Virus record (IMG/VR): IMGVR_UViG_3300009159_005817
Location: 62,001-122,425 of that record
Strand: one strand, 5' to 3'
Source of the DNA: an uncultured virus (IMG/VR IMGVR_UViG_3300009159_005817)
Taxonomy: Duplodnaviria; Heunggongvirae; Uroviricota; Caudoviricetes
Length of the DNA stretch: 60,425 bases
A model generated the notes under the pieces. It had not been told where the DNA came from, did not search any database, and worked only from the letters and a program-made list of their open reading frames with translations. The position numbers and the translations under genes are program-made. Positions 1 to 60,425 of this stretch are shown here, one piece after another; position 1 is the first letter of the stretch, and every line of letters begins with the position of its first letter.

Positions 1-84
1 CCGCTACAATTAATAAAAATAACCTTGTTCGCACTGATTTAGATTGGACTAAACAAATCGGTAGAGCAGTATCTGCAGAATAAT

Positions 85-342
85 ATGAGTATATTAAAAG
101 ATCAAAAAGTAAATTGGATCCAATCTAAAGAAGATACCAAGAAAGTTGAAGATAAAAAAGCAATGAGTGGTAAAGAAAGACTTAAAACCATCACTGCAAT
201 TATTACTGCTCAACAGACAATAAATGAAAAATGTAAGTTGGTATATGAAAGTAAACCAACTTCTGAATTGTATAGCATCATCATAATGAACGATGTTAAT
301 TTAAGCGTATTAGAAAAAATAAAAGTACAAAATGAAGGTTAA
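85..342 (+). CDS. hypothetical protein
   Basis: 85-aa ORF in a tightly packed + strand operon. Confidence 0.6.
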   Translation: MSILKDQKVNWIQSKEDTKKVEDKKAMSGKERLKTITAIITAQQTINEKCKLVYESKPTSELYSIIIMNDVNLSVLEKIKVQNEG

Positions 343-682
343 TACTAATAAGATTGATGGAATGGTTATTCGTGATAACGAAACCTACATCGTAGAAGAC
401 AATCGTTTTTTGAAGAATATGGTTCTATCAAAAACTACATTACATCCTGGTAAAGATACTTCAGGACATTCACATCCTGGTCTCGAGGAAGTTTACTTCT
501 TCAAAAAAGGAAGTGGTGTTATGCAATTAGATGAAGAATTTATCGATGTTGCTGAAGGCGATATTGTTCTAATTCCAGACGGTGCGTTTCATAAAGTATA
601 CAATTCAAAACATCCTTCAGGATGGAGTCAACATTCACTTGAATTTGTATGTGTATTTCAATCATACGAAAGAGAAGATTAA
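332..682 (+). CDS. cupin-domain protein
   Basis: Cupin motifs HSHPGLEEVYFF and GDIVLIPDGAFH. Confidence 0.85.
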   Translation: MKVNTNKIDGMVIRDNETYIVEDNRFLKNMVLSKTTLHPGKDTSGHSHPGLEEVYFFKKGSGVMQLDEEFIDVAEGDIVLIPDGAFHKVYNSKHPSGWSQHSLEFVCVFQSYERED

Positions 683-694
683 CAGATAAAATAT

Positions 695-994
695 ATGAAC
701 TTAACAAACGAATTTATGCCTATTCGAGAATGGGCAAAAGACAAAGGAATCTACGAGAAAGGCGATCCTCTAACACAATTCGCTAAGCTATCCGAAGAAA
801 TGGGTGAATTAGCTATGTCATTGCTAAAGAAGAATGATGCGGAATTTCAAGATGCTATTGGTGATTGTGTAGTGGTACTTACGAATCTAGCAAAACTTAA
901 AGGTTATAACATTGAGGATTGTATCAATGGATCTTATGAGGTTATTGCAAAACGTAAAGGACAAATGGTTAATGGAACTTTCGTAAAAGAATAA
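695..994 (+). CDS. MazG-like nucleotide pyrophosphohydrolase
   Basis: KLSEEMGEL...DAIGD acidic all-alpha NTP-PPase motif; KRKG tail typical of small phage MazG-like proteins. Confidence 0.85.
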   Translation: MNLTNEFMPIREWAKDKGIYEKGDPLTQFAKLSEEMGELAMSLLKKNDAEFQDAIGDCVVVLTNLAKLKGYNIEDCINGSYEVIAKRKGQMVNGTFVKE

Positions 995-1040
995 TGTTAA
1001 TAACTTTCAATAATTAAATTTTTTTATTCCGCAAAAAAGT
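995..1040 (+). promoter_or_regulatory. composite promoter copy 1, truncated (TATATTTG box missing)
   Basis: TGTTAATAACTTT...TTTTTTATTCCGCAAAAAAGT runs straight into the ATG at 1041. Confidence 0.6.
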
Positions 1041-1265
1041 ATGACAAAAGAAAAATTAGATAAGGAATTACGAGAGCTTGCCGTGGGCGCAATCGATGCT
1101 GGAGACATAGACGATTCAATGGCATTCGATATTGCGGATGGCTGGCTAATGGATAATCCAACCGCGAATGCAGCGATCAAGAAGTACTATGGCGCAAGCG
1201 ATGCACAAGGCTTTGTGGCCAATCGAATCTGTTGGCCTAACGTCCGAAACTTACTTAACCCTTAA
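1041..1265 (+). CDS. hypothetical protein
   Basis: 74-aa ORF. Confidence 0.55.
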   Translation: MTKEKLDKELRELAVGAIDAGDIDDSMAFDIADGWLMDNPTANAAIKKYYGASDAQGFVANRICWPNVRNLLNP

Positions 1266-1292
1266 AACCAATTAACATGACAACCCAGGAGA

Positions 1293-1892
1293 ATGATAGA
1301 CAATCTAGAAATAATAAAGAGCATTCTTAATTTCCAGAAGCGAGGTGACTTCTATATGTTATACGTTTTCAAACGCAAGAAAGATCAACCTGAAGGAGAA
1401 CGTAATAATCATCAATCAGTAAGAACTATTAAAACTTATTGCATCGAAAGTATCGATCATCTAGAAAGACGATACGATGAAATCCGTCAAATGTGCGAAA
1501 TGTTTAAAGCCCGAGCATATATACATGTACAAAAGCAAAATCACTTTGATGTTTCTCTTAATATGATGGTTGCACTTGCTCAACGAATTCAAGATGGAAA
1601 CGTCAATCAAAAAGGTTTATTCGATTCGGTTGTTGGTCAAATCAAAACGCAAGAAAAACTTTGGATAGTCGATATCGATACACAAGATCTACAAGAACTA
1701 AGAAACATTCAAGTAACTATTAATCAATGCAAACCAGAAGGACCAAAAACTAAATACATCGTTCCAACTAAAAACGGATGGCATTTAATTACTGATCGTT
1801 TCGACGTATTAGAATTTTCAAAGAAACATCCTGAAGTAGATATCCAAAAGAAGAACCCTACTTTATTATATTTACCTAATAGCTTATCTTAA
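1293..1892 (+). CDS. conserved phage protein, possible AEP/primase-polymerase-like fold
   Basis: hhhDhD (WIVDID) and PTKNGWH motifs resemble AEP motifs I/II. Confidence 0.5.
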   Translation: MIDNLEIIKSILNFQKRGDFYMLYVFKRKKDQPEGERNNHQSVRTIKTYCIESIDHLERRYDEIRQMCEMFKARAYIHVQKQNHFDVSLNMMVALAQRIQDGNVNQKGLFDSVVGQIKTQEKLWIVDIDTQDLQELRNIQVTINQCKPEGPKTKYIVPTKNGWHLITDRFDVLEFSKKHPEVDIQKKNPTLLYLPNSLS

Positions 1893-1894
1893 AT

Positions 1895-1950
1895 TGTTAA
1901 TAACTTTTTACGAAAACAGTTTTTTATTCCACAAAAAAGTATTATATTTA
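1895..1950 (+). promoter_or_regulatory. composite promoter copy 2
   Basis: TGTTAATAAC at 1895, TTTTTTATTCC, TATATTTA at 1943 (48 bp). Confidence 0.8.
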
Positions 1951-1973
1951 TACTATAATTAAATACTCAAAAT

Positions 1974-2264
1974 ATGAAAAACTTTCGAATCGTTATTAAA
2001 TGTCAAGGTGGTTTCTTAACTATCATCGATAAAAAAACTGAATCCGTAATGGATATTATGAAATCTTTCGTAACACCAAAAACTATTCTAACAATCGAAC
2101 AAAAATCCGAAGCATCTGATAATTACTTTACGGTATTCGCAACTAAAGGTTCTAAAGTACATATCGCTTCAAAAGAAATTTACGATTCAAACTATATTCA
2201 ATCATATTGGCCAACAACCGATATGAACAGAATTGGTAAACCAGTAACCGAATGGAGAAACTAA
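1974..2264 (+). CDS. hypothetical protein
   Basis: ORF directly after conserved promoter. Confidence 0.65.
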   Translation: MKNFRIVIKCQGGFLTIIDKKTESVMDIMKSFVTPKTILTIEQKSEASDNYFTVFATKGSKVHIASKEIYDSNYIQSYWPTTDMNRIGKPVTEWRN

Positions 2265-2277
2265 AAACAAAACATAT

Positions 2278-2478
2278 ATGCTAAAATTCGAAAATCTAAA
2301 AACCGGCGATCGCTTTACTGCGAACACAAATTTTGAAAGTAATGTTGTAAAAATCATTGAGGAATTAACCTATTATGGAATATCCGAAACTGGATTACAT
2401 ATAGGATTAACCAAAGATGGTGAACGAATGGGATTCTATGATTTTGACATTATTGATATTATTCACGTAGAAAAATAA
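2278..2478 (+). CDS. hypothetical protein
   Basis: 66-aa ORF. Confidence 0.55.
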   Translation: MLKFENLKTGDRFTANTNFESNVVKIIEELTYYGISETGLHIGLTKDGERMGFYDFDIIDIIHVEK

Positions 2479-2482
2479 AAAT

Positions 2483-2707
2483 ATGATATGTAAATGTAAC
2501 TCGGAAATACATCCGAAAAGAATTGAATTAGGTTATAAAACGTGTACTGGATGTTCAACCGAAGAAATGAAAGCCGTTATACAAATTAACAATCACAAGA
2601 CCGGGAACGAAATCCAAATCGTTGATCAGGAAACAGCAAGACAATTTAATTTCTTAGCTAGCCGATCATCATTTGGCGTATCAACCGGTGTAAAAGGAAG
2701 AAGATAA
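2483..2707 (+). CDS. small C4 zinc-finger protein (DksA/TraR-like finger)
   Basis: CxC...IHPKR...TCTGC pattern. Confidence 0.55.
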   Translation: MICKCNSEIHPKRIELGYKTCTGCSTEEMKAVIQINNHKTGNEIQIVDQETARQFNFLASRSSFGVSTGVKGRR

Positions 2708-2711
2708 AACT

Positions 2712-3719
2712 ATGGAAAGAAAATTAGCAAGCATTCAAGTCATTCGAGACATTCGTCCTATTGAAGGAGCAGATGCAATCGAATTAGCAATCATTAATGA
2801 TTGGCAAGTAGTAGTCGCAAAAAGCGTAGGTCATCAAGTTGGCGATCATGTTGTTTATTGTGAAATTGATTCATTCTTACCTATAAGAGAAGAATTCGAA
2901 TTCTTGCGAAAAAGTTCTTATAGGAAGATGGATGATCTAGAAGGATTTCGTCTTAGGACTATAAAACTTCGAGGACAAATATCACAAGGACTTATCGTAC
3001 CAATAAGTATATTTGGTGATTTTGGATGGACCGCATATGAAGGTCTTGATGTTACCGAAAGATTAGGAATTATAAAATACGAACCACCTATCCCTGCAGA
3101 ATTAGCCGGTAAAGTAAAAGGAAACTTTCCTTCATTTATACCAAAGACTGACGAAGAAAGAATTCAAAATCTAACTGACAAATATGAGACTTGGAAAACT
3201 CAACCATTTTATGTTACTGAAAAATTAGATGGATCATCCGCAACCTACTACTTCCGCAATGGAGAATTTGGAGTGTGTTCTAGAAATCTAGATCTTGAAG
3301 AAACTGAAGGTAATACCTTTTGGAAGATTGCTCGAGAATTAAAGATAGAAGAATGGTTAGGAACACAATCAATTAATTATGCCATTCAAGGTGAGTTAAT
3401 TGGTGAAGGTATTCAAGGAAATCCTTATAAGATCAAAGGACAAACGGTTCGCTTCTTTAACGCATTCAATATAGACAAATATGAATACTTAAGTTTAGAA
3501 GAATTCGAATCCCTAATCACTTCAATGAAGTTAAAAACCGTTCCAATTATCGATCGTGCATTTACTTTACCTAATACAATCGAAGAACTTCTTAATTATG
3601 CCGATAAGAAAAGTGAATTGAATAATCAATTTGATCGTGAAGGTGTCGTTATTCGTAGTATCGATCGAAAAATCAGTTTCAAAGTAATCAGTAACAAATT
3701 TCTACTAAACGAAAAATAA
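2712..3719 (+). CDS. RNA ligase, DRB0094/Rnl2-like family with N-terminal OB module
   Basis: Motif I TEKLDGSS, QGELIG, EGVV, SFKVIS; N-terminal RKLASIQ...IEGADAIE. Confidence 0.9.
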   Translation: MERKLASIQVIRDIRPIEGADAIELAIINDWQVVVAKSVGHQVGDHVVYCEIDSFLPIREEFEFLRKSSYRKMDDLEGFRLRTIKLRGQISQGLIVPISIFGDFGWTAYEGLDVTERLGIIKYEPPIPAELAGKVKGNFPSFIPKTDEERIQNLTDKYETWKTQPFYVTEKLDGSSATYYFRNGEFGVCSRNLDLEETEGNTFWKIARELKIEEWLGTQSINYAIQGELIGEGIQGNPYKIKGQTVRFFNAFNIDKYEYLSLEEFESLITSMKLKTVPIIDRAFTLPNTIEELLNYADKKSELNNQFDREGVVIRSIDRKISFKVISNKFLLNEK

Positions 3720-4060
3720 TGAGAAACCTACTAATAGCACTCCTATGTATTGTTCTAGGACAATCAATTTCCTTTATACAACTACAAGGACAATTCATAA
3801 ACGAATGGATGAAGAATAACATTTGGGCATCAGTTCTTCTTGGATTACCTATTAGTTGGTTGCTTATAACCTTTACTCGATATTGTAAAGACGCTTTCGA
3901 TGGTCAAATATGGCCAGGGAGATTAATTGGATTTGCAATAGGTGCTATCGTATTTACGATAATGTCGCAAATTATTTTCAAAGAAACATTAACTGCCAAA
4001 ACCGTTTCCTGCTTATTTTTAGCAGTTTGTATTTTGGCAATTCAATTATTATGGAAATGA
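3719..4060 (+). CDS. small multi-pass membrane protein
   Basis: About four hydrophobic segments. Confidence 0.65.
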   Translation: MRNLLIALLCIVLGQSISFIQLQGQFINEWMKNNIWASVLLGLPISWLLITFTRYCKDAFDGQIWPGRLIGFAIGAIVFTIMSQIIFKETLTAKTVSCLFLAVCILAIQLLWK

Positions 4061-4431
4061 AATTAGAAGTATTTAAAGAGACGATCAACCGATTAAAGGA
4101 ACAAAACGAATCTATTGATAGAGCTTACAAAGCTGGTATAGATTTGATAAATTTCTTAGATCCAATAGAAAGTGCAGTATCTCATTTGATTGGATCTATC
4201 TATGGTATTGAAGGTAAAGAAGTTTTTGATTGGTGGTGTTATGAAAAAGAATGGGGAACTAGAAAGGATTTTAATATGACAGATCGTGAAGGAAATGTAA
4301 TGTGCGAAACTATAGAAGATCTACATACTTGGTTAGAAGAAAATGCATCAAATGATTATATTCTACCTAGAAGATTAAGTGATGAGGAGCGAGAAGAGGC
4401 AATAAAGATTGCATTCGGATTTGGTGCCTAA
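4057..4431 (+). CDS. hypothetical protein
   Basis: Start placed at ATGA overlap with upstream stop; FDWWCYE motif. Confidence 0.6.
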   Translation: MKLEVFKETINRLKEQNESIDRAYKAGIDLINFLDPIESAVSHLIGSIYGIEGKEVFDWWCYEKEWGTRKDFNMTDREGNVMCETIEDLHTWLEENASNDYILPRRLSDEEREEAIKIAFGFGA

Positions 4432-4477
4432 ATTAATAACATTCAACATACATATAATTAATAATAAAAACTCTCAC

Positions 4478-4705
4478 ATGAAAAAACCATTATCTAAAAT
4501 TGCTTATTTTCTACTACTATTTTTTGTTGCACATCAATTAGGTAGATTAGGATTTAATTGGATGGAATCCCATAATTCATTTTTAAGTTGGACTGGAGCT
4601 CTATCTATAATTGTTTCTATTACTACATGTCTTATATGTGGTTGGAATATTGGATCAAACTTGGCTGACATCGTAATCCATTGGAGATCTAATAGAAAGA
4701 AGTAA
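4478..4705 (+). CDS. small membrane protein
   Basis: Two hydrophobic helices; CATATAAT at 4451 upstream. Confidence 0.55.
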   Translation: MKKPLSKIAYFLLLFFVAHQLGRLGFNWMESHNSFLSWTGALSIIVSITTCLICGWNIGSNLADIVIHWRSNRKK

Positions 4706-4707
4706 AA

Positions 4708-4763
4708 TGTTAATAACTTTTAGACTCGAAATTTTTTAATCTCAAGTTTTTGTATTATATTTG
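4708..4763 (+). promoter_or_regulatory. composite promoter copy 3
   Basis: TGTTAATAAC at 4708, TATATTTG at 4756 (48 bp). Confidence 0.8.
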
Positions 4764-4792
4764 TTATATTAAATTCATATAAAATATACAAC

Positions 4793-5092
4793 ATGAAAAA
4801 ATCATTAATTATTGCTTTATTAGCACTTCCTATTTTGAGTTACTCACAAACGGAAATGGGAAACTTTGCACAAGTAAACTCTAAAAAAGATACGCTATTT
4901 CTTTTAGAAAACGATCCATTAACGAAGTTAACTTTCAAAATTTGGAAATCCGATTCTACTTGGAATGGACAAAATCCCACTATCGTTTTCGTCAAAGCGA
5001 AAGAAATGGAAGAAATTAAATTTGCTTATTTTAGAAAATCTAATGAATTCGTAAGAATGAGAAAAACTCCCATCAAAACTAAAAACAAATAA
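4793..5092 (+). CDS. secreted protein with Sec signal peptide
   Basis: MKKSLIIALLALPILSYS-Q, a Bacteroidota-style signal peptide. Confidence 0.65.
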   Translation: MKKSLIIALLALPILSYSQTEMGNFAQVNSKKDTLFLLENDPLTKLTFKIWKSDSTWNGQNPTIVFVKAKEMEEIKFAYFRKSNEFVRMRKTPIKTKNK

Positions 5093-5100
5093 ACCATACA

Positions 5101-5349
5101 ATGAAAAACTCAGCAATGTTAATAACTGGTCTAGTAACCGTAGTATTTACCATCCTATTCGTATCAGCAATCTTTGCATGGCCAATTCAATTACTTTGGA
5201 ATCACTGCTTAGTTGGTGCAGTAAATGGCGTTAACCCTATTGGTTTCTGGCAAGCGCTAGGAATTCTAATCTTATTTACTCTTTTATTCACACCTAAAAC
5301 CAGTCAAATAACCAAAGATGAAAAACCAAATACTCCAAAAAATAGCTAA
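5101..5349 (+). CDS. small membrane protein
   Basis: Two TM segments; LLWN...IGFWQALG. Confidence 0.65.
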   Translation: MKNSAMLITGLVTVVFTILFVSAIFAWPIQLLWNHCLVGAVNGVNPIGFWQALGILILFTLLFTPKTSQITKDEKPNTPKNS

Positions 5350-5683
5350 TGTAATTGATACATTACCTAAAGATTTAGATAATTCTGAAATGATTAAACT
5401 TTTAGGTGATGCTCATTGGGAAATAGAAAACCTTTCTAAAGTATCCGATTCCTCTAAGAAAAATCAAAAAGTTATTATGAACTTCTTTGAAGAATATCAG
5501 AATATGGCTATTGATGCTGAATATATCTTGATGGATTATGTAGAAACTTCATGGTGGCATTTTTCTAAAAGACGTTCGCAAATGGCAAAGTATATTTGGT
5601 TAAGTAATAAACGAGTTTCTCTCTTTCAAGAATTGCTAATGAAAATCAAACCTGCAAGATTAGATGAAATGCTTAATAACTAA
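5318..5683 (+). CDS. hypothetical protein
   Basis: 121-aa ORF. Confidence 0.55.
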   Translation: MKNQILQKIANVIDTLPKDLDNSEMIKLLGDAHWEIENLSKVSDSSKKNQKVIMNFFEEYQNMAIDAEYILMDYVETSWWHFSKRRSQMAKYIWLSNKRVSLFQELLMKIKPARLDEMLNN

Positions 5684-6095
5684 GGAAGATTTTCTAATTG
5701 CAGCAGAATTCGCAAATTCGGCTTATCAATACCATACTTCACACGGAAGAACGGATAAACAATTAATACATGATATTGTTATTGGTAAGCTCGGTGAAAT
5801 TGCATACAAGAAAATTCTCGGCGATGCTATCAATGATACAGACTTAACGGTACATGAAGATCCCGATCCAGGTTGGGATTTTGAATTGAAGAACGGTGAT
5901 CGTATACAAGTAAAAACCGTTCAATCAAATTATCCATGGGTTTCCTTTGGTAATTTCTATTGGGATCGGTTAGCAATTATTCAAATTGAAGGAAATGAAT
6001 GTACTCTTATTCGAGATATGCATATAACAGAAGTTAAACCGATAGCAGAAAAATCTAAATTTAAAGGATGGTACATTCCATCATATAAAATATAA
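5664..6095 (+). CDS. PD-(D/E)XK restriction-endonuclease-like protein
   Basis: GKLGE...DPGWDF...IQVKT motif order. Confidence 0.6.
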   Translation: MKCLITKEDFLIAAEFANSAYQYHTSHGRTDKQLIHDIVIGKLGEIAYKKILGDAINDTDLTVHEDPDPGWDFELKNGDRIQVKTVQSNYPWVSFGNFYWDRLAIIQIEGNECTLIRDMHITEVKPIAEKSKFKGWYIPSYKI

Positions 6096-6096
6096 T

Positions 6097-6348
6097 ATGA
6101 AAAAGAAATCTGAATTTTGCACATACGATTCATCAATGATTCGTACATCTCGTTATAACTTTGAAACTAAGGATTTAGAAGTAGAATTTAATGGAGGTAC
6201 CACTTACAAATTCGAAAATGTAGATACCGTAGATTATCTAGCATTTGCAAATAGTGAGGAATCTATCGGAAAATCATTCAATCAGCACATTCGTAAATAC
6301 GAAGGTAAAAAAACCTCAATAGAAAATCACTCACCAACACATGACTAA
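6097..6348 (+). CDS. KTSC-domain protein
   Basis: SSMI..Y...LEVEF.GG..Y.F.NV....F....SIGK.FN..IR. Confidence 0.85.
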   Translation: MKKKSEFCTYDSSMIRTSRYNFETKDLEVEFNGGTTYKFENVDTVDYLAFANSEESIGKSFNQHIRKYEGKKTSIENHSPTHD

Positions 6349-6583
6349 AAAACGTAAAACCGTTAAAATGAAAAAGGTCGATATGGAAAATCGACTCAAA
6401 TGGTACTTCCATAAAAGATGGAACACTATGTACAAAAAATTCTACATTATTCCTTCTTTGTCTTGGACTTGGAGTGCTAGTGGAGATTTTATCGAACAAG
6501 GAGTATATGCTCCCATGTTTATTCTAAAATTAGAATGGTTGCATTTTGAAGTAGGTGTTTACAATTATCACGAAATGTACTAA
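6341..6583 (+). CDS. hypothetical protein
   Basis: 80-aa ORF. Confidence 0.5.
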   Translation: MTKKRKTVKMKKVDMENRLKWYFHKRWNTMYKKFYIIPSLSWTWSASGDFIEQGVYAPMFILKLEWLHFEVGVYNYHEMY

Positions 6584-6586
6584 TCT

Positions 6587-6943
6587 ATGAAAAGACTAAT
6601 AAAAGCTTGGTTGCAGAAAAAATTAAAATCTTGGGTCTTTGATAATAAGAGTCCTTATTATAAAGAGCATAGGGTTATACAAACTCCAACCGAAACTTTA
6701 AAACTTAGATCTACTGCTAGATGGTCGATTCAGGATTTACAAGAGATGCATACAGTACAAGGCTTAAGCGAAGCTCGTATAATAGAGATGATTAAAATGG
6801 ATTTGATACAAGATCTATTTAATCATGTTAAAGATTCTGGTGCTATTGAGATTGTTCAATATGACGAGCCTCCTGGAATTTCAATGAATGGTCAAGGAAT
6901 TCATTTTGACGCTAAATTAACAGTGGTAAAATCTAAACAATAA
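6587..6943 (+). CDS. hypothetical protein
   Basis: 118-aa ORF. Confidence 0.55.
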   Translation: MKRLIKAWLQKKLKSWVFDNKSPYYKEHRVIQTPTETLKLRSTARWSIQDLQEMHTVQGLSEARIIEMIKMDLIQDLFNHVKDSGAIEIVQYDEPPGISMNGQGIHFDAKLTVVKSKQ

Positions 6944-7149
6944 TGGCAAACGTAATAATAAACATAACCTTAAATGATAAACAACAAAAGAGTTTAGATA
7001 TTTGGGGTAAGCATTTAACGGCTATATTTAGATCACGAGGCGATCTAACTTGGACAGTATCATCATGTGGAATTGGAGATACCATCACGGTAACCAGTTC
7101 GCATGCACCTAAACATCCTTTAGATTTAACAGATGTTGACTCATGGTAG
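6943..7149 (+). CDS. hypothetical phage protein
   Basis: 68-aa ORF ending LDLTDVDSW. Confidence 0.6.
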   Translation: MANVIINITLNDKQQKSLDIWGKHLTAIFRSRGDLTWTVSSCGIGDTITVTSSHAPKHPLDLTDVDSW

Positions 7150-7159
7150 AATTTAAGAT

Positions 7160-7411
7160 ATGATAAAGCCTAATCTAAATTTTTACAACGAATATTATGC
7201 ATTAATAGATGTTAAAGATCGTGAGAAACTTATATCATTAACAAATAAAATGTCGGAATCAAAACCGGGTTTGCTACAAGAATCTAAATTTGAGCTAAAG
7301 GATAGATTGAATGGCGATATAGAAGTTTGGATATCTAATACAGCAGCATTTGATTATGCAACAAAGAGAATAATTTTCAACTTCATTAATGCTCTTAACA
7401 AGTTTTATTAA
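7160..7411 (+). CDS. hypothetical protein
   Basis: 83-aa ORF. Confidence 0.55.
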   Translation: MIKPNLNFYNEYYALIDVKDREKLISLTNKMSESKPGLLQESKFELKDRLNGDIEVWISNTAAFDYATKRIIFNFINALNKFY

Positions 7412-7439
7412 TGATAATATCAAATCAGAAAAAGAAAAT

Positions 7440-8417
7440 ATGCAAAACAAACCAATTAAAATAATCGATGATGTTGAAGGACAGATTAGATTTATAGTAG
7501 AAAATCCAGTAGATAAAACCTATACCATGTACGCTAGAGACGTAGCTACTGGTTTATTAAGAGGAAAAACCAAAATCGATTGTAGAATAAAATCACCTGA
7601 AGGACATTGGGTATGGTGGAATCCGCATCCTGGAACAGGACAAAGTAAAAGAAAAAACCTAGGTGACATTATTGTAGAAATCAAAGATGGTGATAAAATG
7701 ATTCAAACCGAATATCTTTATCGTCATGGACCAGGAAAAAAATTAATCGTAAAAGACCGAGAGGTTAGATATCCCGGAAACCTTACTGACATATATCCTA
7801 CGGTTTGGGAAATATTCATGGTAGATGATTATTACTCTGAATTTTTAAACATTGACAAAGGTGGAATTGTTGTTGATATTGGATTTAATTACGGAATCTT
7901 CTCGCTATACGCAATAGACAATTTTGATCCCAAGAAAATATATGCGGTTGAACCAATGCCTTCTTGTGTAAAGATTGGAAAAAGAATTATGAACGAACAA
8001 TCTGTTTTAGTTGATATTACCGAAGCCGCAATAACGCTTGAAAATGGTACGGTTTTCATGGACAATTATGAAAATCAAACTAATTGTGCAACGGTAGTAG
8101 GTTCTAATATACGAACTGCAAAATTCTTAGAATCCGGACAAATACCAGTAAAAGGAATAAACATCAACGATTATCTAGCAACGATATCCGAAGATGAAAT
8201 TGAATTAATGAAGATTGATTGTGAAGGTGGTGAAGAATTCATATTTGATACTATCTCACGCCAAAACCTAAGACGAGTAAAGAATTACATTATCGAATAT
8301 CATAGTGAAGATATTTCCCAAAAGATTATTAATGTACTTAATTCGGTAGGATATTCAGTTTATCAAAGACCTTCTTGGAATAATCATATAGGTACAATTG
8401 AAGCATATAAATTATAA
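7440..8417 (+). CDS. FkbM-family SAM-dependent methyltransferase with N-terminal extension
   Basis: VVDIGFNYG, AVEP, MKIDCEGGE, IIEYH. Confidence 0.85.
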   Translation: MQNKPIKIIDDVEGQIRFIVENPVDKTYTMYARDVATGLLRGKTKIDCRIKSPEGHWVWWNPHPGTGQSKRKNLGDIIVEIKDGDKMIQTEYLYRHGPGKKLIVKDREVRYPGNLTDIYPTVWEIFMVDDYYSEFLNIDKGGIVVDIGFNYGIFSLYAIDNFDPKKIYAVEPMPSCVKIGKRIMNEQSVLVDITEAAITLENGTVFMDNYENQTNCATVVGSNIRTAKFLESGQIPVKGININDYLATISEDEIELMKIDCEGGEEFIFDTISRQNLRRVKNYIIEYHSEDISQKIINVLNSVGYSVYQRPSWNNHIGTIEAYKL

Positions 8418-8429
8418 TAACATGAAAAC

Positions 8430-8687
8430 ATGAAAACCCAACTACCTAAAATTGAACTTCTTAATTTTGAAGGACCGGTATTACAAGCCGTAAAACATAA
8501 AAACCTATACATCATTGTAGATGAATGGAAAGAAATTATTTCGGTTCTTCTAGAAGAAGAATTTCTTGAATTTTTCGATGGCGCATTTTCCGTAATAGAT
8601 TCTGATGGAAGAAATTGGAATATGAGCGAACATCATCGAGATGCCAAACAAACAGCAGAAAAAATACATAAATTTGTAAACTTATAA
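8430..8687 (+). CDS. hypothetical protein
   Basis: 85-aa ORF. Confidence 0.55.
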   Translation: MKTQLPKIELLNFEGPVLQAVKHKNLYIIVDEWKEIISVLLEEEFLEFFDGAFSVIDSDGRNWNMSEHHRDAKQTAEKIHKFVNL

Positions 8688-8688
8688 T

Positions 8689-8898
8689 ATGCAAGACTTA
8701 ATAGAATCTTTTGAATCGGTTAAGTATCGAATCAAAGCCGAAGGTATGGATTATTGCTTTAAGCATTACTCTAACTTCGAAGAAATTGAAGATAAAGAAT
8801 TTCATAAACTAAGAAAGGCTTATATAAAAGCATCAGAGAACATTGAAGAGTATGTGAATTGTAAAATACAAGAACTCCAAAACGAAGATGGCGAATAA
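8689..8898 (+). CDS. hypothetical protein
   Basis: 69-aa ORF. Confidence 0.55.
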   Translation: MQDLIESFESVKYRIKAEGMDYCFKHYSNFEEIEDKEFHKLRKAYIKASENIEEYVNCKIQELQNEDGE

Positions 8899-10063
8899 CT
8901 CAATAATCAATTGGGAATTATATCAAAAGACTCTAAAACCTTCACATATACATATTGCAGAATTAGATTTTAAAATGAAAAACAAATTAGATATACAATA
9001 TCAAGAACTTTTACAAACCATATTAGAACACGGGATTGATAAAGCAGATCGAACCGGAACAGGAACTCGTTCAATATTCGGTTATACTATTCGTCACAAC
9101 ATGTCAGATGGATTCCCTCTTCTCACAACCAAAAAGATGGCATGGAAATCTATCGTTACCGAGTTATTATGGTTCTTAAAAGGTGATACTAATATCAAGT
9201 ACTTAGTTGATAATGATTGTCATATTTGGGATGGTGATGCTTATAAGAATTATGACAAACTTTGTATTGACACAAAGTGGATGGAACCGGTTAAAAAGGA
9301 ACTAAATGGCGAAGTTTATGATATGGGAAGAAAATACGATCAAGAAGGGTTCATCAATCGTATCAAAACAGATGATGAATTTGCTAAACAATGGGGAGAT
9401 CTAGGTCCAATCTATGGTAAACAATGGAGAAATTGGGTTAGAAAAACTACACGAGACGAAAAGATTGTTGAACCTGGAGTATATGAAACGAGTATAGATC
9501 AAATCACAAACCTAATCAATGACATTAAAACAAATCCTGATTCACGAAGATTAATGGTCACTGCATGGAATCCTGCCGAATTAGATCAAATGGTTCTTCC
9601 ACCTTGTCATTATGGGTTTCAAATGTATACAAGAGAATTAGATCAAACGGAAAGAGTTATTCTAATGGATAAAAAATTAGGCGTTACGGAAAACCTTCCT
9701 GCATATTATACCGAAGATGAAATGATAAAACATAACATCCCAAAACGAGCAATCTCTCTTATGTGGAATCAACGAAGTGTAGATACCCTTTTAGGTTTAC
9801 CATTCAATATTGCAAGTTATGGTTTACTATTAATGATGATTGCCGATGAAGTTAATATGGTTCCTGATCAGCTAATAGGTAATCTTGGAGATACTCACAT
9901 ATACAACAATCACGTCGATCAAGTAAAAGAACAAATCACTAGAACTCCATTTGAACTACCAACCGTTCATGTTAGAGATGGTATTTTTTGTAGTTCTCAT
10001 AATGATGTTATACTTCAAAATTACAATTCACATCCGGCAATCAAAGCACCTTTAAGTAATTAA
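8888..10063 (+). CDS. thyA: thymidylate synthase (true start may be ~8975)
   Basis: DRTGTGT, FPLLTTKK, ELLWFLKG, LPPCH, QRSVD...GLPFNIASY, GDTHIY. Confidence 0.95.
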   Translation: MANNSIINWELYQKTLKPSHIHIAELDFKMKNKLDIQYQELLQTILEHGIDKADRTGTGTRSIFGYTIRHNMSDGFPLLTTKKMAWKSIVTELLWFLKGDTNIKYLVDNDCHIWDGDAYKNYDKLCIDTKWMEPVKKELNGEVYDMGRKYDQEGFINRIKTDDEFAKQWGDLGPIYGKQWRNWVRKTTRDEKIVEPGVYETSIDQITNLINDIKTNPDSRRLMVTAWNPAELDQMVLPPCHYGFQMYTRELDQTERVILMDKKLGVTENLPAYYTEDEMIKHNIPKRAISLMWNQRSVDTLLGLPFNIASYGLLLMMIADEVNMVPDQLIGNLGDTHIYNNHVDQVKEQITRTPFELPTVHVRDGIFCSSHNDVILQNYNSHPAIKAPLSN

Positions 10064-10067
10064 CCCA

Positions 10068-10283
10068 ATGCAAATAATTCGTAGTATATTTCCATTTAAA
10101 ATCGATCAACGAGTAGTAGATAGATTTATAGAAACCGGTGAAGTAGATGAACTTTACTTAAGAGTAATTTGCTTTAAGATTATAAAAAATAAAGAACTGA
10201 ACGAATTTGAAGATGTAATATTTCGAGGAAAAACCAAAGAAATAAACGAACTTATAATAGACATATCAAATTCAATTGACTAA
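10068..10283 (+). CDS. hypothetical protein
   Basis: 71-aa ORF. Confidence 0.5.
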   Translation: MQIIRSIFPFKIDQRVVDRFIETGEVDELYLRVICFKIIKNKELNEFEDVIFRGKTKEINELIIDISNSID

Positions 10284-10288
10284 TTAAT

Positions 10289-10924
10289 ATGGGATTTGTA
10301 ACAAGAACACTCAGAAAAACAATGTTGGCTACCACAAATTACGTGGATCCAAAAGAATCAATTCTTTTAGAATTAGGAACTCAAAACGCATTCAATGATT
10401 TGACTGAACCTGAGAAAATAGACAAATATCCTATACGAAATATACTACATCGATATTTCAAAGCCTATCATACACTAGATCTTCAAAAAGAAGATGGCGT
10501 AACAATCGTCGATTTATCCATATATCAACCTGGTTTATTTACAGCAAACATCATTACTAATATAGGAACAACAGAACATGTTGAATATGAACAAGGCCAA
10601 TTGAATTGTTGGAAGAATATACATAGTTGGTTAAAGATCGGTGGAATTATGATACATGAACTTCCTGAACTTGGCAGTTGGCCTGGTCATGGTAGATATT
10701 ATGCAACTCGAGAATTCTTTCAAAGTTTAGAAGATTATGGATATCAAATTCTAGAATTAGACGATCATAAATTTAACATAGGAAATTCTTTATGGTGTGT
10801 AATCCGAAAGGTAGAAGATGTTCCTTTTATGGATTACGATACATTCTTCTCTACTATGGCATTCGATCAAAGTGTTCCTCCTGCTGGGGTAATATCAAGC
10901 AATAACCCAAAAAACCTAATATAA
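10289..10924 (+). CDS. class I SAM-dependent methyltransferase
   Basis: LLELGTQ, TNIGTTEHV, LKIGGIMIHELP. Confidence 0.7.
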   Translation: MGFVTRTLRKTMLATTNYVDPKESILLELGTQNAFNDLTEPEKIDKYPIRNILHRYFKAYHTLDLQKEDGVTIVDLSIYQPGLFTANIITNIGTTEHVEYEQGQLNCWKNIHSWLKIGGIMIHELPELGSWPGHGRYYATREFFQSLEDYGYQILELDDHKFNIGNSLWCVIRKVEDVPFMDYDTFFSTMAFDQSVPPAGVISSNNPKNLI

Positions 10925-11068
10925 ATGATACGACGTTTAACCGCATTTATCGTGCTACTATTTTCTTTATTTACCTTTTTTCCTGCGATTTTTTTGCTTA
11001 TTGATGCAATGATTAATGGAGATAATTGCGTTGCTAGAAGATTGTTCCTAATAATAGCCGAAGATTGA
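10925..11068 (+). CDS. 47-aa membrane peptide (not in ORF track; possible lysis accessory)
   Basis: MIRRLTAFIVLLFSLFTFFPAIFLLIDAM..., directly upstream of the endolysin. Confidence 0.4.
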   Translation: MIRRLTAFIVLLFSLFTFFPAIFLLIDAMINGDNCVARRLFLIIAED

Positions 11069-11119
11069 TATAATCATCAAGAAGACAAAGTACGAAGATA
11101 AATAACATAAACGAATATT

Positions 11120-11944
11120 ATGTTATTGAAAAATGGATCTACTGGAGAAGACGTAAAAAAGCTTCAGACTAAATTAGGCTTAAATGCCGATGGTTCTTTT
11201 GGACCTGGAACAGAAGCTAAAGTTAAAGAATGGCAAAGTGCTAATGGTTTAACTGCCGATGGTATTGTTGGCGATGCTTCATGGGCTAAAATGTTTGGTA
11301 CTACTCCGATTGCTTCTGCACCAATTGTTATACCGGCTTCTTCTTTTAAATTAGCCGCTCTTAAAGGACATGTTCCTGATGCAGTTATTGCACAAATCCC
11401 TGATACGGCTGTAAAATTTAATATCACAACTCCTCTTCGTTTAGCTCATTTCTTAGCTCAATGCGGACATGAATCAGGTGGATTTAAAGCAGTTAATGAA
11501 AATCTAAATTATGGAGCAAAAGGTCTTCGAGGTACATTTGGTAAATACTTTCCAACCGATGCACTTGCTTCACAATATGAAAAAAAGCCAGAAAAAATAG
11601 CTAATCGAGTTTATTCATCTCGTATGGGTAATGGTGATGAGGCTTCTGGTGAAGGTTGGAAATATAAAGGTCGTGGATTTATTCAATTGACTGGAAAATC
11701 TAATTATGCAGCATTCGATAAAACCGTGGATGAAGATATTATTGCTACTCCGGATTTAGTTGCTACTAAATACCCTTTAATGTCTGCAGCATTCTTCTTC
11801 AATAATAACTCTCTTTGGACTATATGTGATAAAGGTGCTGATGTTGCAACGGTAACTGCAGTTACTAAACGAGTGAATGGTGGTACAATCGGTCTTGAAG
11901 ATCGCATCAAACATTTCAACGAATACTATAACCTACTTAAATAA
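11120..11944 (+). CDS. endolysin: N-terminal peptidoglycan-binding domain + GH19 catalytic domain
   Basis: LKNGSTGEDVKKLQ...ADGIVG; AHFLAQCGHES, ENLNY, YKGRGFIQLTG, TKRVNGG. Confidence 0.92.
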   Translation: MLLKNGSTGEDVKKLQTKLGLNADGSFGPGTEAKVKEWQSANGLTADGIVGDASWAKMFGTTPIASAPIVIPASSFKLAALKGHVPDAVIAQIPDTAVKFNITTPLRLAHFLAQCGHESGGFKAVNENLNYGAKGLRGTFGKYFPTDALASQYEKKPEKIANRVYSSRMGNGDEASGEGWKYKGRGFIQLTGKSNYAAFDKTVDEDIIATPDLVATKYPLMSAAFFFNNNSLWTICDKGADVATVTAVTKRVNGGTIGLEDRIKHFNEYYNLLK

Positions 11945-11946
11945 TT

Positions 11947-12231
11947 ATGGCAGACGAAAAAAATTCTACTTCAGGATTTACTGATACCTTCTTTTCTAAA
12001 TTAAAAGAGCAATCATTTACTATCATACTTATGATAGCCGTCATTTGGTATCAAGGTAAATTGATGGAAGAGAGAGTTGCGTATTGGCAAAAATTATATG
12101 AAGAGCAAAAAGCTTATACTGAGCAAAGTGTAAAAGAAGATAAACAAATTATGTTAGATCGAATTCGGTATCTTCAAGAACAACGAGATAAGTATGTTGA
12201 AGATGCAATAAACGAATTAAAAACAAAATAA
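11947..12231 (+). CDS. membrane-anchored coiled-coil protein (holin/spanin-like)
   Basis: Single TM then coiled coil; abuts the endolysin. Confidence 0.5.
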   Translation: MADEKNSTSGFTDTFFSKLKEQSFTIILMIAVIWYQGKLMEERVAYWQKLYEEQKAYTEQSVKEDKQIMLDRIRYLQEQRDKYVEDAINELKTK

Positions 12232-12238
12232 TACTAAT

Positions 12239-12979
12239 ATGCAAACTTACAACAGTTTAAAAGAATTTCAAGATGCAGTATACGCAGCTGCGGTAGGAAA
12301 ACAAAGCCTTAATGCAATGTGTTCTACTCAATGTAAAAAAGGAACGGTAAAATCTAAAGTTAGATCTTCCAATGATGATGGATCGTCGATGAATATGACT
12401 TCATCTAATCTAAGTTCAGTTGCACAAGATTATGTAGATAATCACCTTAAAGCAACTAAAAAAGTAAAACAAACTATTCAATTGACTGGTGATACGGTAT
12501 CATATACATTTCATAAAATAGATCAATCTAGTTCTAGAACAACTTGTAATATTTCTGTTGATCGAAGTTTTTCAATTACTGGTAATGTACAATATGGTGC
12601 TGCGAGTGTTACAGCAACTGCAGCATACTCAGATCATACCGATACGACAACAGATGATTATGAAAGTCATTATTCCGAAGATACTTGTACAATGACATTC
12701 AGTGGTTCAACTGGTACTGCCATAATTTATTACAACGCTTATACATGTAGTGATGCACCGACATTAAATGTTACTTATACATTTGATACCATCACAATTA
12801 AAGCATCATGTACTTACAAAGGTGATACTGGAATTCCATTTGATAATGGTAATGCTCGTCATGAAACAAGAACTTATAATCTAGCAGATCTAGGTTTTAG
12901 CGGACCAGTATGTATTAAAACTCCTACCGTTTTCGATGTTAGTTGTTCTGACGAATGGGTAAGTAAAGAAATGAAGTAG
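12239..12979 (+). CDS. Ser/Thr-rich beta protein, candidate aerolysin/ETX-MTX2-like pore-forming protein
   Basis: Alternating amphipathic hairpin ISVDRSFSITGNVQYGAASVTATAAYS flanked by S/T-rich strands. Confidence 0.4.
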   Translation: MQTYNSLKEFQDAVYAAAVGKQSLNAMCSTQCKKGTVKSKVRSSNDDGSSMNMTSSNLSSVAQDYVDNHLKATKKVKQTIQLTGDTVSYTFHKIDQSSSRTTCNISVDRSFSITGNVQYGAASVTATAAYSDHTDTTTDDYESHYSEDTCTMTFSGSTGTAIIYYNAYTCSDAPTLNVTYTFDTITIKASCTYKGDTGIPFDNGNARHETRTYNLADLGFSGPVCIKTPTVFDVSCSDEWVSKEMK

Positions 12980-12994
12980 TAGCATATAATAAAT

Positions 12995-14017
12995 ATGCAA
13001 ATCTCTAATTATTTTAGTAAAGACAATCACCAAAGAGAAAGTAAACTCTTTGGTGAATTGTTATATTGTGGACACACTCAGCTAGTCCCACGAAATTTAG
13101 ATTATTCAGTTTTAGCTAATACTGATAATCGATGGACTCTCATCAATAGAGATTATCAATATTTCATACAATCAAATGTTTGCTTACATCGACAAGGTGA
13201 AATTTGTAGTGGAAGCGGAAGCGGTAAAACGATGATGTGTAAAGCTCATTGTTGGACATATGACGTTGATGGTAAAATAAAAGGAACTCCTCATTTTGAA
13301 GAGAAGGTTGTTGGTGCACTAGAAAGAAAATCCCTAATCAATTTGAATGGTGCTCTTTTTTCAGGTCATGTGAATAATCTTATAGATCTAAAAGAAACTG
13401 GAGTAGATCATCTTATAGACCTTCATAAATATGATTTTGATAGCTCATCAAAGACAGAATATGCATTTAATTGGAAAACTTTCGCTGAGGTTTATTTAGA
13501 AAATCTTCACATCTATGCAATGCATCCTGGATTACGTAAATTTGTAGATCCGCAAATACTCGAATGGCAATTTGGTCAACAATGGTCACTACAAAAAATT
13601 GGTATTCGTCCTGATCTAAATGGTAATGATTCTGCATCATATACTGATATGATAGACTCTCTTAAACGAGACGGTATCACACCGGAATTTGGAGCAGTTT
13701 GGATTTACATATATCCTAATATCATGATTGAATGGTACCCTAAAACAATTGCCATCTCTACCATTTATTCACCTGAACCAGAAGTTACCACCAATTATGT
13801 AGATCTTTTCTTTGAGAAAGGAACCACTGAAGAATTTAAAGAGATATTCAAACGAGTATACGCTGAAACGGCATTAGAAGACGAAGAAGCCTGTAGTATT
13901 ATACATCGTGGTCGAAGAGCACTTTGGTTAAATGGAGAAACTGAAGGTGGACCCGTTCAACCTAAGCTAGAAGCCGGAGTAAAACACTTTTGGGATTGGT
14001 ATAGCGATCAATCATAA
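12995..14017 (+). CDS. Rieske non-heme iron oxygenase alpha subunit (choline-monooxygenase-like)
   Basis: CLH...CKAHCW Rieske ligands; NWK, ENLHIYAMH and EDEEAC mononuclear Fe ligands. Confidence 0.88.
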   Translation: MQISNYFSKDNHQRESKLFGELLYCGHTQLVPRNLDYSVLANTDNRWTLINRDYQYFIQSNVCLHRQGEICSGSGSGKTMMCKAHCWTYDVDGKIKGTPHFEEKVVGALERKSLINLNGALFSGHVNNLIDLKETGVDHLIDLHKYDFDSSSKTEYAFNWKTFAEVYLENLHIYAMHPGLRKFVDPQILEWQFGQQWSLQKIGIRPDLNGNDSASYTDMIDSLKRDGITPEFGAVWIYIYPNIMIEWYPKTIAISTIYSPEPEVTTNYVDLFFEKGTTEEFKEIFKRVYAETALEDEEACSIIHRGRRALWLNGETEGGPVQPKLEAGVKHFWDWYSDQS

Positions 14018-14038
14018 CTTATTAACAATCAAATAAAT

Positions 14039-14062
14039 AGTCGATCTTAATGATTGACTTTT
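14039..14062 (+). terminator. putative intrinsic terminator
   Basis: AGTCGATC-TTAAT-GATTGACT followed by T run. Confidence 0.45.
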
Positions 14063-14084
14063 GTCATATAAATAAAAAATCAAT

Positions 14085-14414
14085 ATGTATAATAACCGTA
14101 GAAAATCATCAATGAAGAATTTGTTACTAATTGGATTAGTCTTGTGGATTGCGTTGTTAGGGTTTGCTTGGTTTGCCGATCAAGGTGAATTAGTTATTAT
14201 GAATCGTAAATATCTAAAAACTCAATTTACTTTGGATTCGATAAATATGGAACGCCAAAAATATATACAAACAATATCCGAATTAGAAGAAGATCTTCAA
14301 GATATACAAACTTCCATGAAAAAAACCGAAGATCAATTGATGCGATTGAATAAATTATATTGGATTGAAAAAAGTAAAAACGACACAACTATAAAAACCG
14401 AAACAAATGAGTAG
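14085..14414 (+). CDS. membrane-anchored coiled-coil protein
   Basis: N-terminal TM plus heptads; TATAAATA at 14067. Confidence 0.6.
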   Translation: MYNNRRKSSMKNLLLIGLVLWIALLGFAWFADQGELVIMNRKYLKTQFTLDSINMERQKYIQTISELEEDLQDIQTSMKKTEDQLMRLNKLYWIEKSKNDTTIKTETNE

Positions 14415-14646
14415 ATACCAATCACAAAAAGACAATTTACAAATAGCCTATGGATTCGATCATGCATTAGGTTATTGGTACGACATGTGGGATACCAACC
14501 AACGAGAATCCGATGGATCTCCTCGACATATAGAAGAAGGATCTTCTATGAGGCGAATGTCTAGAGATACATTCGCTAGTCGACTAATGGAATTTCCCAT
14601 ATCACCTGATCATCTGCAAGCAATTGCACTAGATCTTCCCTTTTAA
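14407..14646 (+). CDS. hypothetical protein
   Basis: 79-aa ORF, YGFDH..GYW...LDLPF. Confidence 0.6.
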   Translation: MSRYQSQKDNLQIAYGFDHALGYWYDMWDTNQRESDGSPRHIEEGSSMRRMSRDTFASRLMEFPISPDHLQAIALDLPF

Positions 14647-14680
14647 CTCCTTCTCACCTTAAAAAATAAATACAACAAAA

Positions 14681-15070
14681 ATGGAAACGACAACAATCGT
14701 AGTGTTAAGCGTAGCAAGCACTCTAGTAATCATTGGACTAATAGCAATGGTAAACGGGTTACGTAAGGCACACAAACAAATCACCCACCTATTAGAAACT
14801 TCAAATTCAAGTATTCGCCATCATGAAGAAATTCACGATCGAATAAGTGAAGAGAATGAAAACCTGAATCGAATCATTTGCACTATGGAAAATAACATCC
14901 ATCGTCGTATAGATGAAACTCTACAACAAGCCGACCAGCAATATGCAAATATTTCTCGTCACGCTGAAGAAACCTGGAAAGAAAATCAATCCGATTTAGA
15001 TCGTCGATTTGATCGTCTTTATAATAAAATATACGAGGCATTACCTCAATTGAAAGAAAAAACTAATTAA
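14681..15070 (+). CDS. membrane-anchored coiled-coil protein
   Basis: N-terminal TM, helical C-terminus ending DRRFDRL. Confidence 0.65.
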   Translation: METTTIVVLSVASTLVIIGLIAMVNGLRKAHKQITHLLETSNSSIRHHEEIHDRISEENENLNRIICTMENNIHRRIDETLQQADQQYANISRHAEETWKENQSDLDRRFDRLYNKIYEALPQLKEKTN

Positions 15071-15091
15071 CAATTAATCGAGAAGGAGTTC

Positions 15092-15120
15092 AGAGAGGGT
15101 TCTAACGAACCCTCTCTTTT
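15092..15120 (+). terminator. intrinsic terminator
   Basis: Perfect 11-bp stem AGAGAGGGTTC-TAAC-GAACCCTCTCT then TTT. Confidence 0.8.
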
Positions 15121-15146
15121 CATATAAATTAAATATTCCTTATAAA

Positions 15147-15902
15147 ATGAAATCTATACTAATTGTAATTATGTTCTTGGCATCTACTGCCTTTGCACAA
15201 GATACTTCAAAGATCAATCCAATCAAAATACAAATTGGTCTTGGCGGAAATTATACTGATGGAAATGCTAAAATACTTGGATTCAATACCAACAATTCTA
15301 TTACATATACCTCACTAAATCGTGAGTGGTCTTTGCTGCCATCATTTATTTACTCACAAGTACAACAAGATAATGAGTTCAAACCCAGACAGCGAGAACT
15401 ATACATAACCGGTGCTGTTCAAGAAAGACGAGGTTCCGACAAAATTATTTCGGCTTTTGAACTAGAGACTTCATTAGTAAAACAAATCCGATTAAGAACA
15501 TCAATTGGTCTTGGATGGAGTTTCGATATAATTCGAACACCTAAAACTAAATTCATCATATCCGAAGCCGCTGTATATGAATCATATTTATCAGATTTGA
15601 TAATTGATAAAAACCTACAATCGCTTAGAGCATCTACTCGAATTAGATTTTCCACTAATGGGAAAGTCAATACCGATTTTGTAGCACTTATACAACCTTC
15701 AATATGGAATGATCGAGGAGTTAGTGCAGCTAATAATACAAATTCTCGCATATCTGCAACGATTGCTATACCAGTTACCAAGAAATTACAATTTGGAATA
15801 ACCTCTACATTTATTGGATCTACCTATTCAAATTTCATTAATTCTGGAATCAATCCCGCTGACATAAATACAACTTTTTCACTCATATATAAAAATCTAT
15901 AA
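15147..15902 (+). CDS. outer-membrane beta-barrel protein (DUF481-like)
   Basis: Signal peptide AFA-Q; GGNYTDGN; alternating beta strands; C-terminal FSLIYK. Confidence 0.7.
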   Translation: MKSILIVIMFLASTAFAQDTSKINPIKIQIGLGGNYTDGNAKILGFNTNNSITYTSLNREWSLLPSFIYSQVQQDNEFKPRQRELYITGAVQERRGSDKIISAFELETSLVKQIRLRTSIGLGWSFDIIRTPKTKFIISEAAVYESYLSDLIIDKNLQSLRASTRIRFSTNGKVNTDFVALIQPSIWNDRGVSAANNTNSRISATIAIPVTKKLQFGITSTFIGSTYSNFINSGINPADINTTFSLIYKNL

Positions 15903-15904
15903 AC

Positions 15905-16135
15905 ATGATAATATCAATAATTGGCTTAATCGCTACACTCATCACAATAGGATCATTCCTATTTAAAGAAATCAAAGACATTCGAATGGTTAATTTCATT
16001 GGCTGTTTGGTTTGGTTATTATATGGATCGTTAAAGCTCGATTTTCCGGTCATAACGGTAAATTCTGCTATTGCTCTGATACACCTATATTCATTTATAA
16101 AATCCGAAGATGATAACAATTCTATCGGTAGCTAA
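15905..16135 (+). CDS. small 3-TM membrane protein (YgjV/PQ-loop-like)
   Basis: IRMVNFIGCLVWLLYG...PVITVN. Confidence 0.6.
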   Translation: MIISIIGLIATLITIGSFLFKEIKDIRMVNFIGCLVWLLYGSLKLDFPVITVNSAIALIHLYSFIKSEDDNNSIGS

Positions 16136-16313
16136 TTTAGTTAATTATATTGTAATTGGTGCCATTTTGGCATTCATTTCCGATATAACTATGAGATACA
16201 TTATCAAAAAACCTGAACTAGAATTTACTAACGTCGAAAGATGTGCCATCATTGCGCTTTGGCCTATATACGTGGCAATCATTATATTAGGAAATTCAAA
16301 ATCAAAAAAATAG
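16110..16313 (+). CDS. small membrane protein
   Basis: Two TM segments, LWP motif. Confidence 0.55.
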   Translation: MITILSVANLVNYIVIGAILAFISDITMRYIIKKPELEFTNVERCAIIALWPIYVAIIILGNSKSKK

Positions 16314-16317
16314 AAAC

Positions 16318-16536
16318 ATGCTAAATTATTTCAAACAACCTAAAACCCGAGCTATCATTTCCACTATATTGGTAGTTGTGGGAACCACTCTTTCCATCGA
16401 AGCTGCTCTATGGTTAGTATTCAATTATGGACGAGAGCTAATGGCCTTCACGGTTATTCTCGCTATGGCTTGGTTAAGTCGTAGTATATACTTTTCGTAT
16501 TTGGAAAAATATCGCAAAGAAAAAGAAACAAAATAG
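16318..16536 (+). CDS. small membrane protein
   Basis: Two TM segments. Confidence 0.55.
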   Translation: MLNYFKQPKTRAIISTILVVVGTTLSIEAALWLVFNYGRELMAFTVILAMAWLSRSIYFSYLEKYRKEKETK

Positions 16537-16542
16537 TCAATC

Positions 16543-16776
16543 ATGCAATATTATATAGGCATATTACCAGAAGATCGAGGTCGACTTAGATCCACGATAG
16601 AGTTTTTAAATGACAATCCCAATTGGCGATGGCAGGTTAAAGTCTTATCAGAATTTGACGATCCTGATGGATATTATACATTCCAAATGGAAGGGAATGA
16701 GGAGACTTATCGACACTTTCTTCGACTCTCTACTAACGAAGGATTTGTCAAATCTCTTAATCATTATGAAGAGTAG
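16543..16776 (+). CDS. hypothetical protein
   Basis: 77-aa ORF. Confidence 0.55.
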   Translation: MQYYIGILPEDRGRLRSTIEFLNDNPNWRWQVKVLSEFDDPDGYYTFQMEGNEETYRHFLRLSTNEGFVKSLNHYEE

Positions 16777-17023
16777 TTGGTTCGTTTATATAGTTCGTTG
16801 CTCTGATGGAACTCTGTATACCGGAATCACCGTTGACCTTCAAAAACGAGTGGCCTCTCACAACTCCAAGAAAGGAGCTAAATATACTGCGACTCGAACT
16901 CCTGTCGAGTTAGTTTGGTCTCAACCTTCAGAAACGAGATCCACTGCCGCGAAAGAAGAGTGGAGAATAAAACAGCTTTCCCGTACAGAAAAACTCGCCT
17001 TAATAGATAATCTTATATTATAA
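16766..17023 (+). CDS. GIY-YIG nuclease, UPF0213/YhbQ-like
   Basis: WFVYIVRCSDGTLYTGIT..L.KRV..HN..KGAKYT..R.PVEL; start re-placed at MKSSW. Confidence 0.88.
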   Translation: MKSSWFVYIVRCSDGTLYTGITVDLQKRVASHNSKKGAKYTATRTPVELVWSQPSETRSTAAKEEWRIKQLSRTEKLALIDNLIL

Positions 17024-17500
17024 TAATCTAGTACAGATCACTCCCTTGCAAGTAGAGTAAATAAAAAGTTTGCTCACTCTAAACACACTCTTCTAATATA
17101 ATCTACTACATCTTATATAGGATAAACCGCTTTATATAGAAGGTAATACGCTATATAAGGTAATAATCTATATAGATAACTCTCCTCCTCGTCTGACTAG
17201 TCGTGGTGTTGTGAGCGGAGAAATCCGGTAAGCCACGGAGGAAGCCGGTATTTGCAGATCCGCTTATAGTGACACCTTTTGTTTTCCGCATTCTCACAAA
17301 GATTTGCCGCATATACCAACGAGCCGTTAAGTACCGAGGAATCCATAATCGTAATGGCTCTCAATCACCCAGGGCTCGTTGCTAACTCCCATCACCAAAG
17401 CTACTCCGTCCACAACCCGCCTACCCTTATATAGTGATAATTGGATCCGGTGGTAATTCCGCCTTACCTTATATAAGGAATATTGAATCCAGTAGCGATT
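17024..17500. repeat. non-coding block with ~19-bp TATATAG iterations and a 42-bp tandem duplication
   Basis: TATATA(G/A) at 17114, 17133, 17152, 17169; imperfect duplicate at 17417-17458 / 17459-17500. Confidence 0.6.
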
Positions 17501-17504
17501 AAGA

Positions 17505-17560
17505 TGTTAATAACTTTCTCACAAAACATTTTTTTATTACAACCTTTTTTATTATATTTG
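17505..17560 (+). promoter_or_regulatory. composite promoter copy 4
   Basis: TGTTAATAAC at 17505, TATATTTG at 17553 (48 bp). Confidence 0.8.
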
Positions 17561-17586
17561 TATATACATAATAACTAATACACTAT

Positions 17587-17865
17587 ATGGAAGAACAAGA
17601 AGATTTTAATCAGGAACTCGATCCTGTACAAAAGGCCGAGTTAGAATTACAATATCAAGAAGAAATAGGAAAGGCCATGAGAAGTGCATTTGCTTATATA
17701 GAGGAAGATCTAGGCTGGGAGGCTTGGATCGAGAATCGAGTGATTGGTGACGCGGCCAAGAAGCGGAGAATCCTCGATAATATGATGAAATGGTTTGCTT
17801 CTCCAGAGGTGGAGGAATATGAGAAATCCGCTCGCATCAAAAGGGCTATTGATACTCTCGTATAG
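17587..17865 (+). CDS. hypothetical protein with C-terminal UVR-like motif
   Basis: EEYEKSARIK..I. Confidence 0.55.
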   Translation: MEEQEDFNQELDPVQKAELELQYQEEIGKAMRSAFAYIEEDLGWEAWIENRVIGDAAKKRRILDNMMKWFASPEVEEYEKSARIKRAIDTLV

Positions 17866-17867
17866 GT

Positions 17868-17945
17868 TGTTAATAACTTTGTTAATAAGTTTTGAAACAA
17901 ATAGTAAAATAAATTTTTTTATTCCACAAATAAGTATTATATTTA
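17868..17945 (+). promoter_or_regulatory. composite promoter copy 5 (two tandem boxes)
   Basis: TGTTAATAA at 17868 and 17880; TATATTTA at 17938 (58 bp from the second box). Confidence 0.75.
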
Positions 17946-17977
17946 TATATTATTTAATTAACTTAAAAAAGATCTAT

Positions 17978-18232
17978 ATGCAAATCAATCAAATTAAAAC
18001 CGGTTCCTTTATTCGTAACAGCGGTGGATTTACCTTCCACGTAACACTTACCGAGAAGTTCGCTCACCTTCACCCTATCGATGATAACACATCTACCTCA
18101 ACGAAGGTACTACCTATAGCGGTATTCAATCAGTTAATTCGTAATCACAACTTCGTTACCGTTACCAATCCCAATAACGCACACGAAAGAATTCTTACTA
18201 AATCATATGGATCAAGATTATTAACACAATAA
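17978..18232 (+). CDS. hypothetical protein
   Basis: Start re-placed at MQINQ after the promoter. Confidence 0.6.
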   Translation: MQINQIKTGSFIRNSGGFTFHVTLTEKFAHLHPIDDNTSTSTKVLPIAVFNQLIRNHNFVTVTNPNNAHERILTKSYGSRLLTQ

Positions 18233-18288
18233 TGTTAATAACTTTCCCATCAAACATTTTTTTATACCAAAAAAAAGTATTATATTTA
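18218..18288 (+). promoter_or_regulatory. composite promoter copy 6 (inverted pair of boxes)
   Basis: TTATTAACA(18218)-caataa-TGTTAATAAC(18233); TATATTTA at 18281 (48 bp). Confidence 0.8.
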
Positions 18289-18328
18289 TACTATATTTAA
18301 AAATCAAATAAAACAAAAAAAATCAATT

Positions 18329-18646
18329 ATGGCAAAATCATCTAGAGGCGGATTAACAGTTTACGATAAACAAGATGTGGTAATATCACAATTCGCAAAA
18401 ATCGTACGTAACGAACAATACAGAAAAGAACCAACATGGTTCGAACAACAGGTAATCGATTCTAAACAACGTACTGCGGATTATCAAAAACGTATGGTGA
18501 ACAACCCACCTCAACCCCGTATCTCACACTATAATCCAGACAATATCTTAAATCGCACCAGACACTTATCTGCGGAAGATCGTAAAATCGCAATCAAACA
18601 ATTTCTTAAAGAAGAAAAGGCTGCTAATAATTTAATCAATCAGTAA
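18329..18646 (+). CDS. hypothetical protein
   Basis: 105-aa ORF after promoter. Confidence 0.6.
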   Translation: MAKSSRGGLTVYDKQDVVISQFAKIVRNEQYRKEPTWFEQQVIDSKQRTADYQKRMVNNPPQPRISHYNPDNILNRTRHLSAEDRKIAIKQFLKEEKAANNLINQ

Positions 18647-18666
18647 TCTCTAAATAAAAAAAACAT

Positions 18667-18990
18667 ATGTCAGCAAGACCACACTCCCTAAATGATGAAT
18701 TACCTTCTAATCCAAATATTAGAAGAGATCAATACAAACGTATACTTGGTATTCTTAAAATACATCGTGATCGTCCTCAATTAGCTTTCGATCTTATAAG
18801 AGATTACGCTAAAGGTGTAGATAAGGTGAAAACCGTTTTCCTATACCCCAATGGTACTGGTGATATCCCAACCGAAATTCGAGTAGTTTCTGAAGGTTCA
18901 CATACCGAATCTATGGCTACACAAATCATGACTACCGTTTATTCATTTCCTTTCGAACGTCCTGAAATCGTTGAACCACCCGTATTGTAG
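18667..18990 (+). CDS. hypothetical protein
   Basis: 107-aa ORF. Confidence 0.6.
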   Translation: MSARPHSLNDELPSNPNIRRDQYKRILGILKIHRDRPQLAFDLIRDYAKGVDKVKTVFLYPNGTGDIPTEIRVVSEGSHTESMATQIMTTVYSFPFERPEIVEPPVL

Positions 18991-19052
18991 AATACATATA
19001 ATAATAAACCACTCCACTCTCACACAGACGGTGGACTAAAAACAACCAATCA

Positions 19053-20141
19053 ATGACAATATCTCAAAAGCAATTTAGTGACTTCCGAGAAGACGCACTA
19101 AAAAATCAACCACTCCGCAAGGAAATCGCACTAGCCGATATTCGTTTCGTCACTATGGATGCAATCGAATATGCCGGTTTAAACTTTGGACTTGCTCGTC
19201 CTGCACTTAAAGATCTAATGCGTATATTAGGTGTAAACATGAATATCGAATCTCGCTTATCTGAATCTATCGGTGAGGATGGTGCGAGGAACTTCCTTAA
19301 TGGTCTAAGATCTGCACTATCTAAATCAGCCGGATCTATTATCTTATCGGTTACACCAGATCGCATCATTCAACGTATCACTAAAGGTGGAAAAGAAACT
19401 TCACTCTTTACTGCACCTACCTACTTCAATACAGTAGATCGCTTTATGAATACCAACTCCGGTATGGAAATAAAGGATATGCACTTCAATCGCGAAACAG
19501 GTGGAATATCGCTCTCTGCGGCTTCACCCAAATCAGAATTTAACGTGGGTAACTTTAACGATGAGGTTTTCCATGGAGGATTAAATCTCTCTATCACTGC
19601 CGATGGAATTAAAGCCGCTCCTTATCTACACCGTCTAGTGTGTACGAACGGAATGGTAACACGTTCTTTCGAGGAATCCTTTAATCTTAATCGCAACACC
19701 ACTGAAAGTTGGACTTCCTTCTGGCAGAATCTAGAAAGAATCGAACACTCTGGATTTCAACCCATCGCCTTTACCAACAAGGTACTCGCTGCGAAAAACA
19801 CTACTGCTTCTTTCGCTGAGATGGAAAGATCAATGAACCTCATCCTAGGTAATTCAAAATGTGATCTAGACAATCTACCCCAATTCATCAATTACCGTCC
19901 GACCTTCAATCGTCTACACTCTACAGGAATCGATACCCTGAAGTTAACACCAGGACAGAAACGCAATCTACGTACTGGCTTAACCATGTGGGATTGCATT
20001 AATGGAGTTACCGATTTTGCCTCACACAATTATGGTTTTGAAAAAACAGCTAACTGTGATCGCCACTTACAGTTACAAGCTGGTGATATCCTCACTAAGG
20101 ACTTCGACACACAAAACCTAATCCTGAATCAACCTTACTAA
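19053..20141 (+). CDS. DUF932/DUF945-like protein
   Basis: RLVCTNGM signature; C-terminal TMWDCINGVT..ASH. Confidence 0.7.
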   Translation: MTISQKQFSDFREDALKNQPLRKEIALADIRFVTMDAIEYAGLNFGLARPALKDLMRILGVNMNIESRLSESIGEDGARNFLNGLRSALSKSAGSIILSVTPDRIIQRITKGGKETSLFTAPTYFNTVDRFMNTNSGMEIKDMHFNRETGGISLSAASPKSEFNVGNFNDEVFHGGLNLSITADGIKAAPYLHRLVCTNGMVTRSFEESFNLNRNTTESWTSFWQNLERIEHSGFQPIAFTNKVLAAKNTTASFAEMERSMNLILGNSKCDLDNLPQFINYRPTFNRLHSTGIDTLKLTPGQKRNLRTGLTMWDCINGVTDFASHNYGFEKTANCDRHLQLQAGDILTKDFDTQNLILNQPY

Positions 20142-20185
20142 GAGTAAGGAACTGCGAGTGGAGAAAACCACTCTAATTTGATAAT

Positions 20186-20223
20186 ACCACTAAGGCTGCT
20201 CACTAGAGTGGCCTTTTTGTGGT
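20186..20223 (+). terminator. intrinsic terminator
   Basis: AAGGCTGCTC-ACTA-GAGTGGCCTT then TTT; outer ACCAC/GTGGT pairing. Confidence 0.7.
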
Positions 20224-20239
20224 TTACACAGCGAGACTG

Positions 20240-21100
20240 CCCTATTACTCACCTTTACCACCTAGAAGAGACTAGATACCTTCTAGTCTCACCTAATAAG
20301 GGCCTGTACAGATCTAGACCAGCAAAACAACATCCTACTAGATCTAGATCTTAACAAGAAGAGCCTAGATAGACTAGATGAGTACTAGCAGTGTACTAGT
20401 AGGATCTATTAAGGCTAGAAGCAGACTAGAAGAGCTCAATATATCCACATATAGGACAGAAGAGTGCTATAAAGACTCATATATACTCATTATATCACCG
20501 ATAGATCATCTAGAAGCCGCTGAGGTGAGCTATAGGGACTAGAAAGTCAAAAAAAGGTCACAAAAAGCCAAAAAGGATCACTTTTAGCCAAAAAGGATCA
20601 AAAAGGCCACATGTGCTCCTCGTAATCCATGTCTTGTCCGCGTTAACGTCCCGTGGAAGTCCAGTCCTGGCTAGGGCCCATGAAATTCCGGACATTTTTG
20701 ACCCTCGAAACTTTGGGCCGGAAATAAGGCGACGCACATCCCACTCTATACGGAAAGCCCTTTCTGGTAACGCGAGTAAGAGAAGCCCAAAGGCCTTTTT
20801 AAAAAAATTTTCCAGACTATATAGGATCTCTCGAAACTCATTGACTAATATATAGAGTAGCCGGTGAGTCTTTTTAAACCTTTCTGACTCTTTGTTTTGC
20901 TCGAAGGAGAAGGTACTGACAGAGTGAAGACGGCTACTTTGTTTACAGTAATCTGTTAATAGTAAACTCTTACCCGACGCAAACGACGAGGGGCCATCCA
21001 GACTTCTCTGATGGTTTATTTCGCATCCCTCTTTTATACTCTCGGTATAAATTCGAGACCTCGATTGAACTGCCGATACCGCGACTCGCATCTGATAACC
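20240..21100. other. non-coding structural DNA block (periodic CTAG, phased A-tracts, GC-rich core); candidate packaging/replication site
   Basis: CTAG/CTAN on a ~10.25-bp period 20242-20542; GCCAAAAAGGATCA repeats at 20567 and 20587; AAAGGCCTTTTTAAAAAAATTTTCC near 20790. Confidence 0.55.
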
Positions 21101-21162
21101 ACGATAAATAAACCATATACTCGATCTTACCGGCGAATCGTGTAAGTCATATAAAAACTAAT

Positions 21163-21489
21163 ATGGAAATGAAAACTGTAATGTACTGTTCAACTATTGA
21201 AGATGCACGAGAGTGTATTGAAGATGATACGACGATATTTCCGCTTCTCGAAAGAGCTCTGATTACCATGTGGAAGACAACCTCTCACTCTGAGGAAGTT
21301 CTAGAAATCCGTTGTATGGATGTAGGTGCTTCTATGTGGGTAACTCTCCGTCGAAGTGAGTGTGATGAAGTATGGGAGAAGATCATCACTTGGAGAAGTG
21401 GAAGAGAAGAGTGGGAAGAACTGACGGTACTTAAAGATATTCGAGATGAGTGGTTCAACTCTAAGAAGGTTGTGGAGCCAGTCCATTGA
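21163..21489 (+). CDS. hypothetical protein
   Basis: 108-aa ORF; CATATAA at 21148. Confidence 0.6.
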   Translation: MEMKTVMYCSTIEDARECIEDDTTIFPLLERALITMWKTTSHSEEVLEIRCMDVGASMWVTLRRSECDEVWEKIITWRSGREEWEELTVLKDIRDEWFNSKKVVEPVH

Positions 21490-21492
21490 AAA

Positions 21493-21597
21493 AAAAAAGC
21501 CCTCCAGCGTTCAAACTCTGAGTTTCAGGAATAAATAGAAATATAAACGAACAAAAAAGCGCGCAGCGGCTTCCACCTCTGAGTACCAAGAATAAAT
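21493..21597 (+). repeat. duplicated ~45-nt module ending in GAATAAAT (late-promoter-like)
   Basis: AAAAAAGC..CAGCG..TTC.A.CTCTGAGT..CA.GAATAAAT twice; CTCTGAGT at 21516 and 21577. Confidence 0.55.
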
Positions 21598-21973
21598 GAA
21601 ATCAATACCTACATATCACGAATTCCTTAATGAGACCGTCTCATTTAATACCGATACTACTGGTCGTGAAGATTGGGATGATGATCTAAAGAAACATTCT
21701 AGAGATTTTACTCAATCTATAGTAATAATGAGTCCGATGGATTTCTTGAAGAGAGTTCAATATCACCGATTTGAGATTAATAAATCTAAAGTGGCTAATT
21801 ATGTTAAAGAATTTCGTGGTAATGTCAAAGGAATTCCAGCACCAACCATGTGGTTCTCTGATAAGTTTCAATACGATAAAGGACTTGCTCCTGCTTTTCA
21901 TGATGGATCTCATCGCATGCTAGCTCTACAAGAAGTAGGGATACGAGAAGTTCCGGTTAAAATTATATACTAA
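21596..21973 (+). CDS. capsid-targeting-motif protein with ParB/Srx-like domain
   Basis: N-term MKSIPTYHEFLNE; HDGSHRMLALQEVG.REVPV. Confidence 0.7.
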   Translation: MKSIPTYHEFLNETVSFNTDTTGREDWDDDLKKHSRDFTQSIVIMSPMDFLKRVQYHRFEINKSKVANYVKEFRGNVKGIPAPTMWFSDKFQYDKGLAPAFHDGSHRMLALQEVGIREVPVKIIY

Positions 21974-21974
21974 G

Positions 21975-22595
21975 ATGAAAAACATTCAAACATACGAAAG
22001 CTTCTTAAATGAACTTCGACATTCAAAAGAGTTTTTAATAGACCTATTTTCTAAAATGGATATTTTAGATAATGATGTATACAAAAACATTTTAATCCAT
22101 TACATTGAACAACCACAAAATTTAGAAAAACAAGAGTTCATTGATTTAGTTTCATGGTTGATCCAGAATAAAAACAAGTACAGTGAAGTACTAAAGCCTA
22201 AAAATGGATATGCATACAGAGGAACTTCAATAACTCCTGATATGTTTCATAAATTAAAAAATGGATTATCAAAAAAAGAAGGTGGTATAAGCATATTTAA
22301 CTTTCCTTATACCAGCGAATCAGAAGCACAAAGTTGGACATATGATTATAAAGTAGCAATGAGGTTTGCGGATAAAGGTCTTTTAAATAACCCTAGATTA
22401 GAAAAAGGAGCTAGACCAGCTATTTTAAGAGCTAAGATAGATGATACATTTGTAGGTAATCCTAAGTTGACTGGTCCCATAGCTGACCGATTAAGTCTGA
22501 AGTCCGAAAAGGAAATATTTCATTTAGGGAATTCTATAAAAGATGCTGAATGGATGATATTCTCAGCCGATATAGAATTAGGAAAATTTAATTAG
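21975..22595 (+). CDS. capsid-targeting-motif protein, R-S-E ADP-ribosyltransferase
   Basis: N-term MKNIQTYESFLNE; YRG, QSWT..YKVAMRFA, SEKEI. Confidence 0.7.
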   Translation: MKNIQTYESFLNELRHSKEFLIDLFSKMDILDNDVYKNILIHYIEQPQNLEKQEFIDLVSWLIQNKNKYSEVLKPKNGYAYRGTSITPDMFHKLKNGLSKKEGGISIFNFPYTSESEAQSWTYDYKVAMRFADKGLLNNPRLEKGARPAILRAKIDDTFVGNPKLTGPIADRLSLKSEKEIFHLGNSIKDAEWMIFSADIELGKFN

Positions 22596-22605
22596 TATAA
22601 AGACT

Positions 22606-23004
22606 ATGAAATCAATATCGACATATGATGAATTCTTAAATGAGTCTATTCGTGCAGAAGAGGCTTATCGAGATACAGGAGCTATTCAAACCGTCATTGA
22701 TGGAAAGAGAGATATGGGATTCATTACCATCAAATCATCGGTTGATGTGAGCGAAAAAGAATTCTGGACATTGGTGAAGATACACGATCTGAGTACCATT
22801 CACCTATCTGGAAATGAATATGATGCCTATATCTATTATCATAAAGGAGCCGAGCGAGGTGCCAGAGAGCTAGCGAAGATTGCTAACAAATACGGTGGAT
22901 ATCTATCACATGAAGCGACTGAACGAGAATCTCGTCGAATAGGCGAACTTCTAGGTTACGATCGACGAGACATAGATGATTATATAAAGAAAAACTACAA
23001 ATAA
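22606..23004 (+). CDS. capsid-targeting-motif protein, unknown domain
   Basis: N-term MKSISTYDEFLNE; C-term IGELLGY. Confidence 0.65.
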   Translation: MKSISTYDEFLNESIRAEEAYRDTGAIQTVIDGKRDMGFITIKSSVDVSEKEFWTLVKIHDLSTIHLSGNEYDAYIYYHKGAERGARELAKIANKYGGYLSHEATERESRRIGELLGYDRRDIDDYIKKNYK

Positions 23005-23159
23005 TGGATAATGGAAAACGTAATCAATTAAAACCTGTGAGAATCGCTGATGTTAATAAGTTGGTGGCTAATGATCCGAGGATTCTTATTAAAGTTAATC
23101 ATAAAGGTGGAAGTGGAGTTTCTCTTATGAACACTAATAAAATTAAAGACCGAAAATAA
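23004..23159 (+). CDS. 51-aa hypothetical protein (not in ORF track)
   Basis: MDNGKRNQLKPV...KDRK fills the gap with a TAATG overlap. Confidence 0.4.
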   Translation: MDNGKRNQLKPVRIADVNKLVANDPRILIKVNHKGGSGVSLMNTNKIKDRK

Positions 23160-23161
23160 GA

Positions 23162-23866
23162 ATGAGAAAGATAGCCTTATATGAGCAATGGATAAATGAA
23201 ATTGGTGATTCATCAGCCAAGCCATTCAAATGGAGTAGTCCTGTTATCGCTGTTAATATGAAGAGATGGATAGATGATTGTATCGAAGGAGCTGCAGACA
23301 AGAAGATGAGTGGAACTCAAGAAGATATTTACTATAAAACTAAAACATTTAGATATGAATTCCGATCGGATGTGACTAATACAAATTATCATGTACACAT
23401 CGGTGGATTTGTTGGTAGAAATATCTGGATTGCCTTTCAAGGAGAAAAACCTAAAGATTGGGTTGGATATCATATAATTGCCGGATTAGGATTTGGTGTT
23501 GAAGGAGATTTCGATAAAACTACTAATCTTAATGAACAATTCCGAGTAATGGCAACCGTTACCGAATGTGCCATTGATTTTCTACAACGATTCTTGGATG
23601 ATGGACGAATCAAGATTGATAAATTTCACATGAAACCTAAGGCCGATCACGAAGAACAAAAAGGAATAGATTCTCGTCGAGCTAAACTATATGCCCCTTA
23701 TATTAAAGCCGCATTCCGCAAACTCAAAACGAAGAAGGATTATTACATAGATCAAGAGGCAGATGGATTCGTTCTTCATTTCGGAAAGGTCATAATGAAC
23801 TCTCCTTATTCCACTTCAGTATTAGCATCAACCTTTGAAAATGAAGAATCCAATGAAATCAATTAA
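23162..23866 (+). CDS. capsid-targeting-motif protein, unknown domain
   Basis: N-term MRKIALYEQWINE; MATV...F...SRRAKLY. Confidence 0.65.
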   Translation: MRKIALYEQWINEIGDSSAKPFKWSSPVIAVNMKRWIDDCIEGAADKKMSGTQEDIYYKTKTFRYEFRSDVTNTNYHVHIGGFVGRNIWIAFQGEKPKDWVGYHIIAGLGFGVEGDFDKTTNLNEQFRVMATVTECAIDFLQRFLDDGRIKIDKFHMKPKADHEEQKGIDSRRAKLYAPYIKAAFRKLKTKKDYYIDQEADGFVLHFGKVIMNSPYSTSVLASTFENEESNEIN

Positions 23867-24923
23867 GCTATATGAAGCCTTCTTAACAGAAGGAGGCTGG
23901 GCAACAACCAAAACACAAGGAACCGTTCTGACTCCAGCTGTTATCGCTGAGGTTGTGAAGGTTATGGATCTGATCAATACGGGATTCAATGGACATTTGA
24001 GAGAGCTTGAACTTCCCACTCTAGATATTCTAAAACCTATTGGCAGTGGAACTTGGTGGAGTGAAGATGTGACCGAACAACCAGACAAAACTTATGGAGA
24101 TGTCGATTACATGGTTGCCTATCCCACTTTGAAGCTCACTGCTGGTCGTGATAGAGAAGATGAGATTGCTACGGTGAAGCTATACAATACCGAGCTGCTC
24201 ATGTGGTTAGAGGAAGAAGGTATCACCGATGTAGATATTGATGAGACGAAGAAAATATCTTCGGATGTTTCTCTTAAGTTAATTGCGATCGTTCCCTTTA
24301 ATGGAACTGATGCATATGTTCAGGTTGATATGGTTGTTACTCACAAAGAGTATAGTGATTGGGCAGTATTCCGTATGACTCCTATTCGTAACGTTAAAGG
24401 TTTTGTGCTAGGAAATCTCTACTCTTCATTTGGTGAAGTTCTAGATTTGTCTATTCAGGCAAGAGGAGTAAGAGCTAAATTTGAAGGTCAGGTTATGAAG
24501 CCTTATTCTAAACGAGCTAATGTTGAGGATCGCATCATCTCACAAAATGCTGAATCATTCATGACCGATATCGCTCGTTTCTTTTGGGAACAGAGCGGAA
24601 CAGATATTCCATTCACCGCTACTCCTATCGAATCTTGGAAGGGAATGGATCGCAACTCTCCTCGATTCGAAGATCTAGCCGAAGGAATTCGTCTGGTTGC
24701 CGAGACACTAGGTCAGCTAGACGAATTTGGAACTACTATTAAATACAAATCAGCTGCTGATCTACTAAATGCAGTGATTGCTCAATATACGAAGAAGATG
24801 ATGGAAGCTTATAATTCTGCTAAATTTGATAAGGCAGAAACTCCAGCAGCAAAAGCCATTATCACTAAAGTTAGAGCAACCATTGACGAATATATCAGTC
24901 TGGCTAAATCACTACTTACATAA
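23853..24923 (+). CDS. capsid-targeting-motif protein, Pol-beta-superfamily nucleotidyltransferase
   Basis: N-term MKSIKLYEAFLTE; IGSG...YGDVD...QVD catalytic motifs. Confidence 0.72.
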   Translation: MKSIKLYEAFLTEGGWATTKTQGTVLTPAVIAEVVKVMDLINTGFNGHLRELELPTLDILKPIGSGTWWSEDVTEQPDKTYGDVDYMVAYPTLKLTAGRDREDEIATVKLYNTELLMWLEEEGITDVDIDETKKISSDVSLKLIAIVPFNGTDAYVQVDMVVTHKEYSDWAVFRMTPIRNVKGFVLGNLYSSFGEVLDLSIQARGVRAKFEGQVMKPYSKRANVEDRIISQNAESFMTDIARFFWEQSGTDIPFTATPIESWKGMDRNSPRFEDLAEGIRLVAETLGQLDEFGTTIKYKSAADLLNAVIAQYTKKMMEAYNSAKFDKAETPAAKAIITKVRATIDEYISLAKSLLT

Positions 24924-24930
24924 AAGTAAT

Positions 24931-25305
24931 ATGTTATACTATTCACCAAAAATTGCAGTCGGAGAATCGACTGTAGCAGGCAGAGGTGTATTTGCCATAG
25001 CCGATATAGAGGCTGGAGAGGTACTTGAAGAGTGCCACTTCTTTTTACTAACTAATGGTAATCATTCAGCTATGGATGATACTTTAAAAGAGATGGTATT
25101 CGCATGGCCGGCATATAATGATGTTCATCAATTTGCTGTTGTACTAGGCAGTGGAACTGTTTATAATCATTCATATGAAAACAATGCAACCTGGGATACT
25201 GATGAAGCTAAATGCTGTTTCAGATTTTCTTCTACTCGAGACATAAAGGCCGGTGAAGAGATATTCACAAATTATAACCGAAGCGGAGGAAATCACTTTG
25301 ATTGA
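24931..25305 (+). CDS. SET-domain methyltransferase
   Basis: GRGVFA..DI.AGE, YNHS..NNA, RDIKAGEEIFTNY. Confidence 0.9.
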   Translation: MLYYSPKIAVGESTVAGRGVFAIADIEAGEVLEECHFFLLTNGNHSAMDDTLKEMVFAWPAYNDVHQFAVVLGSGTVYNHSYENNATWDTDEAKCCFRFSSTRDIKAGEEIFTNYNRSGGNHFD

Positions 25306-25331
25306 TAAATATAAAAACACACAAAAGCTAA

Positions 25332-26249
25332 ATGGCTAATTCAACATACACAGATCTTCAAGTTCTTATTCAACGAATAAGAGGTAAGCGAGTTCTTCTT
25401 CTTACAACATCTAATAGATGGAGTGGTGATGAAGGAGGAAAACCTAAATCTACTCAATTGGCTGAGTTAATAGCCAGATCTTTATACGACGATTCAACGG
25501 ATTCTACTCTTTGTAAAGTAATAGATATTCCATCTCTCAATATTCACAACTGTGAAGGTAATGTATCTTCCGGAAGTGGTAATGGTTGTGGAGTTAAGGC
25601 TGCTGCCCTAAAGGATACCACTAAAAATCCTACTGGTAATCTTCGTTGTTGGGCTTCTATTAATAATGCCGATGATGAGTTATGGAAAGTTAGTAATGCT
25701 ATATTCGAATCAGATGTAGTCCTCTTCTTTGCTTCTACAAGATGGGGTCAGGCAAATGCATTCTATCAAAAACTTATCGAACGTCTAACTTGGTTAGAGA
25801 ATCGTCACACTACTCTTGGTGAATCTAATCTACTAGGAAATATTGAAGCTGGTGGATTCTTCATTGGACACAATTGGAATGTAGAAGATGTAATGAATAC
25901 TCAAAGAACGGTACTTCAGTATTTCGGATTTCAAGTTCCACCTCAACTTTTTCTTCACTGGCAATGGACTAATAGTGATACTAACGAAACTCAGAAAGGA
26001 TATGAAGCTGATGCTAAAGACTTCAAAGAGGTTTGGAAAGTTGGAACATATCCTTTAGAGGAAAGTTTTAATCGTTGGTTGAATGAAGCTGGTTATGATG
26101 CTGGTTCTAGAAAACCTACTCCGGAAGAGGTTGAAATGTGCAAATCTCCAGAAGGATTTAATCAGATAAACCACTGCAAAGCTTTAGGACTTACTCCTCG
26201 TGAAGATGGAACCAAAGCCAAATCTAAAAAATATGGTGGTGACGCATAA
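25332..26249 (+). CDS. flavodoxin-fold NAD(P)H:FMN reductase-like protein with internal CTS-like motif and short C-terminal domain
   Basis: LLTTSNR, CEGNVS, RCWAS...DDE, ASTRWGQ; internal EESFNRWLNE. Confidence 0.7.
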   Translation: MANSTYTDLQVLIQRIRGKRVLLLTTSNRWSGDEGGKPKSTQLAELIARSLYDDSTDSTLCKVIDIPSLNIHNCEGNVSSGSGNGCGVKAAALKDTTKNPTGNLRCWASINNADDELWKVSNAIFESDVVLFFASTRWGQANAFYQKLIERLTWLENRHTTLGESNLLGNIEAGGFFIGHNWNVEDVMNTQRTVLQYFGFQVPPQLFLHWQWTNSDTNETQKGYEADAKDFKEVWKVGTYPLEESFNRWLNEAGYDAGSRKPTPEEVEMCKSPEGFNQINHCKALGLTPREDGTKAKSKKYGGDA

Positions 26250-27031
26250 TGAAACCGATAAAACTTTTTGAAGATTTTATTAATGAATTCGATACAGGTA
26301 AAGTATTACTAGGTGATCCTTCTTTATTGGGTAGACCTAATAAATGGGAAGATCTCGGAATAGAGTTTGAACCTAATACTGCTGACAAAACTCAATTAAT
26401 ACAATTGATAAAAGATTGGATTTTTAAAGTAAAGGCAGATCCAAAGATGGGACATATCCTTAAAGAATTGCTGCCCTTAAAAAAGAAGTTTCCGAAAATA
26501 TTAGAACCATCTGAAGGTAGATCCGTCTATGAAGGTACTTCTCTTTATAGAGGAACTATAATACCATTTAAAGAAGTGTTATCACTAAAGGGTAAATGGA
26601 AACGTAACGACGCGGTTGATATTTTTGGTGGTAGCCTAAATCTCAGTACATCATATAATTGGGAAAGTATTAATAGAAAGGGATTCACTTCGTTTACACC
26701 ATCTATCGAAATAGCGGCCACTTTTGCAGGAAGCCTTAGTTCAGAAAATTATAACGAAATTGTAGCATCTAAAACGGTTGTTAAAAGATTATTAGATGGA
26801 TCCATTGATGGTATGATTCCGATGATTATTAAAATTAAAGACACACATCCCTTAGCAATTATGAATCCGGTGTTTACTCAATCAATTCACGAATTCATGA
26901 ATGAATTTGAGGTATTTGTTGTTGGAAATAAAATCCGGGTTGATGAAGTTATAATTCCAGGATGGCATTACTACGAAAGAGATGCTAAAGAATTAGGAGT
27001 AGATCTTACAAAATATTTTAACATACAATGA
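26249..27031 (+). CDS. capsid-targeting-motif protein, R-S-E ADP-ribosyltransferase
   Basis: N-term MKPIKLFEDFINE; LYRG, FTSFT...IAATFA, NEFEV. Confidence 0.7.
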   Translation: MKPIKLFEDFINEFDTGKVLLGDPSLLGRPNKWEDLGIEFEPNTADKTQLIQLIKDWIFKVKADPKMGHILKELLPLKKKFPKILEPSEGRSVYEGTSLYRGTIIPFKEVLSLKGKWKRNDAVDIFGGSLNLSTSYNWESINRKGFTSFTPSIEIAATFAGSLSSENYNEIVASKTVVKRLLDGSIDGMIPMIIKIKDTHPLAIMNPVFTQSIHEFMNEFEVFVVGNKIRVDEVIIPGWHYYERDAKELGVDLTKYFNIQ

Positions 27032-27636
27032 AACATATCCAAGGTTTTAATACATTCCTTAATGAAGGCGAAGGTTTATTTGCTGATGCCGGTAAAGGAT
27101 CTACTAAAGGAATTGGATATGGAACGCCAGAAAAAGCTAAAGAGACTATTAAGATCGCTGACAAAATGAAGGCAGACGATCCAGGAAAAGCCGTTCAAAT
27201 CGTTAATGCCATGCTCAATCGAGCTAAATACTCAAATGGTCAGAATGATGGCATGAGAGCAGCAATTCCCATCTTTCAAAAATGGTTAAAGGCCAATCAA
27301 GCATCTGAATCATTTTTAGGAGTTGATGAATTCATTCTAGAAAAACTTTGGCAAAAGGAAGTAGAATCTTCTCACCTTAACGAAATTGAATATGACTCAT
27401 CAACTGAAGAACTAACTATTACTTTTAACAATGGAGACCGCTACAGATATTATGAAGTTCCTAAATCCATCTTCCGAGAATTTGCCAATGAGAAAACTAT
27501 TCTAGGAAAGATTGGTGGAGGAATTGTCAAAGGAGCCAAGAAGCTATTTGGTAAGGATATTGACGAAGGTACATATGGTAAAAAATTCTGGTCACTCATT
27601 CGTCGAGGTGGCTATCAATACGAAAAACTCTCATGA
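27028..27636 (+). CDS. capsid-targeting-motif protein, two domains with C-terminal KTSC
   Basis: N-term MKHIQGFNTFLNE; internal SFLGVDEFILE; SSHLNEIEYD...LTITFNNG.RYRY.EVP. Confidence 0.72.
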   Translation: MKHIQGFNTFLNEGEGLFADAGKGSTKGIGYGTPEKAKETIKIADKMKADDPGKAVQIVNAMLNRAKYSNGQNDGMRAAIPIFQKWLKANQASESFLGVDEFILEKLWQKEVESSHLNEIEYDSSTEELTITFNNGDRYRYYEVPKSIFREFANEKTILGKIGGGIVKGAKKLFGKDIDEGTYGKKFWSLIRRGGYQYEKLS

Positions 27637-28298
27637 AAGAAATAAAATTATATGAGCAATGGCTCAATGAAATCGATGGTCCTGCAGATGGATCTCTATT
27701 CGGTACATCCGGAGTAGATTTTGGATTCATCGGTCTGCAAGATCCAGGAGACACACCAAATTCGTTTGAACCTAATATGGTTGAATCCTTTATTATTGAT
27801 CTTCTTCAAAGACACAATAATACCGTTCCTTCTCCTGGCACACTTACCGTCGAGTATCTTGAAGATATCGAAAAGGTACAAACCGGAATGAGTGATAAAG
27901 ATCGATCATTTGTTCAGGCAGTTAATAATAATCCTATGGCTTTTCATGTTGAAGATGCCAAGAAAGCTGGTATTGATCTAGATGGTAAATGGTTAACTGA
28001 ATGTTGGGATTATGCTACCAGTGTAGCAGGTACTGCAAAAGATATTTGGAAAGTAAAACGTCCATTTGAATTAAGCTCAAAAGTCAAGGGGTTGGTTCCT
28101 ACTAAATCCTTCTCATTTCCTTCAACTAATGCGGCCGGATCTTTTTATGTAGCAAAAAAGGTTGCAGAGAAATATCCTCAATTGAAAGAATCTCAAATGG
28201 AAGTGGCTACTCAAATAGCAAATTCACGAGTTGTTGCCGGTGTGCATCATCCATTAGATATTGCCGTTGGAAAAATGTTAGCCTTAGGCTTATTATAA
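27633..28298 (+). CDS. capsid-targeting-motif protein, PAP2/haloperoxidase-superfamily phosphatase-like
   Basis: N-term MKEIKLYEQWLNE; Kx6RP, SFPSTN (usually PSGH), SRx5Hx3D. Confidence 0.75.
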   Translation: MKEIKLYEQWLNEIDGPADGSLFGTSGVDFGFIGLQDPGDTPNSFEPNMVESFIIDLLQRHNNTVPSPGTLTVEYLEDIEKVQTGMSDKDRSFVQAVNNNPMAFHVEDAKKAGIDLDGKWLTECWDYATSVAGTAKDIWKVKRPFELSSKVKGLVPTKSFSFPSTNAAGSFYVAKKVAEKYPQLKESQMEVATQIANSRVVAGVHHPLDIAVGKMLALGLL

Positions 28299-28852
28299 TG
28301 TTCAAGAAATTTAGACAATTCATTAATGAAGATATTCATATACCTTCCGGTAAATGGATAGACACTGACCTTAAAGGTCAGGATGATGATATGATGCAAC
28401 TCATATGGACAATGTATACTGACACATACTCTAAACAAGGATTAGATTTCTCTGCCGATGATTATGCTGAACTTAAAACTAAATACCAAGCAACATTCTT
28501 AAAGGATGTTGACCATGATCGTATTCCAGATGCCTTTATTATATACAAGAAAACGAAGTATGGAAATAAGATTGCTCTTCTAGGAACTAATGATAAGAAG
28601 ACTGCAAAACGAGATCTTCTAGAAAAAACTATTTCATTACTTAAAAATCCTGGTTGGTTGTTAGAGGCCTCTCGTAAAATGGAAGAGATTCTTTCAAATT
28701 CAAATGTTCCTTATATTGAAGATCCTGAAATCATTGCTGATATTGTCGGTAAAGACAAGAAACCTGAAATGGTTAAACATGGATATTATACAAGACTTCT
28801 TTCAAAAACACCAAAGCGTATCTTAAAACGCATGTATGGTAAGGTCAAATAG
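28298..28852 (+). CDS. capsid-targeting-motif protein, unknown domain
   Basis: N-term MFKKFRQFINE. Confidence 0.65.
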   Translation: MFKKFRQFINEDIHIPSGKWIDTDLKGQDDDMMQLIWTMYTDTYSKQGLDFSADDYAELKTKYQATFLKDVDHDRIPDAFIIYKKTKYGNKIALLGTNDKKTAKRDLLEKTISLLKNPGWLLEASRKMEEILSNSNVPYIEDPEIIADIVGKDKKPEMVKHGYYTRLLSKTPKRILKRMYGKVK

Positions 28853-28936
28853 ACCAAAATGACCTAGTAGTTATTCGGCGGATCCCGTCGGTTATTAAGT
28901 AAACCCACTTTTAGGAGATATGTTCTTATAAATAAT

Positions 28937-31900
28937 ATGAGAAACAAACATATGAAAAATCCTATTTTAATTTGCCTGTTACTATTTAATTTAATTGTAA
29001 TTGGACAAACAACACCTAAAGAAAGATACATAAACAATTCTGATTATCTTTCTAAAAACTCCTTAGTCGATTACAAAAGCTATTACGGAGATTCCATACA
29101 AGGATTCGACGAAGCAGCTATGAAAGTTGAACTACTAAGACGAAACGTTTTTGGTTCAGAATACATCAACTACATTGCTCTTGTAAAAAGAGAATGGGTA
29201 AATCAAAAGTACGGTATCAAACCTGTACTACCTATCAATTCAAACAACCGACCTATTGGAGGTCCTAACTCAGTTAATTCACCTGGTAATGCTTGTGTGA
29301 ATGAAGACTTTGAGCTTACTGCACCTGGAGCTTATAATGGAATGAATTCTGTTTTAGGATGGACAATTCAAAGTGGACAAAATACTTCCAATATCTGTTG
29401 TGGAAATCCTACATATGGTGCTGGCTGTGTTGCTAATCCTATTGCTAATTGGAATGCAGGTAGTCCTGAATTTTCTATTGTTGCTACTCCAATACTACCT
29501 GCTCCTAGTTGTGCTAATCCTCCTGGATTTAGTATTGACAATGTATCAATACCTAATTCACCTCTTGGCGGTAACCGAGTTGCAAGACTACAAAACTCAT
29601 GTCCAACCGGTTTGATGACTCGAATTATGACACAATTTCCTGTTTCAAATTCTAATACCTTATTTCAATTTTGTTATGCTGGTTCATGGGATGGTGTTCA
29701 TGAATGTTGTGGACAACCTGCTTTTAGAATCGATATGTATAATTGTACAGGTTCATTAATCCCAATACCATGTGCCAATGTAAGCCTAACTCCTTCCGGA
29801 CAATCTTGTCAAAGTGGAGTTCCTGGATATCAGGTAACCAGTGGAGTTTCATGGGTTAATTGGCAAACAAAATATATTGACTTAACTCCTTATATTGGTC
29901 AGTGTATTAGAATTGTGGTAACTTGCTCAGATTGTTCTTATTCTGGACATCATGGAACTGCTTATTTTGATGCAAGATGCGGTGGTCAATTAGTTGGAGT
30001 TGGATTAGGTGGAGTTGGTGGAAACATTGCAGGACCTGTTAGTTATTGTGCTGGTTCAAATCAAGCTATTATTGCCGCACCATTGGGATACTCGTCATAT
30101 CAATGGATATCTCCTATCACAGGAACAATTCCTGCTAATGCAGGAGGTACAGCTCCAGTATTAACCATAAGTCCAGTAGTTGCAGGTTTAGTGTATACAG
30201 TTCAGTTAAACTCACCATCAGGGTGTTCTTATATTGCAACCAATACAATCATGCCTACTCTTGTAAACATTGCAGGTATTGGTTCAGGCACAAGTTGTGC
30301 AGGAGGATCAAGTGGAACGGGTACTGTTCAAGGTAATGGCAGTGGCACAGGATACAATTATACTTGGGTAAATTCAAATAATGCTGTAGTTGGTACCTCA
30401 GCAACAGTAAGTGGACTGCTTCCAGGAACATATAGCGTAACTATAACTGGTCTTGGCGCTGCAGGATGTGGTTCAGCAACATCAACTATATCAATAGGAG
30501 TTGGAATACCTCAAATGCAAAATCTATTAAAACCGTATTGTGGTTCTCAAGCCTATTTAAGTGTAACGGGTAATAGTGTTCAGTGGTCTACCAACAATAC
30601 AGCTATCTCCGCTCCATTAGGAGTGGCAATGGGATACACAGTAAACAATCCAGTACAGGCTTCAGTATACACAGTTACCTATACTTCATTACAAAATTGT
30701 AATGAAGCAGCTTCATTCACCCTAATACCATCTCCGCCGGGCAGTATATCATTACTAACTACTTCTGTTTGTTTAAACTCGACAAATGGCAGTGGAACTA
30801 TTAATCTAACTCCTGCATCTGGTTCTCCTCCTGGAGCTAATTCATATTCAGTATGGAATTCTAATAATACTCCGGTTTACAATTCATCATTGTCTCCTAC
30901 TAATCAAAATAATTATTTGTTTGGAAACATGGGAACCGGTAGTTATCAAGTAAGAGTATTTGATGGTTCCTGTGCATACACAACTTCCTTTATTATACCT
31001 ACTCATGTATTTTCTCCTACATTAAGTCCAACCTCAACAACTCTATGTCCTGGTGGAGGTATTGCAGCCGGAGTAGTATTTAGTATTCCACCATCATTAT
31101 CTCAATACACTTACTCTTGGACACCTAATATCTTTTTAGCAGGAAACACTCAACAATCAACGATTATCATACCAAATCTTGCAGTAGGTACGCAATCAAA
31201 TATAACTTACTCAGTTGTAATTACTCCTACTGCTATTAATTGTCCGATGACTCGTACATTAAATTTATGGGCAATCAATCCACCAATTCCAACTATTACT
31301 GCAATACCTAATATGTGTAACAATATGCTTCCATATCAAGTATTGGCTAATCCCAGTGGTGGTATCTTTACCGGAGTTGGAATGAGTACATTAGGTTTAA
31401 TCTCTCCGACTGCTTCACTATTAGGAATCAATAACTTTACATATGCCATTTCAATTAGTACTTGCGCATCATCTAATACTGGAAGTTATCAGGTATCATA
31501 TTTCAATACTTCATCATTAAGCTCTTCAATAAATCCTATATGTTCTACTAATTCAACAATAAATCTTATGACTATTGTTCAGAATACCTTAGGATCTTGG
31601 TCAGGTAATTATATAACGAATAACATATTCAATCCAGCAAATCTAAATGGAGTATACTCATTAACCTACAATAATTTATCAACACCAAATCCTACAGTAT
31701 GTCCTTCATCTACTCAAATGAATATATCGGTTACTAATACAATAATTCCGACTATTGCAAATTCCAATCCATTCTGTACGAATGCCTCCTCTTTTGTATT
31801 GATCGCTAATCCAAATGGAGGAATCTGGTCTAACAATTCTGCAGTGAGCGGTTTAGGTATTGTAACTCCTTCATTGACATCTCCTACAAATACAACGGTT

Positions 31901-33904
31901 AATTATGTCGTTAATGTTGGTCCATGTATAAACACAAACACATTCAACATATATCCATCAACTTTCAATACGGCTTCTTTAACTGGATCTATCCCTAATT
32001 TATGCGTAACGAGCTCATCAATAAATCTAATGTCAATCGTACAAAATACGACTGGATCTTGGTCAGGAATGAATGTTACTCAAAACATATTCAACCCTTC
32101 AGGATTACCGACCGGAAATTATACTTTAACATACAATACCAACTCGGCTCCTAATGTTACTCTATGTCCAGATAACCGAACAATAAACATATCGGTTCTT
32201 AATCCGGCATCTCCGAACATTACTACATTCGGACCTATATGTAGCAAAGATGCTATTATGCAAATGACCGTTACTCCTAATTCTGGTAGTTGGATTTCTA
32301 CTCCATATCTAAACATTAATGGAATATTAAATCCTTCGCTATGTCCTATTGGAATTAATGCCATTCAATATGTAATAGGAACTAATACTTGTTCGGCTCA
32401 ACAAACAAAAACCTTTGTGGTTGAGATGTTCATTCCATCAACGATAACAAATCAAATACCTGACTTGTGTAATACCAGCTCTCCCATAAATCTTAATTCA
32501 TATTCTGGTTTTCCTGGATCTTGGTCAGGATTAGGAATCAATGGTTCAATGTTTACTCCATCGAATTCAGGAACATTAATTCTAGTACATACCACATCAT
32601 CATCTAGTGGTTTATGTCCTAGTACGTCAAGCATATCAGTTAGAGTATATTCATTACAATCTCCAGTAATAATCAAGCCAAATTCTGTATGTAACACATA
32701 TGCGCCTTTCCAATTACAAGTAAATCCAATCGGTGGTATATTCGGAGGTAATGGATCTAATACTAACGGAATTTTTAATCCAGCATATGGAGCGATAGGA
32801 AACAATATAATTAATTACAGCATTTCTGCCGGTCCTTGTATAGCATATGCACAGACTACTGTTAATATTGAGAAATTTATATCGGCTGATCTAGATCGAT
32901 ACCCTAAAACCGTTTATTGTAAAGGTACTGAATATCCTTTTAATCTGAATTCGTTAGTCAAAAATCCAAATTATAATTGGTCTGGTCCTGGAGTAAATGG
33001 TTATATGTTCGATCCACAAATGGCAAACATCGGAAACAACCTAATATATTATCGAACGCATTCTGCACCAACGGCTTCATTATGTCCGGATGAAAAATCA
33101 TTTAACATAAGGGTTGCTCAAATAAGTAAACCCATCATATCGCTATCTGATTCAATTGGTTGTGTTCCTCTTAGAGTAATTCTCAATTCAAACGAAAATA
33201 CTGGATTATCTTCTTGGAAATTTAGTAATGGATATTCTAGTGAAGCCAATTCTCTTGCATATACATTTACTTCAAGCGGAATACATTCAATAATATTCTC
33301 ATATATCAATGATGAAGGTTGTGTATCGCCAAATCAAATGATTACTCTTATTAGAGTTGATGAGGTACCTTTTCCCAAGTTTCAATTACCAAAATCCATT
33401 TATGCAGGAGATTCAGAAATCCAAGCAATAAATCTAACTCCTAATGTAGGAAGTTACACTTACACATGGATGGTATCTAATGGATATTCAGTAAACACAA
33501 TTAATCTTGCATACGATCCCAAGAAAATAGGCAAGTACGAAATAACATTAATTGCAAAGACGGTTAATGGATGCACGGCATCTACTAGAAAAATGATAGA
33601 GATACAAAACGAATTTGAAGTACATATCCCAAATACTTTCACTCCTAATAGAGATGGTCTCAACGATTATTTTCTTCCAGTATTTTCTGACTATGGAGTT
33701 GAGTTATCTTTTTATACACTAGAGATTTTCGATCGATGGGATCACTTAATTTATAGATCAATCGATCCTAAAAAAGGATGGGATGGAAAAGCCAAAAATG
33801 AATTATGTCAACAAGGATCCTATGTATACAGACTTAAGTTTTCTGATAAAGAGAAGAATGTGTATGAGAAGATTGGACATGTTCTCCTTTTAGGATCCGA
33901 TTAA
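28937..33904 (+). CDS. large secreted repeat protein with PKD-like domains and gliding-motility (T9SS type-B) C-terminal domain
   Basis: Signal peptide; Cys-containing Ig-like repeats (P.GG.WSG...F.P); GCVPL.V PKD; IPNTFTPNRDGLND.F...IFDRW...GWDG...G.YVY; TATAAATA at 28927. Confidence 0.88.
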   Translation: MRNKHMKNPILICLLLFNLIVIGQTTPKERYINNSDYLSKNSLVDYKSYYGDSIQGFDEAAMKVELLRRNVFGSEYINYIALVKREWVNQKYGIKPVLPINSNNRPIGGPNSVNSPGNACVNEDFELTAPGAYNGMNSVLGWTIQSGQNTSNICCGNPTYGAGCVANPIANWNAGSPEFSIVATPILPAPSCANPPGFSIDNVSIPNSPLGGNRVARLQNSCPTGLMTRIMTQFPVSNSNTLFQFCYAGSWDGVHECCGQPAFRIDMYNCTGSLIPIPCANVSLTPSGQSCQSGVPGYQVTSGVSWVNWQTKYIDLTPYIGQCIRIVVTCSDCSYSGHHGTAYFDARCGGQLVGVGLGGVGGNIAGPVSYCAGSNQAIIAAPLGYSSYQWISPITGTIPANAGGTAPVLTISPVVAGLVYTVQLNSPSGCSYIATNTIMPTLVNIAGIGSGTSCAGGSSGTGTVQGNGSGTGYNYTWVNSNNAVVGTSATVSGLLPGTYSVTITGLGAAGCGSATSTISIGVGIPQMQNLLKPYCGSQAYLSVTGNSVQWSTNNTAISAPLGVAMGYTVNNPVQASVYTVTYTSLQNCNEAASFTLIPSPPGSISLLTTSVCLNSTNGSGTINLTPASGSPPGANSYSVWNSNNTPVYNSSLSPTNQNNYLFGNMGTGSYQVRVFDGSCAYTTSFIIPTHVFSPTLSPTSTTLCPGGGIAAGVVFSIPPSLSQYTYSWTPNIFLAGNTQQSTIIIPNLAVGTQSNITYSVVITPTAINCPMTRTLNLWAINPPIPTITAIPNMCNNMLPYQVLANPSGGIFTGVGMSTLGLISPTASLLGINNFTYAISISTCASSNTGSYQVSYFNTSSLSSSINPICSTNSTINLMTIVQNTLGSWSGNYITNNIFNPANLNGVYSLTYNNLSTPNPTVCPSSTQMNISVTNTIIPTIANSNPFCTNASSFVLIANPNGGIWSNNSAVSGLGIVTPSLTSPTNTTVNYVVNVGPCINTNTFNIYPSTFNTASLTGSIPNLCVTSSSINLMSIVQNTTGSWSGMNVTQNIFNPSGLPTGNYTLTYNTNSAPNVTLCPDNRTINISVLNPASPNITTFGPICSKDAIMQMTVTPNSGSWISTPYLNINGILNPSLCPIGINAIQYVIGTNTCSAQQTKTFVVEMFIPSTITNQIPDLCNTSSPINLNSYSGFPGSWSGLGINGSMFTPSNSGTLILVHTTSSSSGLCPSTSSISVRVYSLQSPVIIKPNSVCNTYAPFQLQVNPIGGIFGGNGSNTNGIFNPAYGAIGNNIINYSISAGPCIAYAQTTVNIEKFISADLDRYPKTVYCKGTEYPFNLNSLVKNPNYNWSGPGVNGYMFDPQMANIGNNLIYYRTHSAPTASLCPDEKSFNIRVAQISKPIISLSDSIGCVPLRVILNSNENTGLSSWKFSNGYSSEANSLAYTFTSSGIHSIIFSYINDEGCVSPNQMITLIRVDEVPFPKFQLPKSIYAGDSEIQAINLTPNVGSYTYTWMVSNGYSVNTINLAYDPKKIGKYEITLIAKTVNGCTASTRKMIEIQNEFEVHIPNTFTPNRDGLNDYFLPVFSDYGVELSFYTLEIFDRWDHLIYRSIDPKKGWDGKAKNELCQQGSYVYRLKFSDKEKNVYEKIGHVLLLGSD

Positions 33905-33907
33905 AAT

Positions 33908-33963
33908 TGTTAATAACTTTCCCGTAATAAATTTTTTTATTCCAAAAAGTTTTATTATATTTG
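33908..33963 (+). promoter_or_regulatory. composite promoter copy 7
   Basis: TGTTAATAAC at 33908, TATATTTG at 33956 (48 bp). Confidence 0.8.
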
Positions 33964-33988
33964 TATATACAATTTAAACAAATATACT

Positions 33989-34183
33989 ATGGAAAATAAT
34001 TTTGAAGTATCCGATCTTGAATTACTCACAACATCGGAATTAAAAACTCTACTAATCGATTTATTCGATGGTAATGCAGGTGAAATTCTTTATGGTTTTC
34101 GAGAAATGGGAATTACCAAAGATGCTAATCTTAAATCGGCAATAATCCGATACATCATTCGTAAACAACCCATCAATGCATAA
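33989..34183 (+). CDS. hypothetical protein
   Basis: 64-aa ORF after promoter. Confidence 0.55.
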   Translation: MENNFEVSDLELLTTSELKTLLIDLFDGNAGEILYGFREMGITKDANLKSAIIRYIIRKQPINA

Positions 34184-34496
34184 ACGAAGAAGCGATCGTA
34201 ACCATCTCATCTACAAAATAGAAAATCTCTCAACCGGAGAATTCTATATAGGAGTTACAGTCGTAACCGGTAGAGCATATCTTAAATCTCTTAAATCTCG
34301 ATGGAAGCGACATATCTATAAAGCAATGGTGCTTCGTGAAGAATGGTTATTTCCAAAAGCGATTCGCGAATATGGCGAATCTCAATTTAAACCTGAGATT
34401 ATCGAAATTGTACGTGGTAAATCTACCGCATTCGGAAGAGAATCTCAACTTATTAACGAAATCCGACCAGCATACAACACACGAATGAAATGTTAA
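34176..34496 (+). CDS. GIY-YIG nuclease-domain protein
   Basis: LIYKIEN...EFYIG.T...RWKRH...AIREYG...E..LI...P.YN. Confidence 0.8.
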   Translation: MHKRRSDRNHLIYKIENLSTGEFYIGVTVVTGRAYLKSLKSRWKRHIYKAMVLREEWLFPKAIREYGESQFKPEIIEIVRGKSTAFGRESQLINEIRPAYNTRMKC

Positions 34497-34567
34497 TAAC
34501 TTTTTTACATTTAGCCAAAAATAAGTTTCAAAAAATTTTTTTATTCCAATAAAAAGTATTATATTTG
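34491..34567 (+). promoter_or_regulatory. composite promoter copy 8, upstream of the DnaA domain-IV gene
   Basis: TGTTAATAAC at 34491, TATATTTG at 34560 (69 bp = 48+21). Confidence 0.78.
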
Positions 34568-34606
34568 TTATATCAATTTAATATTAATCTTTTAAACTCA
34601 AAAAAT

Positions 34607-34918
34607 ATGAAATCTAAATCAAGTATCGAAAAAATTGCTGCAATTCAATCATTAGTATCGAAATCATTTAACATCGAACTACCTAAATTACTTTCACCAT
34701 CTCGTACTGGTGAAATTGCATACATTCGCCAAATATCAATGTATCTATGCAGATTCAACACAACCGCTTCTCTTAAAATAATTGCGGCCGAACATAATCG
34801 TACTAATCACGGTACCGTTATCCATGCTTCCGAAGTAATTGGATTCGATTATCGCAAAAACGAAAAAGTACGTAATCAAATCATCGCATTAGAAACCCAA
34901 ATTAAAACAATAGCATAA
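34607..34918 (+). CDS. stand-alone DnaA domain IV (DnaA C-terminal HTH DNA-binding) protein
   Basis: IQSLVSKSFNI....LLSPSRT.EIA..RQISMYLCR..T.ASLK.I....NR.NHGTVIHA aligns along its length with DnaA domain IV; no AAA+ domain. Confidence 0.85.
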   Translation: MKSKSSIEKIAAIQSLVSKSFNIELPKLLSPSRTGEIAYIRQISMYLCRFNTTASLKIIAAEHNRTNHGTVIHASEVIGFDYRKNEKVRNQIIALETQIKTIA

Positions 34919-34920
34919 TC

Positions 34921-35175
34921 ATGAAAGTACACGAAAAAGCAAAATTATACGATTCACTCATAAAAGATTATGAGGAACTTATCACCGAAATGCAAAATCA
35001 TTCAAACTCTATTAAAGAAATTGAAACTCGAGAAGATCTTAAAGAAATGAAGGAAAATAACGTTTCAACTTATTATCCTCTTTTAGCCGGAACCTATCAA
35101 GGTTCTAACTTTGGTTTAGATCTTAAAATCTCAAGAGCTCAATCTAATCTTAAATGGTATAAAGGCATAAAATAA
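34921..35175 (+). CDS. hypothetical protein
   Basis: 84-aa ORF. Confidence 0.55.
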   Translation: MKVHEKAKLYDSLIKDYEELITEMQNHSNSIKEIETREDLKEMKENNVSTYYPLLAGTYQGSNFGLDLKISRAQSNLKWYKGIK

Positions 35176-35177
35176 AT

Positions 35178-36380
35178 ATGGCAACATTAGTTTGGTTAAC
35201 CCATTCATTTCGTACAGACTCTAGGCTAACATCTAAATTATCCGGTCCTTGTACATTCGTATATTATTCACCATACTACTTTGCTGGTGATCGGGAAAAA
35301 CAAATTCTGAAACAATGTTCAACGGCTAATCTTGAAGCATTTTACGAATCCCTTGATATTATGCGTAAATCGCTTAAGGCTATTGGCCACGAGTTTTACG
35401 TCTTCAAACAATCAAATCCTATTGAACATATCAATAGCCTAATTGATAAACATGGATTTGATCGAGTTGTAATAGATCTTCCTCTTTTTGGAATGTGGAA
35501 AACAACCGATCCAATGCAAATCAAAGTTCCTTTTGAATTAATCGATTCTGATCTTGTCGACGATACTTGTTTTAATATGACGGCTAAATCTAGGTGGATG
35601 TCACATACTCGCAAAATATCTACACACAAACCAAATCAATGGAATTCTGAAATTGTACCAAATCCTATTAATGAAGCAATCAAAAGTTATCCGCAATACA
35701 CTAAGAATAACTTGATTATGCCTCACATCATAACATCTCGTGCATCGGCTATGGCTCCTACATATGCTCAAACTCGAGATAAACATAATGGCCAAACTCG
35801 TTTATCTACTGCATTTCAAAATGGTACGGTAGATCCTTGCAATATGTTCTATAGCATCGCAAACGATTTTCTAAAATCTGGCGCAGACTTCTCGATAAAT
35901 GAAGGTGCCCATGCTGCAATGCTTCGTCAATTTGCTTTTCGTGAAATGACAATCATTCAAACTCGTCGAGCTAACCTAACCATGGAAGATTCCCCAATGC
36001 AATGGGCACAACAATTTATAACAGCAACCTCTCTACAAAATCTAAAGAGTCAAACAAATCCAGATAGCACTTTAACATTTGAACAAATCAAAACGGCTAG
36101 TACCAGCGATACATTAATAAATACAATTCTCGCTGAATCGTTTCAAGTTGGTGTAATGCCAAATCGTGCTAGAATGTTCTTTGCCGGATGGATGTTTTAC
36201 AATGCACCAACTGGTCAACAAGCACTTGAATGGTTAATCGATACATTTGATCTTCTTCTCTTAGATGGTCAATGTCCTACAAATTATACACAATGTACAT
36301 CCGCTATGAATATGCAATATGGTAAAGTAATGTTGCTTAATCGTCATAACGTTAAAGCATTACTTGCCTACGAAAATTAA
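35178..36380 (+). CDS. divergent photolyase/cryptochrome-family protein
   Basis: LVWLTHSFRTD, YAQTRD..TRLS, RQFAFRE, GVMPNRARM, LLDG..PTN. Confidence 0.75.
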   Translation: MATLVWLTHSFRTDSRLTSKLSGPCTFVYYSPYYFAGDREKQILKQCSTANLEAFYESLDIMRKSLKAIGHEFYVFKQSNPIEHINSLIDKHGFDRVVIDLPLFGMWKTTDPMQIKVPFELIDSDLVDDTCFNMTAKSRWMSHTRKISTHKPNQWNSEIVPNPINEAIKSYPQYTKNNLIMPHIITSRASAMAPTYAQTRDKHNGQTRLSTAFQNGTVDPCNMFYSIANDFLKSGADFSINEGAHAAMLRQFAFREMTIIQTRRANLTMEDSPMQWAQQFITATSLQNLKSQTNPDSTLTFEQIKTASTSDTLINTILAESFQVGVMPNRARMFFAGWMFYNAPTGQQALEWLIDTFDLLLLDGQCPTNYTQCTSAMNMQYGKVMLLNRHNVKALLAYEN

Positions 36381-36384
36381 TCAA

Positions 36385-36493
36385 GCAACCTTTATTACTG
36401 AATCTGACCTGTGATTTTTAACATATAACCTTTATCTAAGGTGATCGAGGAAATAATATAGTTCTTCAGGCAGATTAGGTAATTCAAGGTTAC
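36385..36493 (+). ncRNA. putative structured intergenic RNA (long imperfect hairpin)
   Basis: Nested pairings AACCTT/AAGGTT, ATTAC/GTAAT, AATCTG/CAGATT, CCTG/CAGG. Confidence 0.45.
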
Positions 36494-36555
36494 TCCATCA
36501 TACTCATATAATTTATACATTTATCTATAGAATTACGACTAATCAAAAACAAAAT

Positions 36556-37020
36556 ATGGCAAAGACTAAAAAACAAATCGTTGAGCTTACTCCGGTTGAA
36601 CGAGTATTCGCTGCATTCATGGAAGATTTCAATGATACTGAATTACAAGAAAGACTAGATGGATTTGAAAGAACTCTTAAATCTCTAAAGGCTCGTTACA
36701 ATGAATTAGTTCCTAATTTGAATGATGCTTTGAGAGATCAAACAATTTTAAACAAAATGATTTTGGATTCGGCTAAAATGAGTTTCATTAATAACGATGC
36801 TTTCAAGAGACTTAAGATTGTGGATTCATATCTAGACGAGAACATGGAACTTGCCAATGATCTTAAAAGTAAAATACAATCCGAAGAAGATCTTATCCGA
36901 AAATATAAAGAGAATTCACATGATCGTCTTTTTCGATGGTGGCAATCTATTAAAGCCGTAGAACCTAACACTATCCCTTGGTTAGAATGGAAAATCATGT
37001 ATGATTCCAAGATAATTTAA
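36556..37020 (+). CDS. coiled-coil hypothetical protein
   Basis: 154-aa helical ORF; CATATAAT at 36505. Confidence 0.6.
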   Translation: MAKTKKQIVELTPVERVFAAFMEDFNDTELQERLDGFERTLKSLKARYNELVPNLNDALRDQTILNKMILDSAKMSFINNDAFKRLKIVDSYLDENMELANDLKSKIQSEEDLIRKYKENSHDRLFRWWQSIKAVEPNTIPWLEWKIMYDSKII

Positions 37021-37023
37021 AAA

Positions 37024-37079
37024 TGTTAATAACTTTCCATCAATAAATTTTTTTATTCCACTTATTTGTTTTATATTTG
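37024..37079 (+). promoter_or_regulatory. composite promoter copy 9
   Basis: TGTTAATAAC at 37024, TATATTTG at 37072 (48 bp). Confidence 0.8.
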
Positions 37080-37103
37080 TATATACAATTTAAAACAATA
37101 TAT

Positions 37104-37364
37104 ATGCGAACACATGCTTCAACAACTTACTTCGAAACGCAATCATCCGCTTTAAACGAAGCATTTCAACACGTTCAATCTCGAGGTTATTTGGTAAACG
37201 AACCCGATAATCTATGGACTGAACATGTTTCATACGGAACAACCGTTCACTATAATCTTCCTCTTATTCTCGAACGAACAGGTAATCCTGCTCGTAAATG
37301 GTTGCATGTAAATCTTCATCGTATGGATTCAGGAAGATATGAATTAAACTACTACTTAAATTAA
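37104..37364 (+). CDS. hypothetical phage protein
   Basis: Ends HRMDSGRYELNYY. Confidence 0.6.
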   Translation: MRTHASTTYFETQSSALNEAFQHVQSRGYLVNEPDNLWTEHVSYGTTVHYNLPLILERTGNPARKWLHVNLHRMDSGRYELNYYLN

Positions 37365-37370
37365 TAAATC

Positions 37371-37598
37371 ATGATAAGAAAAAAAGAAGAACAAACCGGA
37401 CCTATCGTTATCGATCTTACTGGTCCTGATGGTAATGCATTCGCCATAATCTCATATGCAAATCGTTTCGCAAAACAAATGGAAATGCAACCAAACGATC
37501 GAGCACAAATGAATACCGATCTTATGTCTGGAGATTATGAACATCTCCTTCAAGTATTCGATAAGCACTTTGGTGAATTCGTTATTCTTGAACGATAA
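37371..37598 (+). CDS. conserved phage protein
   Basis: IDLTGPDGNAF...SGDYEHLL motif. Confidence 0.65.
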   Translation: MIRKKEEQTGPIVIDLTGPDGNAFAIISYANRFAKQMEMQPNDRAQMNTDLMSGDYEHLLQVFDKHFGEFVILER

Positions 37599-37603
37599 AA
37601 AAA

Positions 37604-37659
37604 TGTTAATAACTTTTTGTCAAAATATTTTTTTATTCCACAAATTTGTTTTATATTTG
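37604..37659 (+). promoter_or_regulatory. composite promoter copy 10
   Basis: TGTTAATAAC at 37604, TATATTTG at 37652 (48 bp). Confidence 0.8.
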
Positions 37660-37689
37660 TTATATCAAATTAATTAAAAAATCATATAC

Positions 37690-38784
37690 ATGGAAGCAAT
37701 CCAATTAACAAATGCTCAAATCCTCAAAGCTGAAAAACGTCATGAACGTTCGAGATTTGCAGATAAGTATCAGCTAAAAAACCCATACAATGGAACTGAA
37801 TATTTGTTCCGTGGAATATGGCGTTCAAATCGAGAATTTATTATTTCTCGAGGAACAGAAACTTATTTGGTACCATTTGATAATGTGAATCCAAATCCAA
37901 CAAACGCAAAAATCGAATCTGCTGAGAATCGCAAAATCGAATTGGTACTTATTGATGATCTACATTATGATGATCGTATCTTTCAACCAATGCGAACCGG
38001 AACCCCAATCGATTACATGTTTTCAAACGATGGTGGAATTTATCCGGCTACAAATTACATGGTTATCGGTGATCCTGGCATTGGGAAATCTACACAAACA
38101 CTTGATCTCCTTGCAAAAATCAAAAAGAACGAACCTCATCGAAAAATACTTTTCATCTCTGGCGAAATGAATCAAATCGATATGTATGGTTATGTTAAAC
38201 GTTATCCATCATTCGGTAAAATACCTACTCTCTTCCTTTGTGATTATCTAGACGAGGATCCTAAAGAAATCATCGAACAAACATTTAATCAAGGTTGGGA
38301 TATCATCCTTATCGATTCATTTATCGAAGTTCAAGAATCCGTTCAAGCTTCTTCAAATATGACAAGAACTGCAGCAGAAAAATGGTTAATCGATATGATG
38401 GTCACTCAAAATAAAGGAAACAATGAAGCAAATCTATTTACATCCGTACTTGCAATTCAACAAGTAACTAAGGGTGGTAATTTCGTTGGTTCCAATAAAT
38501 TAAAACATAATACAACCGGTATGATCGAATTAAGATACTCATCCGAATTTACCGGTGATCGTTATGCTAAGGTAACTAAAAATCGTCGAGGTTTCAAATA
38601 CGAAAAAATATACTTCTCTCTTGATAATCCACTCGAAGTAGAATACGATCAAAAACGACTTGAACGAGATGAAGAAATTCGTAAACGTTTACAACGTGAA
38701 AAAGAAACTCTTCTTTCCGAGGAAGAGAAATTCAATAAGATTTTCGGTATCATACAACCGGAATTAACCGAAACAGAAAATTAA
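37690..38784 (+). CDS. RecA-superfamily ATPase, RadA/Sms-like (no Lon domain)
   Basis: GDPGIGKS Walker A, ISGEM, ILIDS Walker B, QVTKGG.FVGS..LKH, KNRRG. Confidence 0.85.
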   Translation: MEAIQLTNAQILKAEKRHERSRFADKYQLKNPYNGTEYLFRGIWRSNREFIISRGTETYLVPFDNVNPNPTNAKIESAENRKIELVLIDDLHYDDRIFQPMRTGTPIDYMFSNDGGIYPATNYMVIGDPGIGKSTQTLDLLAKIKKNEPHRKILFISGEMNQIDMYGYVKRYPSFGKIPTLFLCDYLDEDPKEIIEQTFNQGWDIILIDSFIEVQESVQASSNMTRTAAEKWLIDMMVTQNKGNNEANLFTSVLAIQQVTKGGNFVGSNKLKHNTTGMIELRYSSEFTGDRYAKVTKNRRGFKYEKIYFSLDNPLEVEYDQKRLERDEEIRKRLQREKETLLSEEEKFNKIFGIIQPELTETEN

Positions 38785-38824
38785 TCAATAATCCATAAAC
38801 AAACAAAATCAAAAATAAATAATT

Positions 38825-39337
38825 ATGCAAGCTACAAAAGCAACACCAGTAAGAAAAGATCGCGATCTAATGCGTCAAAAATCTAATGCCAGTCCTGTTC
38901 TCCTTAAACATTGGGAAGCTAATTACACACATTTTCATCGTAATGTAATTAATCCATCATTGTTAAAACAGGAAGATCTTGGCCTTGAATTTAAACATAA
39001 AGAAAGAACTTTTAAAATTATCGGAATGACTTCTATTTGGACAATGATCGTCGAAGAGATTCGCGAACCAGGAATGAAACCGGTGTATTGGGAATGTTCT
39101 CGACATTTTGTTCAATTCGCATTAGGCCGTAAAATTCAAGAGTACTTCAAAATTAAAGGAAAGATACATGAACGTCCTAGAGATTATGATGCAGTGCAAT
39201 TATATCTTCCACCAATTTCCGTTCTTAGAAAATTGAAAATTGATAAGGATGAAGATGAAATTCAAGAAACTAAACCTAAATTCGAGATCTTTCAAGAAGA
39301 CAACACAAAGGACGATTACAATAACGAATACGAATAA
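38825..39337 (+). CDS. hypothetical protein
   Basis: 170-aa ORF. Confidence 0.6.
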   Translation: MQATKATPVRKDRDLMRQKSNASPVLLKHWEANYTHFHRNVINPSLLKQEDLGLEFKHKERTFKIIGMTSIWTMIVEEIREPGMKPVYWECSRHFVQFALGRKIQEYFKIKGKIHERPRDYDAVQLYLPPISVLRKLKIDKDEDEIQETKPKFEIFQEDNTKDDYNNEYE

Positions 39338-39338
39338 T

Positions 39339-39980
39339 ATGAAATATCTATCAATCGACATAGAAACATCTGGCTTAGATCCGGAAAACAATCAGATACT
39401 TTCAATCGGAGCAATCATTGAAGATACGGAAAACCGGCTACCATTCGATGAGATTCCTAAATTTCATGTATGCATATTGACTGATCAATTAACCGGATCT
39501 CCATTTGCACTCGACATGAATCGTGAACTCATCGAATCAATGGTTCATTATCAAACTGCCGAGGATCAAGATGAAAAGAATGATTTAGTAAACATGACTG
39601 GCATGCAATTCTTACAACGAGATAATGTGGTTGAATCTTTCTACGATTTCTTATTTCGTAATGGAGTCGTGGAAAATGTTGATTTTCCTATTAATCCAGG
39701 ATTAAGTTCTAAAATGAAACCGGTAACAATCAATGTAGCCGGTAAGAATTTCGGTACATTCGACAAGTTATTTCTTGAACGTTTACCTCGTTGGAAACAA
39801 GCAATCCGAATCCGTCAACGAATTATCGATCCATCAATACTTTTCATTGATTGGAAAGCCGATAATGCAATGCCTTCATTAAACACCTGCAAAGTTCGAG
39901 CAAAAATTGGTGGTATCGTAACTCATAATGCTATCGAAGATGCATGGGATGTAATTCAATTATTAAGAACTCAATATTAA
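39339..39980 (+). CDS. DEDDh 3'-5' exonuclease
   Basis: SIDIETSG, GKNF.TFD, HNAIED; start re-placed at MKYLS. Confidence 0.85.
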   Translation: MKYLSIDIETSGLDPENNQILSIGAIIEDTENRLPFDEIPKFHVCILTDQLTGSPFALDMNRELIESMVHYQTAEDQDEKNDLVNMTGMQFLQRDNVVESFYDFLFRNGVVENVDFPINPGLSSKMKPVTINVAGKNFGTFDKLFLERLPRWKQAIRIRQRIIDPSILFIDWKADNAMPSLNTCKVRAKIGGIVTHNAIEDAWDVIQLLRTQY

Positions 39981-40002
39981 TTAAACCTTAAATAAAATCA
40001 AA

Positions 40003-40344
40003 ATGGAAATCTACACTGAAAAAAACGAAAAAACTGCATTTAAAAATCTATTGGAGCCAACTCGTAAATTCTTCCTACAATTAGGAAATTACCTACTAAT
40101 CATCATTGCAATTACTGCCGGTTTTTTTATTGGAAAGTATTATGATGAAGTGTTCTCTAAGGATAAACCTGATGCACAAAAGTTAATCATTACTCAATCA
40201 AAAAATGTATCCGTTGCAATCTCACAAAACAGCGAATTGATTATTCTTGATCGTAACACCGGAAGCATCGCAATGTTCTCGGATACGGTAGGAATAAATA
40301 TATTCAAGTTATATGCGAATCAAATCGCTGGTTCTATAAAGTAA
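40003..40344 (+). CDS. single-pass membrane protein
   Basis: TM YLLIIIAITAGFFIG. Confidence 0.6.
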   Translation: MEIYTEKNEKTAFKNLLEPTRKFFLQLGNYLLIIIAITAGFFIGKYYDEVFSKDKPDAQKLIITQSKNVSVAISQNSELIILDRNTGSIAMFSDTVGINIFKLYANQIAGSIK

Positions 40345-40378
40345 ATTAATTCATAAAATCTAAAAAAACGTAAGTAAT

Positions 40379-40915
40379 ATGAAGAAGCTAAAATTTTTAA
40401 CCGTTATTGTACTAGGTCTTATCGTTGGCCTAATCCATTTAAGAATGGAAAGTAAAATGTACCCAAAAAACGAAAGCCTATCTCTACTTGATTCTGCTAA
40501 ATCTCTAGGAATTCCACGGAATGCGGATTGCATTCAAATGTTTGAATCTATCGAGAAATGGTCAGAATTCTATAAGATACCTAAAAGTTACGCTTATGGA
40601 ATTGCTTACGAAGAAACTAGATACGAAGGACCCTTTCATTGGAACTATCAATCGGAAAGAATTAGTCCAGTAGGTGCAGTTGGTCCTATGCAAATTATGA
40701 TTGCAACTGGAAAATCTATGGATCCATCTGCAAATCGCAAAAGACTTCTAACTGATATTGATTTCAATGTTAGATTATCAATGAAATTACTTCGCCATTT
40801 ACATGATCGTTATGGTGATTGGCACAAGGTATTCGGTTGCTACAATACCGGTAGACCTATGGTAAATCAATATTCAAAAAATGTAGCATCACACAAAATA
40901 GATTGGTCATTATGA
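40379..40915 (+). CDS. signal-anchored lytic transglycosylase (SLT)
   Basis: EET catalytic Glu, GAVGPMQI, CYNTG; N-terminal TM. Confidence 0.85.
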   Translation: MKKLKFLTVIVLGLIVGLIHLRMESKMYPKNESLSLLDSAKSLGIPRNADCIQMFESIEKWSEFYKIPKSYAYGIAYEETRYEGPFHWNYQSERISPVGAVGPMQIMIATGKSMDPSANRKRLLTDIDFNVRLSMKLLRHLHDRYGDWHKVFGCYNTGRPMVNQYSKNVASHKIDWSL

Positions 40916-41139
40916 AAATTAAAATGTTAAGAATAACAGTCGATCAAGCATCAACAATGGCTTGGTTGCATTCATTCATTAAAGAATCTACCCAAAACAA
41001 AGTAGATACTAGAAATGATTACTTAGAGATATACTCTGAGAAGGAATTAGAAATCATAGTTCATACTACTGAAAAGATTGATTTAGCTTTATGGCGAAAA
41101 AACCTTAATATAGTAATTAAAGAGATACCTTCTGCATAA
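40912..41139 (+). CDS. hypothetical protein
   Basis: ATGA overlap with the SLT stop. Confidence 0.5.
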   Translation: MKIKMLRITVDQASTMAWLHSFIKESTQNKVDTRNDYLEIYSEKELEIIVHTTEKIDLALWRKNLNIVIKEIPSA

Positions 41140-41153
41140 CAAAGATAGCCGCC

Positions 41154-41226
41154 TGTTGATGTGTATATTACCTTATTAGGAATCTATTATATGTGATATG
41201 CACATCAACACTGGTCTTCTTTTTTT
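41154..41226 (+). terminator. long hairpin followed by U-tract (terminator or processing stem)
   Basis: TGTTGATGTGTATATTAC pairs with GTGATATGCACATCAACA, including G-U pairs; T run follows. Confidence 0.55.
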
Positions 41227-41249
41227 AATTCATCTTACATATAATAAAT

Positions 41250-42014
41250 ATGAAAACATTAACGATAGGGGATATTCATGGTAGACGAGATTGGAAGAAA
41301 TTCTTATTCGGAAGCAATGATTTATACCGAGAATGGCGAAGAGCCGCAGATATTGGTAAAGTAGATATTGTAAAGAATTTACTTCCTTTATATGATTATG
41401 ATAAAGTTATCTTTGTCGGTGATTATGTAGATTCTTTCACGATAGAAAATATTGATATGAAGGAAAATCTACAGGATATCATTAACCTAGCTAGATTTGA
41501 AAGAGATCGAGTTGTTCTTCTTTTAGGAAATCATGATGTTCAATATTTCATACCTAAGGTTTCTGGATGTTCCGGATTTAGACCGGAAATGATGTGGGAT
41601 TTTCAAGAGTTATTTCAAAGAGATCGAGACCTATTTCATTTAGCATTTCAATACAAAGATTGGTTATGGACGCATGCCGGAATTAACGAAAGATTCTATT
41701 CAGATCATATGGAAAACCGACCTCGTCATGGAACAGACGATTGGGCTCAAGTACTCAATGATATGATGATGAGAGAAGAGCCTCAAGTATTTCAAGTGTC
41801 TTTATATCGAGGAGGTGCATCTCTTTATAGCGGTCCTTTATGGACTGATCGAAAAGAATTAGAAAAGGAACCTATGCCTGGAATCAATCAGATTGTTGGT
41901 CATACTCCAGTAGATGATATTATTGAGATTGAAACTCCTAATGCAAACCTAGTATTTGTTGATACTCTAGAAAGAGGATCTAATCGACCATTCGAGAAAG
42001 TTTTTGATTATTAA
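41250..42014 (+). CDS. calcineurin-like metallophosphoesterase
   Basis: GDIHG, GDYVD, GNHD, THAG, GHT. Confidence 0.92.
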   Translation: MKTLTIGDIHGRRDWKKFLFGSNDLYREWRRAADIGKVDIVKNLLPLYDYDKVIFVGDYVDSFTIENIDMKENLQDIINLARFERDRVVLLLGNHDVQYFIPKVSGCSGFRPEMMWDFQELFQRDRDLFHLAFQYKDWLWTHAGINERFYSDHMENRPRHGTDDWAQVLNDMMMREEPQVFQVSLYRGGASLYSGPLWTDRKELEKEPMPGINQIVGHTPVDDIIEIETPNANLVFVDTLERGSNRPFEKVFDY

Positions 42015-42848
42015 ATGGATAGAATTAAAGTTTGGGCATATTGTTTAGCTTGGAATGAGGAGAAGATGCTCACTTATTATTTGAGACATTACACCACTTT
42101 CTGTGAGCGAGTAATTGTATATGATAATGAATCAACCGATAATTCTAGAGAAATTTGTTCACGATTCCCTAATGTAGAATTCCGAACATTTAGCACAAAT
42201 AATACATTCGACGATTTTGCACACATTGAAATTAAAACTCGATGTGTGCATGAAGCTCGTAATAAAGCAGATTTTGTTATTGTCACGGATTGCGATGAAT
42301 TCGTCTATCATGAAAATATATTGGAATTCTTAAATGCAGCTAAAGGGAAATATTCGGTACTCTATCCTGCAGGTTTCGATATGGTATCTGATAAATTTCC
42401 TACAACTACTGGATCTATATTCGATGAGGTTAAATCTGGAGTTCCTAATCCCTGGTATTCAAAACCTGTTATACTAGATCCTAATTCAGTTTTCGAATTT
42501 TCTTGGGTTGAAGGCTGTCATGAATTAGTTAATGATACTCTAATATCATTTGGTGATATTCATCATGTCGTTGAAGAACATGAGATACCTACAGAAAAAC
42601 CTTACCGAGGACATATGTGGCCTAGATATAAAAAACAATTTGAGATTCTCGATCGATTCTTTGACCATCCTCTTAAATTACTACATTGCAAATTCTTAGG
42701 TATTGATTATGTTGCTGAAAGGCACGAGGCATATTCTGCTAGATTGAGTGACGTGAATATTAAGTCAGAGTTAGCAAATCATTATTCAGATGATCTTCAA
42801 AATAAATTTAATGAGTTGAATTCTCAAGTTAAGTCTATTTTAAATTAG
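42015..42848 (+). CDS. GT-A/GT2-like glycosyltransferase
   Basis: WNEE..L.Y...HY, YDNESTD, DCDEF. Confidence 0.82.
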   Translation: MDRIKVWAYCLAWNEEKMLTYYLRHYTTFCERVIVYDNESTDNSREICSRFPNVEFRTFSTNNTFDDFAHIEIKTRCVHEARNKADFVIVTDCDEFVYHENILEFLNAAKGKYSVLYPAGFDMVSDKFPTTTGSIFDEVKSGVPNPWYSKPVILDPNSVFEFSWVEGCHELVNDTLISFGDIHHVVEEHEIPTEKPYRGHMWPRYKKQFEILDRFFDHPLKLLHCKFLGIDYVAERHEAYSARLSDVNIKSELANHYSDDLQNKFNELNSQVKSILN

Positions 42849-42866
42849 ATCTCGGTAATAATTAAA

Positions 42867-42922
42867 TGTTAATAACTTTTTTCAAAAAGATTTTTTTATT
42901 CCGCAAAGATTTATTATATTTG
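42867..42922 (+). promoter_or_regulatory. composite promoter copy 11
   Basis: TGTTAATAAC at 42867, TATATTTG at 42915 (48 bp). Confidence 0.8.
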
Positions 42923-42946
42923 TATATACCATTTAATAATAAACAT

Positions 42947-43198
42947 ATGAAAATCAAAAACCAAACCAAAACCGTAATCAAATCTGAAATTTTATCAATC
43001 GCCGAAGAAATGTCTGCTAATGATTTTATCAACGAATTTAGTAGTCTATTAACATTTGAAGATATTGATAATTTACTCGATGTAAATGAAGGATTTACTA
43101 ATGTTTCTATCGAAGTAAAAGATGGTAAAAAATATTTAAAAAATGAAACCATCTTCATCTTATTTTGCGATGGTAAATTCGATTCATACTCAAATTAA
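42947..43198 (+). CDS. hypothetical protein
   Basis: Start re-placed at MKIKNQ after the promoter. Confidence 0.55.
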   Translation: MKIKNQTKTVIKSEILSIAEEMSANDFINEFSSLLTFEDIDNLLDVNEGFTNVSIEVKDGKKYLKNETIFILFCDGKFDSYSN

Positions 43199-43303
43199 TA
43201 ATCTAAACTCGAAAAAAATGAAAAAGTTAAAACAAAACTGGCCAATAGTAGCTATACTAATTTGGTTTACTTTAATTGGCATAATTGCAGTTAAATTAGG
43301 ATA

Positions 43304-44407
43304 ATGGAATTAACAAAAGAAATACTAATCCAATACGAAGAAGAAGGATGGATTCGTTCACAATCGCATCCTACTCTCCCATTGAGAATTCTTAACTATA
43401 CTCAGAAAACTCAGTATGAATCTCATTGGGATGAAGTAACTCTCAGTTGTCGAGGACTTATCATCGATTCAGAATATAAGGTAATCGTTCAGCCATTCGG
43501 TAAATTCTTCAATTATGAAGAGGTCGAAAACAAAGGAGAAATTCCTTTGTCTGGTGATTATGTCTATGTCCAAGATAAAATGGATGGTTCTCTTGGTATT
43601 TTATTTTGGTATGAATCCGAATGGATAATGGCTACTCGAGGATCTTTCACTTCAGATCAAGCAATCCGAGGATTAGAAATTGCAAATCGTCTATTTAATT
43701 TAGAGGCTTGGGAAAAATCCATTGCTTATGCATGTGAAATCATTTATCCGGAAAATCGAATTGTAGTTGATTATGGAATTGATGAGAAACTCATTTTTCT
43801 TAGTGCCTTTTATAACCGTGCATTTTATAATAACAATACAAAAGATTCAGAATTACATTGGACTACTGCAAAAGCATTCTTCAATGTAAATGGAATTCCT
43901 TACAAGTACATCGTTCACACCGAACAGCATTTCGTATTTGGAACTTCTCTTTATAAAGCACTAAAGGAAATGAATCAACGAAATTCTGAAGGTTTCATTC
44001 TTCGATTCCATCCTTCTAATTATCGAATGAAAATCAAATTTGAAGATTATGTTAGACTTCATCGAATAATCACCAGCATCTCATCATATGACGTTTGGGA
44101 AAACCTAATGAATACTGGTGAAATGTCTGAAAAGGTTTTAGTCGAAGTTCCTGATGAATTTTATTCATGGGTTCGTAAAACAGAAGAGGATATTCGTTTA
44201 GCATATTCCAAATTAGAAACCGAGTATCTAGATCATTTTGATTCCATCAAACGTTTAGGAACTCGAAAGCTATTTGCTCAATCCGCCAGAAACTTTAGTT
44301 ATCCTGGAATTTTGTTCAATATGCTAGATGGTCAAGATTATTCAAAAGGAATTTGGTTAATAATCAAACCTAAATATGAGAAGCCTTTTAGTAATAATGA
44401 ATCTTGA
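43304..44407 (+). CDS. T4 Rnl1-like RNA ligase
   Basis: LNYT, CRGLI, KFFNY, KMDGSL, ATRGSF, E.IYPENRIV, EGFI, KIKF. Confidence 0.9.
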   Translation: MELTKEILIQYEEEGWIRSQSHPTLPLRILNYTQKTQYESHWDEVTLSCRGLIIDSEYKVIVQPFGKFFNYEEVENKGEIPLSGDYVYVQDKMDGSLGILFWYESEWIMATRGSFTSDQAIRGLEIANRLFNLEAWEKSIAYACEIIYPENRIVVDYGIDEKLIFLSAFYNRAFYNNNTKDSELHWTTAKAFFNVNGIPYKYIVHTEQHFVFGTSLYKALKEMNQRNSEGFILRFHPSNYRMKIKFEDYVRLHRIITSISSYDVWENLMNTGEMSEKVLVEVPDEFYSWVRKTEEDIRLAYSKLETEYLDHFDSIKRLGTRKLFAQSARNFSYPGILFNMLDGQDYSKGIWLIIKPKYEKPFSNNES

Positions 44408-44446
44408 TAAATGAACATCATATAATATTAAACTAATTAACACAAA

Positions 44447-44662
44447 ATGGAAAAACGATACGATAGAGTAATAATCGAATTTCAGAAAGATGATAAATGC
44501 GTAATATCTGCTGCATTATCTGATGCCGATTTAGATTTGCTGCAAAATATGCATGGTCAAGAAAAACATGTTGTTGTTGCAATGATATTTCAAGAGATGG
44601 AAGAATCTTTAAAAGAAATGGATCAAAAAAATAGTGTCTCGGTACGCTCTGACGAAAGTTAA
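44447..44662 (+). CDS. hypothetical protein
   Basis: 71-aa ORF; CATATAAT at 44419. Confidence 0.5.
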   Translation: MEKRYDRVIIEFQKDDKCVISAALSDADLDLLQNMHGQEKHVVVAMIFQEMEESLKEMDQKNSVSVRSDES

Positions 44663-44701
44663 CGATGAGGTCTCAGTAGGCAGAAGGCCTCTGATCCTAC
44701 T
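44650..44701 (+). ncRNA. GAAA hairpin plus H-type pseudoknot immediately 5' of tRNA-Leu
   Basis: TGAC-GAAA-GTTA; GAGGTC/GGCCTC crossed with AGTAGG/CCTACT. Confidence 0.45.
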
Positions 44702-44707
44702 CAACAT

Positions 44708-44787
44708 GCCCTTATGGTGGAATTGGTAGACATGCCAGACTTAGGATCTGGTGCTTAGGCGTGTAGGTTCGAGTCCTACTAAGGGTA
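44708..44787 (+). tRNA. tRNA-Leu(TAG), CCA not encoded
   Basis: GCCCTTA/TAAGGGT acceptor, CCAGA-CTTAGGA-TCTGG anticodon arm, long variable arm, GGTTCGAGTCC. Confidence 0.93.
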
Positions 44788-44804
44788 CTTAAAATAACTA
44801 TATT

Positions 44805-45119
44805 ATGAAAAACCAATTAATGATTGCCGGACTTATACTAACTCTAGGGAGTTGTTCAGTCGATAAAGAAATTATCAGCAAAGCTGAATTTGTAAAATGG
44901 TCAACAAAAAATGATACCATCTTTTATAACATTAATCCAGTTGCTTATTATGACCATTCAGAATATGAGTTAAATCCAGGTCACGGTAAGTATGCTAAAC
45001 CAATTCAGGAATTATCCATAACGCAATTGCGTTTTGATGTTAAGACCGATGAACTAATTAAATATATACATACAATACATCTTAGACAAAAGGTAGAAAT
45101 TGTAGTACCTCGTCATTAA
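44805..45119 (+). CDS. lipoprotein
   Basis: Lipobox-like LTLGSC after a hydrophobic stretch. Confidence 0.6.
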   Translation: MKNQLMIAGLILTLGSCSVDKEIISKAEFVKWSTKNDTIFYNINPVAYYDHSEYELNPGHGKYAKPIQELSITQLRFDVKTDELIKYIHTIHLRQKVEIVVPRH

Positions 45120-45127
45120 AAATATAT

Positions 45128-45199
45128 TGCGGGATAGAGCAGTGGTAGCTCGGCGGGCTCATAACCCGTAGGTCGCAGGTTCGAATCCTGCTCCCGCTA
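45128..45199 (+). tRNA. initiator tRNA-fMet(CAT), CCA not encoded
   Basis: 1:72 mismatch, three consecutive G-C pairs in the anticodon stem (CGGG-CTCATAA-CCCG), GGTTCGAATCC. Confidence 0.93.
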
Positions 45200-45201
45200 C
45201 T

Positions 45202-45276
45202 AAAGATGTAGCTCAGTGACATTAATGAGAGCAATCCGTGAGGACGTGACGGTAGGTTGGATTCCTCCCATCTTTT
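45202..45276 (+). ncRNA. tRNA-like RNA lacking an anticodon loop
   Basis: AAAGATG/CATCTTT acceptor, TA-GCTC...GAGC D arm, TCC-GTGA-GGA tetraloop replacing the anticodon arm, AGG-TTGGATT-CCT T arm. Confidence 0.6.
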
Positions 45277-45281
45277 ATTTT

Positions 45282-45402
45282 GGCTACCTTAATATGTCCC
45301 TGGCCAGGAATCGTAAACCCGAGATGCCTATCGCCCGAAGCACACTAGCTCGTTTGGATCGTAAGCCAACAAAGTTTTTGCCGAGTTTCCTTAAGGGTAG
45401 TA
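45282..45402 (+). ncRNA. putative multi-branched structured RNA
   Basis: Closing stem GCTACCTTAA/TTAAG(G)GTAGT enclosing several short hairpins; GC-rich in an AT-rich context. Confidence 0.4.
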
Positions 45403-45427
45403 TCATCTAAATAAACTCGGCTTTTTT
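45380..45427 (+). terminator. intrinsic terminator closing the tRNA cluster
   Basis: GCCGAGTTT...AAACTCGGC then TTTTTT. Confidence 0.6.
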
Positions 45428-45432
45428 GAATT

Positions 45433-46197
45433 ATGAATATACTAATTAACTATGCTGCATTAGGAAGTAACTATGCAAGAAACCAACCTAATGGAGGATA
45501 TTTCGAATCTCAAAGAAGGAACACTCAAACTGGATTAGATGTTGGTGGATTTGATCGATGTATTAATTATGGATCTCATTCTTTACCCGAAGATTTTTTT
45601 AACAAACACAAAGAACATTTTCAATATACTAGAGGAGCAGGATATTGGATTTGGAAACCTTATATAATTTTAGATGCATTATCTAAAATGGGACCTAATG
45701 ATTTCTTAATGTATTCTGATTCAGGGTGTTATTTCATAGATAAAATAGATCCAGTAATAGATCTAGTAAATTCTACAAAATATGGTGTTGCTGTTTGTGA
45801 AATGCCTCATATAGAAAAATTTTGGACTAAACGAGATAGTTTTATCCAAATGAATTGTGATGAACCAGAATTTACCGACACTACTCAAAGATCCTCTTCG
45901 TTTTTCTTTTGTAGAAAGACAGAATTTGCTCATCATATTGCTAGTGAATGGTATCGTTGGATGTCTCATATTAATTTAGTAGCTGATGAATTCGTTGCAC
46001 CATCAAAGAAACCATGTTATCCTGAATTTATCGAACATCGACACGATCAATCTATTCTTAGTTTAGTTTGTAAATTAAATGGAGTTGAGGCAATACCTGA
46101 TCTTGCTTCATTTGATGAAGGCGGTCATCCAGTGATAGATAATACATATAATAGAAAATTTCCTCAAGTAATTTTCCATAACCGAACACAACATTAA
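45433..46197 (+). CDS. glycosyltransferase-like protein (GT-A, DxG / HRHDQS family)
   Basis: GAGYWIWKPYII, YSDSG, HRHDQSILS. Confidence 0.65.
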   Translation: MNILINYAALGSNYARNQPNGGYFESQRRNTQTGLDVGGFDRCINYGSHSLPEDFFNKHKEHFQYTRGAGYWIWKPYIILDALSKMGPNDFLMYSDSGCYFIDKIDPVIDLVNSTKYGVAVCEMPHIEKFWTKRDSFIQMNCDEPEFTDTTQRSSSFFFCRKTEFAHHIASEWYRWMSHINLVADEFVAPSKKPCYPEFIEHRHDQSILSLVCKLNGVEAIPDLASFDEGGHPVIDNTYNRKFPQVIFHNRTQH

Positions 46198-46199
46198 AT

Positions 46200-46880
46200 A
46201 TGAAAGCCACTAAAATTTTTACCGATACTATAAATGGTATTGATTTGTCTATAATTGATGAGGAAAATTCAGAAACTCCTATTTGTGTATTCCGAGAGCT
46301 AAAGGAAGATTTATTCTATGGAATATCTAATTTAGATATTAAACCTGAAGATACTATAATTGATGTAGGTGCAAATACCGGAATCTTTTCAATATATGCA
46401 AAAAAACTATATGGCTGCAAAATAATTGCATTCGAACCAGTTCCTGCAAATTTCGAGAATTTCAAAAAGAATATTGTTTTGAACGGATTTTCCCTAGAAG
46501 ATTTTGAAATACATCAGGTAGCAATAACCGGTAAAGATGGAGATATTATAAACATAGGAACTCCAACAAATAATAGCGGAGCATCTTCCACGTTTATTCA
46601 ATCTGATTCAAGTCATTTTTCTATAGGTTATACATCTGAATGTGTTACCGAAACTTTAGGTAAATATATCAATTCTACCTGTGTTTATTTAAAAATGGAT
46701 TGTGAAGGAGGAGAATATGATATTATTCCGACAATCCTAGACAAGCTGAATTTCTTTAAATGGATTGGTGCCGAAATTCATATATACAATCCTAATCAAG
46801 ATCCAGGAGGATTAATAAACTTGATTAATACAAATTTCAATGGTAAATTATTCTACGGAGTAATTATACCTGGACAATAA
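46200..46880 (+). CDS. FkbM-family methyltransferase
   Basis: IDVGANTG, AFEP, KMDCEGGE, EIH. Confidence 0.9.
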   Translation: MKATKIFTDTINGIDLSIIDEENSETPICVFRELKEDLFYGISNLDIKPEDTIIDVGANTGIFSIYAKKLYGCKIIAFEPVPANFENFKKNIVLNGFSLEDFEIHQVAITGKDGDIINIGTPTNNSGASSTFIQSDSSHFSIGYTSECVTETLGKYINSTCVYLKMDCEGGEYDIIPTILDKLNFFKWIGAEIHIYNPNQDPGGLINLINTNFNGKLFYGVIIPGQ

Positions 46881-46896
46881 TTTAATAAACCTCAAT

Positions 46897-48474
46897 ATGC
46901 CAGAAATTACTGCTCAAAAGACATTAGTTATATATGGATCTCATGATGCATCCGTTACCTTCATAGATAAAAATAATGAACTTCGAGTTTTTGAATATGA
47001 AAGATTTGTTAAACGAAGATATTCTATGCTTTCTTCATCTTTCGATTCTCGAGAATATCTAGGATCTAATGAAGATGAGCGTAAACAATTCTTTACCTTA
47101 ATAAAAGAGAATTTAGCAGATCCAGAAATAACAAATATCTTCTATTTAGAACTAGATGGAAAAGATCTAGATTTCATTCGAGGATTTTTTCCTTTAGCAC
47201 AATTCTCTACATTCCCTCATCATTTAGCACACGCAAATGGAGCTTATCATCTATCCAAATTTGATAATGCTCTAATTTTTTCAGTTGATGGAGGTGGAAT
47301 AGATTACGAAGCAGTAAGTACAATTAATGTTTATCTAGCAAATCACGGAGAGATATCCGGCATACATAAAACATCTATTGATTATGGAAGAGCCTATCAA
47401 TCGATTGGTGATGTGTTATCTGATATAAGGAAAGATTCTACTCATATGACATATGCTGGTAAAATCATGGGTCTGTGTGCATATGGAAAAATTAGAGAAG
47501 AATGGTTACATCATTCAATAGAGTATTTTACGAGCGGTGCCGGTGCTGGATTAGAATCATATATCAGTAATCTTGGTCTTCCTCAAGGAGATCTATCCGG
47601 AAATGATGCATGGGATTTAGCCGCAACGCATCAGAAAGCTTTTGAAATGGTAATGATGGACTTGATAAAGACCTATTATAATGTTTATCCAATGGATATT
47701 GTTTTAACTGGTGGATGTGCTTTAAATGTTTTATTCAATCAAAAAATATCAATGGATATCGCTGCAAGAAATCACTCAGTTTTCGTTCCGCCAAATCCCA
47801 ATGACTGTGGTTTAACTCATGGATGGTTCCTTCATTTATTTCCTGAATATAAAAATCAAGAATCCGTGTATTCCGGCATGCATATCTTAGATGAGCTAGA
47901 ATTAGGAAAATATCTAAACGAATATACTCATGAAGAAGCAACCATTGAAAGGCTAACGGATCTTCTTCTCGAAGGTAAGATTTTAGGATTCATTACAAAC
48001 AATTCAGAAATTGGTCCTAGAGCTTTAGGCAATCGAAGTATTGTTTGTTATCCAGCATTCGAAGGAATGAAGGATACTCTAAACGCAAAGGTTAAATTTA
48101 GAGAATGGTATCGACCTTTTGCACCAGTATGTAAAATGGAAGATATGCATACATTTTTTGATGATGCTATCGAATCTCCATACATGAGTTATGCGCCAAT
48201 AGTTAAAACTGAATACATCAAAGATCTTTCTGCAATCGTTCATGTTGATAATACTGCTAGATTGCAAACCGTAACTTCAGAAAGTCATGAAAGATTTTAC
48301 GATATCTTAACTGAAATAAATTCAAGATCAAAAATACCGGTAATCCTAAATACATCTTTTAACATTAGAGGAAATCCAATCTTAACCACATATGAGGATG
48401 CATTCTATGTATTAGATACCACTCAATTAGATTGTGTCGTTACTGAGAATTACATATTCTATAAAAAATCATAG
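46897..48474 (+). CDS. O-carbamoyltransferase, NodU/CmcH family
   Basis: HDAS, HHLAHA, DGGG, GKIMGL.AYG, GGCALN, EIGPRALGNRS, FRE.YRPFAP, LNTSFN. Confidence 0.95.
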   Translation: MPEITAQKTLVIYGSHDASVTFIDKNNELRVFEYERFVKRRYSMLSSSFDSREYLGSNEDERKQFFTLIKENLADPEITNIFYLELDGKDLDFIRGFFPLAQFSTFPHHLAHANGAYHLSKFDNALIFSVDGGGIDYEAVSTINVYLANHGEISGIHKTSIDYGRAYQSIGDVLSDIRKDSTHMTYAGKIMGLCAYGKIREEWLHHSIEYFTSGAGAGLESYISNLGLPQGDLSGNDAWDLAATHQKAFEMVMMDLIKTYYNVYPMDIVLTGGCALNVLFNQKISMDIAARNHSVFVPPNPNDCGLTHGWFLHLFPEYKNQESVYSGMHILDELELGKYLNEYTHEEATIERLTDLLLEGKILGFITNNSEIGPRALGNRSIVCYPAFEGMKDTLNAKVKFREWYRPFAPVCKMEDMHTFFDDAIESPYMSYAPIVKTEYIKDLSAIVHVDNTARLQTVTSESHERFYDILTEINSRSKIPVILNTSFNIRGNPILTTYEDAFYVLDTTQLDCVVTENYIFYKKS

Positions 48475-48476
48475 CA

Positions 48477-49370
48477 ATGGATTTTGACTTAATACACATA
48501 ACTGAAACAACTGGTGAAAATCCAATTAATCCAATAGATGGAATATATCTGTCATTGAGAAGTGACTTGAAAGATGCTGATATAACAACCATAATACCAT
48601 CAAAGGGTAGACATGGACAATTAAGAGCAACGATCGATTCGTTAAGAGATTCGGTTGCAATTACTTCTGATTATAAGGTGTCTATTATTGTAGTTGAGAT
48701 ATCTGTTAATATGGAACATCTTAATATTTGTAGAGAAAAATCATGTTCATATATTTGGATAAAGGAAAATTCTCCAAGATTCAATAAATGCTTAGCTCAT
48801 AATATAGGCTATTGTTTTTCGGATTCAACGATTTTACATTTTCATGATTCAGATATATTAGTTAATGATTCATTTTACTCGAATATCAAAAATCGTAAAA
48901 TTGATTCTATTAGTGCAGTTCATTGTTTACGAGAAAGATGCGTTAGATCTATGAGCGAAGGAGATGCTAATAGAATTATGGTTGATGGAGCACATATCAA
49001 AGATGTTATTAGCGAAACAAATCCTCCTATGCCAGAAGAATTTCAAAGAAAAGCTCCTGGAGGATCAATAATCGTAGGAAGATCTTTGTTTGAATTAATC
49101 GGTGGTTTTGATTCGCATTTATTCGATGGATATTCCGTAGAAGATCAATTCTTCTGGGATAAACTTTCATCAATCGTAGAAATCCCTTCAATGAATGAAA
49201 ATGATCTAGTACATATTTGGCATGAGGCAGAAAGATCTCATAATAATCAAGATCACATGATTCCGATACAGGCTTTTAAAAATCTAGAAGCTAGGGGAAA
49301 ATACTTTGCCGCGGCCAAGAAACTTCTCTTTAAATTAAAATCTAAGGTGAATGAACTTCAAGGACTTTAA
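48477..49370 (+). CDS. GT2/GT7-like glycosyltransferase
   Basis: IIPSKGR, FNK...N.G, FHDSD, GGFD..F.GY..ED, HIWH. Confidence 0.85.
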   Translation: MDFDLIHITETTGENPINPIDGIYLSLRSDLKDADITTIIPSKGRHGQLRATIDSLRDSVAITSDYKVSIIVVEISVNMEHLNICREKSCSYIWIKENSPRFNKCLAHNIGYCFSDSTILHFHDSDILVNDSFYSNIKNRKIDSISAVHCLRERCVRSMSEGDANRIMVDGAHIKDVISETNPPMPEEFQRKAPGGSIIVGRSLFELIGGFDSHLFDGYSVEDQFFWDKLSSIVEIPSMNENDLVHIWHEAERSHNNQDHMIPIQAFKNLEARGKYFAAAKKLLFKLKSKVNELQGL

Positions 49371-49953
49371 TATTTATTGCATATCACTTAAGCGTAGAGA
49401 AGATCGTAGATCTTCCATCAAAAATCATCTAAATTCTCTAGGAATCGAATTCGAATTTGTGGATGCCATCGATTCACGAGATATTGAAGGAGAATTCACA
49501 ATACCTAAAGGAGCTATCGGTTGTAATTTATCTCATCTAAAAATCTACAAACAGATTATAGGATCCGATAAGCCTGTACTTATTTTAGAAGACGATGTTG
49601 AATTTTCTTCGGATGTTATCGATAAAATAAGAGACATTCAAATCCCTGAAGATTGGGCTCTTCTCTATTTTGGAGGAAATCACAATGAACAAGAATTAGA
49701 TATGATTGATTCTAATCTACATCGTCTAAAGAAAACCTTTACCACTCATTGCTTTGCAATCAATCCTAAAATCATAGCAGAAATAATAGAGAAGTTTTCT
49801 CTCTGTTACGATCGATTTGTTATTGATGAATTTCTAGCATATGAGATACAAACCAAATACCCTTGCTATGGAATTCATCCTCATTTAGCTTGGCAAACTA
49901 CTGGCTTCTCAGATATACAGAATGCTAATGTAGATTATGGCTTTCTAAAGTAA
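49351..49953 (+). CDS. GT25-family glycosyltransferase
   Basis: ISLKRREDRR, DAID, GCNLSH, ILEDD. Confidence 0.92.
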   Translation: MNFKDFNIYCISLKRREDRRSSIKNHLNSLGIEFEFVDAIDSRDIEGEFTIPKGAIGCNLSHLKIYKQIIGSDKPVLILEDDVEFSSDVIDKIRDIQIPEDWALLYFGGNHNEQELDMIDSNLHRLKKTFTTHCFAINPKIIAEIIEKFSLCYDRFVIDEFLAYEIQTKYPCYGIHPHLAWQTTGFSDIQNANVDYGFLK

Positions 49954-49986
49954 TATGTCATTCATATAATTACTAAATCGTAATTA

Positions 49987-50967
49987 ATGAAAAAGGCTCT
50001 TATTACCGGGATCAACGGTCAAGATGGATCTTATCTCGCATCTTTTCTTTTAGATAAAGGGTATGAGGTATGGGGTACTCTTAAACGTAATTCGGTTGCA
50101 GAAAATCAAACCGTTCGTATTGAACATATATTCGACAAATTAAATCTAGAGTATTGTGACGTTACGGATTTAGCTTCGATTATAAGCGTGGTTTCTAAAG
50201 TTCGACCGGATGAAATTTACCATTTGGCAGCGCAATCGCATGTTCGTATCTCATTCGATCAACCTATCTACACAGCAAATGCAACTGGTATTGCATCTCT
50301 AAATATTTTTGAAGCGGTTAGATTGATCGATCCAAAAATCAAAATTTATCAAGCATCATCTTCAGAGATGTTTGGAAATTCAATTGATCCTGATGGATTT
50401 CAACGAGAAACAACTCCGCTAAATCCTGTATCACCTTATGGTTGTGCTAAAGTATTTGCATATAACATTGCAAGAAATTACCGAAACTCATATGGAATGT
50501 TTATCTCTAATGGAATTCTATTTAATCATGAATCTCCTTTTAGAGGAACTAACTTTGTAACCAACAAAGTATGTAAGGAAGCCGTTAAAATTAAAATGGG
50601 ATTATCAAACAAATTAAAATTAGGAAATTTAGATGCATCAAGAGATTGGGGCCACGCAAAAGATTATGTTAAAGCAATGTGGGCGATTCTTCAAAATAAC
50701 AAAGCAGACGATTTCGTTTTTGCTACCGGAATATCACATACAGTTAGAGATCTTGTGGAATATGTATTTGGAAGCCTTGATTTGGACTGGAATCAATACG
50801 TTGAAGTCGATGAAAAATTCCTTCGTCCGGAAGAGTTACATCACCTCAAAGGCGATCCAACGAAAATTCAAAGCATAATTAAATGGGAGAAAGAGTATAC
50901 ATTTGAAACAATGTTAGATGAAATGATCGAGTACTGGGAAAATTATTATTCTCCAAAAAGCTTATAA
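49987..50967 (+). CDS. gmd: GDP-mannose 4,6-dehydratase
   Basis: ITGINGQDGSYL, AAQSHV, QASSSE, SPYGCAK, FNHESP, RDWGHA.DYV. Confidence 0.95.
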   Translation: MKKALITGINGQDGSYLASFLLDKGYEVWGTLKRNSVAENQTVRIEHIFDKLNLEYCDVTDLASIISVVSKVRPDEIYHLAAQSHVRISFDQPIYTANATGIASLNIFEAVRLIDPKIKIYQASSSEMFGNSIDPDGFQRETTPLNPVSPYGCAKVFAYNIARNYRNSYGMFISNGILFNHESPFRGTNFVTNKVCKEAVKIKMGLSNKLKLGNLDASRDWGHAKDYVKAMWAILQNNKADDFVFATGISHTVRDLVEYVFGSLDLDWNQYVEVDEKFLRPEELHHLKGDPTKIQSIIKWEKEYTFETMLDEMIEYWENYYSPKSL

Positions 50968-50987
50968 TAAATATAAATCTAAAAATA

Positions 50988-51212
50988 ATGAGTTTTAATA
51001 AACGATACCTAAGCGAAGATTCTATTAGATCTCATGCAAAATCAAATCCAGATTCATTCCATTGGTTTGAAAGATACATGGTTTATGCCGATGCATATAT
51101 CATTGATACCACTAAAGGAGATTTTGCCGAAAAGATATACGAGAAATTCGGTGAAGGAAATGAAGAAGTAAGAAGAGAAATACACAGACAATTAGTAAAT
51201 GACGAAATATGA
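50988..51212 (+). CDS. hypothetical protein
   Basis: 74-aa ORF. Confidence 0.55.
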   Translation: MSFNKRYLSEDSIRSHAKSNPDSFHWFERYMVYADAYIIDTTKGDFAEKIYEKFGEGNEEVRREIHRQLVNDEI

Positions 51213-51967
51213 AAATAACAAAACCTATCGTATTCTTCGATATCGAATCAACCGGAATTAATACTACCCGTGATCGTATTGTAGAATTACAAATGATTAA
51301 AGTTACTGCCAATGGTGAAGAGGAATGGTATTCTAAATTCAATCCTCATCCAGTAGTAATTTCTGATGAAGCTGCATCTGTTCATGGTATCTCAAATGAA
51401 GATGTTATGGATGCTCCTAAATTCGAAGAACGAGCAAAAGATATTTTAGCCTTTATTGAAGGTTGTGATTTAGCTGGATATAACATTCAGAATTTTGACA
51501 TTCCTATGTTATTCGAAGAATTTTGTAGAGCTAATACTTTATTCGATTGGAAGAAACATCGTCTTCTAGATTCATATGCACTTTGGACTTATTTCGAACC
51601 TCGAACTTTGACTGGTGCAGTTGAACGTTTTCTCGGTGAGAAATTTGAAAATGATAACTCTGCAAAATGGGACGTGGATGCAACTAAACGAGTATTCTTT
51701 AAACAAATGGAAACTTACAAATTTACTGAATCGGATTTCGACGACGTTATTGAAAAATCTAAAAAAGACAATCGAATAGATTTGACCGGTAAATTCGTTA
51801 AGAAAGATAATAACGTATTCTATGGATTTGGTAAATATAATGGAAAATCCGTAATGGAAATTAATAAAGTAGATCCAGGATATCTTGATTGGATTGCCAA
51901 TAAATCTGAGTTATCTATGGATTGTAAAATGATTGCTAAAAAATTAATCACTCACATAAACAAATAA
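51209..51967 (+). CDS. DEDD 3'-5' exonuclease (DnaQ/ExoX-like) with C-terminal FGKY module
   Basis: FFDIESTG, VHGIS, GYN..FD, FGKYNG...DPGYLDW. Confidence 0.88.
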   Translation: MKITKPIVFFDIESTGINTTRDRIVELQMIKVTANGEEEWYSKFNPHPVVISDEAASVHGISNEDVMDAPKFEERAKDILAFIEGCDLAGYNIQNFDIPMLFEEFCRANTLFDWKKHRLLDSYALWTYFEPRTLTGAVERFLGEKFENDNSAKWDVDATKRVFFKQMETYKFTESDFDDVIEKSKKDNRIDLTGKFVKKDNNVFYGFGKYNGKSVMEINKVDPGYLDWIANKSELSMDCKMIAKKLITHINK

Positions 51968-51968
51968 T

Positions 51969-52334
51969 ATGGAAGATATACAATTATCAAAATCCTTTTC
52001 AGATGATGGAAATACTCCTAATGCATCTAAAGCTCTTAGCTCATACTTGAGTATATGGGTTACCAGTGAACCAATTGGAATTAAAATTATTCCTTCAGGT
52101 TGGACCGATCCTAGAATGTATCATGTTCTAGTTGAATGGGGTGATACAAACGAAACGGATTATCATTTTCTAGATGCGGATCAAATCAAAGAACAAATGG
52201 GTATTGATATATCCGAAAATGATTTTGTTTCGTATATAGTAACAAATGATGAGCTATTAGAAAACTCAAATGATTATGACTTAGGATCGAAAATTAGAAG
52301 CACTCTATATAAAAATGATAAAACCGGTAAATAA
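51969..52334 (+). CDS. hypothetical protein
   Basis: 121-aa ORF. Confidence 0.55.
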   Translation: MEDIQLSKSFSDDGNTPNASKALSSYLSIWVTSEPIGIKIIPSGWTDPRMYHVLVEWGDTNETDYHFLDADQIKEQMGIDISENDFVSYIVTNDELLENSNDYDLGSKIRSTLYKNDKTGK

Positions 52335-53388
52335 TATAAGACGTAGCATTGAACTCACTAATCTCTATGATATGGGTGAAAAAATGTGGTGGAAAGATAA
52401 TGACCATATGTTTTCCAATTGGAGACGTAAGAATTTCATAGTAAATGAAAAGGTCTGGAATGATTGGGTAGATAAAAATGTCGATATTGAATGTTGTGAA
52501 TTGAAGACTCGTGATGTCGTAGAGAATTATGCCGGTAGAACTAAAACCGTAAATTCTACAATTTTTACATGTGGAGTTTCTACTCCAAGTGAAGGTGAAA
52601 TCGAAATTGAATATGTTCATCTTCGTTGGGATTTGAAGAGAGGAAACGATGCAGTTAAGAAAATGATTACGGAAATAGAAGATATGTGTATTATACACAA
52701 AGAAAAATCTTCTGTTCAATTGCTAGTTAAAGATAATGGAGATCTTGATCTTCGAGCTTTTGAAATTCATAAACCGAATATCGATCTAAAAATGAATTAT
52801 GATGATGAATGGAATGATAAACATAATTATCTCATGAATCAACTTAACATGAAGGAAAAAAAAGGAATTGTTCTTCTTCATGGACATCCTGGAACTGGAA
52901 AGACAATGTATATTCGACACCTTATTTCTTTGTTATCTGAAAAGAGAACCGTCATATATCTTCCTAATCAGCTAATCGATTCATTAACAGATCCTTCATT
53001 TATTCCTTTGTTATCTGATTATAGTGGATCTATTATAATTATTGAAGATGCCGATGAAGCTATTCGATCTAGAAAAACTGGTGGTGCATCAGTTGATAAA
53101 TTACTTAATCTAGCCGATGGTATACTTTCAGATTTTCTAGGCATTCAATTTATCTGTACATTTAATTGCCCTATTACTACAATCGATGATGCTCTACTTC
53201 GTAAAGGTCGCCTAATCTTCCGACATGAATTTGATAAACTTCCAATCGCGAAAGCTCAGGCATTAAGCGATCATTTAGGTTTTGATACTAAAATTGACAA
53301 AGCCATGACACTTGCCGAAATCTATAATCAAGAGAAGAAATTTAGCGAAGAAGATAAATTAGATAAAAAACGAATAGGCTTTTATTAA
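52315..53388 (+). CDS. AAA+ ATPase
   Basis: GHPGTGKT, IIIED, LLNLADG, DDALLRKGR. Confidence 0.9.
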   Translation: MIKPVNNIRRSIELTNLYDMGEKMWWKDNDHMFSNWRRKNFIVNEKVWNDWVDKNVDIECCELKTRDVVENYAGRTKTVNSTIFTCGVSTPSEGEIEIEYVHLRWDLKRGNDAVKKMITEIEDMCIIHKEKSSVQLLVKDNGDLDLRAFEIHKPNIDLKMNYDDEWNDKHNYLMNQLNMKEKKGIVLLHGHPGTGKTMYIRHLISLLSEKRTVIYLPNQLIDSLTDPSFIPLLSDYSGSIIIIEDADEAIRSRKTGGASVDKLLNLADGILSDFLGIQFICTFNCPITTIDDALLRKGRLIFRHEFDKLPIAKAQALSDHLGFDTKIDKAMTLAEIYNQEKKFSEEDKLDKKRIGFY

Positions 53389-53389
53389 T

Positions 53390-53445
53390 TGTTAATAACT
53401 TTTTGTCAATAAAGTTTTTTATTCCACAAATTTTTATTATATTTG
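53390..53445 (+). promoter_or_regulatory. composite promoter copy 12
   Basis: TGTTAATAAC at 53390, TATATTTG at 53438 (48 bp). Confidence 0.8.
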
Positions 53446-53470
53446 TTATATCAAATTAATTAATACATCT

Positions 53471-53797
53471 ATGGAAAATCAAAAAACTTTTATTGATGGT
53501 AGAATTCCATCTAACCATCCTGATCTAGAAATTCTTGCCAAGAATTGCGAATGTGAAAATTTCTTAAGATCTTCAATGGGAAATTATGAAACTCATAGTT
53601 ACGAAGGACATTACTTCCGAGTAAACTATCTTCGAGATTGGTCAAACGATTCGGTTGAAGGACTTAAAAATTCCTTTGCAAAAACTAACGAACAAACTTC
53701 TGAATATCGTTTCGAATTACTTCATGTATCTGATTGGGAATCCGATGATGATCGATATTGGGAAGCTTCATTTACATTTTTAGCGCATATAAAATAA
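53471..53797 (+). CDS. hypothetical protein
   Basis: 108-aa ORF after promoter. Confidence 0.6.
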   Translation: MENQKTFIDGRIPSNHPDLEILAKNCECENFLRSSMGNYETHSYEGHYFRVNYLRDWSNDSVEGLKNSFAKTNEQTSEYRFELLHVSDWESDDDRYWEASFTFLAHIK

Positions 53798-53800
53798 AAT

Positions 53801-54775
53801 ATGGAAATTCATAAACGAATAGGTTATTGTTGTATTAATCTCGAGCTACAAGGTAGTGAAGGAATTTCTACCAATCGTCACATGATTAAGAAAACGTTTG
53901 AAGCTCAACGTTCAACTCTCGAAGGTGTATCAAAACTTGCTCTTGCAAACGTACAAGATCTAGTAAAAATCATTCAATGGAATGAACGTCGTGGTATCAA
54001 ATTCTTTCGTATGTCTTCTAACATGTTTCCATGGATGTCTGAATATGAATTAACCGATCTACCAAATTGGCCAATTATCGAAAAGACTCTTCTACTTGGT
54101 GGTACTCTTGCAACCAACTATGGTCAACGTTTAGAAATGCATCCCGGCCCTTTTAATGTTCTTGCATCTCTAAATGGTTTTGTTGTAAGAAAAACGGTTA
54201 AAGAACTTAATCAACATTCCGAAATTTACGATGCCATGGGTTTTGTACCATCTCATTGGAATCAAATCAATATTCATCTAAATACAACTCAAGGTGGTAA
54301 AGAAGAATGCGCTAAACGTTTCATCAAAGGATTTGAAAAACTACACCCAAATACTCGAGCTCGATTAGTTATTGAAAACGACGATAAACCTTCTCAATAT
54401 TCAGTAAAAGATCTATACGATCTTTTATATACACAAATCCAAATCCCAATCACCTTTGATTCACACCATCACAAATTTTGTAGTGGTAATCTAACTCACG
54501 AAGAAGCTGCTAAACTTGCCGCTTCAACATGGGGTACCGTTCCTGCCGGTTTTCACTTCTCATCTACAATAAATCACGAATCTCCTGATCAAATGGCTCG
54601 TGCACATGCCGATTGGATTTACGAAGAAATTACTGATTATGGTACTGGTGCATGGATTATGGTTGAAGCAAAGCTAAAAGAACGAGCAATCATAAAATAT
54701 ATGAATGAAGGTATTATGCCTTCAACATATGAAGAAAAATATACTCTCATAAATGAGCAAGAAGTTTTATTATAG
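53801..54775 (+). CDS. uvsE: UV-damage endonuclease (UVDE)
   Basis: IGYCCIN, FFRMSS.MFP, MHPGPFNVL, LVIENDD, FDSHHH, AHAD, MVEAK.KE. Confidence 0.93.
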   Translation: MEIHKRIGYCCINLELQGSEGISTNRHMIKKTFEAQRSTLEGVSKLALANVQDLVKIIQWNERRGIKFFRMSSNMFPWMSEYELTDLPNWPIIEKTLLLGGTLATNYGQRLEMHPGPFNVLASLNGFVVRKTVKELNQHSEIYDAMGFVPSHWNQINIHLNTTQGGKEECAKRFIKGFEKLHPNTRARLVIENDDKPSQYSVKDLYDLLYTQIQIPITFDSHHHKFCSGNLTHEEAAKLAASTWGTVPAGFHFSSTINHESPDQMARAHADWIYEEITDYGTGAWIMVEAKLKERAIIKYMNEGIMPSTYEEKYTLINEQEVLL

Positions 54776-55319
54776 ACGAGGTGAAGTGGAAACTTCTGAA
54801 CCTTGGTTAGTTCCCACTATCGAGAATTTCGATGCTTGGTTAATTGAATGGAAGGATCAAGTAAATCTAGAAGGATTTTCGGTTTATCTTGGTGGATCTT
54901 TTGCTCGACCTTATTGGCAATCTAAAAACGAAGGCGTTGAAAAACCTTTCATTGAAACATGGGACGTTGATATCATCATAACCGGTCCAGAAGATTATAT
55001 GAGACTAAGAGAAATACTTAATTCTGCTTCTAGTATAGGATTCAAACATCATCTGCTTATAGATATTTCATGGGATGATATGCTTTATGATAATCCGGAT
55101 TATCAGAAGAACCCTTCACAAAGGAAAAAAATTCGAACAAATCGAGATGTCCTAAAAATAAGTGAATTTGAAGATTTTTACTGGACTGCTGATAATCTAA
55201 TTCCTTTTGGAGTATCTCATCAAGAAATGTCTGAAGGAGTTTGGCTATATGAAAACATCAGCTCATTCAATCTAGATAAACACTTCGAAAAGAAAAATTA
55301 TACTATACAATTAATATGA
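54753..55319 (+). CDS. minimal nucleotidyltransferase-like protein
   Basis: YLGGSF...TWDVDI...IDI. Confidence 0.6.
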   Translation: MSKKFYYRRGEVETSEPWLVPTIENFDAWLIEWKDQVNLEGFSVYLGGSFARPYWQSKNEGVEKPFIETWDVDIIITGPEDYMRLREILNSASSIGFKHHLLIDISWDDMLYDNPDYQKNPSQRKKIRTNRDVLKISEFEDFYWTADNLIPFGVSHQEMSEGVWLYENISSFNLDKHFEKKNYTIQLI

Positions 55320-55699
55320 TCGTAGAGGACTTATTTTTTGCGGATAAAGGAAATATAGGTCGGATATATTGGATGATCCGACGCACCAACGAGATGGCGG
55401 AAGATAAAAAGCAGGAGATTCGTCAACGATCTATTGCCGACACACTCAATGCAACATTACTTAATGCCATGTATGAACGAGGTAATGTCGCTCAATCTAT
55501 GGATGGCGTTATACAAAGAGGCTGGACGGAAGCTAACAAGCAAATAAATATATTAGAAGATCAAACCATCACACGATCAGAAGTATTTATGATAGGTGAT
55601 CCTTCGACAATTGAAAGAATTACCGAAATTGAAAATTCTGCAGGATTTTTACAATGGATAAATCCCTATTTGATTGATGAAATTAAAAGATTGAACTAA
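55316..55699 (+). CDS. hypothetical protein
   Basis: 127-aa ORF. Confidence 0.55.
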   Translation: MIVEDLFFADKGNIGRIYWMIRRTNEMAEDKKQEIRQRSIADTLNATLLNAMYERGNVAQSMDGVIQRGWTEANKQINILEDQTITRSEVFMIGDPSTIERITEIENSAGFLQWINPYLIDEIKRLN

Positions 55700-56191
55700 A
55701 TGTTACATGAACAAAAAATTGCATTCGTCTCACTAATAGACGATCAATCAAAGGTATTTCCAGATCTTTCTGTTAGGATATGGGATCATCAAAAGTTAAT
55801 TAAGAAACTTCTACGAACCAAAACTTGTATTATAGGCAGAAAAACTTTTGAAATGACTGGTTGGAAAGGACCTAATACTTGGGTTATTACTCGAAAGAAA
55901 AAATTCAAAAGATTTGGTGTAGGTACAATTCATGATTTGAATGATTTGCACCTACACACTGAAGGAACTGTATATGTTCTTGGAGGAAATTCTCTCTTTA
56001 AACAGCTATCTCCTTATCTTGATGAGTTATTCATTTATGTGAATAACCTTGAGGATGGTAAAGATCCATGGATAAAACTCAATATGAAAGAGTGGTCTCC
56101 AATAGATTATAGCAATAAAGGAGCTTGGTCATATGCTCATCTAGAAAAGAAGAGAGGTGAACGAGACTTTATTGAAGATTGGGATTTTTAG
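55700..56191 (+). CDS. dihydrofolate reductase-like protein (divergent N-terminus)
   Basis: IIGRKTFE, VITR, VLGG..LF. Confidence 0.75.
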   Translation: MLHEQKIAFVSLIDDQSKVFPDLSVRIWDHQKLIKKLLRTKTCIIGRKTFEMTGWKGPNTWVITRKKKFKRFGVGTIHDLNDLHLHTEGTVYVLGGNSLFKQLSPYLDELFIYVNNLEDGKDPWIKLNMKEWSPIDYSNKGAWSYAHLEKKRGERDFIEDWDF

Positions 56192-57321
56192 TACTTACCG
56201 TTAATTCCATTAGCTGCTTTATACGCTAGATAATTATAATTTATAAAAGGTTGAGAATTTAGATGATCGATAATGGTATTACCAATTACTAAATTGGGAT
56301 CATTGTATGATACTCCATTACCTAATTTATTTCCGCCAATATAAATTTCTTCAGGGATATTCCAAACGAAAGAATTTTTTGTCTGAGAACCTTCAGACGA
56401 TCCATTAATCCATAAAGTAAATTCACTTCCAATCAAACTATTATCTAAAACTAAAGTTACATTATTCCATTGATTATTTGAGAATGAATGAGTAAATTTA
56501 GGTAGAGAGGCATAATCTGCAGCATTTCCAAATGATACATGGGATCCATTAATCGCTAAAATCAATCCAGTCTGTGCATAATTTCCAAAAGAAAATAAAG
56601 AACATGGAGTGCTGATTCCTGAAATATTAGAATGTTTAAACCAAACAGATATCATGAATCCGTTAGTACCAATATAAGCATTAGAAATATCCAAGGTAAT
56701 TGAATGCATTGAGCCATTAGGAGAAGAGGTATTTGATTGAAATGCTCCGTATGCAGTTCCTCCATTAGCACCAAAATCGATAGAATTCGAGTCTTCTGGA
56801 GCAAAGGTTGAAGGGAAACCGTTAAGATTACTATTTCCTAGATTATTAGTCGTTTTCGAATTAACTAGGCCTAAACAAGAGCATTGAGGAATAGAAGGAT
56901 CCCATATAACCAGAGGATCAGCTATGTGCACAAATGGATAATCTTGATTCATAATGAAATATTCAGCGGAATTATTTAACCAATTCATTGCGGCACCAAT
57001 TGTTCCGTATTGAGCTCCACCAGGTCTTCCCGGTAAACCATTAATAAGTTCAAGTAATTTAGTTGGATTCGTTGAGTCAAATGAACCCCATGCTACCGGA
57101 GTATAATCACTACTTCCACCGGGATAAGCTTCACTTTGCGCATCTTTTGTTGAGTATATGATGTATTGACTTCCACCAGTTTCACCTGCGTAATAAGTAA
57201 GACTGTCTTGTGATTGTGCTTTAGAGCTAGTTGCTACGGCAAAACCATTACTCCATAGAGTGTTAGGTTTGTAGTCGTTTACTCCACCGGCAATTGGATT
57301 TCTTTGTAATTGTAATGGCAT
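56188..57321 (-). CDS. LamG/concanavalin-A-like domain protein (virion/tail-associated)
   Basis: FMISVWFK, NQWNNVTLV, LWING, IYIGG; GAATAAATA upstream on the minus strand. Confidence 0.75.
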   Translation of the reverse strand: MPLQLQRNPIAGGVNDYKPNTLWSNGFAVATSSKAQSQDSLTYYAGETGGSQYIIYSTKDAQSEAYPGGSSDYTPVAWGSFDSTNPTKLLELINGLPGRPGGAQYGTIGAAMNWLNNSAEYFIMNQDYPFVHIADPLVIWDPSIPQCSCLGLVNSKTTNNLGNSNLNGFPSTFAPEDSNSIDFGANGGTAYGAFQSNTSSPNGSMHSITLDISNAYIGTNGFMISVWFKHSNISGISTPCSLFSFGNYAQTGLILAINGSHVSFGNAADYASLPKFTHSFSNNQWNNVTLVLDNSLIGSEFTLWINGSSEGSQTKNSFVWNIPEEIYIGGNKLGNGVSYNDPNLVIGNTIIDHLNSQPFINYNYLAYKAANGINGKY

Positions 57322-57355
57322 GTTATAATGTTTTGTTTGTTTTTATATTTATTCG

Positions 57356-60300
57356 TTAGATGTTGTTTTTCATCTGCGATTCTAGATTTTCTACTTTGGC
57401 GGTTAATTCTTTAATTGCCTCTATTAATACCGCAACCATATTTTGATAGGCTACTGCATAAGTTCCATCATTTTTTTGATAAACTACTTCTGGAATTATG
57501 GTCATAACCTCTTGAGCAATAACACCCATGAAACGATCACTTGATTCAGAATCAATACGTTCATAAGTTACACCTCTCAAGGAATTTACTTTATTTAAGG
57601 CCTCTATTATAGTTTCTACATTAGTTTTAACTCTTGCATCCGAGAATGCAATAATATCATTACTTGCATAAATAGAAACGTTTGCATTAGCACCAACTAC
57701 CTCTATTGGGTAATTAGGCGCAGGAGTTCCAACTCCCAGATAATTATTGGTATAATCAAATACTAAATTAGGATTAGCATCGAAAGCTCCAGTATTATTA
57801 TAAATCACTTGAGTATTAGTTCCAGGAACAGTTCCAGATCCAGCAGATCCTTGAATTCCTTGGAATCCTTGATTTCCACTACCTTGATTACCTTGGAATC
57901 CAAATCCTTGGAATCCTTGGAATCCTTGAGATCCTTTAGCTCCTTGATCTCCTTTAGTTCCTTGTGGTCCTTGAAATCCTTGTACTCCTGAAGTTCCGGA
58001 TATACCGTTTAGACCAGTAGCACCTTGGAATCCTTGATCTCCTTTAGCACCTTGATCGCCTTTGGTACCTTGTATACCCTGGAATCCTTGGAATCCTTGT
58101 GAACCCTTAGCTCCTTGATCTCCCTTGGTTCCTTGAATACCTTGGAATCCTTGATCGCCTTTAGCACCTTGGTCACCCTTAGCACCTTGATCTCCTTTGG
58201 TACCTTGGATTCCCTGGAAACCTTGATCTCCTTTAGTACCCTGAATACCTTGAAATCCTTGATTACCGATAGTTCCTTGAATACCTTGGAAACCTTGATT
58301 ACCAAAGGTTCCTTGTATACCTTGGAATCCTTGATCTCCTTTAGCACCTTGATCGCCTTTGGTACCTTGTATACCCTGGAATCCTTGGAATCCTTGATTA
58401 CCTTTATCTCCTTGATCGCCTTTAGCACCTTGTATTCCTTGAAATCCTTGATCTCCTTTGGTACCTTGAATACCTTGGAATCCTTGATCTCCTTTAGCGC
58501 CTTGGTCACCTTTAGCTCCTTGATCTCCTTTGGTTCCTTGTATACCTTGGAATCCTTGATCTCCTTTAGCACCTTGATCTCCTTTAGTACCCTGTATACC
58601 TTGAAAACCTTGATTACCAATAGTTCCTTGAATACCTTGGAATCCTTGATCTCCTTTAGCTCCTTGAATACCTTGGAATCCTTGATCTCCTTTAGCTCCT
58701 TGATCGCCTTTAGTACCTTGTATTCCTTGGAAACCTTGATTACCTTTATCTCCTTGATTACCTTGAAAACCTTGATTACCAATAGTTCCTTGAATACCTT
58801 GAAAACCTTGATTACCAATAGTTCCTTGAATACCTTGGAATCCTTGGAAACCTTGATCTCCTTTAGCTCCTTGATCTCCTTTAGCACCTTGGTCACCTTT
58901 GGTTCCTTGTATACCTTGAAAACCTTGATTACCGATGGTTCCTTGATCTCCTTTAGCACCTTGATTACCGATAGTTCCTTGAATTCCTTGAAAACCTTGA
59001 TTACCTTGGGAACCATCTATACCAGCAATACCGAAAGTACCTTGGAATCCTTGATCTCCTTGTAATCCTTGTGAACCTTGTGTACCAACGGTACCTTGTC
59101 TACCTTGGAATCCTTGTGTACCAACAGTTCCTTGTCTACCTTGAAAACCTTGTGTACCAACAGTACCTTGAATTCCTTGGAATCCTTGATCTCCTTTAGA
59201 ACCCTGTATACCTTGGAATCCTTGATCTCCTTTGGTCCCTTGTATACCTTGGAATCCTTGATCTCCTTTGGTTCCTTGAATTCCTTGAAAACCTTGATCT
59301 CCTTTAGCACCTTGATCTCCTTTAGCACCTTGATCTCCTTTGGTTCCTTGAATTCCTTGAAAACCTTGATCTCCCTTAGAACCCTGAATACCTTGGAATC
59401 CTTGATCGCCTTTGGTTCCTTGAATTCCTTGAAAACCTTGATTACCAATAGTTCCTTGAATTCCATAAGGTCCTTGAAAACCTTGTACACCAGAAGTTCC
59501 GGATATACCGTTTAGGCCGGTAGCTCCTTGGAATCCTTGATCGCCTTTATCACCTTGGTTACCGATAGTTCCTTGTATACCTTGGAATCCCTGAGAACCT
59601 TTAGCTCCTTGATCTCCTTTAGTTCCTTGAATACCCTGAAACCCTTGATCTCCTTTAGCACCTTGATCGCCTTTAGCACCTTGGAATCCTTGATCTCCTT
59701 TGGTTCCTTGAATTCCTTGAAAACCTTGATCTCCTTTAGAACCTTGAATACCTTGAAAACCTTGATTACCAACAGTACCTTGAATTCCTTGAAATCCTTG
59801 ATCTCCTTTAGAACCCTGAATACCTTGAAAACCTTGATCTCCTTTGGTTCCTTGTATTCCTTGGAATCCTTGGTCACCTTTAGCACCTTGGAATCCTTGA
59901 TCTCCTTTGGTTCCTTGAATTCCTTGAAAACCTTGATCTCCTTTAGAACCTTGAATTCCTTGAAATCCTTGATTACCTTTATCGCCTTGATTACCTTGAA
60001 AACCTTGATTACCAACGGTACCTTGAATACCTTGAAAACCTTGATTACCAACGGTTCCTTGTATTCCTTGGAATCCTTGGTCACCTTTAGCACCTTGGAA
60101 TCCTTGATCTCCTTTGGTTCCTTGAATTCCTTGAAAACCTTGATCTCCTTTAGAACCTTGAATTCCTTGGAATCCTTGATCTCCTTTGGTTCCTTGATCG
60201 CCTTTAGTACCCTGTATTCCTTGAAAACCTTGGAATCCTCTATCTCCTTGATCTCCTTTAGGTCCTTGGAATCCTTGTACTCCAGAAGTTCCGGATATAC

Positions 60301-60424
60301 CATTTAAACCAGTAGCACCTTGGAAACCTTGATCTCCTTTAGCGCCTTGATCTCCTTTGGTTCCTTGTATTCCTTGGAATCCTTGATCTCCTTTGGTACC
60401 TTGAATACCCTGAATACCTTGGAA
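57356..60424 (-). CDS. collagen-like tail fibre with C-terminal peptidase S74 intramolecular chaperone (5' end outside window)
   Basis: Gly-X-Y frame (GFQ GIQ GTK GDQ...) is continuous with ...TNTQVIYNN... and SDARVKTNV...LRGV.Y...GVIAQEV....PEVV...LIEAIKEL. Confidence 0.88.
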   Translation of the reverse strand, partial: FQGIQGIQGTKGDQGFQGIQGTKGDQGAKGDQGFQGATGLNGISGTSGVQGFQGPKGDQGDRGFQGFQGIQGTKGDQGTKGDQGFQGIQGSKGDQGFQGIQGTKGDQGFQGAKGDQGFQGIQGTVGNQGFQGIQGTVGNQGFQGNQGDKGNQGFQGIQGSKGDQGFQGIQGTKGDQGFQGAKGDQGFQGIQGTKGDQGFQGIQGSKGDQGFQGIQGTVGNQGFQGIQGSKGDQGFQGIQGTKGDQGFQGAKGDQGAKGDQGFQGIQGTKGDQGAKGSQGFQGIQGTIGNQGDKGDQGFQGATGLNGISGTSGVQGFQGPYGIQGTIGNQGFQGIQGTKGDQGFQGIQGSKGDQGFQGIQGTKGDQGAKGDQGAKGDQGFQGIQGTKGDQGFQGIQGTKGDQGFQGIQGSKGDQGFQGIQGTVGTQGFQGRQGTVGTQGFQGRQGTVGTQGSQGLQGDQGFQGTFGIAGIDGSQGNQGFQGIQGTIGNQGAKGDQGTIGNQGFQGIQGTKGDQGAKGDQGAKGDQGFQGFQGIQGTIGNQGFQGIQGTIGNQGFQGNQGDKGNQGFQGIQGTKGDQGAKGDQGFQGIQGAKGDQGFQGIQGTIGNQGFQGIQGTKGDQGAKGDQGFQGIQGTKGDQGAKGDQGAKGDQGFQGIQGTKGDQGFQGIQGAKGDQGDKGNQGFQGFQGIQGTKGDQGAKGDQGFQGIQGTFGNQGFQGIQGTIGNQGFQGIQGTKGDQGFQGIQGTKGDQGAKGDQGAKGDQGFQGIQGTKGDQGAKGSQGFQGFQGIQGTKGDQGAKGDQGFQGATGLNGISGTSGVQGFQGPQGTKGDQGAKGSQGFQGFQGFGFQGNQGSGNQGFQGIQGSAGSGTVPGTNTQVIYNNTGAFDANPNLVFDYTNNYLGVGTPAPNYPIEVVGANANVSIYASNDIIAFSDARVKTNVETIIEALNKVNSLRGVTYERIDSESSDRFMGVIAQEVMTIIPEVVYQKNDGTYAVAYQNMVAVLIEAIKELTAKVENLESQMKNNI

Positions 60425-60425
60425 A

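Follow-up and report, generated by a model that had tools for sequence, protein, structure and literature searches.

The cassettes described here resemble the PeSL (promoter-early stem-loop) cassettes of T4-type phages (PMC4122927). Both kinds are found in T4-like phages as repeated composites between genes: the upstream part is AT-rich, an early promoter of host type follows, in many cases with a stem-loop, and a conserved leader and the start codon complete the cassette. Both are concentrated among small ORFs in variable regions, with few in structural blocks. PeSLs as described (PMC4122927) have neither an invariant 12-13-bp upstream word nor a reported helical phasing, whereas the present cassettes have both. 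The stem-loop is optional in the present cassettes, with two clear cases in 23; a possible shuffling role was looked at through contig break-points.

At the rRNA promoters of E. coli and the early promoters of T4, UP elements are read by the RNA polymerase alpha C-terminal domain. The box that recurs in the present cassettes has in common with them a position at about -60 to -40, an AT-rich composition, a presumed strengthening of host-type promoters and a tolerance of whole-turn displacement, and each is used heavily by a T4-type phage; the box differs in being a fixed, orientation-specific word that includes G and C, and in its presence at promoters for replication and division where ribosomal ones would be expected. 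T4 middle promoters carry a MotA box at -30, used with AsiA. Like the present cassettes, they and the PmSL variants (PMC4122927) are a phage-wide class with an extra DNA word beside a -10-type element, a word that in the present cassettes too would be read by a DNA-binding protein; the Mot box, however, replaces the -35 element, while the present box lies about 30 bp further upstream.

DnaA is described as a transcription factor that in some cases activates by stabilizing RNA polymerase on DNA, and phage lambda transcription as DnaA-dependent (PMC8203912). In the systems covered there, the initiator acts on 9-mer boxes near promoters and may stabilize or contact RNA polymerase. A preprint on T5 advances the hypothesis of DnaA boxes in the injection-stop region and lists TTATTAACA itself as a non-consensus DnaA box (bioRxiv 10.1101/866236); words like the host DnaA box are carried by both T5 and the present phage. 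The present word departs from the DnaA box TTATNCACA at the conserved C6, is invariant and spans 12-13 bp, and it occupies fixed, phased, class-I-like positions at at least 23 promoters.

Promoter cassettes with a phased upstream box

The window, the whole stretch of 60,425 nucleotides analysed here, is part of a 122-kb record that belongs to a T4-like jumbo phage with a genome of at least 256 kb. Its T4 core genes encode a gp32-like SSB, UvsX, UvsY, a DnaB-like helicase, primase, DNA polymerase, clamp loader and an SbcCD-like nuclease, as well as portal, prohead protease, major head protein, terminase, sheath and tube. Among the ORFs scanned against PHROGs there was no multisubunit RNA polymerase and no match to MotA or AsiA; one weak match was to 'Srd anti-sigma / HNH'. 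An ECF-type sigma factor and an Hc1 histone-like protein are encoded in the 122-kb record, outside the window (Pfam). The phage has proteins with T9SS sorting domains, and these, together with the -7 motif, are the indirect hints on which Flavobacteriaceae was taken as the host family; the host most likely lies in or near it.

The 13-mer box TGTTAATAACTTT occurs exactly 12 times in the window, 12/12 on the + strand, with starts at 995, 1895, 4708, 17505, 17868, 18233, 33908, 34491, 37024, 37604, 42867 and 53390; base composition predicts 0.0065 exact + strand copies. Allowing up to two mismatches raises the count to 22, whereas shuffled sequences average 6.5 and 0/100 of them reach 22. The twelve shared intergenic elements of the original prediction are thus real. 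The 122-kb record holds 19 copies and a 254-kb record of the same phage 23 exact copies, all forward, of which only four fall in the first 134 kb; copies are intergenic in the window and in both records, a -7 box, where there is one, follows at 48, 58 or 69-70 bp, and the box begins 0-10 bp after the upstream stop codon. The features of the window are as follows.

995..1040, + strand: truncated cassette; box TGTTAATAACTTT and T-run/ATTCC, no -7 box, abuts ATG 1041
1895..1973, + strand: promoter cassette; box, A-rich spacer, T-run/ATTCC, TATATTT at 48 bp, conserved leader, ATG 1974
4708..4792, + strand: promoter cassette; weak inverted repeat round the T-run (TTTTTTAATCTC), -7 box at 48 bp, ATG 4793
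17505..17586, + strand: promoter cassette; -7 box at 48 bp, ATG 17587
17868..17977, + strand: tandem-box cassette; exact box at 17868 (70 bp to -7 box), TGTTAATAAGTTT at 17880 (58 bp); probable start codon 17978, in frame with ORF 17819-18232
18214..18226, - strand: degenerate inverted box, two mismatches, just upstream of the 18233 box
18233..18328, + strand: promoter cassette; -7 box at 48 bp, ATG 18329
33908..33988, + strand: promoter cassette; -7 box at 48 bp, ATG 33989
34491..34606, + strand: promoter cassette before the mini-DnaA gene; box two helical turns out, at 69 bp, and containing the stop codon of the upstream GIY-YIG ORF
34607..34918, + strand: mini-DnaA, a stand-alone DnaA domain IV of 103 aa (Pfam; aligned to structures)
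37024..37103, + strand: promoter cassette; -7 box at 48 bp, ATG 37104
37604..37689, + strand: promoter cassette; -7 box at 48 bp, ATG 37690 (ATPase-like gene)
42867..42946, + strand: promoter cassette; -7 box at 48 bp, probable start 42947, in frame with ORF 42866-43198
53390..53470, + strand: promoter cassette; -7 box at 48 bp, ATG 53471

Measured from the start of the box, TATATT follows at 48 bp in nine copies (1895, 4708, 17505, 18233, 33908, 37024, 37604, 42867 and 53390), at 69 bp in the copy at 34491, at 70 bp in that at 17868 and at 58 bp in the one-mismatch box at 17880. The spacing first proposed, fixed at 48 bp in nine copies with shifts of one turn (58 bp, 17880) and two turns (69 bp, 34491), is therefore borne out, as are the tandem boxes at 17868/17880, the second being the one-mismatch form, and the truncated copy at 995, which lacks a -7 box and whose T-run runs straight to the start codon. 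The inverted pair claimed at 18233 does have a partner on the - strand, at 18214-18226, but a weak one with two mismatches. Similarly, a T-run/ATTCC tract was said to be shared by all twelve elements; it is present in most copies but not at 4708, which has TTTTTTAATCTC instead, in an inverted repeat that folds at -3.5 kcal/mol, no better than shuffles.

In five clade genomes, the 72 boxes with a downstream -7-like word lie 46-47 bp (50), 57-58 bp (20) or 68-69 bp (2) from it, and none of the 72 lies at any other distance. The spacing is thus conserved across related phages, and these 72/72 phased boxes uphold the proposal of a protein-sized site on one helix face upstream of host-type promoters. 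Of 97 distinct cassettes in other IMG/VR records, 71 have a distance of 46-47 bp, two of 57 bp and three of 30, 41 or 44 bp, and 21 have no -7-like word. In relatives whose core promoters differ, for example a canonical TTTG-N20-TAATTTTA, the box still stands at a distance of 48 bp from the -7 TA. The box, exact or with one or two mismatches, accompanies each of the 25 class-I core promoters found, so that no box-less early promoter would be available to start a cascade. The 11-bp spacer 3' of the box is A-rich. With the -7 box at -12 to -5, as given in PMC9723704, the box covers about -60 to -48.

In the relative G009, which has only two exact boxes, about 13 promoters have another word that contains G+C, ATGTAATATCCGTGTA, in place of the box and are identical in all else. 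Hairpins that enclose or follow the box with a fold of -8 kcal/mol or lower are found in 20/28 cassettes of G007, 8/11 of G008 and 8/23 of this phage, where two of the 23 are strong (-17.5 and -21.8 kcal/mol). The points at which RNA-library contigs of related phages pass into unrelated sequence coincide exactly with boxes, and metatranscriptome contigs of related phages part from the window exactly at the 33908 cassette. RNA-library contigs cover the region; such contigs cannot mark transcription starts.

The same word upstream of host promoters

The host-side scan covered 61 genomes from the family of G012 (locus L193, titled Paenimyroides tangerinum, Flavobacteriaceae). The pattern TGTTAATAA-N38-40-TAnnTTTG (47-49 bp) gave 98 matches in 46/61 genomes, compared with 20 for the reversed control, and the full-turn shift N48-50 (57-59 bp) gave 96 matches in 45/61 genomes (control 16). 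Across the same 61 genomes the half-turn shift N43-45 showed no excess (12 matches, control 18), and the reverse orientation of TGTTAATAA gave 29 matches (control 19).

The matches recur at orthologous promoters, whose genes were identified by Pfam. Upstream of a gene with two HU-CCDC81 domains and a SPOR domain, divergent from dprA, 28 of 30 loci hold the 9-mer 46-47 bp from the -7 box, and the spacers differ while this distance stays. The word also stands at the promoters of dnaX, a Flavin_Reduct gene, the gene of a 60-aa membrane protein and gyrB, in the last case as the phage 12-mer TGTTAATAACTT; the mraZ promoter has the word in reverse orientation. The exact 13-mer is at chance level in four Flavobacteriaceae genomes (1-2 copies, control 0-1). 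Box plus T-run gave 121 matches in cellular genomes, only three with the phage-type -7 word, which marks the full cassette as phage-specific but not the upstream element. From these sequence comparisons, the box turns out to be what looks like an upstream promoter element of host replication and division genes, not a private phage operator. The private phage regulon originally envisaged is contradicted by the same word, orientation and phasing upstream of host promoters (98 + 96 matches, 61 genomes).

A host protein as the probable reader

We consider it probable that the cassettes are early promoters whose upstream activating element is modelled on one of the host and is read by a host protein present at infection. 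Each cassette would comprise a host sigma-A-type promoter, with the -7 box TAnnTTTG and the T-run in place of a -33 TTTG, and an upstream element, TGTTAATAACTT(T), beginning about 60 bp ahead of the start of transcription or farther out by one or two helical turns. This element would have been copied from the host, since the same word stands in the same orientation and at phased distances at gyrB, dnaX, HU-CCDC81/SPOR and other promoters. A sequence-specific host DNA-binding protein, present already at infection, would bind the box and contact RNA polymerase from one helix face, and this contact would drive or tune early phage transcription; the binding, the direction of regulation and the early timing are what we infer. 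Counting against host reading, the box-bearing IMG/VR records examined are all CheckV-estimated pieces of ~200-400 kb genomes, and an element read by the host could be expected to turn up in other kinds of phage as well.

Host DnaA is tentatively the leading candidate for this protein, because the word resembles a DnaA box and the host genes have a replication and division flavour; replisome and division genes are typical DnaA targets (PMC8203912). Co-option of host DnaA, one branch of the original prediction, stays alive because the same word is found at the host gyrB, dnaX, dprA/SPOR and mraZ promoters. Its arithmetic is also correct: TTATTAACA differs from TTWTNCACA at one position. From TTATCCACA it differs at two (7/9 identical). 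A further pointer to DnaA is that box-like words cluster, at 5-8 per 500 bp, in the rpiB-rnr intergenic region of three genomes; in one genome GC skew and coding strand switch no more than about 15 kb from the cluster, the skew being unclear in two of the three. Flavobacteriaceae DnaA has Ala at base-contacting position 435 (contact residues as given in PMC5043019). Against DnaA, the A at box position 6 (C6-to-A relative to the consensus) is invariant in phage and host copies, the conserved word has 12-13 bp and the DnaA box nine, canonical-type TTATTCACA and TTATACACA, not TTATTAACA, stand about 90-100 bp upstream of host dnaA in two of four genomes, and the box is also found at flavin reductase and small membrane protein genes. 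Another host regulator is a possible but less probable reader.

The mini-DnaA protein and alternative readers

The ORF at 34607-34918 matches Pfam Bac_DnaA_C with E 1.4e-18 and 67 bits (cut-off 31.5) and aligns with domain IV of solved DnaA structures, in agreement with its predicted identity as DnaA domain IV alone. We take it to retain the equivalents of R399, H434, T436 and H439, with D433 replaced by N and T435 by G (E. coli numbering). The gene is covered by RNA-library contigs of four runs.

A phage-encoded reader, whether mini-DnaA or another early or injected protein, that activates, autoregulates or shuts off these promoters seems unlikely. In favour of such a reader, Pfam recognises no sequence-specific DNA-binding protein in the window other than mini-DnaA, the mini-DnaA gene lies downstream of a box cassette, and all three clade versions of the protein have D433N and an intact minor-groove Arg and H-x-T-V-x-H helix; moreover, the box was found in only one jumbo-phage group among the IMG/VR records examined. 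Mini-DnaA relatives are encoded by 131 IMG/VR stretches, and a box lies within 4 kb on the gene's strand at 10/13 of the closest mini-DnaA loci but at 1/65 of the more distant ones (IMG/VR). The expected co-occurrence of box and gene therefore stands for the closest loci, but it is confounded by kinship, all those loci being pieces of the same jumbo clade, and it breaks down in the complete, circularly permuted relative G008/G034 (~233 kb), which has 12 phased boxes and zero Bac_DnaA_C matches. A six-frame profile search of this genome for DnaA domain IV gave a best E of 0.36, compared with 1e-40 to 1e-43 in three phages that have the gene, which speaks against mini-DnaA as a necessary part of the box system. 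Likewise, no DnaA domain IV was seen in the fragments G038 (144 kb, 14 boxes), G003 (160 kb, 14 boxes) and G001 (72 kb, 15 boxes), while G009 has the gene yet hardly any exact boxes. The identically phased box in host genomes that carry no phage also argues against a phage reader, and if all early promoters depend on the reader, a protein made only after infection would come too late to set off the cascade.

Direct reading of the box by the RNA polymerase alpha C-terminal domain, as in an UP element and with no separate transcription factor, we likewise regard as improbable. The distal UP subsite in E. coli is about where the box sits (~-60 to -48), an A-rich 11-bp spacer follows, and alpha is on hand at time zero, as uniformly boxed early promoters require. 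Tolerance of whole-turn shifts is expected of displaced UP elements, and here the box is also found one helical turn further out but not half a turn. However, the box is orientation-specific (98 vs 29 matches) and its G and C positions do not vary, the recurrent host promoters found are those of gyrB, dnaX, dprA/SPOR, mraZ and a flavin reductase and not of ribosomal or other very highly expressed genes, and the swap to ATGTAATATCCGTGTA in G009 looks like an exchange of factor sites.

A role outside initiation, as a recombination handle of mobile PeSL-like promoter-terminator cassettes or as an RNA 3'-end signal, would fit the position of the box just past a stop codon, the strong terminator-like hairpins in many relatives' cassettes (G007 and G008) and the contig breaks at boxes, but is very improbable, because helical phasing to the -7 box is a property of double-stranded DNA and a promoter, not of RNA or recombination, and the same word and distances at single-copy host promoters go beyond phage cassette shuffling.

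If a host protein reads the box, mini-DnaA would be an optional accessory to the system rather than its core, and might compete for these boxes or for the DnaA boxes of the host. The 103-aa phage protein is a member of the stand-alone DnaA domain IV proteins (PF08299, Bac_DnaA_C), of which short forms are common: 63 of 151 representatives tallied have at most 160 aa. The phage subfamily has Asn at the highly conserved D433, as do 19 of the 151. To our knowledge, such stand-alone proteins have no known function. One Flavobacteriaceae genome encodes two of them besides its dnaA.

A phased upstream box in the promoter cassettes of the window

The 13-mer TGTTAATAACTTT, referred to here as the box, occurs in 12 exact copies in the window, all on the + strand, while the expectation from base composition is 0.0065 copies on that strand; these copies lie where the original prediction had located them. 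The box starts 0-10 bp 3' of the stop codon of the preceding gene; next come an A-rich 11-bp spacer, a T-run (in most cases TTTTTTTATTCC), some 12 bp, TATTATATTTG, a conserved leader and the ATG. Nine copies have a distance of 48 bp from the box start to TATATT, and this distance is 69 bp at 34491, 70 bp at 17868 and 58 bp for a one-mismatch copy at 17880. The predicted spacings of 48, 58 and 69 bp are thus borne out, as is the truncation of the copy at 995, which is without a -7 part. An inverted partner had been placed at 18218, facing the box at 18233; it is present, but at 18214 and with two mismatches to the box.

The Bacteroidota sigma-A promoter has a -33 element, TTTG, around 19-21 bp upstream of its -7 box. 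In this phage a T-run (TTTTTTTA) takes the place of TTTG at -33, and in some relatives the same box is accompanied by a true TTTG-N20-TAATTTTA. At the -7 position, TATATTT(G/A) is found behind 11 of the 12 exact boxes, the exception being the copy at 995, and as a sequence this agrees with the -7 box TAnnTTTG described at -12 to -5 of sigma-A promoters (PMC9723704). No convincing hairpins were found in the 12 cassettes of the window, which fold no better than shuffled sequences; two strong hairpins are present elsewhere in this phage, outside the window, and hairpins are frequent but variably placed in the related jumbo-phage records G007 (20 of 28 cassettes) and G008 (8 of 11). Contigs from four RNA libraries span parts of 33000-39000, including the gene for the 103-aa protein discussed below as mini-DnaA; such contigs are uninformative on starts, strand and level.

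All 25 class-I core promoters found in this phage have the box or a near variant of it. The sole promoter-like class that we noticed besides this box-bearing class is CATATAA(T/A), located 10-25 nt upstream of start codons in intergenic regions that are free of the box. It resembles the T4 late promoter TATAAATA and probably marks late genes. Example regions in the window are:

14018-14084, CATATAA(T/A) class
15071-15146, CATATAA(T/A) class
18991-19052, CATATAA(T/A) class
21092-21162, CATATAA(T/A) class
41140-41249, CATATAA(T/A) class
44408-44446, CATATAA(T/A) class

The box is retained across a clade of jumbo phages

Scanning IMG/VR for the box followed by a T-run returned at least 123 stretches, with a TTATATT-type word at the right place in 98 of the 128 instances listed; in cellular genomes the scan returned at least 120 stretches, and the word was found in 3 of 121 instances among the matches listed. 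Each viral record examined after the scan is, by CheckV estimate, a piece of a genome of ~200-400 kb, and the proteins shared among box-bearing phages have median identities of 40-54%, which together indicate a single jumbo-phage clade. The records hold 2-28 boxes each, strongly biased to one strand, compared to 0-1 for the reversed-word control. The core promoter varies between members of the clade while the box stays, with TTATATTTGTATATAC, TTATATTTACAT, GATTAGTTTTAC or the canonical TTTG-N20-TAATTTTA downstream of it.

For 72 boxes with a -7-like word in five genomes, the distance between the two is 46-47 bp (50 boxes), 57-58 bp (20) or 68-69 bp (2), and none of the 72 has such a word downstream at any other distance. 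The longer classes occur in several unrelated sequence contexts. The phased distances support the binding of something to one face of the helix, as had been proposed for the window.

On ~13 promoters of the related record G009 (about 163-214 kb, loci L261-L263) the core promoter is unchanged and the upstream word is another one, ATGTAATATCCGTGTA, with AATAAA or CCTTTT after it. Inside this word TGTAATA recurs with an 11-bp period. Counted upstream from the -7 box, the first TGTAATA begins at 58 bp and the second TGTA at ~47 bp, which are the phases of the box in its 9-mer form, TGTTAATAA. The word looks like a swapped factor site, and G009 retains a TGTTAATAA-type box on a few promoters, one of them before its sigma gene. 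A separate arrangement, unlike the cassettes, is seen in two other IMG/VR records (G023, about 31.9-32.2 kb; G032, about 101.8-102.0 kb), where four boxes form two inverted pairs in less than 200 bp; this arrangement looks origin-like.

The same word is phased in Flavobacteriaceae promoters

In four Flavobacteriaceae genomes the exact 13-mer is no more frequent than expected by chance. Of 201 genomes of the family, 40 have a 10-mer at the phage spacing from the -7 consensus, with 48 matches in all compared with 10 for a reversed control; many of the 48 represent one orthologous locus. The 9-mer TGTTAATAA, a gap and TAnnTTTG were counted in 61 Flavobacteriaceae genomes, with the reversed word as the control.

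Matches to TGTTAATAA at defined gaps from TAnnTTTG in 61 Flavobacteriaceae genomes
TGTTAATAA, gap N38-40: 98 matches (46 genomes); control 20
TGTTAATAA, gap N43-45 (half turn): 12 matches; control 18
TGTTAATAA, gap N48-50 (full turn): 96 matches (45 genomes); control 16
Reverse complement of TGTTAATAA, gap N38-40: 29 matches (about half from a single locus); control 19

The occurrence of the same word at phased distances in host promoters (98 and 96 matches against 20 and 16) identifies the phage box as a host upstream promoter element, which the phage appears to use at the host's own phased positions. A regulon private to the phage is not compatible with these counts.

Several host loci recur, and their genes were checked against Pfam. 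Divergent from dprA is a gene whose product has one SPOR and two HU-CCDC81 domains. In front of it, 28 of 30 loci place the 9-mer at 46-47 bp from the -7 box across a variable intervening sequence, and the box is also retained in more distant genomes (44-47% protein identity). The others are dnaX; gyrB, whose promoters contain the phage's 12-mer TGTTAATAACTT and, in the two loci inspected, an inverted repeat between box and -7 box like that of many phage cassettes; a flavin-reductase-like gene; a 60-aa membrane protein; and mraZ, where a reverse-orientation box lies beside three GTGGTAAA-type repeats, which we take to be MraZ sites. Rfam found nothing in nine host promoter loci. We found no description of the upstream element TGTTAATAA in full-text literature searches, nor, supplements aside, in the Flavobacterium transcription-start map (PMC9723704); literature matches to TGTTAATAAC are genome-editing tag oligonucleotides, and TGTTAATAA with Flavobacterium gave nothing relevant.

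Box-like words are also clustered in the intergenic region between the diverging genes rpiB and rnr, at 5-8 per 500 bp in three genomes (L460, L462, L464). In one of the three (G058) this cluster is less than ~15 kb from a switch in GC skew and coding strand, and is a candidate chromosomal origin. No box cluster was found next to host dnaA in four genomes, and the host-origin pattern TTATCCACA-N1-40-TGTGGATAA had no matches in three genomes, a result that is uninformative as an origin test. As a separate observation, a perfect 20-bp palindrome of two boxes, TTATTAACAATTGTTAATAA, is conserved in seven Flavobacteriaceae genomes (L461, L463, L465-L467, L469, L471). Six of the seven have the palindrome between rplS (L19) and the gene for a monomeric-type isocitrate dehydrogenase, in most of those six directly after the hairpin that trails rplS.

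Phased boxes are kept without the phage DnaA domain IV

The product of ORF 34607-34918 matches Pfam Bac_DnaA_C with an E-value of 1.4e-18 and 67.1 bits (cut-off 31.5) over profile positions 2-67 of 69, and can be aligned to a DnaA chain of solved structure at residues 349-446. By these alignments the ORF encodes, as predicted, a stand-alone DnaA domain IV (mini-DnaA). With its contact positions numbered in what we take to be the E. coli scheme, mini-DnaA retains the equivalents of R399, H434, T436 and H439; D433 is replaced by N, and T435 by G or A. In E. coli DnaA, bases are contacted by residues 399, 423, 432-435 and 438-439 (PMC5043019). DnaA of host Flavobacteriaceae has A at 435 and retains D433. 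Three mini-DnaAs of the clade resemble its domain IV, retaining the minor-groove arginine and the H-x-T-V-x-H helix, with Asn at D433. D433 is said to read DnaA-box position 7 (PMC8235120); the idea that D433N switches specificity at box position 6 is not supported, as position 7 is unchanged and Asn is also present in some full-length relatives.

The original prediction coupled the box regulon to mini-DnaA, as a factor that autoregulates, competes or shuts the promoters off. A box is present within 4 kb in 10 of the 13 closest mini-DnaA relatives in IMG/VR, versus 1 of 65 more distant ones, but these close loci all belong to the same jumbo clade, so the association reflects kinship and not independent co-occurrence. 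The related records G008 and G034 bear directly on this point. The first 3 kb of G034 map to G008 from position 21,245 onward and its last 3 kb to G008 19,120-22,125; its end overlaps its own start by ~880 bp, and the 12 boxes of one record correspond in position to those of the other as a circular permutation. The overlap and the permuted positions indicate a complete genome of ~233 kb. This genome has 12 phased boxes, and a family search of it found no DnaA domain IV; a six-frame profile search with filters off gave a best E-value of 0.36, as against 1e-40 to 1e-43 in G007, G009 and G006, a longer record of the phage studied here. The mini-DnaA is therefore unnecessary for keeping the box in phase, and the regulon is not centered on it. 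Stand-alone domain IV proteins are common: 63 of 151 representatives tallied are no longer than 160 aa, and one Flavobacteriaceae genome encodes two besides dnaA.

A host protein is the probable reader of the box

Since every class-I promoter is boxed, the reader must be present at DNA entry, and would be a protein of the host or, with lower probability, one injected by the phage. Our best reading, which we consider probable, is that a sequence-specific host protein would bind at about -60 or -70 and help RNA polymerase, and that the phage would have copied the site of this protein in near-invariant form.

Host DnaA is the leading candidate for this protein, and we put it forward tentatively. 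The box is identical to TTATCCACA at seven of nine positions, box-like clusters are present in the rpiB-rnr region, one of them near the skew and coding-strand switch, and the box-bearing host genes are of the kind regulated by DnaA elsewhere, where the targets named include replisome components and the ftsL/division promoter region, with activation via stabilisation of RNA polymerase (PMC8203912). Flavobacteriaceae DnaA also has Ala at contact position 435 (contacts as in PMC5043019). Against DnaA, the DnaA-box consensus (TTATNCACA / TTWTNCACA) is not matched, since the box's reverse complement, TTATTAACA, has A for the conserved C at position 6, and this A is invariant in all phage and host copies; the conserved word extends over 12-13 bp; canonical-type boxes are found upstream of host dnaA in two of four genomes; the skew signal is ambiguous in two of three genomes; and the box is also present at non-replication genes. 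In its fullest form, with Flavobacteriaceae DnaA reading TTATTAACA as a phased class-I activator of gyrB, dnaX, dprA/SPOR and mraZ and the T4-like jumbo clade making use of it, the proposal is doubtful. It would wire 12-30 early promoters per phage genome to DnaA; early transcription would sense the state of the host's replication initiator, and the numerous phage boxes would drain DnaA from the chromosome. The D433N domain-IV-only DnaA of some members would be a competitor that later switches the promoters off, or a blocker of the host origin.

That the reader is a host regulator other than DnaA is, in our estimate, somewhat less likely than host DnaA. A phage-encoded reader, mini-DnaA included, is improbable; phylogenetic profiling and Pfam searches of conserved small proteins gave no DNA-binding candidate. 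The chance is similarly slight that the alpha-CTD of RNA polymerase reads the box as an UP-like element. UP elements, which T4 early promoters have, are AT-rich, lie between about -40 and -60 and act via alpha-CTD, and the box fits in position and composition. A purely recombinational or RNA-level role is very improbable given the phasing in single-copy host promoters.

Two further candidates were rejected. Use of the box as a -35 element by a phage sigma factor of the ECF type does not agree with a box-to-T-run spacing that varies by 10 and 21 bp, nor with a would-be -10 that differs between phages. Promoters of a phiKZ-type virion RNA polymerase, whose consensus TATATTAC (PMC7058600, Table 2) is similar to the -7 part in some relatives, were set aside, as the phage is T4-like and PHROGs showed no multisubunit RNA polymerase in the ORFs that were scanned.

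To our knowledge, little has been learned of how Bacteroidota promoters are built beyond the -33 and -7 boxes. If our reading is correct, TGTTAATAA would be an upstream promoter element of Flavobacteriaceae at about -60 or -70, helix-phased and orientation-specific, that marks replication and division genes. Uncultured jumbo phages would then build early promoters by copying a host regulatory site and hold it more constant than the core promoter itself. The cassette would offer a ready-made, strong and portable promoter design for Flavobacterium genetics and a concrete test of whether a replication initiator serves as a phage early-gene activator, and a testable target sequence would become available for the stand-alone DnaA domain IV proteins that phages commonly encode.

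Comparison with known phage promoters

The cassettes have a counterpart in the PeSL elements of T4-type phages (PMC4122927), promoter-terminator cassettes that work alike and are also repeated early-promoter units between small ORFs. T4 early promoters, with their UP elements, are a further likeness. The stem-loop directly upstream of the PeSL promoter is lacking from the 12 cassettes of the window, and an invariant phased upstream word common to host promoters sets the present cassettes apart from both PeSL and T4 early promoters. In the MotA-dependent middle promoters of T4 an activator box centered at -30 replaces the -35/-33 element, and T4 encodes MotA and AsiA. The present box is ~30 bp further upstream, outside that class, and no PHROG match to MotA or AsiA was found among the ORFs scanned, which in the first 134 kb were those of at least 120 aa. 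The nearest cases of phage use of host DnaA sites are lambda, in which DnaA stimulates transcription (PMC8203912), and T5, for whose injection stop arrays of DnaA boxes have been proposed (10.1101/866236); as presented in those sources, neither involves a genome-wide promoter class, unlike the present boxes.

The phage genome and its host

A 122,425-bp record with 19 exact boxes, all on the + strand, has the window as its second half. This record is contained in G006 (254,393 bp, CheckV 83%) from position 133,815 on. G006 has 23 boxes, all forward, just four of which are in its first 134 kb, so that 19 cassettes lie in the 122-kb variable half versus four in the 134-kb core half. The core half encodes the T4 core set, comprising gp32-like SSB, UvsX, UvsY, DnaB-like helicase, primase, DNA polymerase, a clamp loader, an SbcCD-like nuclease and ribonucleotide reductase, together with portal, prohead protease, major head protein, terminase, sheath and tube. 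No near-identical record turned up when 20 kb were compared by megablast with the GenBank phage collection. An ECF-type sigma factor (Sigma70_r2 and r4_2, 199 aa) is encoded at 24035-24721 of the 122,425-bp record, upstream of the window, and is preceded by a variant box cassette. Each of the four relatives compared has a homologue, with a box just upstream in three of three checked (G008, G001 and G009, the last with two exact boxes in total).

Phage proteins with type IX secretion sorting domains (Por_Secre_tail and CHU_C), together with the -7 motif, indicate a Bacteroidota host. Two large proteins end in such a domain and would go through the Bacteroidota-specific secretion system of the host. 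These, the unusual cargo and the tRNA genes are:

Window 28937-33904, large protein ending in CHU_C, with a PKD domain
122,425-bp record 24845-26767, large protein ending in Por_Secre_tail, with a Cohesin domain
Window 24931-25305, SET-domain protein
Window 12995-14017, Rieske ring-hydroxylating oxygenase
Window 16610-17023 and 34176-34496, two GIY-YIG homing-endonuclease-like ORFs
122,425-bp record 50378-50554, Hc1 histone H1-like protein, 58 aa
Window 44708-44787 and 45128-45199, two tRNA genes (Rfam RF00005, 57.5 and 68.9 bits)

Rfam found nothing in the whole window beyond the two tRNAs. A 75-aa protein (window 37371-37598, PHROG 1933) is unusually well conserved, with 57-65% identity in the relatives G007, G008 and G001, and no counterpart was found in G009, where TGTTAATAA boxes are few. 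In one RNA-library contig (run X1), 35243 is linked to 36350 and 1106 nt within the 400-aa ORF 35178-36380 are missing; Rfam found no intron family at 35243-36350, and the gap may reflect either a deletion in a strain or a spliced element.
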